DNA of 64,000 bases from Lepidodermella squamata (GCA_047495785.1 JBLDXI010000009.1:3906001-3970000), one strand, 5' to 3'. Shown: positions 1 to 64,000, counted from the first letter of the stretch. Notes: generated by a model not told the origin, from the sequence alone. A program made the numbers and translations.

Positions 1-274
1 TACCAATAATTATGTCCAAGCTCTCAATTTTTTTAGACCGGCCGCAATTTTTCCAAACTGGACCCAAGGTTTTATAAAATATCTGCGAACGAACAAGGAA
101 TTATATGTATTACTTGGTAATTTTCCCATTTTATGCAAAAAAATGTTAAATTCCCAAAAATGAGGTGAAAATCGTAAAATCGAAAAAATTCATTAATGCT
201 TTAAATCGCTAGACCCTTAAAAATCTCCAGTTAGATAAATTGGCTGAGGTAGCAAGAAAAGCTCAGTCACTCAC

Positions 275-1730
275 CTAGCAAGCGAAGGCATTCAATTGAG
301 CCGTACAAATCGAAGAAGAACGTCAACGATAGCGAGCCGTCGACGTACATTAGCGTAGTGGGTGGTTGGTTATTTCTGCTGATTTGAATCGCCCCAGGCG
401 GTACAAAGCTGAACAGAATCTCATCGCCACGGGTCGGATTTGTACATACATCTTTGTTAACAACCCAATATTCACTTCGATCGAGCAAATCGTCCGAGTT
501 GCTCGGCAGCGAATCTTGGCTGACAGAGGACAAATCAGCAGCAGTTATACCAAACGTTAAACCGCCTCGATATTCTCCTGTCACACTTGCTATTTGAATA
601 GCAACTTTGGTTCCTAAAAAAAAATCAAACACTCAGAAACTTCCAGAAAAATCTAGCAGAAAAATTACCCAATGGAATCGGTCGAGAGGTGAAAACATAA
701 GCATTACAAAATTCGCCATGTGATCTGACTGCAACTGACCCATCTTGCGCTAATGAAACATTCTTTCCAGTTAAAACCGTGCTAAAGCTCAGATTTCGAA
801 CGATGGACAATGAATTGAAGTGATTTAGAGGCGGTAAATTAGGCACTTTAGGCGCGACGCTTGGCCTGGCAGGTGGCGATGTATTTGGTACTAAAGATTG
901 AGATCTAGCTGGCGGTAGCCCGGTTCCTGATCCGGGTAATTGTTGATAGGTTGAAGAGTCAAAAGACGGCCGTGGTGTAAGATTGGAAGACGAATTACTT
1001 GTACCTAGTTCGACGTTAGCTAATCGCATAACCTCAGGTGGCAATCCTTCTCTGCTATTTGGTTTGGAATTTCTACCATATTTCGCACCACGCATTGAGC
1101 TTCGAATTGAAACAGCTGTAGTATTCCCGTAGACGTCGACAATCGCCCATAGCGGTTTCGTCGTCTCTAGGCCACATATTAATGGAGCCAAGTTGTCAGG
1201 GTTTGAACCAACAAAAACTGTCCCGATCTTATTGAAGTAGAATATCAGTTCTTCGTTCTGTCTTATCATTGTATTTTCAGGCAACGCTTTAACCCAAAAG
1301 CCTGCGTGATTGGCAAGATCAGGGCATGAATAGCGAGGCAAAAGTGAAGAGTCGAAATTGGAAGGATCCCATGTAGTGAAACCGATACGAATCGAGCCAG
1401 ACCAAGCGTCCGATGACCGCATACAACGAACGTGAATTCTCTCGCCCATCGCAACTGGTCGGCTAGAGAAGCATAAACCATTGCAAAAAGATTGGAATCT
1501 CGTGGCTTGTGCCATGTCAGTAGACAGCCGAATGCAGGTTCCGTGGATTGGATGGAAAGTGAGCGGAGCATTGGCGTAATAATTCCGCACAGCTTGGGCC
1601 GAGTCCAACGGTCGACCTGGATCAACCATAACATCATCTCCCTCTGTGGTGATCGAAATTAGTTTAATTGATGAGAAAGCGAACATGAAGTTAACTTACC
1701 ACCAAGACGCGAGCCTTGTTGATTTCCCAT
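275..1730 (-). CDS. neur: Neuralized-like E3 ubiquitin ligase, 5' part (two NHR/NEUZ domains; the expected RING lies beyond the left edge)
   Basis: Exons 1730-1700 (MGNQQGSRLG, myristoylation-type start, GTAAGT donor), 1643-669, 613-275 (GTGAGT donor, next exon not identified in window). NHR1 LTFHPIHG...FCNGLCFSSRP...WSGSIRIGFT...PLWAIVDVYG; NHR2 FCNAYVFTSRP...GGLTFGIT...DLLDRSEYWVV...FFDLYG. Confidence 0.88.
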
Positions 1731-1868
1731 GATGAATGTTACCGGCGAGTCATAGCAATAAGTTCAATAACGTTCGTATTAAGCATCTACCAACTGGAGG
1801 AAACAAGAATTTTTAAAATGCCTCTCAGCATAACAATCATGTTTCGAAATATTATCAATCTTCAACAA

Positions 1869-2431
1869 TTAGCTGTTATTTTCTTCGGTAAGCTTCCCGA
1901 TAAAAACTGCATCGTTATGACCCTCGCGGTTCCTTGCAATTTCGATGGCTAAAAGCTGGATACGGGGGGCTATATACAAATAAGTTAGCATCTGAACTAT
2001 GATCCATACGAAGTCAACTTACCAATGGTGGTGTTATCTTCGGAATGCGCCTGAGATGCATCGACGCGCAAGAGACTGGCGAAGTTATAATCATCGACAA
2101 TGCCTTTGTATGCTTCACAGAATTCGCGCCAAATTTTTTTCCCGTTATCCGATTTCATTTCATCAACGTCAACTTTGTCAACGCGCATGTTAGGAAGAAT
2201 TTGCCTGAAATGCGTGTAAATGATATCATCGACTTTCGTCAAGCGTAAATTTTTGCTATTGTTGGTTTGTAGGATCTTGAAGTAAATCTCAGCTTGTTCG
2301 AATGCCTTGGCTGCCCATGCCTCTTCAAGGTTCGGCTAAAGTAAATCATGGCTTATTAGCATTGAAATGTTAGAACAGTCAACGAGACTTACGTCATTGA
2401 CGTAATCGTTCGCGTTATACGACGGGATCAT
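1869..2431 (-). CDS. PBDC1: Polysaccharide biosynthesis domain-containing protein 1 (~150 aa)
   Basis: Exons 2431-2393, 2335-2023, 1969-1869, phases consistent. Reads YVNDPNLEEAWAAKAFEQAEIYF...LRLTKVDDIIYTHFR...GKKIWREFCE...DYNFASLLRVD...PRIQLLAIEIARNREGHN, matching family motifs. Confidence 0.92.
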
Positions 2432-4219
2432 TTATAAAGGTTTCTAGTACAAAAAATGTTTAAACAATACCTCAGGATACCAGAGGCAAGAAATAACTGA
2501 AGGCTGATGCCAATTATCAGTTCAAGTTTCACTCATAAAACTCCTCTAAAAGCTTCGTGTATTATGACGATTCATCACCAAAAGAGAAAAGAGAGAGAGA
2601 GAGTAGCCCACAGTGAATCGGTGAAATCAAGGCCCGTTCAAGGCCCGTGTAGTTGAACATAGGTATAATGACACCTTTCTATATACGAATCATGCCGAGT
2701 CTACATGCGATCTCCCGATGTTACCATTACTAGGAATGATTTTCGATTTAGTTAGGCCCGAGTTATGCCATTGAGAAGTCATGAAGTCAGAGTCATAAAG
2801 CAACTAAACGACTAGAATATCGCAATCTTGTGGTCGCACGGCGTAGGAGTGTAAACACTCTCAAGGATAGTATGATGATTCACCAGAGTTACATCATCCA
2901 AGTGACCAAAAAAATACGTCGATGAAAGCAACTGACCGAAACTGTCAGCTTTGAGCTTCATTTTCTTGATTTTCTACCTTAGCAGCTGATTAATAATATT
3001 AAAAAATATCAGCCAATATATAAAAAAATAAGTTTATTGCAGAAAATTATAATACACTGTGTGACCTTGACCGAGGTATTGGCGGGAATAATGTCGCTCG
3101 TGTGGGCGGAAAGCGAAAAGTCGGTTGTTTTTTGGTCTGCAGTGTAGCACGCAGGGATGCGAGATGTTACCGACCGGTGGTCTCTCAGGAGATGATCAGA
3201 CACGGTTTGCGAGTCATCACGTGAGCCGGGACTCGGGACTCGGTTCCGAACCGGGTTTATTTGTTTTGAGAGAGCCGGCTGTGGTTTGTCAGCGCCGGGA
3301 TATTGCCTGCTGGAGTTCGCGTGTTGTCTGGTGTGTCGGTATGGGCTGATGCTGTTGAGGGCGGTGGGCCATTTTGACCAGCTTTACCCCCTGGCCTTCG
3401 CAGAGGCGTTTCTTACCTCCATCGACGTTGCTAGGTGTAGCAGTTCTTTTTTTGCCCTAGTTTAGTCCGTCGAGAAATGTCAGGAACCGACTTCTTGCGG
3501 CTCCCTCCGCCACCTTGTATAGCCATTTTTGTCCATAACTGAGGAAAATTGACCAAATTGACAGGATATAAAACCCCTATATATCCTATAAAAGGAAAAC
3601 CTATATCTGGACTCGAAGATGGTATGTAGAATTTCGGAATAACGTTTTTTGGTCGAGATTTCCTCTAGAAAGAGATCGAGAAATATAAGTATCTAGGATT
3701 GTGGTTTTAAAGTATGGTGGATGTTGGATGTGATAGAATCTTAACTGTTGGCTGATTGACAATTAACGGCCGTTCAAACCATCTCCCGAATACAAAATAT
3801 AAGTTGATACTTGGTTAACTGCCGGAAAACTCGAAGCCGACTTCCGGTCACAACCCTCCATATGAAGAAAGAGTAAACACTTGTCCTAAGAGTCAGAAAC
3901 CATCATGGGCTGCTCCCTAACTTTGTGGATGTGGGCTGTATGTGACCAATTTAAATGCCAAAGCTTCGCATGTATTTTTGACGAGAGTTTAGTCTTCAGC
4001 TCGGACGGGACCACGTCTGGCATTAGATTTAGGCTGCCTTGAAAATACCATATTTCCTTTTTCAAAATACATCTTGAGAGCACGGGATTGAGGTCGGGGC
4101 GGGCTTGCTATGTCGGACGATTGGAAATTATTCCGCCATCTCATCTTCTGCAATGCCACTCGAGAATATAAATTACTGTTTTATCCCTTTTATAGGCAAG
4201 AATTTCGTGAGCTGCTTTC

Positions 4220-6390
4220 ATGGCTAAAAGATTGACCAATTCTGAAATTCTCAATGGTCTACGGACCTTGATGAAAAACCCTTCGAAATTCGGTTTATCC
4301 GATGCTATTGCTGCATACATCGTTCCAACGGAAGACGCGCACGGGAGCGAATACATTGCTAATTGCGACAAGCGGCGTGAATTCGTAAGCGGATTCACAG
4401 GATCCGCTGGAACTGCTGTGATCACCGGCGATAAGGCCGCATTATGGACTGACGGCCGTTATTACCTTCAAGCCGAGCAACAGCTTGATTCAACAAACTG
4501 GCTGTTGATGAAAGACCGTCTGCCTGAAACTCCAACAATTCAAGAGTGGCTTAACAAAGTCTTGCCTCCGAACAGCAAAATCGGCACAGACCCATTTTTG
4601 GTCGCTGATTCGCAATGGAAAAGCCTATCTGATGGGCTTAAAGAGTCTGGCAATAGCTTGATAGCTGTTACACCAAATTTAGTCGACCTCGTTTGGGCCG
4701 AAAATCAACCGCCTCGCCCTAAGGACAAAATATTTCTCCATCCGGTCAAGTACGCTGGTTGGTTATTCGTATTTTAATGTAATGCATAACTTAAACATAA
4801 CATTTAGGAGCAACTTGGGCTGATAAAGTGAAGACTTTGCGCGAAAAGATGGCGGCTAAAAAAGCTGAGGCCTGCTTGCTATCAGCGTTGGATGAAATAG
4901 CGTATCTGTTGAATCTTCGAGGTTCAGATATTGAATATAACCCAGTTTTCTTTGCCTATTGCATCGTTACGACCGACCGCGTGCTGCTATTTGTCGACGA
5001 TAGCCGATTCGAAGATGGTATCCGCTCTGAATTGAAAGTCGACGAAACTAGCGGCCCTCGGGTAGAGCTGAAGAAATACGATACCGTAATTGATGAATTC
5101 AGCTCAATTGTCGAAAACACCAAGGGCAAAATATGGGTAAATTATTCGAAATCTATTAAAATAATTACGCATTTTGAATTTTTTTAGGTTTCTACACGAT
5201 CAAGCCGTGCCATTGTTCAAGTTGTACCGTCTGATCGCTTAGTGGGCGAACTTACCCCGGTGAATCATATGAAAGCGGCGAAAAATGCCGTCGAAGTTGA
5301 CGGAATGAAATCAGCTCAGGTTCGCAAAATTCTTTCTAGAATCATCATAAATACTTGTTGAATTTTCTTAGCTGAAAGACGCTATTGCCTTGGCCGAGTT
5401 TTTCGACTGGCTCGATCACGAGGTGCCTAAAGGCTACCTCAATGAGGTAACCGCCTCCGACCATTTGGAAAAATTGCGACGGGAACGTGACGATTTTGTC
5501 TCGCTGAGCTTCCCAACAATCGCTGGAAGCGGCCCGAATGGAGCAGTTATTCACTACCGCCCCGAGCCCGAAACTGCAAGGCATGACTTGAATTGATGGG
5601 AGGTTTAATTTGTTAATATATTTTTTGCGTGTAGAAAATTGTCGGTTGACGAAGTTTTCTTGGTTGATTCTGGTGCGCAATATCGAGATGGAACGACCGA
5701 TGTCACTCGAACCTACCACTTTGGTACGCCGACTGAGCAGGAAATAGATGCGTTTACTCGCGTTCTGAAGGGCCATATTGTGAGTTGATAATTGAATCAT
5801 TTGAAATTTATCATTATTTTGAACTTATAGGCCCTTGCTCGTGTTAAGTATCCTAATGGCACGAAAGGCTATCAAATCGATGTTTTAGCCCGGCAAAGCC
5901 TGTGGGAGGTTGGCCTCAACTACCTGCATGGAACCGGCCACGGTGTTGGATCTTTCTTGAATGTCCACGAGGGTCCAGCTTCGATTGGCTGGGTCGCTCA
6001 CCCGGACCATTCAGCCCTGAAACCAGGCATGATTATGAGCGATGAACCTGGGTTTTACGAGGACGGTAAATTCGGCATTCGCATTGAAAGCCTGGTTTTG
6101 GTGCGAGAGGCCAAATTACCCGTAAATTTAAGAATTAAAAAAAAAATTGAAATTAAAAATAATTACTTTTTCAGAATAATTTCAAAAATGCGGGCTATCT
6201 CGAATTTGAGAATATTACGCTGACCCCAATTCAGACGAAAATGATTAATAAATCGCTGTTATCGCCCGAAGAAATCACTTGGCTGAACGATTTCCATAAG
6301 CAATGCTTGGATTTTGCCGGGCCGTCGCTGCAAAAGCTGGGCAAAACCAGCGCCTATGAATGGCTCGTTAGAGCTACCCAGCCAATTTGA
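4220..6390 (+). CDS. XPNPEP1: Xaa-Pro aminopeptidase 1 (peptidase M24B)
   Basis: Seven exons (approx. 4220-4757, 4810-5136, 5188-5319, 5372-5580, 5635-5779, 5831-6121, 6175-6390). Motifs [68 protein letters not shown]. Confidence 0.96.
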
Positions 6391-6739
6391 AATCAACTTT
6401 TGAGTGAAATGAACAAAATTTTACTGTGAAATTCTGTTCCAGGTGATTGGTTGCACATCGCTTGCTCATAGTAATTATATTGATAAAACGCTGCTTTCCT
6501 ATATTACACACAGCTGATTTCGTTGCGAAAAATGTGATTTTTCCTATAAATGTTGCGAATAAAGTCGAAAAATATATCGGGTTTTTATTTTTTCATCTCT
6601 CACTCCCACCTTGTCAGAAATTAAATTATCATATAATATCAGAATAACTGTTTTCTTCGTCGTACTTCAATACAATGGAAAGAAGCGGGTGTGTAAGTGA
6701 CAAGTTTGAAACTTGACGAACTAAACATCATCGTTCTAA

Positions 6740-9700
6740 TCACCAATAAGCTGTGTCAGAGTTGAAGGGCATCGAGGGTGTTGTGAAAGCTAGAGCAGCA
6801 GTTGTTGTCGCGACCGGCGCCAGCATCCGCGCCCAGGGCGACTGGTCGGCCCGGTTCACCGGTTGGTTCGACATTCCTCTGTTATAATTTGCTGTCGAAT
6901 TAGCACTATTTGCGTTGGAAGACACTGGGTTGTAGCGAATCGAGTAGTTTTTGCCGTAGTTATTGTCCCAAAATTCACCTAAAATTAGCGAAAAATGAAA
7001 TAATAATATTAAAATTTTGGAGGACGTAAATCTTAGTATCCTGACTACCGCATTCGGTGCCAAACAATATGCCAATATTTATTCAGCCATTTTGTTGGGG
7101 AATTTACTACCCAAGTAGGGGTCGTACCACCGCTTCATCGAAATATCCCGATAATAAAGTCAGCTTTTTTGCAAATGGAGAGACCCCTTACCCCTCACCT
7201 GTGTCTGTGATTCCTGTGCCAATAAAATGAAACATTCAGCAAGAAAATCCGTCTATTAGACACCCATAGAGAACGTGGTGATCACTACGTTCTCTATGTG
7301 GACACCCTATCAGGAAAACGGACATACTCAGGCCTAACAAGGGCCCAGCCAGGCCTAACATGGGCCCATCTTAGGCCCAAGGGAAAAGGCCTACCATGGA
7401 CCCACCATGGGCTCACCGGGTTTTGACTGGGAACATGATGACCATACGAAGAAATGGCTGTTTCATCACCGCAAACTTGACACTACCGACAAGGCGATCT
7501 GGCCCATCGCCGAATGCTTGCACTGCGGTTCACTGGATTTACGCGGACTATTTTCCCAGTCGAACGCCGGTGACATAGGATAAAAATTTCTTAAACAAAA
7601 CTACACCCCCATCATTGCTGATACCTTGCCGTGGTTTGGTGGCTTTGTCTCGACGACCCGCAAGGCTGTGCCGATGGTTTAACCAAAGCGGAGAGGCCGA
7701 CGGGTAGATGCAGCAAACTAACATCAGTGACCCCCGTCCTCTGGGTTAGAGGTTGTGCGCTTTCCCAACAGGTCCCGTCACGTAAAAAAGCACCCGTTTT
7801 CGAAACCTCAACAAAGAAAAGCTATGTGCGAGGAGGCAGTCCGCCACGAAAGGGGACAACACTAACCTACTACGGCTGTTTTGGTACGTGACTTGTTTCG
7901 ATTTAAATTTCCGCTTTCCTCAAAGGGCGTGCAAAACCGACTGAAAAACTAATGTAGTATAATGATACTACCTCATACTACGACCTAGAAAACCTGATGG
8001 TCCGTCGCCCCCGAATCGAATGGCGCAAAAGATTGGCTAAAATCTTCGTTGCTTTGGTCGTAGGAGTAACCGTTGGTACAGTCGCCGTGTATGGCACTCT
8101 AGAATCCGTTAAACGCTCGATTTGCGGTTGATCGGCATTGGCTTTTTCGAGATGCGGAATCAACAAAGCGAGATTTGATGTGATGTTGCTGATCTTTCGC
8201 AGTCCTTTCTACGAAAGCTACGAAGGAGATAAAAGCGAGGTCGGAAGTCGGAAAGGCCGGTCCAACTGAAAACTACTAATTCTGCTAAAAAGCTGACAAA
8301 ACTGCCTCAAATTTGCCTCTATTCAGCCTGTGGCTATTTCGCCCCAATATCTCAAAAGAAATTGGAAAACCGACACTTTGTTCTTTTTGCATATATGGCG
8401 TAAATATTTCACGTAAAAGATAAACATTTGCTAACTTTAACGAGTCTTAATTTTGAGGTCAACACGCATTTTTCTAGGTTATCCGCTAATATACGGTGAC
8501 CTGCGTTTTTAATTGCGAAGAAATTACCGCACTCAAGCTTGTTATCTATAAGGCTTCATTTAAACAACTCAAAACGGGTATCTTTACCTTCTTTATCGGT
8601 ACATTTGTAGCAAATACAGAACTCGAGGAGAGAGCCAGGCGGCAGGTGAGGCGGAATCGGGATGAGAAATTCGAATAAATCATATTCAGACCGAACACCA
8701 TCTACCGGCATGCCCATCGGAAACGCGTCCGCCTTCCAATCGTTCTGCGTCCGCCAGCCGTCGTATGTCGCCCGAACGAAGACGTGTTTACCGAACGACA
8801 GATTTCTCACCCGAATAAGGCCTTTGATATTTCCAGATCGAAAATGCACGCTTTCGAGGGCGACGTTTTGAACGCGCAGTTTTTCAGCCAGTTGGATGTA
8901 ATTTGATAACGGGTCAGGGAATAGCACTTCGATGCAGTTGTTGCCCGGCCCACTGGCCGCCAGGCTTCGGTCGACGTTGCCCGGCATTTGTTGAACTAAA
9001 TTGAATATTCTAGCGATAGCTTGTGAAACAGGCGTATTCATCGGCGAATCGGCATAGCTGCCGATCGGAGTGGTCCCAAAGGTTCGAATGTCAATCTAAA
9101 AATTCGAAATGAATACCAATAAAAATAGGTTGTTTTGGTCTATTATCTCTGAGTTCCCAGATATATTAGCATCGACTTTGAACTGGATTTTTTGGCTTAA
9201 TAATTTTTTATTTCCCAGCTGAAGTTCAGAGAAGATAGTGATTAAAATCTAGAAAATCCTGAATTTCATTACTATAGCCACCAATTTTTTTATTTTCAGC
9301 AAAAAAAGTTCACGTGAATGATAATTTTTAATAAAATGAATGACCACGTGAAAAGCTGCGTTGACATTTTTTTAATAACAAAAATTAATAAAAACTTGAA
9401 TTAAATATAAATTTATATTAATAAAAAAATAAATCCTGCCTAACTTGAGGATAAAAAATTTGAGAAAAGTTTGGGAAATTTTCCGCAAATAAACTGGGTA
9501 AAAATGCAAAAAATTCGGAGAGTAAACCGGTTTGAAAATCAAATTTATAGCGACCTCGGTAAAAATCAGGAAAATTAACAGATTTTTTAATAATTTCGTA
9601 GGGTAGTATCCAGGCTCTAGAAAAGGTTGTTTATTCATTTTTAATTAAAAATTTACCAGAGATTGACCATCTGATTCGTCGGCGAACCTGACGTGCTTTT

Positions 9701-9953
9701 TACAACCAAAACTGAGGGCTCGTCTCATACCAGCTGGACTCGCTGGCGCTGGGGACGAAGGAATACTGGACCCTCTGCGTTCGCGAGGCTCAAAGTCGAT
9801 GCCATCGCTCGCAGCTGGCTGAAAATCTTCGTCTGCAATGAGGACAATTGTTTAAAAAGCCGGTAAAATAACGAAAGATTAAGACTCACCCCAAAGTGTG
9901 AAAGATCCAGCTGGATTTCTGTTATCCGGCATATTCAAATCATAATCTGACAT
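6740..9953 (-). CDS. PPP1R3: PP1 glycogen-targeting regulatory subunit (CBM21), array copy 1, ~328 aa
   Basis: Exons 9953-9890, 9832-9657, 9095-8588, 6978-6740. RVxF KKHVRFAD; GLIRVRNLSFGKHVFVRATYDGW; EFWDNNYGKNY; ends TAYW. Confidence 0.92.
7265..7298. mobile_element. 34-bp palindromic mini-element with an 8-bp target-site-like duplication
   Basis: CATAGAGAACGTGGTGATCACTACGTTCTCTATG is a palindrome with one mismatch, flanked by TAGACACC (7257-7264) and TGGACACC (7299-7306). Confidence 0.6.
7330..7573. repeat. MITE-like segment with short GGCC/CCCAT repeats and an imperfect inverted repeat
   Basis: GGCCTAACA.GGGCCCA occurs twice. TCACCGGGTTTTGACTGGGAACAT (7413-7436) is an imperfect inverted repeat of ATTTTCCCAGTCGAACGCCGGTGA (7550-7573). 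Confidence 0.4.
7624..7900 (+). mobile_element. 5' UTR fragment of an RTE-clade non-LTR retrotransposon
   Basis: CCTTGCCGTGGT...GACCCGCAAGGCTGTGCCG...TCCTCTGGGTTAGAGGTTGTGCG...CACGTAAAAAAGC...TTCGAAACCTCAAC resembles recalled RTE leader motifs. It is followed by FGT*LV, similar to the GTWNV start of the APE domain. Resemblance only. Confidence 0.5.
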
Positions 9954-12819
9954 GTGTTTGCTGATGAAGACTAGGCGTAAGAATTAGTAACCGCATGCAC
10001 CGGGTGATACAAAAATGCTATCAAAAATCGTCTGCTGATGATGGAAGTTTTTATTGCCTACAATTCATGGTAATATAAATAATATTATGTATAAGTAGTG
10101 TCTGAACACAGGCTATATTCAAGCACTTTTTTATACATCATAGTGAATCGTGTGCATATATAGAAGCCGCGGCGTAGTTGTGTGCGCATGCACGCTGGTG
10201 AAAAAATGTGCTTCTGGAAAAACACTATTATACTGTATACTGGCCAGAGTAAAAATCATTACAGCACACGTTTTTCCCGCACAGTACATATCGGCATGAT
10301 AGTTTTTTGCAGCCGCAACTCGTGACTTATTGTGATATCTCTAATACCTAGTTAACGAACTCGTTTCGGCCATAGTCGATTTCGCAGAGGTTATCCAGAT
10401 AAAAACAAACGCGCTACTCTGTATAATTATTACCCCTTTGATAACCTTATCAAGAGTATTTGCTTACATAATTTATCAGCTATATACTACTAATCCCATC
10501 GTCACGCCAGCCAACCATGCAAAAATAGAAAAAGCCGGTTGCCAGCCACGTGCTGCTAAAAATAACGATATAATATGGCGCATGTGAATAAAAGAAGAAG
10601 CCGAAGTTTTTTGTTTCAGCATCTCGGAAAATTGAATGGGGGACATCAGAGCGAGTGGTTCAAACACTTTTATTATAATTGCGATGTAGTGGTCGATAAT
10701 TCAATGTAAAGACTCTCGGGTTGAATACCGTTTCTCTATAAAAATTATGGCTAGGTATAGCTGGTTATAATTTAACCTAGAACCGAGACAATATTCGATT
10801 CCACTACCAATTGACAAAAAACGAAGGTAAAAAAGCCGCACAGCTTTGCTATTTTACCGCAGTGGGCTACCATCGTTGACAAATCTTAGTGGAAAAGGTT
10901 GACTCTTTTCAAGAGCGCAAGAGTCTGAGCCCTTTCACCTCTTTTGAATTGGTATTGAATGGGGACAAGAAGAGAGAAAAATGTTCGAGAATGCGAGTTT
11001 ATTACAGCTAGAAATGGAAATTATGGTGCTAGGTGGAAAATAGTCTAGAAAACGAGGATATATTGTGGTGTCAGCGCGCTGAATCTTGGCCGCACAAGGT
11101 CCTGCGCTATAATTTTGAAGATCGCGCGTTCGAAAAAACTGATATAAAAAAGCGGAGAATCGATCCAAATATTATTTGTCTCTTTTGTTTCCGCGAATCA
11201 ATTATTTATAACCTCGTTTTTCTCAATGAAAATTCACCAGCACAGATCCTCATGGGATTCGAAGTATTCAAACCTTCAAGCTATATGACAGAAGCCGGTA
11301 GACTGAACACAGAAGTTCAGAACCTTCTCACTCATGCAACAGCAAATTATACATGGGAATTTGCGTTAAAACGGCCCTTATAACACGGTAAACAATTAGA
11401 CCGGAATAATCGTAACCACATAGCGAATATTTCTGCATGCGTTGACAAAGCCAGTTCGGCAACTAAAGAGAACAAAATATTAGCTACGTAGTTAATTCCA
11501 GGATTTCGCATTGGATTTGGGAAAAGCAGCCGCGATGATTCATGGGCTGCTTCAAAGGATCAAGTTGCGGTTTAGCGTCCAATTAGTGTCAATTTCACTA
11601 ATTACCTTGGTTATGTAAATAAATATGTATCTCAAAGGCCGATGATTGTCAAATGAAAGACAATCCTGAAATCGGACAGCTCGAATTTTAGACAATTCGA
11701 CTTCAGACGCCTATCTTTCGGAAGTAAGCGTTATTCATGCAGATCGAACTGACAGCCTACCTTATTTTAATAATTACATTATTATATTTCAGCTCATATA
11801 TCTCACTTTCACAGCTTGAATAAAAAGGTGTGAGCGGAAAGAGTTGGCATCAAGTAAAGAAAAACGAAATGAAGTGGGTCGTTCTTGATATTTTCGGCAC
11901 AGAACTTTCAGGTTCGCGGGAGCTGCGATGACGTTTTAAAGCAGAAGATCAAGGGTCTGAAAACTCTGGAAAACATTTGCGAAGCCAATCCTTGAAGCAT
12001 TTAGTAAAGCTCCGAAAAATGTGACCTTTTCGGCGAACCTAAAACCATAAACTTTCCCCTTCTCGGAATCTTTTCTGGTGTTCGATGTTCGAATGAAAAG
12101 ATCCAACGAATTATGCTTACCTATTAATTACGCTTTCGGAAGGGACCGTCCGAATAATGAGTGATTCGTCATCGACGGCTCGGAACCGGCAGAGTTACAT
12201 GTGTAAATACGTCATCAAAACGTGCGGTTTTTTATCGCTTCACCGGTAATGAGGTGCAAGATTTTCCCAGGTTCCTTTTCTTTATCTCATGAAATCTACA
12301 CTTTTTACGAACCGTATCACAAGTCAGGCCATCTTCGTGTCGCCATGCAAACTTCTCTAGCCTAATGAGCAAATATTATTGTTTTCCGATAACCTCAATC
12401 TGGTGGACTTTGGAACGATTTGCTATGGAAAATTCTCGTGAGCTAGTTCCATCCGGAGCATTTGAAAGCTCCAGAAAAGCTTCAAATCTGCGTCTGGTTC
12501 CCAATTTTATTGGGTTTTTTATTTATTTACAGGTAAATTGGGAAAAAATTTCCTGGTTAGATCAAAATGTGCTCAAATCAACCTCTTTCTCGAATCACCA
12601 ATATCATGAAGATAGAAAAAAATTATAATTTTCGGTGAAAAATGGCGGTGTCAAACAATCGAAAATTCATGAAAAAAACTCGAACTACTGTTGAGTTGTC
12701 TCATAACTTTATTAGTAAAAAAATACCATACAACTGAACACTGAGTCCGTGTTTGAACACGAGGTAATACAATGATGAATCAAAATCAAAAGCAATCGCC
12801 GTATATCTATATAACGCGA

Positions 12820-14038
12820 TCACATATAATACGGAATTTCTACGCAATGATTAGCAGGTGAGCGGTTGTTGATATTGATGCTAACAGACGGCGTTACTAG
12901 ATGGCGGCGTTTCGTTGTGGCAACCACCGTTGTCGTACATAGCCGGTTCCACGTGGCGAATTCGGACCAAACCACAAGTGGGGCTTGGTATTTTCGCTCC
13001 TGAGGCTCGCCCTCTTCTTCGTCATCAAATTGCGAAACTTCGATCACTTTTGGCCGATAACGAAGCTTGTAATTATTTTTCTCGTTATTATCCCAATATT
13101 CACCTGGAAAAATTGGAAAAAAATTAATTAAAAACAAACAAATTAAAAATAGAAAAATTTAATTCAATTTAAAAATAAATTTAATTAAAAATAAAAATAA
13201 AATTAAAAATTTTACCTGGTTGATCCATGCATTGATAGCACGCGCAGAATTCAATTTGAGCACCCGGTTTGAGATGAGGCGGAATAGGTATACTGAACTG
13301 AAACAAATCGGTTTCTTTCGAGGCTAGCCGCGGCTTGGCGGGCCTGAAGTAATCAGCCTTCAGATCGACATGACTCGCCCAGTCGTCGAAGGTCAGCCGT
13401 ACGAAGACGTTTTTCGCGTATGACAAATTCCGCACACGAATCAGACCCTTGATATAGCCGCTTTTAATGTAGACACTCTCCAACGCGATGCTAGTCACCT
13501 TGAGTTTATCCGTGACTAATTTCGTGTAGTTGCTCAATCGATCGGGGAAAAGTAACTCGAAGCTGTTATCGGAATTTGCGTTGTGAGCTCGATGCTTTTC
13601 GTGGAACGTTTTCGTTGACCTCAATGGCTTTGACACCTTAACGAGATTTGTCAACATGTCGGAAATTGGCGAAGATTGGCCGCTATCGGCACTCCTTGCT
13701 TCAACTTCGTCATTGAGCGATAAATCGTAGTGGCGAACTAAGACTAGCGGCTTGCCATGGGCGTCGGCGAAGTGAACGTTCCGCTTGGGTGATTTTCCCA
13801 ACTCATCGCTATCGCTCGATTGATCGCTTACAACATCGAAATCGCCTTGCTCTTCAAGTGGCAAATCTATATAACAATTTTCATTAAAAAATGATTTATT
13901 TTTTAAACAAAATTTCAACTCACCCCAAAAGAAATATGACCTATTTTCAGTTTTGTATTCCGCCGGTAGAAGTAGTAGCGGTTCTAAAATTTCCGCATTC
14001 AGTTGTTCGGCTTGAATTTGCATTTTTAACGTAATCAT
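12820..14038 (-). CDS. PPP1R3: PP1 glycogen-targeting subunit (CBM21), array copy 2, ~349 aa
   Basis: Exons 14038-13924, 13866-13216, 13103-12820. KRNVHFAD; GLIRVRNLSYAKNVFVRLTFDDW; EYWDNN; WSEFATWN; ends IPYYM. Confidence 0.93.
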
Positions 14039-14335
14039 TAAAGATAAATTATATCGAATATAATCTAAATAGAAATAAAAATTCGAAAATATTATTATAT
14101 AACGTTGATGGTTAATGAGGAAAAGCGTGCTCTTGCGAATGTGCCTTAATACGCGTTTAGATAATGTGACAATGGGCTGTTATTGTTTATCTCTCGCGAA
14201 AAAACTTTTGGACACGCGCCCATGTCGTGCTGAATTTTTCATCATAGCTCTTAAAACTTAGAACCTCCCTTATCGCTGCTGTATAAGAAGGGAAAGAGGG
14301 AGAGGCTAAACTTCAATGAAACGTGATGATATGAC

Positions 14336-14352
14336 CGCGTGATGTCCACGTG
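14336..14352. promoter_or_regulatory. ChoRE-like tandem E-box (CGCGTG-N5-CACGTG)
   Basis: Two E-box-like hexamers spaced by exactly 5 nt, about 300 bp upstream of the copy 2 ATG. Confidence 0.4.
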
Positions 14353-16336
14353 AGAATGGTCAAGCGGTCAGCTACTAAAATTACTTATCAATTTTAGTGG
14401 AGTTTGGACCCGGTCAAATGTTGCGAAAATTGAACTGCTTTTAGCCCACCGGGTAATAAAACGCATAATGCGTATTTTTTGAGCCACCTTAAAATTAGGA
14501 CACATGTGCACACACACACTATAAAACCGCAGGTTCATAACAATTAAATGAGCAATTTCATAACACAGGTATATTTTAGTAACATGTTTTCGAGATGATG
14601 CAATCTTGCTTCATGCGTGTATATATATTTGAATTTTTAGCACGTTAAAATAGTTCGTTAAACATCAAAACACGGGCTAATATTTCAAGCTGTTGCTCTC
14701 GAAAAGGGTGTGGTTACGGTCATCATATGGCCCACGCGACGAAATTTTTGAGCTAGGATGTAGATAGATATCAGATAGGATTGTTTTATCGCTACACAAA
14801 GTCGAAAAGTAACGAATGAGCCACACCGCCGCGCGTGTCGATGTGTGGTATAAGTTCAACTCGAGCAGACAATTCTGACAGTATAAGACGAGGAGTTAAT
14901 AGGCTTATTCCACTCTAGGTATGTTGTTTATGCCGGCAAACGCCGTTTTTTTGTAATATAATATATTAAATGCGCCCACCCCTCATCGCAGTAATGGACA
15001 AAGCGTGGCAGGGTGATTCAGGGAAACGAGGGAGGGAAAAAATGAATTGCGCGTACAAGTTATAATATTATAGCCGATAAATCCTGAACTAGGGCGCGCC
15101 TTTCGCAAAAAAAACGGCATGACGTCATAAAGCAGTAACTCTCGCATGAGCGCTTCGTAATTCATTCAATATATCAAGGTGATGATTGAAACTTTCGAGA
15201 CTTTCATTACAAAAATGAGAACGAAGCGGTTGATTTGCTTGATTGAATCAAAAATCTCATTTTTTGAGGCCGTCGAAAATAATGAATGGATTCCGCAGAA
15301 AAAAAGATAAAATAACTATTATATCAAGGTGGATAAAATGAATTGAAAGAACGCAGTGAGGAGATAAGCCTCCGGCTCTAAAACCGCATGTTCTTGTCGT
15401 AGCAGTATGGCATGATCATTATGAATAAGAGGTATTCCTGCAGCCACGCATGCACACCTTCCGCATAAAAAGAGAGATACGCGTTTACATTATGAAAGAG
15501 GTCATAAATTAGATATGAATTTATTATTAATAGAAAAAGTAATCAAGAAAAGCGCTACTGGAAAGGTCATGCCGTAGTAGTGCGTGTTCTCACCATAAAA
15601 TTTCAGCTAACGCAAGATAACGTAAGATGACGCAATCGCGCGGGTAATGTGATACCCAGGTATATATTATTACTATACGCGTTTATAATTCTACCACTTG
15701 CGAGTTGTGCTATCCTTACTATTATTATTACTACACACGTATTGAGTCATCTCAGTTTTTTTTGGCAGCCGTTCATGAATAGGGCTAACTATGGGTTATA
15801 TTCTAGGGGGTGTGGCAAGTTTTTTTTGCACTACCTCCGCCTACGGACATTATATAAGAAATGCCTCTATACTTATACGAATAGAAGAGGTGTCTGATGA
15901 CGTCACTCGACGGCATTGAATTACAGGAAAGAATCTGACCTCTTCTTCCACGAGAAAAAGTTCGCATGGTGTGGCAAAAAAAATCATAAAAAATTTAGGC
16001 AGGTGTGTTAGCTCTAAGCAAAAAACGAAATGTATACACAAAACGCGCGCGCAAAAATTAATATTTCACAATATTTGCGTAGGGTTTATTATATAGCTGC
16101 AGTAGGTATAGCGTAAAAAAATGAATCGAACAGCTGATGAAATGTGACTTGTCATCGCGTGGGTTTATTTTCACACGCTTCAGATTCGAATGACTCAGGC
16201 AAAATTTGAAATGCTAATCAGTGAAAAATTAAGAGAACAAATGTTAGTTTCAAGAGGATCATTAATGAGATTAATAAATTCTATAAGTTCTGAAAGTCTA
16301 TTATCGCAGTCGGGTTTTTGATATCATCACCTGTTT

Positions 16337-17639
16337 TCATGCGACTGATAGCCATTGTCTTGAGCTCATTGTGTTATCGCGGCTTTGTTGGTTGCAATTT
16401 GTCCCGAGATAGCTGGCAAAATTGCAGCGGCTCAGGTCGTTGAGTTCACCGCTTTTCGAGCTGATTTGTTGAGCATTAGTATCGACCAGCGCCATTTTAC
16501 AACTCGACTTGAGATCAGTTTTAGCGATAAATTGCGGCGCAGGATGGAATCGGATCGAATAGTTCGAGCCGTCGTTATTATCCCAAAATTCGCCTGTTAT
16601 TTTGGGGAGAAATTGAAAAAATATTAATCAGATTTTAGCCAGACTTTGTAAGATTTAATCAGACGCAACCATTTAATAGGGAGAAGCTTGGAAAATTCAG
16701 AAAGGATTCAGCTTCAGTGCTGAGAATTCAAGCGAATTTTTGTCAAGTTACACTCCAATTTAATTATTTTTTTATTATTTTTTTTGAATTTTAGCGGTAA
16801 AATCGAAACAAAATATATAATAATTATTTGTTGGAGAATTTATTTGAAAATTCAAGAAAGTCTGTTATAAATATTGGAAATACCTGCGACACCTGTGCAG
16901 CAAATGCAAAATTGAACGATAGTTCCTGGCATGAGATTTTTCGAAAATGGAACGCAAAATTCGAACGATTGGTAGCTTTCGTCACTTGGCCAATAATCAC
17001 TCAGCATCTCGGCTGATATATCGAAACACGAGTCCCAATCGTCGAACGACACTCGGGCAAAGACGTCTTTCGGGCTTGGCAAATTCCACACTAAGACGTG
17101 GCCAATCAGGTGATTTTCGATGAAGTTCAAGCTACGTAAAGCTACGTTTTGATTTTGGAGTTTGAATTTGAACAGAGCCATGTCGCGAAGCGGGTTCGGG
17201 AAAAGTAAGTCGACCGTATCGTGCACGGTGACATTTTCGGTCGATTTCGATTTCACAGTATCGGAGACAAACAGAAGAACCGAAGCCTGAAACATTTTCG
17301 AACTTCGAGAAACAATTCTTCGATTGGGGAAATTTTTTACCAAAGGTTTCCCAATACTATCGGCAAATCGGACTTGTTTTTTCTTGCTAGATCTCGAAGA
17401 TTGCTTAGCGGGGCTTGCTTGCTTGGGCAAAGGCGGAATAATGGCCATTTGGCGGGGGATTCTGATTGTCCCTATTGAGAAACGGACCTCAGCTTGTTCA
17501 GATTCTTCTTCTGGACCAAAAACGAACATTTCACATTATTAACACCGAATTATTAATGAAAATTACCGAAAATTGTGGGAAGTGATACGGCAGAATTTGC
17601 GGAAAATTCATTTGTGGTGTAATTTAATATTTCCGCCAT
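16337..17639 (-). CDS. PPP1R3: PP1 glycogen-targeting subunit (CBM21), array copy 3 (divergent), ~318 aa
   Basis: Exons 17639-17567, 17510-16884, 16593-16337. KKQVRFAD; GHVLVWNLPSPKDVFARVSFDDW; EFWDNNDGSNY; degenerate tail (CNFASY...QWLSVA*). Confidence 0.88.
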
Positions 17640-18170
17640 TTATGAACTTGATATGAATCCGATTTTTCCGGGCCGGTTGCAACAATGTAAACAAACTTGT
17701 TTTTCAGGTGTTTTAATTAAATGTGTACTACGCGGTTAGTTCAAAGTCAACGGAGCTTTGCGAGGTCCCCAACAACAGATCGGGCGTTTATATATTCGGG
17801 TTAATTAATTAACCACGCCCCTATTCCTAGATTCGGACGCGTGCCATATTAGGGCAGATGGGTTTTTTATGCACAGCTTTGAAAGCAGCTGATGACCAGT
17901 GGTCATAACACCCTGAAATAACAACCACAGCCGGCGTGTTGTTTACGTTTTAGTTAGGAATGCAGAAAAAAACATGATCCTTAATAGTTTTGTTATTTTC
18001 CGGACAGCATTTTTTGCTGAAAAAAGTAGGTGAGCTTATATACGGAGGTGAAAAAACAACAAAAAATGTATCCGACTTAACTTGAGATAGACCTTTGAGA
18101 ACAGACAAAAATTGTCACCCAATCAGAGGACAATTTTGTGAGAGGCCAAAAATCGTGTGATTTTCACGTA

Positions 18171-18906
18171 CCGTAACGACGTGTATCTTTTGACAAAACG
18201 TGTTTTTCGAACATTAAAAATCAGTTTTTACTCCCAAATTTTAGAAATTTTCACAAAAGGTAGGGACGGTGATTCTTGACGGTGATTTACAGAATTTTAC
18301 CTGACTTTTGGCAAATTAAAATGTGTTCCGGTATAACTTCGGACAATTATAATTTTGGACACTCATTTGCATATGCAATTTCATTGCAATTTCAGTGTGA
18401 ATTATCTGTTTTTTTATGGTTTCTCATTTAATCTTGGGTCAGATTTCGAACAAAATTATGAACAGATGGCGCATCATCTATTTCTCGGAAGTTCAATAAG
18501 AATATCTACATTTCTGCGCATACATAAACCGTCCAAAAGTGTCCAAAATTTCCCCCATTTTTACCTGTTTTTCAGGTAAATGCCCTGCTAAAACGCGTCG
18601 ACGGATTGTTATTTTTTCTTCGATTATAGGGAGAGTAAAGATAGGGGAATACTCATGCCAACTTTTATTGAAAACTGATGGATTGTTAGAAAGATAAAAG
18701 GGGGGTCCCAGAACGGCACCTAAAGTATAACTGCTTGTAACTTTTTCTGAAATCCGGTTTCAGCTCCAATCGTCTTGATTTTTATTTCAAACGAAAGCTG
18801 AAGAGGCGGAGAATTTTATGCAAAAACCCCCATGATTTAAACATTCAACACCTGCAAAGCCGAAAGTGTCCAAAGTTATCGTGTCCACAGTTACCACACG
18901 CTACGG
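18171..18906. mobile_element. Non-autonomous Tc1/pogo-type element (TA-flanked, imperfect TIRs)
   Basis: Left end TA|CCGTAACGACGTGTATCTTTTGACA; right end TGTCCACAGTTACCACACGCTACGG|TA. Internal segments (CTCATTTGCATATG; TTCGATT..GAGAGTAAA) recur at about 23670-23880. Confidence 0.45.
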
Positions 18907-19223
18907 TATAACTGAAAAATACGCGCTTTTTTTTAAAATTCCACCTTAAAATTTTTAGGGCGTGAAAAAAATTGGGCTGCACAAAACTTCCGATATCAAA
19001 TAACACCAAAAATAAAAAAAAATTATATTTTATTGACTGTTTTTGTTGTCAATTCAGCACATTCAAGAAAATATCGCTGTGAAACTGGTTATTTTTGCGA
19101 ATATTTTTGTACATAAAACCTCACCGCTGGAATAAGTATAACCAGTTGTTTTTTGTCTAATCAATTCGACTACTATTAAATACTATTTCACTAATGTCCT
19201 CGCCGCTGTGTCCAAAATTTCCT

Positions 19224-20455
19224 TCACCAGTAGGAGAATGAGACATCGATTCGGGCTGTGGCTGGCGATCGGTTGTTGAAAGAAGAATTTGTTTGGTAAT
19301 CGCCGCTGTTCCATGCCGCAAATTCTGACCAGATGAATTCACGCATTCGCTCGACTCGCTGGGCGTCCAAAGCTGCACTGATTTCGGGCAAATCGCCGCT
19401 ATTTTGCGACACTGGCGTAGCGGAGGCGGGCGCGTAGCGGAGTGAAAAATTTCGGCTCAAGTTGTTATCCCAGAAATCACCTTGAAAATAAAAAATCCCA
19501 TTTTTGATTAGGATCTTTTCGAACACCTTCACTTGAAACTTCAGTTGAGCTGTGAAATTGTTATTTTGATTTCCGTATTCCTGAATATTTGGATTATAAA
19601 TCAATTCAAAAATTAATTAATAATTTAAAGAATTGAATTTGGATTTGAATAAAAAATAATTGAATAAAATTTACAATTTCTATCCGGGCAGTGATAGCAC
19701 ACGCTGAAATCAGCCATAGTTCCGGGTTTGAGGTGGGGCGGAACTGGAATTTCAAAGTCGAAACTCTCGCTCTTTTCATCCCCAATTATCCGCCCGAGCT
19801 CTGGCTGGTGATAATGAGCCTGCCAGTCGTGCGACGACGCCCAGTTATCGAAGGTAATTCGAACGAAGACGTTTTTCTCGTACGACAAATTGCGCACCCT
19901 GATTGACCCAGTTATCGCATTTAACCGGCCGCAAACGCTTTCGAGGGCGATATTATTAGCATCGAGCCGTTCGGAAACCTGTTGAGCGCTGGGTTTCGCG
20001 AACAGCTTCTCAAAAGTTTCAGAGTTGTCAATGTTCGTGGGGGTAGGTTGACTCAAATTCTCCCGCTTATTTCTGCTGTCGAAGAAGTGATTGTGCCAGG
20101 ACGAGCGTAGCGCCTCAGCAGCGCCCGATAGCATTTGAGCAAGGGCGGATTTCACGTCATCGGGTTCGATTTGGTAAACCGTAGCTAGCGGCTTGCCGTT
20201 GTAGTCTGCGAAGGTGACGCTCTTCTTCGGCTTCAAAGGCTTATTATTATCATCGATGCTTTTCGATTTTACAAAAAACATCAAAGGCTCGCCGCACCCG
20301 TCGCGGCCGTCCAAGGTCGTATCTGGGATTTATAGAATTCGAATTCAATTTTTCCAATAATTTACTCGCAACTAACCCCACATGACCACATTTTGGTAGA
20401 AATACTCAGCTTTTGGATGGGAATAGTCATCTTCATGCTGCGATAGGTTGATCAT
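19224..20455 (-). CDS. PPP1R3: PP1 glycogen-targeting subunit (CBM21), array copy 4, ~327 aa
   Basis: Exons 20455-20377, 20322-19675, 19480-19224. KKSVTFAD; GSIRVRNLSYEKNVFVRITFDNW; DFWDNN; WSEFAAWN; ends FSYW. Confidence 0.93.
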
Positions 20456-21437
20456 TTTTTCGAAAATTATTAGGACATAAGGACGATGATTTGAAATTCT
20501 AATGGACAGTATCAAGGTTATTATATATTAGGTGTAGCCACTTGTTTACACGAAACTTAATACACGTACAGTATGTAGCATAATATTATAACGAGTATGT
20601 TTTTTTTCTGCGCTCAGCTCAGATAAAAAAATGCTATTAGCGCATATAATACTTTCAACGTACACGCGCCTTACTTTGTAGAAAAAACTGTCCGAAACGA
20701 GTTGCGGTATTAAACATATGCAGCATATTTCTTTTATTATTTGTATTATTATTAACGAGCCGGCCCGTAGGGAAATGCCAGCAGCAGAGCTGTTTGATAT
20801 CAAAGTCCAATAGCGCGTTGGCAAGAAGTACAAGAACGTGTATTGCCTGTTGTTTTTATCGACTCGTACTATTTTTGGCTACTTGGCGAACTCAAGGCCT
20901 ACGAGCGTACGAAAATCACACCTGACTATAGGCGCATTATTTGAATTAAAAATCAGTCTAAAGAAGAAAAGGCAAAAAACGCACCTTGGAACTTTTTTGT
21001 GAAGACAACACATCGACATGACCTAATTTTTCAAATCGCGAAAATTAATTATGCGCACAGTCAAAAACTGTAACAAAAAAGTTAATGGACCAAAGCGAAC
21101 ATTTCGATGAAAAAAATTAACATGATGCGAGCGAAAATCAGAAAATGCTGAAAATGAATTTTCCCGGGTCCAAATTGAAGGAAAAACAATTTTCGCTGGA
21201 ACAATTTTTTTGATTAAAAAACGACACAGTTCATTTAATTTTTCGTGTTTTATTAGACATCGAAATGTATATTTTTCGGCATTTGCAATGCCGAGAGCAC
21301 TCGTCGAAAATTGGAATAGAAAATTTTTGTATGGAAGAAAAACCGGGCGAGGAGTTAATATCAAATAAATCCACCGTTCATCTCACATTCTCAACGTCTC
21401 AATTAGAAAATATTAATATAACTTTATATAGGGCCGA

Positions 21438-22473
21438 TCACCAATAGCAGCAATTCATCTCAACGCGTAGGTCAGGAGTTGATTGGTGGCGGGTTATTTG
21501 ATTTGTTTGACAGCAGTCGCTGCTGTTTAGCGCTGAAAATTCAGACCAGATAATTTCACGAATTCTAGCCGCTCGTTCGGCATCTAATGCCTTGCTGATA
21601 GCTTCTGAAGATGACGAGTCGGCGGTTTTAACTGGGGCCGGCGTGCAATAGCCAGGCGAGTAACGAAGCGAATAGTTAGAGCTGCAGTTGTTATCCCAGA
21701 AATCACCTGGCAAAAAGAAAATTGAATAAATTTATCGAAAAAACCAGGATTTTTTAATTTACAATTTTTATCTGGGCAGTGATAGCAGACGCAGAAATTA
21801 GCCAAAGTTCCGGGTTTGAGGTGAGGCGGAACTGGAACTTCAAAGTCGAAGCTTTCCGAGGTATTGCTAGCAACTTCAGGCTGGTGATACTGAGCCTCCC
21901 AATCGTGCGATGACACCCAGTTGTCGAAGGTTATTCGAACGAAGACGTTTTTCTTGTACGACAAATTGCGCACCCTAATCGACCCAGTTATCGCATTTAG
22001 TCGGCCGCAAACGCTTTCAAGCGCGACGTTGTTCGCATCGAGGCGTTCAGAGACCTGCTGATCGCTCGGTGTCGAGAACAATCGCTCGAAAATTTCGTCG
22101 TCGTCATCGTCGTTTTGAGCCGGGGGTTTATCGCTTTGGTAGGTCGATCGCAGAGCTTCAGCGGCACTTGATAGCATTAGCGCCAGGGCTGATTTCGTCT
22201 CAGGCTCGATTTGATGAATCGTAGCCAGGGGCTTGCCGCTGTCGTCTGCGAAGCTGACTCGTTTTTTAGGTTTCGAGACTTTCTTGACGTTGTACGCCGA
22301 AGAGTCGCTGTCACATCGATCTCGGCAGTCGAAGTTGGTATCTATTAATAAATGTATTCATTTATCATCAAATTATTGAGCGTCTTATACTTACCCCATA
22401 GTACGAAATCTCGAGTGAATTCAACCTCGGAGAAGGTGAAATTTTCAAATTGTTGAGGCAACACGGATAGCAT
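21438..22473 (-). CDS. PPP1R3: PP1 glycogen-targeting subunit (CBM21), array copy 5, ~308 aa
   Basis: Exons 22473-22395, 22341-21763, 21706-21438. KKRVSFAD; CBM21 nearly identical to copy 4; WSEFSALN; ends CCYW. Confidence 0.93.
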
Positions 22474-23659
22474 TTTTATGAATTATTAGTTTATAACAAT
22501 TGTTTGCAAATGAAGAAACCAGCTGTATAACAGGCGGTTTTATAGTGGCATTAGCATGTTGTTTACGCCCATTTTTATGGTAGAAAAAAACGCTGCGTAA
22601 CATGACGATATACCTTTTTTCTGTCCGAAACGAGGCAGGCCCCTGCGCGATAATATAGCATGTGAAACTGCCGGCAGGCACGCGTTTATTACGCTTCACC
22701 GCAGCGGGTGTGGATATGCATTTTGTTATGCCAAGAACTCTGTTTACACAGCCCGGATTCCCCCAGTTTTCTATATCATCACATGAATTAGAACATTTTG
22801 CCCTGTTTGAGGACGTTTAACGCTCCATTAAGAGTTGCCTTGAGTCTTGAAACAAGTGTTATAGAGCGGGAGTTCTATAACAAAAACAATTAGAAAAAGC
22901 ACAATTTATACAGTTTTGAACTCTAATTTTCAGGTTAATGCTGGTTAATACCTTGCTTTTGCTGTAAGAAATCCTTATAAATATAGAGAAAAGACGATAA
23001 ACCAAACAAATATTGGCTTAAAGCCAACAGGTATATCAAGGTTCAAGGTTTCTTTTAATACATTTTCATCGATGATTAACTTTTGAAAATATGTAAGAGA
23101 CCCTGAAGATAAATCCTGAAATTTCCAACATTCGTAATTCGTAATCGTATATGTTATAGGATTTAATGAATAAAACGACCAGGCTTTGAGAGCGATTTCA
23201 AATTGGTATTTTCGGTAGCATGTACCATAACTCCAAAAAATATTAGGATGTACAATTTTACATTCGGGGTCAGCGAGGTGGCGATTTGCAACACCTGTAA
23301 TTTGCATTTTCATTCATGCTCATTTAAATCATGACGGCGATAGGTCGGACGGCAGACTCAAGCTTGTTTACATCAGTTTGAACGCTACAGGTGAAACGTA
23401 ATAAAAAGCGTTATCACGTTTTTATTGTACATGAATGAATAGAGGCTAAAATAAACACCGTAATACGGAATAATGAGGCAGAACCTGAATAAAGGCCAGG
23501 GCGCTTAGAGGACAATCGTCAAAAATTGAACTGAGCCCGACAAACCCTTTGAGACTATGTTTTCGAAGGTCAAATTTCAGCTCAAAAGACGAAGATGGGT
23601 ATGGATTTTCCTGCAAATTGTTGGGACCAGACTATTTTGTCTGATTTTTGGAAAATGAA

Positions 23660-23885
23660 CCTAATTTTTAATGCTCATTTGCATATGATCATTGAACCCT
23701 AATTCGCATTAGCTTCTAAATTCACCCTTGAATTCAGATTGGGAAGAAAATTAAGAATGGATCAGCTGAAATTTCCCCTTTATTTTGTGTAGTCACTACA
23801 GGATCTTATACTTCAAGCCTTGCTTGATCCCGCTGTCGGAATTTAGGTACTTTTTCTTTCGATTTCGTGAGAGTAAAAAGGTTAA
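23660..23885. repeat. Diverged partial copy of the repeat at 18.3-18.6 kb
   Basis: Shares CTCATTTGCATATG, TCAGATT..GAA.AAAATTA.GAA and TTCGATT..GAGAGTAAA in the same order. Confidence 0.45.
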
Positions 23886-24597
23886 ATGTAATTTCATTCG
23901 ATCATTTCAAAGAATATTAGGGTCGCTGAACGAAGTTCCACTGCTTCTCTGAAAATATATTTTCGCTCCAATCACCTTCGATTTAGATCTCAAACGATAG
24001 CTAATGAGGCGGAAAATCACGTGTTTAAAACGTCCAATCCTGAAAACTAAATCCATCACCTGGAAAGCCCAAGGTGTCCAAGGCCACTCTGTCCACATGG
24101 TAATTATCAGCCGAATTCGCAGCTTATCTAAATCGAATTTACTCGCATGAGCTTGCTTGCTATTTCGCTTCAAATTTTCCATCGCAAACAATCACTCAAA
24201 ATTATCTGCTAGATTTGAGAATTTAGACCAAAGATGATATTGAAGGGTTATGATTGACAACAAACAGCCCAGATGACAAATTTTAATTGACTGCAGTGGG
24301 ATTTTTATATAATTATAGCTCGCGGCACGTGCCTGCTTTAATTTCCATATTTTCCTTGGTTGGGGACAAAAAGGTAACTCTTATCATTTCCTCGATATCA
24401 AACAGTTTTATTTCAGCCTTTTCACTGAAAATAATGAAGCAATGTGTTTGATATCATGAATAATTATTAAAAAATGGCGGTAATAATACCATATTAAATA
24501 TCTCAGAGGTCAAGTGCCTCCGCACCACTAAGTGTCACGTTTTCTCAAAAGAATTCACTGAAGCAAGCTAGAGGAAGGGGGAATCTTCGGAGATTGG

Positions 24598-25798
24598 TCA
24601 CCAGTAGTAGGGTGTAGCACTGCGAGCAGCATTTATTGCCGGCGGCCGATTACTGCCGCCAGCCAACGGTGATGAACAATAGCTTCGCTGATCGTTCCAG
24701 GCCGCGAATTCAGACCAGATTAAGTTGCGTAATTGTTGAGCTTGTTCCGCATCTTGTGAAACCGCAAGCTCGTTCGAAGGTGAGGATCGGGGCGAAAATC
24801 GCAGCGAGTAATTATGACCGAAATTACTATCCCAAAATTCACCTGTGAAATAAAAAATAAATACGTCAAAATTCGATTTTTATGAAGAAAATAATTCCGA
24901 AATTTTTTGAAAATTTTGAATTTTGAAAGTTAAAATATAAGTTGAATTTTCAATTTTTAATGTCAATTCCCTCTTTAGAATAGTTCAGAAAAATTTTGAA
25001 AATTTTGAAATTTGAAATTTAATTTAAAATTCACTCTTTAGATTTTTTTTTCATGAATTTCAGTGAAACTTACAATTTTTATCCGGGCACTGATAGCACG
25101 CGCAGAGATCGACGATGGCGCCGGATTTCAAGTGAGGCGGAACGGGTATTTCGAACTCGAACAGTTCAGACTCGTCATCAGACGTTGCGAGGTAGGAGGC
25201 TTGCCAGTCACCATGCGAAGCCCATCCATCGAAAGTAATTCGAGCAAAGACATTTTTTACGAAAGATAAATTGCGCACCCTGATCAGGCCGCTAATCGAG
25301 TTCATCCGACCGGAAACGCTCTCCAAAGCGATGTTTTGCGATTGCAGCCTCTCTCCGACCACTTGCGAAGTCAAAGCCGGGAAGAGGCGTTCGAAAAGTT
25401 CTTCCCTTATCGACGACTTTCTTTCAATCGAAGTCGTGACACTGACGTATTGGCAGGTAGATTGCAGGGCTTGAGCGGCCGCTGATAGCATTACCGATAG
25501 AGGAGAGTGGGTTTCATTTTCGAAGTGGCGAATTGTGACGAGAGGCTGGCCGATCGTATCGGCGAAAGATACGGACTTCTTACGTTTAACCGGCTTCTTT
25601 TCAGTATTACTGTTAGAAGTTGTTAGAAGCGCATTTTCCAGATTACCGAAAATCGTTTCTAAGGTAAAAATTCGGAAAAATTAAGGGGTATCGAAATAAG
25701 GAATATTATAACTCACCCCAATAAATGTTTCGCCGGGTAAACTCGACATCAGGGAACTTAAACTCAGCGACTTCACGTTGAACAAGCGTAATCATCAT
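24598..25798 (-). CDS. PPP1R3: PP1 glycogen-targeting subunit (CBM21), array copy 6, ~303 aa
   Basis: Exons 25798-25717, 25658-25074, 24842-24598. KKSVSFAD; GLIRVRNLSFVKNVFARITFDGW; EFWDSN (variant of WDNN); WSEFAAWN; ends TPYYW. Confidence 0.92.
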
Positions 25799-27753
25799 TA
25801 TATCTTCAAAAAATATATCTAATACAGGACACAAAATTGTATAAATGAGGGAGAATCTGGCAAAATTGTGTAAGGTGACTCTATATAGGGTTCAAAGTGC
25901 GCGTTAAAAACGAGGCTGTTTAATAGCCATGACGCAGCTTGAACCTCGTGCGAGTAAGAACCTACTGCAAACCGACCTGATAAGGTATAAAAAACAGCGT
26001 TTACAGGCAAACAAACAACAGAAAAAACTAACATATTAGCACAGCCTCTAGTTTCGGACAGATTCAAGCCGGTTCCTGCGCAAAATAATTTCTGCTGCGT
26101 AGTGAGTGGTTTTTTTTCATTCACGCAATGTTTCTAATATTAGTATATTGCAGCAGCGGCCTGTTATAATGTTATAAAAAATACGCTAATACGCGCTGCG
26201 CTTCATATCACGCGCAGTTTTTTTTGCGAATTTCCTCACGGTCGCATTATTTTTTTACATAATGCTCTGTATAGCATGCGCGGCTGTCTGAATTGAGGGT
26301 GAAATCAATAGAATCGCCGGCAAAAATATACACAGTCGCAATTTCCTCTTGGAATAATGCCTAGTTTTAGTTTCGCGTTATAGTTTTGGCTGAATGGGCA
26401 ATAAGTTACTTGAAATAGCAATGGAAGAGATGCCCTGAATTTCGCCATCCCTATATGAATGCCAAGGCGCGATTCCTCGCAAGTTATACATGAGCTGAAG
26501 ATTTAATATTTGGAAGAGAATCCTATGAATATAATTGACTTAGAAAAATCAGGTAATTGCCGAAAGAAGCGTCAAAGCCCTTGGCTAAATTTGATTCTTG
26601 AAGATGATCGGTCCAGGCCGCGTGTAAAAATGTCCGCTTTGTTCCGTTTCTGATTCATTATTATGCGCAGCTTCAACAATAATAGATCAAATTTTGTAAA
26701 TTGCGCCATACGGGCGCCGTCGTTCACAAATTCGAAAAACTGAGAAATTTTCAACACAATGGTTGCCCCCTTAAAAATTACGATTTCGCAATAAAAAACT
26801 TAACCCAGTAGGTAATCGATGACGCTCTGCACACTGGTTACCGATTTTTCTCTCAATTAGCTAACCGTAACCGGCAATTAGCGAAAAATGAAAACATTTG
26901 AATCGAAGTGTTTATCAACTCATTTCTAGGGTTAAAAAAATCGCTGATTCCGAAAATCATATTTTCAACTAAAAATTCGGCAATTTAATTTTTTTCATGT
27001 CATTTAGGCCCAATTTTCGACGAGTTAGACATGTAATAAAAATCTGGAAAATTCACCAAAATGTGCGGCACAAAAAGTTACCGTAGAGACCTGTTTTCAG
27101 CGTTCTAGAGTGATTTTTAAGGATGGTGACCATTGTCTCAAATGACAAAATTGTGTGAAAAACATTTGTGAACGACGGCGCACATATGGCCGCACAAAAG
27201 GAAGCATTTTAGCGACAAAACCGCTGGAAATGTGCTTAAAATCCAGGGAAAAGCGGATATATAGGCAACTTCATTTTCGACTAAGACTAATTTTTGGCTT
27301 TTATTTTCGCAAGTTCACAGGAGCTTTTCAAAGCCCAGATTTGAAATCATCGTACTATATGCAAGATTAAATTAATAGACAACAAATTAATAGAGGTCCC
27401 GGGGATTCTGCCGAAATTTCATAAGGTAATTGAAAATTGAAAAATTGAAAATTATAAACTTATTTAATCAAACTAATTATTAAAAATAATTTTCGAATAA
27501 AAAATAATTTCAGAAAATAAATTAAATTTTTTTTTTAGAATTTAATGTCTAACCGCAACTAGCCTAATAAATGATGATAGTGAAGTTTTTACTACTTTAT
27601 ATAGCCGACCATGGGCTCAGGATTGTCCGAATATTGACAATAACACGCTGATAAAAAAATGATAACGCCGGTATAGCGCTGCAGTAACCTGTGTCTGATT
27701 TTAGACACTCAAGAAAAAAAAAGGCTATACGCTATAACTGCGGTTGATTTTGA

Positions 27754-27802
27754 CGTGGCGATTTTGACCTAGCGCGGCAAGGCCTAGGTCAAATTTGCCA
27801 CG
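27754..27802. repeat. Hairpin, 19-bp stem with two mismatches; probably part of a dispersed repeat
   Basis: CGTGGCGATTTTGACCTAG-N11-CTAGGTCAAATTTGCCACG. The adjacent AACTGCGGTTGATTTT recurs inverted near 60933-60948. Confidence 0.5.
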
Positions 27803-28064
27803 CGCACAGATTTCTTTCACCTCCATTTTCACCTCTATTTTGACAAAATACAGGATTATTACTTGGATTATTCAATTCATTTTTATTATCATTTTTCATC
27901 GCAATCGAAGAACGCACACATTTTTTTGAAATGGCAATACAAAAAATACTAACAAAGAACGACAATTAATATTGAATTAAATTATAGCACTGTCATAGTC
28001 ATCATTCTATCATTTGAGCAAAAGGTATATCTCGTCCTGCGGAAGCCGTAATAATGTTATTATA

Positions 28065-29374
28065 TCACCAATAATAAGGAATTTGAATGCATGACGCCGA
28101 TTGCGAGCGGTTGCTGCTGTTCGCTAGCGGCGACTTTTGGGCAGTTTTTAGGCTGTGATTATCACTGGAGTTGCTGGAAGTGTTGGAAGTGCTGTTATTG
28201 CTGCTATTCCAAGATGCGAATTCGGACCACACAAAATCGCGGATTCGCTGAGCTCGTTCCGCGTCCAAAGCCTCGTTCGCAGCGGGTTTCGCGGCTGATT
28301 TTGGAAGATAACGAAGCGCAAAATTTTGACCAAAATTGTTGTCCCAAAATTCACCTGAAAATATTAATTTACAAATTTGAAAATTTGAATTTAAAAATGA
28401 AAAACCGCAAAATTGAAAAAATGAAACGAACATTTTCCAAAGTGAAAAACCAAAGTTGAACTTACAATTTAAATCTGGGCACTGATAGCAGACGCAGAAA
28501 TTGACCAGGCAGCCTGGTTTGAGGTTCAAGGGTAGCGGTATCGAGAATTCGAAAAGATCAGACTCGGATACGGAGATGAAAAAATTCGCCGGCCAGTCTC
28601 GCGAGGTGGCCCAGTTGTCGAAGGAGATTCGCACGAAGACGTTCTTCTCGAATGACAGATTCCGCACTCGAATGAGACCGTTCAGGCAATTGTCTCGCGA
28701 GTTCACGCTTTCAAGGGCGATGCTATTCGACAGCAGCTTGTCGATAACCAGCCGTGAGTAGCTGCCCATCGGATCGGGGAATAGCTGTTCGAAGCAATTT
28801 TGGCCCTGATTTAGGCCCGAATTCGTCGGAATAGCCGAATGGTCCAGGCTGTTGTACTGGCCGCTGGATCGGAAAACTTGAGCAATACTGGCGAGCATCT
28901 GCGAAAATGGCGACTTTTTCTCCGCTTCGCTGGCTTCGAAGTGGCGAACTGTGACGAGGGGCTGGCCGTGCGCGTCGGCGAATCGAACGCTTTTCTTGCT
29001 GTTCGAGCTGTTGTCGAGGCTATTCGATGAATCATCGTGGTCTGAGGAAGAATCGGAGGCGTTTGAGATTGTGCTTGCGGTGGACGTTTTACGGCCGAAA
29101 AATAACGGACCAGCATCTTCACTGTCGGATGAAAATCCTGAAACAATGAAAAAACTTCAAAATTCAAAATTCAATTTTGTTTGAACAAAAATTCAAATTT
29201 CGCCAAATTGTGCGGAAAAATAGGAAATAAATTCCAAAATAAATTTACGAAAATTTACCCAAAAAAATATAAAATAAAGATGAACTCACTTCTGGAGAAA
29301 TCCTGCTGATAGGTATCTTCGTTGTCCATCGCAAAATCGACGACAAAATTGTTGCTTGATATCGAGGGTAACAT
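28065..29374 (-). CDS. PPP1R3: PP1 glycogen-targeting subunit (CBM21), array copy 7, ~348 aa
   Basis: Exons 29374-29290, 29137-28466, 28354-28065. KKSVRFAD; GLIRVRNLSFEKNVFVRISFDNW; EFWDNN; WSEFASWN; ends IPYYW. Confidence 0.93.
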
Positions 29375-30108
29375 TTTAATCTGAAAATTTAAATATCTAG
29401 AATAGGAAAAATTAAAAAAAAATTCTTAAAATTATATCAACTTGAACTTCAAGTAACTTGAGGGTCAATTTCATTTTAAACATATTTTTAATTTGATACT
29501 TTGAACTCGAACTTGAAATACAAGTTTCAAGATGAGCTAAGCTATTATTGTGGGTGTAAGTTAGAATGGCGTGTTTCATCATCTCAGCCGGGCTTATTTA
29601 AGCGCCGAACAAACAAGCTGTTGTAACTGTGTATCAGAATGTTACTGTTGGACGATGGCACGTGAATCTAAGAAAAAACAGCTCGTGTCGTTATATCTCG
29701 TGGTGACTCACAACGCGGCACCATGTTGCTACAGCACGCGTGATTTCGCGCGCGCGCTCACGTGATTGGCGCCATAATTATAATGTCGCATCTAACCGCC
29801 AAAGTCCATTTTTTTACAATGCAAAGACGAATAAAAAACCAGGCGGACCTTGGCCTTTGATTTATTTTTGTTAACAAATTGACAAAAAAATCGGACATTT
29901 AAAAAGGCCGCACGAGGCGATTTCATCGAGTTTTACGCAACAAAAATTCATTAACATTTTTGTTTCGTCCGCAATTAACGCCCGGAAATTCGGGCAGATA
30001 AACAGAAAAAAAATATATTTAATTTAATTCGAAGCAGAGAGAGATTAGAGATGAAGTAAAAATAATTTCGAAATCTTCGAGCAGTGCCAAGGCTGTGATT
30101 TGTGGGTT

Positions 30109-32384
30109 TTAGTAATGAGGACTCGATGCCGCGCCCATAGTAGCGTCTTCCGTGGCTCTTTTGTGCCAAGCAGCGAATTCGGACCAGACTATTTTTTCTC
30201 GGCTGCCTTGACTTTCGGAGCTTTGGCTTGCGTTTGACTTCAATACGGGGCTATCACTAGCATCGAGTTGGTCGTCAGAGTTCGGGGCGTGATACTGAAT
30301 CGAATAATTTTTGCCATCATTATTGTCCCAATATTCTCCTGAAAAATAGAGAAATTCAAAGAAAATAAAAAATGAACGTGAAAAAAGCTGGAATTATTTT
30401 TAAATAATTTGGATCATTTGCAAATGAGGAAAAAAAGGCCTCCATAAAATTAAAAAAAAATATGAATTATTCAAAATATTGGAAAAGATCGAATTGAGCA
30501 ACCCAAGTTTTGACCTACATATTTTGGGGTCCAGATGAATGGGATTTTTCCTAAATCGGTTTTATCTTCTAACTAACCTGGCTGCTCGCCATCGTTGCAT
30601 TTGTAACAAATCGCGAAACTAATCACAGCATTATCGTTAAGATGGGGCGGCGTAGGTACGAAAAACTCGAACAGGTCGTACTTGACCGGCGGATCCTTCC
30701 TAATAGCATCGCCACTGGCTATTGGCCCGGCGCCAAATTCTTCATCATCACTATCATCGTAGCCGTAAAACTCGCCATAGGCCGCAACTTCAACCAGCGG
30801 AAAGACATCGGCCGTCCAGTCGTGATTCGTCGCCCAGTTGTCGAAGGTCGTTCGAACGAAAACGCTTTTCGACGAGCAATTTTCGAACCTTCGCCCCCGA
30901 ATCATGCCCTTGATCGAGCCGCTGCGGCAGCAAACGCTCTCAAGCGCGACGCAGTTACGCTTCACTTTTTCCATCAACGCCGGGTAGTTGTTGAGAGGAT
31001 CCGGAAATAACGGGTCCAATGTGTCGCTTTTCGCGTCGGCAAGAGCGGAATTGTGGTGGAGCGAGGCCTGCTGGACTAGGTTGGTTAACTGCGAGAATTC
31101 CTCGCTCATATCCGGCGGTTCGTCCGGGTCGATTGGCGGGTCTTCGATCGCGACAACCGCAACGAGGGGCTGGCCGATTGCATCGGCGAAACTGACGTGT
31201 TTTTTGTACGATTTTTTAGGCGGGGATGAGGTGTCGCGGGATTCAGGTATACTGAAGGTGAGGGAGTCGTCGAGGTCGTTCGGCGAGCCGTAAGGTGAAG
31301 TACCTTCGCCGTCGCTTGAACTCGCCAAAATGACGATCTCATGACTTGCGGCGTGATAGGAAAATCCTAAAAAAAATAAGTATATTTGTATAGAATTTGT
31401 GTTTATTTTTAAAAAAATTTAAATTTAAATTTAAAGATAAATTGACCAAAAAGTGTCAGAATGGCTATTTTGCTATTTTGGCATAAATTTCCTAATTTTT
31501 ACTTCTAATAATTTTCTAAATGACCCAATAAGTACAAATTATCACCTTGCGAATCCAACTTCGTAAGTTCGAATGATAAAGTGCTGTAAAATTGGGAAAA
31601 AATGAACATTAACTCCTAAATTTTAAATTTGAATCCATCAATTTAAAAAACAGCCTGAATTATCGGGCAGCCCGAAATATCAGCCTCAGGTAGATTCGCC
31701 CGCAAAATGACTCAAAAATCGTAATAGATTTTATAGCGATATAAAAATCGGTGAAATTCACAATGATAAGAAGGATGAGCTCATGACCTCTAAAACCATT
31801 ATCCAAGAAAATAATTAAAATTTCTATTTTATGCGCATTAATAGGAGCTAAAATGATTATATAAATCCCGTATTAAAAATTTTACGCTGGACAAGGTAAA
31901 AAATCATCTCTTCGGAAATTCTCACTAAAACTGAAAAATAATCTGACCTAATTTAGGAAAAGTATTCTTGGCAAGGCTTAGGAAGTCGACTGAAAACTGG
32001 TCCGCCATCGACCGGATATTACTTGAATTGCCGCTTAGATCCGTATACTCCGGTCATTTTAATTAAAATTGAGTAAAAAATTACAAAATTACCATTATCT
32101 GAGGGCGAGGTAAAAGAGTCGTGGCCGAAGCCGCTGTCATTGTTAAAATAACTGCCATCAATCTTGTTGCGATGGCTGTCACCCGTCAATGGCGTTGACG
32201 ACTTGAAATGGCCATTAACAGCCGGCGGTGACCCGGCAATAGTCGTCGTAGTCGAAACACAGCCGTTACTGGTGCCTAAATACGACGTGCTAACTACGGC
32301 AGCAGCCGTTTTCAGCGAAACAGTTAGCAGCGCTTCGAAATTGTTCGTCAAACTTTGATTAGCCGTTGATACGGCTTCGTTCAT
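30109..32384 (-). CDS. PPP1R3: PP1 glycogen-targeting subunit (CBM21), array copy 8 (altered glycogen-binding motif), ~436 aa
   Basis: Exons 32384-32093, 31366-30578, 30338-30109. KKHVSFAD; GMIRGRRFENCSSKSVFVRTTFDNW; acidic insert; EYWDNNDGKNY; WSEFAAWH; ends SPHY. Confidence 0.9.
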
Positions 32385-35300
32385 TACGCCTCAATTTTCG
32401 ATAAAATTTGCTAAAACAGACAAAAAATATCAGAATGCCCTAGAAATAAATCACATCACTAGCGGAGGCTTTTTTGACATAATTCTATCACATACCCTCG
32501 TCGCCTCGTTTCGTCATACCTCTTTCCATTGAGAGGTAGCGGTAATTTTTCTTCTAGATATTGAATAAAATGAAAACGACTGATAAAGAGCTCCGTTTTC
32601 CTCTCTAGTTGGTTTTTTATCGAGTGTATATGTCTCTTGCTGCTCCATATCGCTGAATCCGTTTTTGTCTGTTATCAGCAATAGTCATAATAGTAATAAT
32701 AATAAGGGCCGCTTTTTTGCGAGTGAGGCTGCAAACAACCTCTACTGGCGCTAGAGTGACTACAAAAAAAATAGTAATAATATGAATTTACAACTATCCT
32801 CAGTTTTTTTTTCTTTTGCTGATATAATTCTATGTAGGCCGTGTCTGAAATTGGCACAAACGCAATAGTTTCTGCTGATTGCAAGCGCCGTAATTTGATA
32901 GAAGAAAACCTTACGCAATATTGCGCGTTGTAGCCAATCATGCTTGAAAAAAATTGGCATCGAATTTATACCTAGTTATTCGAGTCTGATATAAATGAAT
33001 AAATCAACCAGGAAATGCCGGTGTGTTACCCTATGCACTCCGGACTAATCGGGACATAAAATAGGTTGGATGAGCAAAAGCGGGGGATCATAGGCAAGAA
33101 GTGTTGTCACCCTGCCAATAGTAATTTGGAGTACAATGGTTATTTTAGAATAATAATGGAATTAGCTAAAGCGCCAAAAATTTGAATTTTGAACTTTTAA
33201 TGCGTGATTTTAGGGTGTTCGATGCGTGAACGCCGCGTTCGGGTCAAAGGGCAGTGGTCAGCTCGATTGTTTTGGGGTCAGGGTTCAGCGACCTTTGCTC
33301 TGCTGCTCCTCTCATTAACGTTTAAAAATCGCCAGGTGGCGCGGTTCGTGTCTGGGCACATTGCTAGCAGCGCTATTCTTGAATTGTGTTCCTGTTACTT
33401 CCGGTCCGGTCTTCGCATAGGCTGCTGTTCAAAAATAATTCATTTCAAAGGGTTCAGGAAAATCAGGGTCTGTCATTTTGTCTCCATCATAACTGAGTAA
33501 TGAGTTGGCCACAAAGGTAAAATTATGCTGGATTTCAGTCTCAAACAAAAATCTCTGTTTGAGAATAAAGATTTGTCTTAAATAGATCAACTTGAAGACT
33601 GATTCGGCATGGACGAATCAACATTCGGAAATTGTTTTGAGGACCTCCATCTATTTTTCGGCATTGGAAACCTTGAAACCGGATTCCGAGGATTTGAAAT
33701 TTATCGCATGATCTCTATTTGAAGTTTTCAGCTTCTAACAATCTGATGCAGAGATTAAAACTTTCATGCTCAAGTGCGAAGCCTCGAAAGAATGGAAGCC
33801 TTTCATAAAACAAAGTGGTATACTTTGAATGGTGTTGACTTCAGCCAAAATCCAAAATCGAAGTTCTCAAGGTGAAAATCTTCATGAAATGAGTGAGATA
33901 TAACGTTGGATGCCTAGCCTAGCTGCATGGTTGAATAGGGAAAGCTGGATAGAGGTCATCTGTTCCAAAATTACGCAAATGAACTAAAATTTTAATCACC
34001 TGGTTCGTTTGGCAGTACTTTTCCGAACTTTTCCCGTAGTTCATAACTTTCCCATGGTTCGAACTTCCCCCTGGTCACCTTGTCGTATTTCTGCAAACCA
34101 TTACAAATTTTGACACGAAATCAGGTCTTAATCTGAAATAGGAAGTGCTACGGTCAGATTCTAGGCAGTTTGAGAATAGGGGTTACTCCAGTGTTGGAAA
34201 CAGGAATAAGCAGCTGGGAGGTATTACAGACACAAATCGAACCTCTGAACGTTAAAATGGACCGCTGAAGAACGTCCGGTTTTAAAACGACTTCTTTTTC
34301 AAAATCGCATGAAAATAGCGAAAAACATGATACCAAGCGCATAAAATTGCTTTACTTAGCTAAAAATCAGATCATTCTATGTTATAGGAGAGCCCTGTGA
34401 GACCCACGAGGCCTTTCGGTCAGGGTCAGCAAAATAGTTCGGAAGCTGTGGACGACCCCACCACTCCGATATACGTTTACAAAACATTGCACTGCCGCAC
34501 TAAGGCTCACAGTTTAGCAAAATGAGCAAAACGGTAAAATTAGTTATTCCTTGGTTTTCTCCATTATTTCCTATGCTAAATCGAATATTCAACTTTTCCC
34601 GGTCCTCCGATGACACCTTTTGAGACCGATACCGGATCTGAAACGGGGACGGATCTGGATCGACCGGACCTGTTTCTAACGCTGGGTGAAGTCCTACATT
34701 AAGGCAAGCTTGAATCTATAATAGCTTGGTAAAAATAACTTTTCCTCAAACAGTTGAAAATTCGAATAGATATTTACTGACCTCGCACACCCTGTATGTC
34801 CTCTGAACTCTGAACTGGACCTCTAAATGCGATGGTTTTCTGTCCTCTAGTAGCAACTAACGACATTTTCGGTAATTGTAGGCTATTACTATCGAAAAAG
34901 TCTTCGGGTTCTTGACCGAAAGCTTCTACGAAATTGAGCAGGATTGAATACCTTGAATCGATTGAGCCATGAATAATTACCATCAGATGAAAAGTTGTAC
35001 ATCAATTCCAAGCTGCTCAAAAATCAAATCCGCACATTTTTCTTTTAGGATATCTTCAAACTGAAGCAGACGAGCCTCACCACAGCCTTCAGCTCATGTC
35101 GACAAAAAACAGCCAGGTGCCGGTGACCTAGTCACTGCACCCGTATAAAAAAAGTGTAACGACGCCGTCAGCCATTTAAAGCGACATTTCTCCAGTTTGA
35201 TAGCATGGCTCAAGCGCAATAGAAAAACAGGTAGATAGGTTACCTGTTGAGGTAGTACCTGCCTATAGCTGTGTCGTAAACAAATAACCCACGTTTAGAA

Positions 35301-37461
35301 TCGCCTAATGCGTATCAACTCGGTGAAAAAATAGGTTGAACCTGGTGAACCTTACGACTTGAAAAATATGCTAATCACGAATGCACCCGATTGTCGCCCA
35401 TGTAAACAACCGCTCACGTGATTTGCGGTATAAGATGGCTTTTTCGAAAACAGAAATTGTTATATTTTACTGCATTTTGTTTTTGAAATTCTGCGTGCCA
35501 CTCGATTCAGAGATAGGTAATTTATTAACATCCCCTAGGCACCGGTGATGTAAAAATATGATAATAAAGCTCAAAGGTTGACTCCTGTTGAAAATATGCG
35601 ATGAACCAGGGTGAGTTTATACGCCTCTTCACCGCCGGCTGGTTCCGTTTTGTTTACATACCTCTGTTCCGCTCTTGATAGAGAACATCGGGGTTACTGC
35701 GCAGGGAACAATAAAAAATTCCTACCTGGATCGCAAAACATTGCGTGAGTTATCAGCATTTCTCATTGATAAACGAAGCAGTAAAAAAACCTGGCGCATG
35801 AGAAAAAAAACATCGACCTTTGACCTTTAACCGAAATTGCCCGGTAACTACCACAACACGCACCATGATTTGATAAAAAAAAAACTTTGAAACAATGGCC
35901 TTTCATTTTGCATGCGCTTTCATCGCTAATAATAACCCAATTCAGGACAATATTCTTCCATGGCCAAGAATAAAAAAAGACACGATGAATCTTCAAAATT
36001 TCTTTATTCCTTTTTCAACACTTTTGAGGCCCGTGATGAAGGAACAATTTATTATTTTTCCGCTGCTTTCTTTGTCGTCGAAAAAATCACGACTCGACGC
36101 ACATATGATGCCACAATTCGAAAATTGAACAAAAGACACAGACCTGTTTGCAGTGAAGGTAATCATCGTCAACATGATCATTTCGCAATTTATAAACACT
36201 AAACCGCCGATTTTTCAACCAATCGGCCGGCAATTCATTCAACATTCTACATCATACAATATAAATATTTGAGGAAAGATTCGGTTGAAATTTCTGTTTC
36301 ACGGCTGTAAATAATGTAGCTTCGATGTGACAAATAACAAATCGCGGAAAACGAGGCGATTTTCAAATTTTTTTAGGAACCTCAACCACGTCCATAAAAC
36401 AAAAAATCAGGTAAACTCGAGCTGGCTCGTGGGTACAAAACGTCTTATAACCACGATACTATATCATCATTATTATTATTATAAATCAAAAGTATATTAT
36501 TAAATGCAAGTTGAGCTGATGTTGCGAGAAGTTGAAGTACAAAAAAGAACGCGTAAATAATATATTTGATAATAATAATAATTTGAAATAATATAGCAGT
36601 AAAAGGCATAATTCGAGAAACGAGCCAAATCAAGTTCGCCTGGGTGGTTTTAGACATTTTTCAACAAAAAGAATCGAAACTATAATATTATCAGCCTTGA
36701 GGAAGTCACGCAACGGGAAAATCGAAATTTTGGTACATATGTAAAAAGACGATATATTTCCTTTTTAAGGTCCGAAACGTGGACGAAAAACAGAAAACGA
36801 GTTGATTTGTTGAAGGACATTGGGAGTGAAATAATAACTTTGCAATAATAATATAATATAAAGAAATTTTCTAAATATATTTACAGTCATAATATATTTG
36901 AAGTAGACAGAGTTTACGAGAAGAGAGCAATTGGTATAAAAAAGCCGTGTTTTTCCGAATTTAAGGTGGCTGAAACCAGTAGTAATAAGGCGTGCAATTG
37001 ATAACATACTATTTTCTCAAAAAATATACATATAACAATTTTTTATGCAGGTAGGGGTTGGGCGGTGCAATTGAAACACCGCAAAATTGCGAACAGCCGC
37101 TCGAAATGGCAAGACGAAAAACCGAACAAATAAAAGAGGAAAAGAACCGAGCGATTTTCAAAGGTCTGCTTTCTTGTTTTAATATGAGCCGGATTTTCTT
37201 TGTATACAAATCATTCGTGATAGACGACGGAGCAGCAGGATTTTTCACATTTTTTCGGTAATAAATTTTTTCAAGTTTTTTCCCATGATGTACAAGTGTA
37301 TGTAACCAAGTGATGAGCCATTTTTTATCATAAATTCGAAGACACAAAATTCTCGCCAGCCTTCTGCGGGTTTGCGTACGTTCTGCTACGTTCATTTATA
37401 TATATCACACGAACCGCGACGAGAGACAGCGATAGAAAGCACGAGGGCGACCAATAACAGC

Positions 37462-39829
37462 CTACCAGTACGGCACGTCTTGACCAGCCGGTGACGTTGT
37501 AGTCGCCGATTGCTGAACAACAGCCGAAACGCGGGCAGCCGTCGCGATAGGCACCGATCGATTCGCGGCCACTAGAGCGGATCCGCCGTTCCAGGACGCG
37601 AATTCCGACCAGACAAACTCGCGAATCCGCTGCGCCCGCTCGGCCTCCAACTCGGCGGCGGTTCGCGTGGTTGGCGGCAGTAGCTTCTGATGGGTTGTAT
37701 TGCCGTTACTCGACGGCTGTTGTTGACTGGTTTGACACGAGGGCAGTTGATTTTGCTGTTGTTGGGTTACGCAACTTGTCGCGACGCGTCGCTGGTAAGA
37801 TAAATAGCTATTGAGAGGGCGATAGCGGAGCGAATAGTTTTGCCCGTCATTGTTGTCCCAATATTCACCTATAAATATTATAACAATTAATATTTTAAAA
37901 ATTCATGGCAATTCGAATTTTTTAAAATAATCAAAAAATTTAAAAAATATTAAAATTTTAATTTTAATTTTTTCAATTTTTTAAATCGATTTTTTAAAGA
38001 AAATTAATTTTCTAATAAACTAACCGGATTGGTCTCCGCACTGGTAGCATATACAGAAGTCGACGATTGTACCCGGCATAAGATTTGGCGGGATAGGCAC
38101 CGAAAATTCGAACAGGTCAAAGTCTGTCCGGCCGTCGCACGGCGCCACGATCGGAAAATACTCGGCCGCGTGGTCGTGCGATGTCGCCCAGTGGTCGAAG
38201 GTGGCGCGAACGTACACCTTCTTGTGGTAGGACAAGTTGCGCACTCGAATCATGCCCTTGATGTAGCCGGCTCGGCAGCACACGCTCTCGAGCGCGATGT
38301 TGCGATGCCTAAGCCGTTCGCTCAGCTTCGTATAGCTGGTTAGCGGGTCGGGGAATAGCAGCTCCATGCAGTCTGAGTCGAGGCTGGACGCGCACAGCTG
38401 AGCGGCGGCAGTTGGCGCTTGGACTAGATTGAAAATTCGCGATAGGGTAGTCGCAACCGGCGTATTATTTGCACTATCGTAACTGCCAACCGGTGAATTC
38501 GCGATCGTACATACAACAGCCTGAAATTATAAATTGAAATCATATATTTTTTTATTTTTCGCAATTTATAAGGAGGAATTTATAAATTTTAAAACTCCTC
38601 CTTAAAATTTAGGATTTTAGTGCACCGAATTTCTTTTTCACTCTGAAGTGCGCATTTCTTATGACGTAGCAGCCTATTCTACCATGTGATTAAGGTAGCC
38701 CCGGTATCACGTGTTTTCCTAGACTGTTAAGACGCGTCTGAAAATCGGTATGTTCTGAATAACTATTTATTTTCTCACTCATTTTCCCTTCTCAGGACAT
38801 TTTATACGTTCAAGACGCGTTATAGTATAACATTTTACAGCAGCAGCACGTGATCTAAAATTGCCTCTGCCTGCTATAATAATAGTATTACATTTCGCGA
38901 GGGCTACTACGCAGCTGATGAAAATAATGAATGCGCCGCGAAGAAAAATCGATTTTTACATTCGATTATTAGGTGCCTAGACAACTTACCAACGGCTTCC
39001 CGTGAGCATCGGCGAAGCGGACGCGTTTTTTACTGGCGCTGCCGTATTGATCTGCGTTGTACGACGTCATAAACTGGCACGCCGACAACGAAGCTGTCGA
39101 CGACATTGACAGCGGCGAGGATACGGAAGATACTGTCGAGCAGTAAGAGTAGGAAGCAGAGGAGCATGACGAGTAAGCCGACGATGAAGTGAGTTGCGAG
39201 CTGTCTGAACACGGCACCGAAGAATTCAGCACAACTCCTTCGTCACTGGGGCTCGTCGGCTCATCACTGGGAGGGCTTATCAAATCTGGAAAAATATTTA
39301 AAAAAATTAAGCACAAAATTCACGAAAATTTTCGAACAAAATTGATCGATTTTCTTGGGAAATTTTATTTCTTTTTAAAGTTTATTTTAAATTCAATTAA
39401 TTTTTATACTTCAATCCATAAGAACCACCTGTTGATCTTGCAATTCAATCAAATAAGTATTTGCTTACCCCATTCGGTTATTAGGTCGAGTTCATCGGTA
39501 GTTATTGATATCGCTTTATCGGAATTTGGATCGCCGTCACATCCCGATAACTTCTGAGGGGAGGAAGACACGAAGCGGCGATGAAGATGGTGCAAATGCT
39601 GCTGGTGGCCTAACATAAGGCCATTCAGAGTCATAGTTGCTTCTTCCATGTCGACATAGTCGGCTTGCGAGTCGCCGTTGCCATTTGTCGACACAACAGC
39701 CGCCTGCAATGAAGCAGCCAGTAGAGATTCAAAGTTTATAGGCAACGATGATGAATTCGAATTCGCGTTGAAATCTCGATGTCTAGGCGAAATTATCGCC
39801 ATCGAGTCTCGGCTATTTATCGGTAGCAT
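37462..39829 (-). CDS. PPP1R3: PP1 glycogen-targeting subunit (CBM21), array copy 9, longest and most canonical, ~519 aa
   Basis: Exons 39829-39469, 39285-38990, 38520-38025, 37868-37462. KKRVRFAD; GMIRVRNLSYHKKVYVRATFDHW; EYWDNNDGQNY; WSEFASWN; ends VPYW. Confidence 0.94.
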
Positions 39830-40264
39830 GGTTGCGGTCTCACTGGCTTGGCAATCGCAAAACGATGGGCAACTCTTCAATCGGACACAAAAATCACACA
39901 GTTCAGAATTACGCAAGCCAGATCATCATCAAAATGGTTCACAGTCCCTAGAAACGCGCCAAATAAACTAGCAAATCACATGTGCTAAATCGTCATGCTT
40001 TTGCGCGAGAGCTGTTACGCAACGCGTCCACACCCTCGCTGAAAATCGCGTGTCATGAGTCAACGCAAATCGCGTGTTTCCTAATCGTGTGACAGCACGA
40101 GCGCGAAACACAGCTTAAGAAAAAAATTAAGGCAGATAAAAAAACCCACAACAATCACGTGAACAATCACAAACACTCAATTCAGACATTAAAAAAAACT
40201 AGGTTTTTTAATCGCGCGCCATCTTTTATCTGATAACGAGGGCAAGTAAAATTTCTTTATTTAC

Positions 40265-40459
40265 CTGGGATGATAGGAGTGTAACACAGCCGTTTGCTGA
40301 TCGCCTTACGCGGTGATGTTGGTCTTCGTCATCGGACAATGATTTGCCGCCATTTCCCAATGTTTGCTGTTGATTCTGCTGCTGCTGGGTTTGTTGATCG
40401 ACGGCCGCTTGGCCGGCGGACCCGCCCGACCACGACATAGCCACCGTCGCAACCACCAT
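40265..40459 (-). other. Probable upstream exon of copy 9 carrying a 65-codon ORF (uORF or alternative N-terminus)
   Basis: ATG-initiated Q/G/S-rich frame with coding-like GC content, ending at a CAG|GTAAAT donor. Confidence 0.4.
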
Positions 40460-40848
40460 ATGCGTCAGCCTTTTGTGTACTTATTTTCGTAAATGATATC
40501 TAGTTGGGGACATTAGCGAAGATTAAGACAGATCTCAAAAATTGAAGATATATTCCATATCTGTATGCTACTTGATACAGTTTTGCAATATTTATAGAAA
40601 CGCATAGTCTGAATACTCTGATTTCGGACAACGCGCTTGCATGGTGCGCGAGTGGTGTATTAATGCGCAAGCGCTATCAAGAAAAAACGGTGGTATTTAG
40701 ATTACCGAAACCGGCGGCCACTGAGCGCGCAGCGTATTACGTTATTGACTCGCGTGAAAAACCGCTGGCTGAATCGGGTTCAAAGTCCAAAGTCCGCGCT
40801 GATATAACGTGAGCCGAGCTTAATATGCGTGTAATAAATGGCCGTCTT

Positions 40849-40865
40849 CACGTTGCATTCACGTG
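40849..40865. promoter_or_regulatory. ChoRE-like tandem E-box (CACGTT-N5-CACGTG)
   Basis: Exact 5-nt spacing, in a CpG-rich stretch upstream of copy 9. Confidence 0.4.
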
Positions 40866-42589
40866 AACACAGTGCGGCCAGCCAGTGTAAGCTGCAATAG
40901 CTAAGGTCGTGCGTCGGTATGAACGCATAATAAGGCTCGTTGAAACAAAACACTTATTAATAGCGGTTTATTTCAAGTAATTTTCACCAAAATGACTGCT
41001 CGACGAAACTTGCTATTGGCCGATGTATGGCAATGTATGATTCAATGAAATTTCCAAGCAGCAATTCACTTCCGTTTTAGACAGCGAATTTTTCAATCGA
41101 CAAGATCATCACTAGGACGGAGCTCCTCGTCGCGAATAGTCATGAGTCGTGAAAATCAAATTAGTAATCACGTTATGTCGGAATTCTTTGTTCTTCGCTA
41201 TTTATCGTTTATCCATTTAAATTGCGCAACGAATTAATAATCGAGAATAGAATAAACAGGTTTCCCCTCAATAGATACACATGAACTGGGAATGACGTAG
41301 AAATTAATCAAATATCAACTGTAACATTTACCAGCTTAGGTATTTACCATGGGAAGTCCGAGCAATACAAAAATACTCAAGAATAATTGAGTCGAAAAAT
41401 TAAATGGACAGACTATGGATTTCGAAAGTAAACAACGCTGCCCAAGTGATCCAGGTAACTGGTCTGTACAATCAAAAATGATGCATGATCCAACCAGCTA
41501 TCCTCGTTTAGCTTTAATGTCACAAAAGTCTGAATATGATGAATTGTACGAAATATATGACTGATAGCAAAAGCAAAAGACGGATATAATTAAAACTCAG
41601 ACTAAGAAACAAGCATTAATAGTTGAGGTAGCAGGTAGCAAGAGTATACTAGTTTTCCCAATTGACATGAAAACTGAAAAAACGCTTTACAAATAAAGAA
41701 TTAGAAGCTTGGAGCTTCAGTTCTCTAATGTCTCAATGATACACTCGCACCGATAATGCGAGAAGAATATCAAGAACAAAGCAATAGAAGCATCAAGTAT
41801 GATGTGGAGAAAGAAGGCAAGCTAAAACCTGCTCACGACCCGCGTAGGCAATCCAACACTGCTTGAATATACCTAAATCTCTTCCTATGCTGAACACAAT
41901 AATAATGTCCGAAACGAGGATAAACATTTGATTGGAGAAGGGTAATGATTACGGATAACTGATATGTGCCGAAGATAGAAGGGAGAAGAGGCTATTCGGG
42001 TTGGGTGGAATAAGTCAATAGGGTATCTACAGTGAAAGCCTACCAAAAACAATGAATAGTTTGAAACTTGGGCAAAAGATTAGGTTGAAAAAAAGTTCTA
42101 CATGTCTACAGTTTCATCAAGAGAAGAAAGCAGACAACACGAAGGGCAGCCAAAAGTTTCAAGCAATCGGCAACATCTAGAGAGGGTCAGAGACATGCGG
42201 ATGCAGAGGCATCGATCAGATATCACATGGCTAGAACTAGCAACGTACCGAATTTAGTGTTTTTTGGCTGAAGCCGGCTCACAACCAAACGCTGCTCACG
42301 TGAAAAAATCTCCGAAATCTCGTGAATCAAAAGCCGGTATCAAATATCATCAAATTACCAACCATTATCTCATTTTGATAAAAAAATAATATTTTCGTCG
42401 AATATGGTGATAATTTAATTTGAAGAAGTGCTATCCGACAGCCGCAGTGAAATCCGCGACGTAATGTTTTTTCTGCACTTCGAGTCACGATTGCGACTGG
42501 TACAGGTAACTTCCTCGTCGAAATTCTCAGCTTGATAAGGTACTCAGCTAATTCTCAACTCGATAGCCGCTGCTTTGATTAAAAAAAGC

Positions 42590-43014
42590 TGTTACATATG
42601 ACGGGAAGGCTCTGCTGAAATGACATTGATTATGAGACTTTGGAAACAACAATTTTTATTGTCATACGAGGAAGAGTAAGGCAGACTCATCAAGTCAGAG
42701 ATATGCCATCGATCTGCGAACTACGAACTGTCTACGCTTGACCAATGCTGCTGCCCTTCGACTGCTTACCGGCGGCGTGTCGGTCGGCGACAGGTTCAGC
42801 AGAGACCACTTCAGCTCGTCCTCTCATTTTGAAGTCCTTGTACCCGGCGAATTCCCGACCCTGTGCCAGCCCTTGGGTTTGACGTATCCATACAAAACTC
42901 AAAACTAGCTCTATGGACGTATCTCGAGCCGATCGCAAAGGCTACCAGCGCACGCTCTGGACGCCTCTGGACGCCATTGCTGACGCCATCCGGTTGCTGA
43001 TATTTATTTTTCAC
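42590..43014 (-). mobile_element. Decayed mariner-like transposase N-terminal fragment
   Basis: Frames read REFAGYKDFKMRGRAEVVSAEPVADR and IRRVQGLQNERTS, resembling the mariner HTH region (W..RFK.GR....DEPR.GRP), then ADR. Contains stops and frameshifts. Confidence 0.4.
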
Positions 43015-43384
43015 TCACGAGCCAAAACAGATTGCGATTCAAGAGCTGTTTTTCGTTAATATCGGTGCTATTAGGTTTGAATTATATCGGAGAACGCTTA
43101 AAAACGTAGCTTGAGACTTTGATCCAAGTGTCATTGTTTTATTTTGCTTACCTAGCAATAATCTAAAGAATTGTCACGATCGCTCACGTAAAGTATTTCA
43201 GTTTCGTAATCATATTTTTTCTTCCTACTTGTTTGCATCGCAGCCGCGTTTACCGAAATTTCATCGGTCTAAAACAGCGGGCGAGGTAAATATACAATAA
43301 GCATTTTACAAGTCACTGATGAGTCAGGTGCATTGCCGAAAATTTCATTCGAAATTTGAACCGGGATTGATAGATGATGATTGC

Positions 43385-44104
43385 CTACCACGGATTAATC
43401 CTGGTTGCTAAATAATGCGCAATCTTGGGGTCACTCTCCAGCCTGCGGCGATGTTCAATGAGGCGCGGGAATTTCTCCATGACCTTAGTGATGTTCGTAA
43501 CGTCGAAGTAATCGCAGGCATCTAAGAATGCCAGATCAGCCCACGTGATTTGATCGCCAACAAAGAATTTTCCCTCCAGCAAACCATCCAAAACAGGAAG
43601 GATCTTAGGAGCAACGCTTGTCAATACTTCCTCCTGTGCAGCTTTCTTTTGCTCCTCATTGGAATAGTGGAACATGATATCAAGTGCTCGGCTGAATAAT
43701 TCGTGGACAGTTTGAACAACGATGTCCGTCTTTAGCTGTTCAATACCGCTTTTACCAAGTAGCCCTTAATAATAAGTGAAAATAATGGAAGACTTCGATA
43801 AATTTTCGGAAAATTACCATTTTCGCTTGCAATGTAACGAGCGATGGCTAGGCTTTGGCCATATTTCTTTCCATCGATTTCCAGAGCTGGCAGCTGGTTA
43901 GCAGGAAAATTGCCCACAGCTTTCTTGGCTGGCCATTCCTCGAGGGTATAACGTACGTCTTCGAATTTAACGCCGGCGTAGTTCATGAGAATGCGAGCGA
44001 ATTCGCCGCGACCTTTGCCCTGAACATAAATATATTTAGAGAGTTAATTAATTCGTTGAGAAAGCGCAACTTACGTCGAAGTAATAAAACTTGATGTTAG
44101 GCAT
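43385..44104 (-). CDS. Glutathione S-transferase, sigma class
   Basis: Exons 44104-44075, 44019-43818, 43764-43385. YYFD-GKGRGEFAR, FEDVRY, QLPALEIDG, QSLAIARY, GDQITWADL. Confidence 0.93.
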
Positions 44105-45729
44105 ACTTATATCCAAGTTAATGCAATTACGCAATTGAAATATTAAGTAACTCTAATAGATACAATTTGCACAATATTATTAGAGGTAAATATACGGCTT
44201 AAAGATTTGAAAGCTGATTGACGAGCTTCGAATAAGCGGTTATATATAAGCAAACTCTTCGAATATTTGCCGAAACTGAATGCCAGCAGTTTCCCGCTGC
44301 GCTTATATAGGATTTTGAGTCATAGTGGTAAATAGCGTTGTCTCAGTAGTTCAGTTTTGACCGCTACGCCACATCGCACACTTCAGCCTGCTGATTATTT
44401 GCAGGCAGTAGCAAGCATTATATTACACCATGTATTCTATTATGTTTTGCGTAGTAATGTTTGTACTGGATTTTTCTGCCTTTCATACGTAGCTATAAGA
44501 TGGCGAAAGAATGTGAAATAAAACAACTTTGACCTCCTATGCCAGTTAGTAACCGCAAAAATTATATTTTTGACAAATTCAACCTTATTCACTCCTAAAT
44601 GAAAGTAATGGAATTTATTTTCGGAATGCCAAACGACAAATCTTCAGGAGCTTGATAATTCAACTACACCGACAACTATTCATTACTTACTTAACCCTCT
44701 CATGGCGCAATTATATATCTGTGGGAGAACAATTATTTGACTGCATTTCTAGCGGTTTTCAAATGTCCTGATCATGATTCTGAAAACTACCTATCGCAGT
44801 TGAGACTGTGAAAAGAGCTAGAAAGCAGCCTTTCCCGCACAGCTCATTTCAGGGGATTTTTCAAGCACCCGAATCTATCAGGTGCTTTCAACTTTCAACT
44901 TCGGAATTTAGGATTCTAAATTACTCCCTTGAAGGTTCCTAACATTCCCCCTCACTTATATCACCGGAAAGATTCAGTTTTAGAAAGTTATAGAGGTTCA
45001 GTATTCACTTCAGTATTCAGCTTTTCCAGTTTTTCCTCGCGACAGTTTTTGCTACTCAAAAAGCAAGCGCTTCGCCAGTATAAGTCTGATAGGGCAATTT
45101 CGCAATTTTGATTAACTTTCAATGTTCCACCGAAAATTCGAAAAACTCGAGACAAGAGCCTTTGCCCGAATGATGGAGTCACTGATTGATTATAAATATT
45201 AAAAAAATCGATATTTCACATCTTAGTTACCTACCAATTTTAAAGCGGTTTGAAATATCGGTATGTTTGTTTCAAATTCTCGTAGCCAACATCGAAAAGT
45301 ACATTGCTAAACAGTGCGATAAAAAATTCGATAACTATGAATTTCTGTGTGCGAGATAGCTTGACCAGCTGTCAATTGGCTGATACCTAGCGGTCAAGTC
45401 TTCATCACATCCACACTTATCGACCTGGAATCGTAGGATAACTTTGAAACAATCGCTTGTGAATACTTTCAAACGCAATCTTCACCTATAGGCGAGTTCT
45501 TAGGAATAATTGTATTTTATTTCAACTGCCGCAAATGAGGTGCACAGTGCGAGAGCTTATGAGTACGTAAAGACTAGCTGGTAATTCCTAATATTTTGCT
45601 ATTTAAGATTATCACATTTTGAATCAGGCCAAGTTTAATTGGCATGAGCACAGAGATCAATTGGCAAGAGGTTAAAAGTCTTCACATAGCTTTGCAGTGA
45701 AAAGCACAACATTTTAAGAAACCGCAGCT

Positions 45730-46505
45730 TCAAGAGACCGCACATTGGTCAACATCGCCGTCTTTAGCAGCTTTCATTTTCAACAACTCGGCGCGAATTT
45801 TCTTTTCAAACTCCAAAGCTGCTCTCGGCTTCTCGTAAACAACCAGTAGCGTGTTATTGGCATAGGAGCTCTTCAAATTTTCCGGAACCATTGTCAGACC
45901 CAATCGCCGCATGTCAGGTATAAAAAGCTTTTTATAGTATCTGGAATTACAAGTATAAATTATCGTAAACCAATCTCGGCACTATCAATCCTACTTTTTG
46001 TTTTTGGTCGTTACAACAATGCAACAGTCTGCCGGGTTAATAGCCACTCCGTAATTGTCCTTAGGGTACGGCAAATTGCGAATCCGAAATTGGAATGCTT
46101 TTTCGTTATCTTCACGCGTTAAAATTGGCTGTAGCAAAAAAAATTGACGCTTAAAATGAAATTCACGTGACAACTCACATTTTCAGCACTTTCAGCCATG
46201 CCGTCATTCAACACTTTAGCCTGCATCGGCACTAGCGCTTCGCCGACTTCGAATTCCCAATCGCCCATTTGTCCGATCATTCCTTTGGGACGCCGCCATT
46301 TCCGCACTGAAACACAAAATTCGATAAAGCTCCGACTTTAATTCGATAATAAAAAAAACGTACCAAACAACTGGCAACACGACATATCGTATTCCTCTAC
46401 CATTTCGCTCCTGTCTTTAAATGTGAAGTGGATTTTACGGCGATTGTCCTTAATCAGCGCTGTTTTCTCAGCTTCACGCAGCTCCTTCTCCCAAATTGTC
46501 GCCAT
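45730..46505 (-). CDS. DPCD: Protein DPCD
   Basis: Four exons. MATIWEKELREAEKTALIKDNRRKIHFTFKDRSEMVEEYD, RKWRR, WEFEVGE, FQFRIRNLPYPKDNY, TTKNKKYYKKLFIPDMRRL, YANNTLLVVYEKP. Confidence 0.93.
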
Positions 46506-47350
46506 TTGAAATGTAACTGATTTTCTACGTGAGAAATAACAATTTTTTTTCATCGGATACCGCTGACTTTTATTCTTTTCCGAGTATCCACAGGGCATTC
46601 ATCATCGTTTATTTTTTACGAAAGTGGGTATCGCTTGGGCCTACACGCAAAGGTTCAAACTCAGAATTAGTAGCCTATAAGACTACGTGATGATTGGCTC
46701 GATGTAAAAACACAAGTTTTAGTAAGTATACTTGCAGGCGATCACACGGAATGTCACGGTAGTCACATCAAAACGGCGCCAAGGATAGATATTGTTAGAC
46801 GGTATCAGCGCACCATTAATGTTCGCGGGTAGTATTAATAAGGCAAAGAAAGAAAAGAATGAAGAAAACGCAACAATAATAAGGTATTCGAAAAAATAGC
46901 GGTATTCAACACACCGTTTCTTGTTAATAAGGAAAAGAAATACTTAGTCGATGAAAAATCAGCAGCGAGTGAAATGTGTGTTGTTTAAGGTGGATCAAAC
47001 GCGGGTTAGCTACGCGATCACAATATCATCTTGTTTGTTACGAATAAGAGAGTAAGCAGCGCCGGGCCAAGCAAGTACCAAATGAACTCACGCTTAAGGC
47101 TTCCAAATTCATCACGCATCTTGGCACTTAGGTGCTTTTCATAGCAAAAAATTATTAACATTTGTTAAGCAACGAGGTAAATAATGAAATTACTGTATTA
47201 TTTATAGCTTGCAATTAATAAAACTAGACACCCACATAATGTCGATTTTTTACAATTTCTCGGCATTTCAAGGTAGTTTGATACATAGCAAACAGCAAAA
47301 AAACAACAAAGAAGAACGAATTAACTATATTAATTGATCATAGGCTGTAC

Positions 47351-49464
47351 TCAAGAAATCGGCTTGAGGAGGATGGGATCGACCACGCCGGCGGTAATAA
47401 TACCGGCATTGACGCCGAATACGAGGAAAACACCGGCCAACATGGCCGCTTTGCCGGCGTGACGAGCTTCAGCCTGTTTAGGCGCGTACATCATCGCCAG
47501 CGACGAGGCGTGGCCGTGCGTTAGCGAGAATAAGATCATAGCAATCCAGTAGATCCAGCTGTTTGTTAACAGAGCATCGAATCGACGAACGCGGTTTTCG
47601 CGTTGGAAATTGAGCAAGAACACAAAGAACGGGATGAACAAGATCCTAAAGAGAAAAAAACAGCATTAAAGATATCAATAAATTTATAAATATAACTAAA
47701 ATATCGAGTCCTAAGTTACCAAATTCAGAAGAACAAATTTTCATCGGCTTTAAAACGAAAAAATATCTAAAAATGGTCTGGGTTGAAATATTCGAAGACC
47801 TATTTATTACTAATTCCCATCAAACTTTAGAGAAAAAAATTGGCGTTACGAAATCCTTAATTAATGGTTTTGAATAAGCTCTTAGGAAAAATTCTGAAAA
47901 TATCGCAAAATTTTACAAATTCATCAAAAATTTAAATGAAACAACTTTGAAAGCCGTAGGTTAACCAGTGTTTTTTTTAAGGTGTGTAAGTGTGTAAATT
48001 TTACACACCAAAGCAGGCAAATTTACATTTTTTCATTTACTCACCCCCAAAATGGCTCAAAATTACACACCAATAGTATCTAACTTACACACCAAAGCCG
48101 TCCTTAAAAAAAAACACTGGGTTAACGTAATAAAAAATCGAAACAAATTTCGTATTTCAAGAGCAGTTGGATAGCAAAATTCCGTTTTAACATACCTAGC
48201 AGAAGTGAAAATCCACAGATATTTGGGACCAGGGCTTTGCAAGAAATTCGGGATTAGATTGCCGAGAAAAGCGAACACGTTGAACGTCAAGAAGCACAAA
48301 ATGTCGCTGTAAAATTTGTCGCTGATGAAAAAGTTTTCATCCTTCTCCGCTGCAATCCACATCGAAACGTTCGGGAACACGAACAGCGTCACGAAAAACG
48401 TGATAAACACGTCGTAGAAATGAACGGCTAACGAGCGGAAAATCTCGCCAAACGTCCGCAGCGTTTCGGCAAAAGTCGGCTTTGGTCCGACCTGCTGGTT
48501 TTGTTCTCTTAATGCCGTGTAATAACGGTAGAATTTCAACAGAGGCAGTGCGAAGTAGGTGTCGAAGGCAGCGAGAAGCAGGAAAATTCCGGCCATAAAA
48601 TAGTAAATAGCGGAGATTTTCATGTCGGGCGTTGACATTTTAATAGTAATCGAGAACAACACGATCAGAATGCCAACAAAATTATTGCCCCTGTAAAACG
48701 AGCAAAAATAATGATAAATAAATAACCCATGAAGTTCATAACTCACAAGATAATGGCATTTGCGTAATGCATGGGCAAAGGAGCGACTAGACCCCAGACA
48801 GAGTTTTGGTAGACACCAATTCCAGCTAATCAAGATATTTGATGAAAATTATGAATTTTTGTGGCCGTTTTTCTTACCCATCATGACGACGACAACGGCG
48901 AGAGAAACGTAGATGAATGTGTACATCATATCGTTGGTGTCGATAACAGCCATGAGAACAGTGACAACAAAAGACGCAACTGCGATTAGAAGCGAAACCA
49001 CAATTCGAATTCCAAGGGTATGCCTGAAAATTAGGGAACAATTAAAAATTGATTCCGTTTTTCCCGTGAATTCAGACTTACTCTCCAAATTGAACAAAAC
49101 AATTGATTAGAGTGAAAAGCATGTTCGGAATCTGGTTAGCCACAGTCATTCGATGGCAGAAGGAGTTTTGCCATGTCGTCAACTCGGGTGTATTTTCGTC
49201 GTTCCATGTGCCCGTCTGATTGACATAACTGGTACTCAGCTTGAAACCGATGAAATACGGATAACATATCGTAATGAACATGTTCCACGGCGCGAGAACC
49301 GCGCATCCGTGTAAGAACAGAATGAAAAAGGCGCCGAGGCAGCGGTCTTTAGGCGGCGTCGACGAAACAGGTCTCTGGATGAGAGGTGCCGCTGTTTCAT
49401 GGTCGCGGTCTTCGCCGCTCGATCGAACAGCAACCGCTGGAACGGTCTCTTTCTCGTTGCTCAT
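47351..49464 (-). CDS. Equilibrative nucleoside transporter (SLC29/ENT family)
   Basis: Exons approx. 49464-49082, 49023-48878, 48825-48746, 48690-48195, 47645-47351. PPKDR...LHGCAVLAPWNMFIT, YQNS, FFVTLFVFP, FLTFNVFAFLG, FSLTHGHASSLAMMYAPK; multiple TM segments. Confidence 0.93.
47966..48119. mobile_element. ~154-bp MITE in the ENT intron
   Basis: TIRs CAGTGTTTTTTTTAAGG and CCTTAAAAAAAAACACTG; both flanks read GGTTAAC; internal TTACACACC repeats in both orientations. Confidence 0.7.
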
Positions 49465-52175
49465 TCAGAGGCCTGGTTACACTTCGACTTCTGATAATGC
49501 CCTATAATACAAGAGGTCGAACAGAGTTGATTATGCATACACAGTATGGTGGGCGTAATGAGAATGCGCGAAAACCGATAGTAGCCAGACAGATCTGCTA
49601 AATATTTGGTACAGGGCCCGGCACGCAAATCTGCGATGAAACCATCATACCAGGTACACTCACACGCTCTCAAACATATCAATATCAAAAGTTATCTTTA
49701 TTGTATATAATGAGAAGTCGGCTCGTAAAACATTGCTAGAGATATGGCGGCTGGTAAAAAAATACCGGCTGATGGAGAAAATAAGTAGCGTGTAAGAGAA
49801 TGCATAAAATAAACTCCGTGCGCGCGCTCATATTTCATTCAGTAAAGAAATTTAATGGCTACATTATTAATTTATGACATCGCGATTTTCGCGCAAGTTA
49901 ATTTACAACGCTTAAGAAATACGTAAGATTTCTTGGCAACACCTCTCAGTGCATTTGTGCAAGATAGATTTTAAATTGACAAAGTCGATAATATCAAGTT
50001 AGCTTCAAATTTTGAAAAATTTATTTACTTATGTGAGCGTAATCCTCAAATATTTCACATACCGGTGTGTTGATATTATAAGCTGTGGCTCTACTTTGTT
50101 CATGATACATTGCCCATGCAGCATGTAATATTAAAAGTAGATGACTTTGTTGCTTCGCTGGTAGACACAGCTATGCCGCAAGCTTGAAATGGGTACTGGG
50201 TACTGGAACTAATATATAATATATGATAACGCCGATAAGCTTGTAACTTTCTAGTTGGGGATGTGGTAACAAGCAGCTGGAGGCAATGTCTAATTTGAGG
50301 ATACGCAATATTCGTGTAATTTTAGTTGAAAAAAGAATGAGAAAACGAACTGCCCTTAGCTCTATGATATTAAAAAAACCCGAGCCCTGAGCATCCGCAG
50401 CCCTTATTATTGCTTATTAAACGGTGAACAATCTTCTGACATTTATTCCAGCTTTGAATCGTGAATCGGCTAAATATTAACTGAAATTCGATTAGTACAT
50501 TGCAGTCTGTCGGTTATGCGATCTGAAGTTTCGCATTAGAGGCATAAGTCGACAAATAATAGAGTCCAAGGGCCAATGGTAATATAACAAATTATATGTT
50601 TGACGCTACTTGATGCGAATGTTTGTTGTGGAGGATTTCGAATGGAAACCGAGTAGATGATTTGTAACTTGTAAGTTGCAACGATACATTCGAATAAACA
50701 ATAGCGTACTTTCGCATAGAAAAAAGTCGCGAAATATACTAGTACAGATGCATTCAAATTCACCAACTTGGTCAAAGGCAATTCTGAAATGAAGATTTTG
50801 TGCAGAGCAAGTGACAAGCGGCCATCATTAGTCAACTGCAGCCCTGGATTCTTATCAGTGCCCATTGCCTATTTTAACAGACATTTTGGGCATGGGAACA
50901 CAGCAAGAAATATATCAGAAGCGCGACGGTGACAGCTACCGTGACACCAATTAGACGGAATTAGAAGTTATTATTATGTTATGTTATCAAGTGTCAGAGC
51001 AAAATAACATTGTAACAGACCAATGGATACCACCTAGTCATAAAGACGATACCCGAAATGACCAAAAGCAAGTTAAACGAAGGCGTCACGTCAACGTTGA
51101 GATTTGTTCAAGGGAGGAGGTGAGTGCGTGCAAGGGCAGTGGACCGTGCGAGACCGTACATGTTTTGGCCGGATAAAGCTACAGTTGCTAATTGCTGCGC
51201 GCCTCGCAGTTATGAACTATGCCCATATCTTCCACCAGCTCATCGCAAGCTTTGGATTGTAGAAGCCCGAAGCCCGGCAGAGTCTATTCAATAAACCGTA
51301 AGTAAATCTTTATAACTGCAGTTCTCGAACCTCTAGTTAGTAGTTTTTGATGCTTGAGAGTTGAGAATTGAGAATAGAATATGAGAAATCAGAATATTAC
51401 ACTGAGCACCGAGTGACCTGCCCTGCATGTTTCCTTTGCAATCCACTAAAAGTGCTGTAGGGCTGAAACGAGCCCGGTGACAGTCTATTGAGCCTGAGAT
51501 ATCTTGATGCGCGATCAACTGCAATTCATTGACGCATTACGCATTTCATTGGGTTGCAAGTTGGCTATTCTTAGCGCGCGCACAATTTGGCGTCTTTCCA
51601 GCGCAAAAACCCAGGTAGAACACGCCGTCAACCGGCTTACATGCCGATGGGCATTCGGCGCCGCAGTGTCTGGTGTGCCAGTGTTGCCGGAGTGGCGGCG
51701 GAGTCCGAGAGCGGCGCGCTTCCACTAACGCGCCAAACTTGAAAAAAAATTCAGCCTGACTTGGAAAAAATGAAATCAATTTTCCATTACGTTGATCTTT
51801 CTTATAAACATTTAATATTTAATTGCGATCAAGTATTTGCGCTAAATTTCATTTTTATGTAGCGTAGGAAAAATTCTGCACTTCTTGGGGTCACTCTCTG
51901 CCCTTGACAGCTTTCTCGGCTACACACCGGTCTTCATCCCTCCCAAAATCGACTCGGGACTCGCATTTTCCGATGTACCCTCAGGGGGACCCTTATGCTA
52001 GGAAAGCATTGCGCATTGCGTCCTTCGTCTTACTTTTTTTTACCAAAGGGAGAGGGCCTTACGTTTTTTGACCAATTCACTTCACTTCCAATAGTTTTTT
52101 CGTCGCCTTGGGCTTTGTGCTTGCTGCTCGCTTTGAAATAATTTATAACTTAATGGTTTTTCCTTCACAATTAGA

Positions 52176-55100
52176 ATGGAGCAAATGACTATACACGTGA
52201 ATACTCGCACCGGCGAGAGAACTGTTAACCCAGAATCATCTGTCGGTAACGGAGAAGACGTTCCTAACGGAGATTCGGACAATAACGGCGTTATTGTTAT
52301 TGACGATAACAGTCGGACACCTGAGATTGAGAGCCCACAATTGGCACGAGGAACCACTGTCTTGAAGCGCGGTGGTGGGAGGCCTAATCTTTCCGGCCGT
52401 AAACCTATCGTCAGGCCTAATCCAGAGCATTTACCCACTATTCCATCGTTCACTCCAGCAATTGTTCCTCCGAAAAATGACGATCTTCGTAATGAATTAA
52501 GCCGTAGTAGGATGTCGTCAGAATCTGAGTTCATCGTATTATCAGAGGTCACAGGCATCGTCAAAACAGTAGATAACACAGGTATTTTTAATATTTATGA
52601 TCCAATCTCTTTACAAGAAATTGACTTCCTCAGAAACGGTCGAGGACGAAGTAGAAGGTATCGAGGTTGAATTTGAGAATGAAGAAGAGGAAGACTTGCG
52701 GAATCAATTATCGAGCTCGCCTCTGAAACAGATGAATTCGGCCCCTGCCATGTCGATGTCTCACGACGACACATTCGAAGACCACGGTAAGGAAATTGAA
52801 GAAGATCGATTGTCTCTAACAGCTGACGATGACTTCGATTTGAATCCCGCGCCGCATTCAAAAAACGCGGATAAGGTAATTGATTCTTCCATTTCCGATC
52901 TTCATTTTTTAATTTGTGCGAATAGCCTGGGCCGAAACCGAGCTCCTCCAGCAGCTCTTCGAAACCAGGCCAGTCTTCGTTGTCTAAAAATTCGGGTTCG
53001 TCTCAAAGCAACAACAAGCCGGTTGATAGAGCTGCTTCTCAGCCGAATTCTTCGGCTGTTAAAACACCTCCGGCTAAACCGCAGTCGTCAACCAGTAACT
53101 CAACTCTAAAACCTACTTCGGACAGACAAGGCTCATTGAAACAGCCACCCGGAAAGCCAGAGTTGAAAGCTCCTCCACCTAAGCCGCAAATATCTTCATC
53201 CAGTTCGAGCAAGCCTCAAGAAACAAAACCATCATCGTCGTCATCTTCTGGTAACAACAAACCACAAGATAAACCGATATCGTCTAGTTCGAACAAAAAT
53301 CAAGAGTCCGTCAAGGCTTCTCCGGCGCCTAGTTCTGCAGCTACTTCGAAACAAAATGGGTCTGTTCGACCTCCACCCCCAAAGGTGGATCTTTCTGTGA
53401 CCAAGTCACCGGTTGTCGAGAAAAAGCCACCATCAGAATCGTCTAGCTCTGTGAAATCGGAGCCTCCTAAAGCTGAGAGCGTCAAGTCTGAACCGAAAGC
53501 TGCACCGCCTAAGGTTGAAACCCTAAAACCTCTTGCTCCTCCGCCGAAACCCGCCGAGGCTAACAAACCTGCAGAACCTGCCAAGTCGTGCCAGTCTTGC
53601 CCCGGAATACAAAGCATTGAGAACAAACTTTCATCACTGTTGAAATCGAACGCTTATCGTCCGCGTAAGAAGGATGACCAGGATGTGATGTCGCAGAAAG
53701 ATTTCCAGGATTTCAGCAGCAGTATGACTGAAATCGCTCGGCGGGCGCGTGAATCGAAAATCACGAGTGTCACACCCCTGATTTTGAATTTAGTCATGTC
53801 AAATGGCAAAATGGATGAGAAAATGTTGGCTGAGCTGCTGCCGAAAGTTATCGTCGCGGGAGGTATCACTCTCAAAGATTTTCAAACTCAAATTCGACCG
53901 ATTGTGGAACAATCTTGCCGATCTGCTTCCGAGACGAGCGCGCTGCAAAACCTTCTGGGGTATTTTTTGCTCAACTAAACTTTCGCTGGATATTTTTCAT
54001 GAGAAAACTTCGAATTTTTATTTCAGCCTTTATTGGTTTTTCGCTGACTGGTTCGGTTTGTGGGATACTATTATCAAGGTTACGCATAATTCTGCGTCGA
54101 AGGCAGGAAGCTCGCCTTCGAAGAATTTGCCGATACCGATTTTGAAGAGTCTCATTCGTTTAGTTGTGACTGTATCGTCCGACCGAGTCGGGCTAGTTGC
54201 GTGGTTGATTTCCAATTTGTCGCGTAAAGAAGTTACCGGGAATTTCAAAACTTCGATCTTAGCGAAATTAGTTCCGTTGCTCGAAAAGCGAAGTCTATTC
54301 AAGCTTCGAATTCGAATTGAAGACTTGATCGGTGCTCAGCCGAAAACTGACGATTTGAGGTCGAAAGCTGTAATTGATAAGATGACATCGCTTGGTCGTC
54401 GTTTGCAGAGTCATTTGTCGAAAAAGCAGCCTCTCGGCATGTCAGATGAAGTTTCGTTCCTGCAGCCGGGATCTCACGATGTTATCGCTGAAGTTTGCTT
54501 CATTTTACGCTACGTTAACAACGACGATCTAATGCTTGAAGGCCTGAGCACGTTTCTCAGCTTTTTTACCTCGAAATCAACTAGCGATCACTCGGAGCTG
54601 AAGCGCAATTTTGTATATACTGTGTTCTATTTGTCGCGTTATGTGAAGTCAAATTCGACTATTCCGAAATTGATCGCGAAGCTGGATAAAGTCGGCATTG
54701 ATTTCTGGTCGCATTTAGGCCCGGAAATTATGTCGCATGCCGACGCAAAATACGCGGATTATTCGCTAAAATTCGCGGAAACGTTCGTTGATTCGAAAGA
54801 AATTCCTGATGTGAAGTCAAAATATTTTCAGTGGATTACGGGTAAAAAACAATCGGAATAATAACTTATTTTTGTCATTAAAATATTAATTTATTAAGGA
54901 TCTACTTTTCTACCTTTATCGAAAATCTCTGATCAAGAAGATTTGAAAACAGCTGTTCGTACTAAGGCGAACTTTTTCAATAATTTGCTGGCGAAAATTC
55001 CGGATTCATCTGTCAGCGCGACTCATTGCGATTATTTCGCGCAACTCGTGAAAGCCTACGTAGCGGATGTCAATTCGAATTCAAATTTCAAGGACGATTA

Positions 55101-58100
55101 CAAGCAGATGTTCGATTTCGAGAAGGTCTACAGCCGCATGGCGATTAATTGCGTTAGAACTCAACGGACTGCCCTTCTAACAGAGTTATTCGACCACGCG
55201 TCGCAAAAGCTGATTTTCCCGAAAAAGGGCCATCCGAGTGAATTGACGTATCGGATTTTCATCGCGGCTTTCGCGATTAGGGACGACAAAGCTAAGGCGG
55301 TGCTTGCCTATCGCCAAGCTGTTCAGGCTTCCATTTTCAGTGTTCAACCCGATTCAGCTCACGAAAACTGTGTTGTAATCAAAGTGCCTGCGTTTTTCAC
55401 AGAGCCTGAGATTATCGCCTTACTGCATTCGACGCTGGACTGTGCCTGGAAGCTGTATCAAGACGGTTCATTCTCGCCAACTTCCTTGCCTCATTTAGCG
55501 TTGAAAATTGAACCGCCGCGGAGTGATGTTGTAAATGAAAATATTTCTATTTTGATGTGCGGCCAATCTGAGGATCAAGTCTTCCAACGCATCAAGTCAG
55601 TTGCGACGGCTTCGATGGGCCTGCAGCTGCAGAAGTCGAATGGCTTGATTAAGCTGGATCAAAAGGACGTTATGGCGCTGTTTGGCTCGTGGAAAACCTC
55701 GCCGCGTCCCACCACGCTGCCGAAATTTGAGCTGACTACTGAAAAATTGCTGTCACTGGCTCGCGAGGCTAGTTCTTTCAAGCCGGTTGTTCTCTCTGTT
55801 CCTGCGTCGGAAAGCAGGTATCTAAAGCTGTTTTCAATCGGGTTTATTTATCATGGCTTACAAAATAGGGTTTATTTGTTGTTGTTTTTTAATATTTTTT
55901 CGTGTAAATTGCATGTTTTTTCACCGGGGAGATCATGCTGTGCACTTCATTCTTAGGTTGAGATCGAAATCTAAGAGGCTATTAAAGGAATACATCTCGT
56001 AGTTGAAGCACGGCCTTAGTTGCTATTATGAAAAGGTCGAGTCTTAGTACTTAGTACTTGGTCTTAGTAGATACTTAAGAAGCGATAAAAAGCATGTAAG
56101 CCTCTTGTCAGCAGTCGGTCCTACATAATTGCTAATTACCCATGTTTTCAATAGCAAAAGCAGCAAATTTGAGTTAATTTGAGCACCCGTCTAATTTGCT
56201 CCAAAATCTAAACACTTCTTGGAATATCTTCATTTTCTATCATGCGGGTCTATTGGAACGTAATCGAATTTCAAATCGCAAAAATTTAATCGAATCATCT
56301 CGTAACCTGGATTTTGAGAGTATTATGAGTATTGAAATACTTGGAATTTCGTTTGTTCGAAATCTAAAACAATCTCAGTTCGTCACGAATTTTGCGCTGA
56401 TAAATTGCGAGAAGGAATTTTTGAAAAAGCGTGTTCTGAATTGAATAGCGGGCAGATGCCACCTCAGGAAAAGCTGCATTTCATGGCCTTCCGAATATTT
56501 TTGAATTCGCGAACCTATTCCCATGGAGCGGCTAAATTAGGTTTCATTTACATACGTGGCTAAAATTCAGAGAGTTGAGTTTCTATAGAAATTTCGAAGT
56601 TACCAAAATACGTTTGAGAAGTTTAAAGTTGAGAATTGCTAGTGGAATTTCAGTTTGCCATTCGATTCAAGCGTAGGTTTTGAAGTGATAGCTGGAAAAT
56701 CAGCGGTCTTCAGTTCAGAGCTGTGCACACTTTGATCTCTCCAGTAATCTGGGTTTGCCTCATTCTGAAAGTTACTTTACGATTCAATTGATTTGTTGTC
56801 CTGGGAATAACCGCTTTCCGCTTTGAGATTCAGCGTCCGTCTAAAATATAACGTAAATTATCGTCAAATAGATTACCCCCGAATAACTCAAATGGTGCGA
56901 AACGCCCGGCGGCATCCCCCGGCGGTCCACCTGAGAAGATTGCGCCTTTCAGCCTGAACGCGCCGAACCGAGGCGGCAACGCGGTTCAGAAGCTGTCAGT
57001 CAGCGACGAGTTCAAAATTCCGAAACGATCGCGAGTTGACGATGACAGCGACCCGTCGCCACGAAAAATGGGTCGTCAAGGTGGGGGCCCTCAAGGCCAG
57101 ACGCGGCCGCCAGAGCGAGGCCGGCCGAACGAGAATCGCGGCGGGAATAACGGGCGAGAAAATGGCGGATCTTACCCGCATCAGGGTGGTCAAAACCGTG
57201 GCGATTTTGACCAGAGAAGAAATCAAGGACCGCCGCCGCAAAATCGCAACTCGAATCAACAACCGCCTGCGCCTCCGCCTCAAGTTGACCGCGGGGTGGC
57301 TGAGGACCCGCTTCGAACTACGGAGAAGCTTTTGCGACGAGTAGGCCAGTACTTGAAGGTGTGTACGAAACGACTAATCGGACAAAATATCCTATTTTAA
57401 GATTGTTTTTATACGGAAATTATTTTATTAATGATAATCATATTCAGGGTAAAGAAATGGAGCGACAGCACGATCCCGTTCCTAACTACCCGCCATTCCA
57501 GCAACCAGCTGGTTTAATGCCGGCTAATACGAAGTTGCTAGAAGCCGCGACTTCAGCGGTATTCGAGGCGGTTCGCGACGCCACCCGGGCCCCGCCTGTT
57601 GGCCAGGCCGAGCAGGGCATCACCCGGGCTTGGGAGGAGTTCGAAGAGCGACGATCTGCGCGAGGCCAGCCGCAACAGCCGAGCTATATGGCACCGCAAC
57701 AGCAGAATCAAAACCCGTACGGATCGAATGGTGGCCAGGCGGCTGAAGATCGCAACGCGTACAACCGACCGCCGGCGAAGGTTGGAGGGCCCCCAGGTGG
57801 GGTGCCCGGGCCCTATGGCGCACCGACTGCTCCGGCTGATCAGCATCAACAGATGTATGGCCAGGAGCCGCAGCGATACCCGCCTCCGCCGGGTTTGAAC
57901 TACGCAGGGTACCCGGGTGCTCCGCAGGCACCTGCCGCCCCGCCAGCGCCCAGGGCGCCCCAACCGAACGATCCTTACGCCCAGCAGCAGTACTACTACG
58001 GACAGGAGCAGCATCCTTACCATCAAGCCGCGCAGCAACCGCAGCAACCCCCTCAACAGCAACAACAAGGACCGAAAGGTGGGCAATATCCGCCGCCACC

Positions 58101-59188
58101 GCCTTCGCAGCCCCCGGCGCCAAGGCAACCACCTGGCCAGCAGTACCCTCCCCCTCCGAAACCGATAGCGCCGCCTGCTGGAAAGCCACCTGCGCCGCAG
58201 CCGGATTACGGCCAAAGCCGGAATCCTTATGGTTTGATAACTTATTCGTTTTATACGAGGATTGATCGATTGAGTGGTCGAAAGTTCTGCTCTTGCGTGC
58301 GCGCGCTTGGGATAGAGGTTATAGGTTAGGCTGGTCTTGTGCCGGATTTAACATGAAAAAGTCTGTGAAACTTATATTGACAGCTAAATGCTATCGATTT
58401 ATCATATTTCTGACACTTCCAGGCCAACACGATATCATCACGATATGATCAAACTTTACCGACCCTGTTGCATTGTTCTTCCTTCCGCATCACAATCTGA
58501 CTCTGGATTCAGCTGTTGGACAAAGTTTTAAACAACAGTTTTACGTCTAAATTAGGAAAAGGGATGGAATACTTTCTGCAATCCGAAATGCCAATGTGAC
58601 TTGATAGTCAGTTTCCTCAGGCTTAACTCCAATTATGGCGTTCGTCAAAGTTTGACCAGGAAGATTGTTTACGTCTCTGCATTTGCGCGTTAGAGTTAAG
58701 TTTAGGGCAGTCGCTTGAGCGGAACTTTCAAACCACGCTGTAGAGTTTCCTTAGCCTTAATTTACCTTGACGAGTTGAGTAAGGATAATAAGAGTGATTT
58801 CCATATTCGAATCGAATGATTAGAAATGCACCTGGCTCCGCAGCACCAGCACCAACACCACCACTCGCAGCACCCGCATCATCAAGGGCAACAACCGCCT
58901 CAGCCTCCACCGCCGCCGCCACCGCAGCAGAAGCAACAACAACAACAGGCACCGAAAAGTGGCCAGTACCCGCCGCCCCCGCCACCGGCCTCGCAACAGC
59001 AGCAAGCGCCTAGACCACAACAAGCGGCCTACTACGACCCGAATGCGATGATGTACGGCATGCCGCAAGCTGCGATGCCGTATCAAATGGCAGGTGCGCC
59101 CGGTCAATACCCGCCTCCACCGCCGCAGCAGCAACAAGGCGCGTGGCCCGGTCACCCGATGCACCCGGCTGGCGGAGGATGGCGCTGA
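52176..59188 (+). CDS. ~1683-aa protein: disordered acidic and S/P/K-rich N-terminus, helical core with possible TOPAZ1-like C-terminal domain, P/Q/Y/G prion-like tail
   Basis: Eight exons join in phase: 52176-52581, 52634-52875, 52926-53959, 54027-54841, 54899-55817, 56872-57358, 57448-58231, 58824-59188 (5052 nt). The gene model is well supported; the identity is tentative. Confidence 0.75.
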
Positions 59189-61006
59189 AAGCGACGTGAC
59201 TGATTGATGATTGTGTGTACATAGCGAATCATTCTATTGTTGCCGTCGAAAATTACATAGTCGCCTATATATCACTTGGAAAATCGATTATGAGAGAGTC
59301 ACTACAGCAATAGCCGAGTTCAGCAAAAAGTTTTTCCGTTTTTTTCTGAGATCGTGTTATGTTTACGCCTTACGTGTATAAATTACCCGAGTTCATAAAT
59401 TCAGCGGTCGATAAGATCCTTTATATCACTTGGAAACTCGAAAAATAAATACAATTTTTTTGAGGTGTATAAAGAATTGAAGGTTCAACAAGTCAGCTTT
59501 ATTTTAGCAGTTCCGGATGTTGGCGAATTCCTCCTCGACACAGCAGTTTCGGTCCTCGAGCTGGAAATAATTGAGCATATTTTCGTTTCAATTAGATATA
59601 TTATATACACCTATGTGCGAACGGTAGCTGGCATATCATGTTTTTTATGCTGCCGGAATTCTGCAAATGGTTGCACCTGAACCCTTTCGAAATATTGACG
59701 GAGATCTTCGCCCTGCTCGCATCATGTGCCCTTTTAATCCTTCGGGTTGATTTCGAACTGAATATCACGTAAGATACGGAGAAGTGTGCTGATTCACAGT
59801 TGAAACTTGTTTTTTTCTTAAGATGGACACACATTTTCATACCATTATTTCTCGCCGACTCATTGAATCTTTATTTCAAGGTGGGTGTTTCTTTTTTGTA
59901 CAATATTGGATGGTTATAGTTTTTTTATGACAGCTGATAGTTCTAGTCCATAGGATACGGAGGCTGTCGAATCCTAATCCAGCTGCCGTGTTGGAATCAC
60001 CAGCGACTCGATCGCGTATCCTGCTGTTATTCCGCTTTGTGGAGGAATCAGCCGGTATTCTGATGTGCCTAATCTTCAAATTGCTCATTCACGCGAAAAT
60101 GACGTCTCAGTCAAACATTCAAACGTCGTCTGTCATTTGCCTACCGTTGATAGCTTTCGACTGCCTGCTTCTGTTCTGGAGCTGTACTAACGTTGAAAAT
60201 TGAGGATTAATAATTGTTGTGTTATTCGTTTTTTTACCATCTTTTTCATACAAGTTTTGAGAATAAAGTGATGATATGCGCGGTGATGATTACGGGTATT
60301 TTTGAACTAATTAATGTAGGTTGGCTTGGCTTGGGTGATTCGGATGTAACAGGATGTAACAGTGCTGTGACCTGAACCTGGTGCCGATTTAAAATCGAAA
60401 TTGAGAAGCTAAGGACACCGCTTGGGGAACTCCAAGAAAGGGCAAAGTAGGTATTTATATCCAGGTAAAGCTGAGGGGAAAGATGAGGAGTTATCAAAGT
60501 CGGGCAGGTCACTAACAATAATGCTGATATTTTTTTAATTTTAATTCTCCCTTATATCAACCTTAAATCAGCGAGAACTTTTCGTCTGATTGCATAACCT
60601 TTTAGAACAACGAGATTTCCACTTGAGACTGTCCTTATTTCCATATGACCGCAATTGCAGACAATATTGCAGACGCCGCATTTCGTGAGTAGTAATTATA
60701 TTCGACGAATAACCTGGGAATCTAATACATTATATTCGGGATAAACATGAGTATTTGTGTTCCGATTGCCTCGCATGTAAGTACTGCCAGTCCGTTGACG
60801 CACATGCATGCCAAGTCCGTTGATAACATGGGTACTAGCCTTATTATTAGGAAAAATCTCGTTTTTTGCGGCGGTATAATATAGGAAAAGTACGCGCGGA
60901 CATCAGCTATATAACACGGCGTAATAGCGGCTAAAATCAACCGCAGTTTCTCGCAATCGAAATTTCGCCTATATACAAGTTTAAACTACTGAAATCTATC
61001 TCCACT

Positions 61007-61895
61007 ATGGCTCTCAAAATGCTGTGCATCGCTTCGGCTATCTTTCTCGTCGCATCGGCTACAAGTAAGCCACTGGAAATATATTTTCAGCATATAATTT
61101 CCTATTCTGAATTTCAGACGCCCCTGAACGTGATTTGGGCAAGCATTTGCTTCATGCAGCCGCCGAACAGGGCACGTCAGGTCGCCCAGTATCTAAACCG
61201 TAAGCTTATTCTTCTTCAGAGTTAATCCATTCTAAGCCTGTTGATATTCAGATCCGACGCTGTCAAAGTTTCCTTTGGACTTGACTTGGTCAAGATCGTG
61301 AGTGTTGATTCCGAGAACTTTGCAACCATTTCATCATTTGTCAAACTGTTCTGGAACGATGCCGCTCTTTCTTGGGATCCAAAACGCTTCGAAGGTGCCG
61401 ATTCAATTGCCCTCCCTGCCGATAAAATTTGGAGACCTGATGTTGTCTTCTATAATGAGTAATTTTTCCAACTCTCTTTCATGGGCGTCTCATTTATTTC
61501 CTACTTTAAAAAGTATCAACGGCGGTTCTGCCGATCAACTGCGCCAACGATTGGCATCTGATGCTTTAGCCATGGCTGATGGCACTGTGATCTGGATCGG
61601 CCGAGCTGAGCAAAAGATAGCTTGCAAGTCTGTTGACGGCGGTGTTCTCAAGTGCAGTCTAAAAGCCGGCTCATGGGTTCACGACAACACGAAGATGGAC
61701 ATCACCTTCGCTGACGGCAAGAGCCAAATCGGTACTGACGAATTCGAAGAGTCGCAAGGATACCAATTGGTGGGCACCAAGGCGTCATACGATGACAAGG
61801 AATATTCGTGCTGTCCTGGTCTCAAGTACCGCTCCTTCAAGTTCGAAATCGATATCAAGCGCACCAACTCGGCTGCTCAATGCACCAAGCATTGA
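61007..61895 (+). CDS. Secreted acetylcholine-binding-protein-like Cys-loop ligand-binding domain, ~242 aa, no TM domain
   Basis: Exons 61007-61064 (signal peptide), 61118-61199, 61252-61458, 61514-61895. ERDL...RPV, WNDAALSWDP, IWRPDVVFYN, GSWVHD, loop C YSCCPGLKY; stop shortly after IDIKR; AATAAA near 61973. Confidence 0.88.
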
Positions 61896-62321
61896 GGTGG
61901 CCGAGAACATATCAAGTGACTGATGATAATTCGTGTTTTGTATTGTAACTAAAGCACGTGCTAGGAAGTATTAATAAAAATCCCGTCTTGCAAATTTTCT
62001 GTTGCTTGGTTGGTCAACTGTAGCTGCCATCGTAGCTGCGTAGTAATAGCAGTTTGCCACGCGCTTCTTTACCAGCGCGCGTTTCCAAATATGCTCATTG
62101 AAGAGAAACAAAAAATTGAAATGACTGTTTCCCACTTCGGCACTTATCAATGATTATATGAAAGGACCATCTCGAGCTTTGACTGCTCAAATTTATATAA
62201 CAGCTAAAATTTAGAATCTGCGGACATAAATCTGCCAGTTCTCTCTACGAAAAGAAAGGAAAATAGCGTCAGATGAGCTGTTTCATTAGATCAATTAGAA
62301 AAAATACCCAATCACTCAACG

Positions 62322-63049
62322 ATGCCTAGCTACAAGCTGTACTATTTTAATGTAAGCTGCATTTTTTTCAACTTCATGATAAAAGCAGCTATACAACTTT
62401 GCTGTACCAGGCCCGAGGGCGAGCTGAGATCTCTCGCATGCTCATGAACTATGGTGGAATTGCCTTCGAAGACATCAGATACGAGGACGATGAGTGGCCA
62501 AAAGTTAAGCCGACAAAGCCTTTTCCTGCTGGGCAAATACCAGTGTTGGAAATTGATGGAGTCATGCACGGGCAGAGCTTGGCGATAGCACGATACTTGG
62601 CTCGAGAAACAGGTTGGTGCAAGCGATCGATCATATTAAAATGCGGCACTGATTGATTTATTACAGGCCTTGCTGGAAAGTCATCACTAGACCAGTTGAA
62701 AGCAGAAATGATCGTTGATTCTATCTACGACCTTCAAAATAAAGTCTGGGACCGGCAGTTCTACGCCAAGACGGAAGAAGCGAAGCAAGCCATTTGGACC
62801 GAAATATCAACTGCAACAGCTCCTCGAGTTTTCGATTTCCTCGACAAGTCCGTAGGAGGGACCTATTTCCTTGGAGATCAATTCACATGGGCTGATTTGG
62901 CGTTTCTTGACGCTTGCGATGCTTTCGATTCAAACAATGTCACGCAGTTCATGGAACGGTTCCCAAGACTGGTCGAGCACCGCAACCGGCTTAAGAAAGA
63001 GCCGAAAATTGAGGCCTATCTCGCTAAACGGCCTCAAACTGATTGCTAA
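62322..63049 (+). CDS. Glutathione S-transferase, sigma class
   Basis: Exons 62322-62351, 62411-62612, 62667-63049. MPSYKLYYFNARGRAEISR, GQIPVLEIDG, QSLAIARYLA, GDQFTWADL. Confidence 0.95.
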
Positions 63050-63203
63050 ATAATTGCATCGCCGATCAGATTTTCTGCTTGTAGTTGAAGCAGAATAAAT
63101 TGAGGGACAGCATTTTGCGGATTTCTGTGGCCTACTCTAAAACAATCTTTTTCGTCTTTTTAGTGGTATTCATAATATGAATTTCCTGATATTTAGTTGA
63201 TCG

Positions 63204-63390
63204 GTTATAAAAACAACCCAGTCGGGTTTTTTTTATAGCCTCCGCTATATATAATGAATCTCCAGGTACGCCGTTCATGGTACAAGCTATAAGGTATAAG
63301 GTAACATGAGCTGCATTACTGATTCTACGTTAGATTCCATGCTTTTTTTATAGCCGTTCAACTGAATGCATTATAAAAAAAACCGGCTCG
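63204..63390. repeat. Palindromic, MITE-like A/T-tract repeats between the GST genes
   Basis: Hairpin GGTTATAAAAACAACCC-AGTC-GGGTTTTTTTTATAGCC, plus further TTTTTTTATAGCC and TATAAAAAAAACC units. Confidence 0.4.
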
Positions 63391-63532
63391 TGTCGGTGTG
63401 TCTGCATTAGAATTATTATCGCACATACCTTATCGAATAAGCTTCTGGCTCTAGAATTGTGTGCTATGAAAACTTCTTCTAATTCAATATTCCGTATCAC
63501 CGATTACTTTCTAGGTTTTGCTAAAATACTTG

Positions 63533-64000
63533 ATGCCGAATTACAAGCTGCATTATTTGGACGTTAGTTGTTTGCTGAAGTGGATTTATTCTCATTTCCA
63601 TGTGCGCTACAGGGCCGTGGCCGAGCTGAGATCTCACGTTTGATCCTTAGCTACGCTGGGGTACCTTTCGAAGACATCCGCTATAGTGATGCGGAGTGGC
63701 CCAAGGCTAAGGCGTCCAAAGGTTTCCCTGGAAATCAAGTTCCGGCTTTGGAAATTGATGGACAAATTTTCGGGCAAAGCATGTCGATAGCGCGTTATCT
63801 AGCCCACGAGACCGGTGAAATTCATCAAATTCAAATTTTGGCTGATTACCAAACGTTTTTATTTCAGGACTTGATGGCAAAAACGCAATAGAGCAGTTGA
63901 AGGCCTCAGGTATCGTGGACTCGACTTACGATCTGCTGAACAAAATTTGGTCTCGCTATTTCTACTTCAAATCCGATGTTGCCAAGCAAGAGTTGTGGGA
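63533..64000 (+). CDS. Glutathione S-transferase, sigma class (3' truncated by the window)
   Basis: Exons 63533-63562, 63613-63814, 63868->64000. MPNYKLHYLDGRGRAEISR, QVPALEIDG, QSMSIARYLA. Confidence 0.93.

Follow-up and report, generated by a model that had tools for sequence, protein, structure and literature searches.

A long-established tandem array of nine predicted PPP1R3-type glycogen-targeting subunit genes in Lepidodermella squamata

The stretch of Lepidodermella squamata DNA analysed here (the window, 64,000 nucleotides) carries nine minus-strand genes with a CBM21 domain, G1 to G9, which form a single head-to-tail array of 33 kb at positions 6740-39829, the first of these being the final base of the G1 stop codon and the last the A of the G9 ATG (Table 1). 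The nine same-strand paralogues of the original prediction were thus recovered with exact end coordinates. All resolve into complete spliced frames of 297-519 aa that lack internal stop codons and have GT-AG boundaries at all 20 introns, in keeping with the earlier view that the frames are open and none is visibly pseudogenised. Two phase-1 introns are shared, as had also been anticipated: intron A, found in most models, follows the conserved Trp that ends exon 1 (W/D or W/E at the junction in six genes; the junction is less secure in the G7 and G8 models, and G3 has none as modelled), and intron B lies immediately before (E/D)(F/Y)WD(N/S)N in all nine genes. G1, G9 and gene R1 of a distant relative have in common an additional phase-0 intron downstream of the RVxF region. 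The host genome is a small-intron animal genome.

Table 1. Genes of the array and the flanking aminopeptidase gene, in window coordinates (minus-strand exons listed in order of transcription)
Gene	Span	Strand	Exons	Product and model	RVxF	WD(N/S)N	Tail and other features
G9	37462..39829	-	39829-39469, 39285-38990, 38520-38025, 37868-37462	519 aa, 4 exons; 5' exon modelled	KRVRF	WDNND	WSEFASWN...VPYW; long N-terminal exon with NFESLL..SL motif
G8	30109..32384	-	32384-32093, 31366-30578, 30338-30109	436 aa, 3 exons; 726-nt first intron is a model only	KHVSF	WDNND	WSEFAAWH...SPHY; acidic insert within CBM21
G7	28065..29374	-	29374-29290, 29137-28466, 28354-28065	348 aa, 3 exons; exon 1 is a model only	KSVRF	WDNNF	WSEFASWN...IPYYW
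G6	24387..25798	-	25798-25717, 25658-25074, 24842-24598	303 aa, 3 exons; 5' exon modelled; 3' UTR to poly(A) site at 24387	KSVSF	WDSNF	WSEFAAWN...TPYYW
G5	21438..22473	-	22473-22395, 22341-21763, 21706-21438	308 aa, 3 exons; 5' exon modelled	KKRVSF	WDNNC	WSEFSALN...CCYW
G4	19224..20455	-	20455-20377, 20322-19675, 19480-19224	327 aa, 3 exons; both introns RNA-confirmed	KSVTF	WDNNL	WSEFAAWN...FSYW
G3	16337..17529	-	17529-16893, 16593-16337	297 aa, 2 exons as modelled; start is a model	KQVRF	WDNND	no WSEF motif, no aromatic C-terminal end; VLVWNLP replaces IRVRNLS
G2	12820..14038	-	14038-13924, 13866-13216, 13103-12820	349 aa, 3 exons; 5' exon modelled	RNVHF	WDNNE	WSEFATWN...IPYYM
G1	6740..9953	-	9953-9890, 9832-9657, 9095-8588, 6978-6740	328 aa, 4 exons; 5' exon modelled; 1609-nt last intron	KHVRF	WDNNY	no WSEF motif; ends TAYW
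Aminopeptidase P (Xaa-Pro aminopeptidase)	4217..6387	+		Pfam Creatinase_N_2 and Peptidase_M24; convergent with G1			

By sequence, the nine proteins are members of the PPP1R3 family, which directs PP1 to glycogen synthase and phosphorylase. Pfam CBM_21 (PF03370) matches all nine open reading frames at 41.3-78.9 bits (gathering cut-off 28.9 bits), and the terminal exons of G1 and G2 give additional weak matches to the final CBM21 strand. On the minus strand, [RK]x[VI]xF[AS][DE] and [FYW]WD[NS]N each occur exactly nine times between 6.9 and 39.0 kb, one per gene; the only two plus-strand matches to the former are both in frames broken by stop codons. Every copy thus has the RVxF-FAD docking motif, the CBM21 domain and the WD(N/S)N motif that had been ascribed to it, the first lying 100-170 residues N-terminal to the CBM21 core at the sequence level. 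A search of the PDB with a nine-copy profile returned only four matches, all to PPP1R3C, 3B or 3A (E 2.9e-25 to 6.4e-21), as expected of PPP1R3-type glycogen-targeting subunits of PP1. The best is PPP1R3C/PTG in a PP1 complex (7qm2_B, E 2.9e-25), where the alignment spans the RVxF region to CBM21 and sets the array's RVxF region against KKRVVFAD; the PPP1R3B CBM21 structure 2eef (E 2.4e-22) and PPP1R3A (2m83) are also among them. In this family, experiments have assigned PP1 binding to RVxF and substrate binding to WDNN(D/E) (PMC4482762).

The copies vary within these shared features. The middle RVxF residue is Ser/Thr in G4, G5, G6 and G8 and Arg/His in the remaining copies, and the KKRVSF of G5 is a possible PKA-type site. 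The fifth residue of WD(N/S)N, a motif present in 9/9 copies, is D/E in G2, G3, G8 and G9 and Y, L, C, F and F in G1 and G4-G7, respectively, and the N-terminal exons of different copies are unrelated. The most divergent copy is G3, with a CBM_21 score of 47.9 bits and the longest tree branch; it retains 19/19 of the alignment columns that the nine copies share without change.

An aromatic tail end is found in eight of the nine copies (YW in six, two of them PYYW; PYYM in G2; PHY in G8) and an upstream WSEF.xW motif in seven (G1 and G3 lack it), the tail being entirely absent from G3. Among the best 149 family matches, 96 end in YW or YY, including salmonid PPP1R3B, fish PPP1R3C and whitefly, ostracod and nematode proteins. 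In GL the phosphorylase a site is at the extreme C-terminus and the Y284F substitution abolishes inhibition (PMC3292316), and the conserved array tail may be the counterpart of this phosphorylase a-binding end. As 25-54 residues separate the WSEF motif from the C-terminal end in the array clade versus ~14 in typical family members, however, the tail may not work as it does in GL.

Compared with named proteins, the copies resemble PPP1R3B (GL) in their layout (~300 aa, with RVxF in the N-terminal part followed by a CBM21 domain that ends in WD(S/N)N), in the WDSN of G6 (WDSNR in GL) and in their C-terminal aromatic tail (a named fish PPP1R3B ends WPSY.GYE...PYY). The nearest named invertebrate match is a bryozoan Watersipora protein annotated 'PPP1R3B-like'. 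Unlike PPP1R3B, they are nine clustered paralogues rather than one gene, and their longer tail ends in W (PYW/PYYW), not YY. With PPP1R3C (PTG/R5), the best solved-structure match, and PPP1R3D (R6), they share an identical WDNND in G3, G8 and G9, and fish PPP1R3C tails read WQSWG...PYW; the N-terminal regions are by contrast unrelated to those of PPP1R3C/PPP1R3D, and 5/9 copies lack the acidic fifth residue. Drosophila Gbs-70E and Gbs-76A and yeast Gac1, Pig1, Pig2 and Gip2 combine RVxF with CBM21, have the same presumed role and belong to small paralogue families with divided roles; those families consist of two to four dispersed genes, whereas L. squamata has ten close paralogues and one distant gene, nine of them within 33 kb.

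This census comes from a profile search of the whole 121-Mb assembly, in which 9/11 CBM_21 matches fall inside the array, so that the array makes up most of the genome's CBM21 family, as had been proposed, and its concentration is not due to chance. The tenth gene (G10) is located on a different contig as a dispersed sister of G5. Because identity among the array copies is no more than 25-60% and 0.70-0.91 of the sampled words in the stretches tested recur in an independent DNA run, we conclude, in line with the original prediction, that the array is not an assembly artefact. The array is genuine and represents a large local expansion within a well-known family, not a new kind of system. A literature search found no description of a comparable PPP1R3 array, and the original prediction likewise named none. 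In the same assembly, the only long open frame for PP1c reads through an in-frame intron and has its ends missing.

Run X1, a public data set with RNA-like behaviour, was used for direct splice checks of G4, G5 and G6 and shows that these three genes are transcribed and spliced. Its contigs in the checked region cover gene bodies only, with GT-AG joints that coincide exactly with four predicted introns: both introns of G4 (54- and 194-nt skips, plus an alternative acceptor giving a 94-nt skip), the 56-nt intron of G5, and one of G6, where a contig skips 24841-25071 (231 nt, CT..AC on the plus strand). The poly(T) loose end of a contig at 24387 marks the G6 poly(A) end. For G2 and G3 in aggregate (12700-17600), 0.30 of the sampled words occur in the RNA-like run, about the expectation if both are transcribed, and both genes therefore probably are. 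A second, near-identical DNA sample differs from the window at 10 synonymous and 1 non-synonymous positions in G4 and at 11 and 1 in G5, or 21 to 2 for G4 and G5 alone among the 40 of 95 differences listed. Coding indels (6 and 3 nt, both in G4) are multiples of three, other indels being confined to introns and UTRs. G4 and G5 are thus under purifying selection. Mostly silent copies or a dN/dS near 1 had been named at the outset as grounds against the prediction; the copies with data (G4, G5 and G6) show spliced RNA, and dN/dS is 0.17-0.27 in those paralogue pairs that permit an estimate.

Nearly all paralogue pairs have reached saturation at synonymous sites, and no intergenic similarity between copies remains. 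In the tree, all copies and those of the distant relative form one clade (support 100/99) that branches apart from other animal sequences and thus has no single vertebrate subfamily as its orthologue. Within it, G9 groups with R1 of the relative (100/95), and G2,(G7,(G6,(G4,(G5,G10)))) forms an inner clade (99/94). The CBM21 core of G4 and G5, with a third-position identity of 0.8-0.9 versus 0.27-0.4 in the flanks, is probably a shared gene-conversion tract. The relative is represented by partial metagenome contigs, and its copy counts apply to the syntenic locus, where a G9 orthologue (R1, with three identical intron positions), a G8-like gene and a young duplicate lie beside the same aminopeptidase P gene. 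R2 and R3 both have G8 as best match in the window, the order is G9-like, G8-like, then aminopeptidase P, and the aminopeptidase on L015, 57-77% identical to that of the window, serves as synteny anchor. In a search with this aminopeptidase the best match was a metagenome protein (71%), and no named organism gave a close one. The duplication that founded the inner clade is older than the split from this relative which, together with the saturated synonymous sites, argues against a recent burst. The lineage-specific expansion that had been envisaged is thus supported in that the relative's locus has only two genes plus a young duplicate, a comparison drawn from one partial metagenomic relative, but it was not recent.

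Further metagenome neighbourhoods (P0004 and P0008) contain single CBM21 genes and no arrays. Sequences with four CBM21 domains (P0117) or two (the cephalopod P0002 and P0006) were considered as tandem PPP1R3 arrays of other animals merged into one gene model, an idea that was rejected because they lack the RVxF-FAD motif and are single long open reading frames, a different architecture. A word-indexed protein search gave no matches with a G2 exon as query and 6 with an alignment.

We consider it probable that serial tandem duplication long ago, followed by purifying selection, produced nine functional PP1 glycogen-targeting paralogues of the PPP1R3B/C/D type. The array would have started as an ancestral gene pair beside aminopeptidase P. 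In each product, the N-terminal [KR]x[VI]xF-AD peptide is predicted to dock the catalytic subunit of PP1, while CBM21 would hold the complex on glycogen and the WD(N/S)N surface with which this domain ends would recruit glycogen synthase and phosphorylase; the aromatic tail (WSEF.xWN ... PY[YW]) may be equivalent to the extreme GL C-terminus, the route of allosteric inhibition by phosphorylase a. As the copies differ where regulation acts (RVxF Ser/Thr, fifth WDNN residue, tail and N-terminal exons), the nine were most likely retained through division of labour, presumably by subfunctionalisation, and their motif differences suggest divided regulation. More tentatively, and with little confidence, the array could be a regulatory toolkit of nine scaffolds, each answering a different input. 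Some copies would respond to a kinase that phosphorylates their RVSF-type docking site, most but not all would sense phosphorylase a through the tail, and the substrate surfaces would differ. Each copy would then have its own tissue or stage of life, with feeding stages, for instance, using other copies than dormant or stress-resistant ones.

Alternatively, new functions might have arisen in several copies, chiefly G3 and the inner G4-G7, which would still dock PP1 but direct it to substrates beyond glycogen synthase and phosphorylase, or would ignore phosphorylase a. The very long branch of G3, its altered strand and missing tail, and the non-acidic fifth residues of G1 and G4-G7 favour this, given that the acidic residues of WDNN(D/E) matter for substrate binding in PTG and R6 (PMC4482762); mammalian PPP1R3G is also reported to act outside glycogen, on RIPK1 (PMC8642546). 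We nevertheless regard such new functions as unlikely, since mammalian GL (WDSNR) and GM (WSNNN) are bona fide glycogen subunits without an acidic fifth residue, CBM21 scores above threshold with 19 invariant core columns in all nine copies, and the family-wide tail is kept by seven or eight. The tandem, same-strand layout and the conversion-like tract that homogenises the CBM21 core of the neighbours G4 and G5 would fit redundant copies kept only because extra PPP1R3 protein is useful, but dosage arrays are normally young and near-identical, and the divergence of these copies at the protein, synonymous and intergenic levels, with unrelated N-terminal exons and differing motifs, makes amplification for dosage very improbable. 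That the copies are unexpressed relics, or collapsed or expanded repeats, is largely refuted and hardly credible: in its favour, the RNA checks cover five of the nine copies (G2-G6), the last intron of G1 is 1.6 kb, and the G3 start and first introns of G7 and G8 are models, but nine frames stay open despite saturated synonymous divergence, three copies have RNA splice evidence, G4/G5 differences are predominantly synonymous, the independent DNA run contains most of the sampled words in the stretches tested, and the copies are too divergent for assembly duplicates.

The array leaves knowledge of how the PPP1R3 family works unchanged. PP1 specificity comes from its regulatory subunits, and hence the number and diversity of glycogen subunits set how finely glycogen storage can be tuned. 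Mammals have seven dispersed PPP1R3 genes (PPP1R3A-G); if the toolkit reading is true, a microscopic invertebrate would have more elaborate control of glycogen than they do. The ten close paralogues, of which nine share one old, intact and constrained array, are a natural experiment in scaffold diversification, with copies that vary in the phosphorylatable residue of the docking site, the substrate surface and the putative phosphorylase-sensing tail, and the compactness of the array suits expression and knock-down work on energy storage in a little-studied invertebrate lineage.

Nine groups of ORFs on the minus strand, lying at 6.7-39.9 kb of the window, matched the Pfam profile CBM_21 with 41-79 bits (cut-off 28.9). 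Regular expressions run over all six frames found exactly nine [RK]x[VI]xF[AS][DE] and nine [FYW]WD[NS]N motifs on this strand, one of each in every gene; on the plus strand there were just two matches, both in stop-broken frames. These patterns correspond to the PP1-docking motif RVxF and the substrate-binding motif WDNN(D/E), both of which have been defined experimentally in the PPP1R3 family (PMC4482762). Gene models, built by listing the GT-AG pairs that leave the frame open, yielded nine complete coding sequences (G1-G9, 297-519 aa) with no internal stop. The CBM_21 matches, the paired motifs and the complete spliced frames confirm the same-strand array of nine intact genes put forward in the original prediction, whose limits, 6740 and 39829, are the G1 stop and the G9 ATG.

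A phase-1 intron is located directly before (E/D)(F/Y)WD(N/S)N in 9/9 genes, and another, after the conserved Trp that ends the short exon 1 (W-D or W-E junction), is common to six; G7 and G8 have a plausible first intron of equal phase (predicted), G3 has none as modelled, and G1 and G9 have in common an extra phase-0 intron just past the RVxF region. Only short ORFs were seen in the G8-G9 gap (window 32400-37460, 5 kb), where the one ORF scanned (37009-37395) had no Pfam match, and in the last intron of G1 (6979-8587, 1.6 kb); both may be degraded insertions.

The assembly behind the window, which is part of contig C9, comprises 121 Mb in 151 contigs and has short introns. Scanned genome-wide, it gave 11 CBM_21 matches, nine of them in the array, which upholds the expansion that had been claimed. 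The tenth gene, G10, sits on contig C1 as a dispersed copy and sister of G5 (63% identical), with introns at the same two phase-1 positions, the last one having a GC-AG splice pair. In the eleventh gene, on contig C25, RWDNH replaces WDNN, and an aromatic tail (..SSEFYW) is still at the end.

Features outside the array (G000, this assembly; L004 and L011, loci in it; other positions are those of the window)
Feature	Position	Strand	Remarks
G10	G000:C1:4626371-4626640 (L004 1036-2192)	minus	297 aa, intact, outside array
Eleventh CBM21 gene	G000:C25:1367709-1367999 (L011 1291-1812)	minus	34 bits, very divergent
Glutathione S-transferase-like exons/genes	43385-43675; 62696-63049; 63568-63891	-; +; +	two by Pfam GST_C_3, third by eye
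Neurotransmitter-gated ion-channel ligand-binding domain ORF	61302-61895	+	weak match, 34 bits

Contigs of two public sequencing runs (X1 and X2) were mapped onto 19200-25199, the stretch holding G4-G6. X2 is DNA, as it showed depth in 30/30 bins and no GT-AG (CT..AC) splice-like joints. X1 behaves as RNA, because it has zero depth between the genes (bins 20600-21200 and 22400-23800), its contig joints with CT..AC plus-strand ends (GT..AG on the gene strand) exactly match the predicted introns (in G4 skips of 54 nt and 194 nt and an alternative one of 94 nt, in G5 one of 56 nt, in G6 one of 231 nt), and a loose poly(T) end at position 24387 marks the G6 poly(A) site. This shows that G4, G5 and G6 are transcribed and that their splicing follows the models. 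From 12700-17600, which holds G2 and G3, X1 contains 0.30 of the sampled words, the expectation being ~0.36 with both genes transcribed and ~0.18 with just one (calibration from the first stretch: observed 0.39, calculated 0.40); on this indirect evidence, both are probably transcribed.

Searched against the PDB, a profile of the nine genes matched only four sequences: 7qm2_B (PPP1R3C in complex with PP1; E 2.9e-25, alignment from KKRVVFAD through CBM21), PPP1R3B (2eef), PPP1R3C (7qf7) and PPP1R3A (2m83). The proposed PPP1R3/CBM21 identity is borne out by the CBM_21 scores, by both motifs and by PDB matches to PPP1R3A/B/C only. A HMMER search of 1.84 billion representatives returned 2,840 matches, only 7 of which fell below 1e-30, the nearest named ones being a bryozoan 'PPP1R3B-like' protein, cephalopod proteins and fish PPP1R3. 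One library protein (P0096, 1,024 aa, predicted) joins CBM21 to PYRIN, FISNA, NACHT and LRR, a fish-type NLR architecture, and could be a genuine fusion or two gene models run together. On a contig from outside this assembly (ENA ERZ25072076, ctg245267; L023 9920-17851), a single uninterrupted 1,859-aa ORF carries four CBM21 domains without an RVxF motif, a different, multi-CBM21 architecture; the next 2.3 kb hold another two small CBM21 ORFs.

Known families commonly expand in tandem. G1-G9 are additional members of the known PPP1R3 family, of which mammals have seven PP1 glycogen-targeting subunits (PMC4482762); for the array itself no earlier description was found, searches of the paper library turning up neither an account of such an array nor a paper linking rotifers with PPP1R3.

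Amino-acid identity among G1-G9 is 25-60%, synonymous sites between paralogues are at or close to saturation (dS of at least 1.5), and DNA repeats inside the array are limited to conserved coding motifs, the repeat comparison revealing no shared intergenic sequence. By these measures the array is old, being neither a recent burst nor an assembly duplication. dN/dS, which the original prediction had proposed to compute, is 0.17-0.27 between paralogues where estimable, not near 1. Among the 40 of 95 single-base differences that were classified, those in coding sequence divide into synonymous and non-synonymous as 10 to 1 for G4 and 11 to 1 for G5; the two coding indels measure 6 nt and 3 nt, and indels of a length not divisible by three occur in introns or UTRs only. 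G4 and G5 form a similarity mosaic, with third-position identity of 0.8-0.9 in the CBM21 core (window 19675-20322 and 21763-22341, about codons 121-225 of the alignment) and 0.27-0.4 in the N- and C-terminal parts, and that of G5 versus its sister G10 is even throughout (0.4-0.6). The G4/G5 core resembles a tract of gene conversion between neighbours in the array.

In a distant relative, overlapping metagenome contigs form one locus with the order R1, R2, aminopeptidase P (convergent with R2), R3, where R1-R3 are CBM21 genes and the aminopeptidase exons are 57-77% identical to the flanking gene of the window (query exon 71%); no further CBM21 was found in the 9 kb upstream of R1. R1 is G9-like in its long first exon, all three intron positions and tail, and R2 and R3, 79% identical to each other, both have G8 as best match. 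The window order is G9, G8, G7, G6, G5, G4, G3, G2, G1, aminopeptidase P, and therefore seven window genes occupy a place that is empty in the relative. In a maximum-likelihood tree, all G and R sequences formed one clade with two further metagenome proteins (100/99), in which G9 pairs with R1 (100/95), this pair is sister (90/54) to an inner clade G2,(G7,(G6,(G4,(G5,G10)))) (99/94), and G1, G3 and G8 are the deep branches. By this topology the duplication that founded the inner clade came before the split from the relative, in which the genes of that clade are either lost or located elsewhere; the most recent splits (G4, G5, G10) may postdate the species split. The idea of a lineage-specific expansion stands in part: seven genes are missing at the relative's locus, but it is unproven beyond this one relative and the founding duplication is older than the split.

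An aromatic C-terminal tail is present in 8/9 proteins, ending in YW in six (PYYW in G6 and G7), PYYM in G2 and PHY in G8, with a WSEF(A/S)xW motif upstream of the end in seven; G1 is without half of the tail and G3 has lost it. The tail is not peculiar to the array: in the best 149 family matches the last two residues are YW in 73 and YY in 23 (typically F(A/S)xW-x8-PY(W/Y)), with named PPP1R3B of salmonids, PPP1R3C of fish and proteins of whitefly, ostracod and nematode among them. A peculiarity of this clade is the spacing from WSEF to the C-terminal end, which is 25-54 residues, compared to ~14 in typical family members. Mammalian GL (PPP1R3B) has its site for phosphorylase a at the extreme C-terminus, and inhibition is lost with Y284F (PMC3292316); we infer that the array tail is homologous to this regulatory site.

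The inner RVxF residue is Ser in G5, G6 and G8, Thr in G4 and Arg or His in the others, KKRVSF of G5 resembling RRVSF of GM in its basic-basic-x-Ser context. The fifth WDNN residue is acidic in G2, G3, G8 and G9 only, and the N-terminal exons are unrelated save for an NFE(A/S)LL..SL motif common to G8, G9 and R1. Mammalian subunits differ in regulation at the docking residue, the fifth WDNN residue and the N-terminus. Since the copies vary at these same sites, the most economical reading would be that regulatory labour is divided among them.
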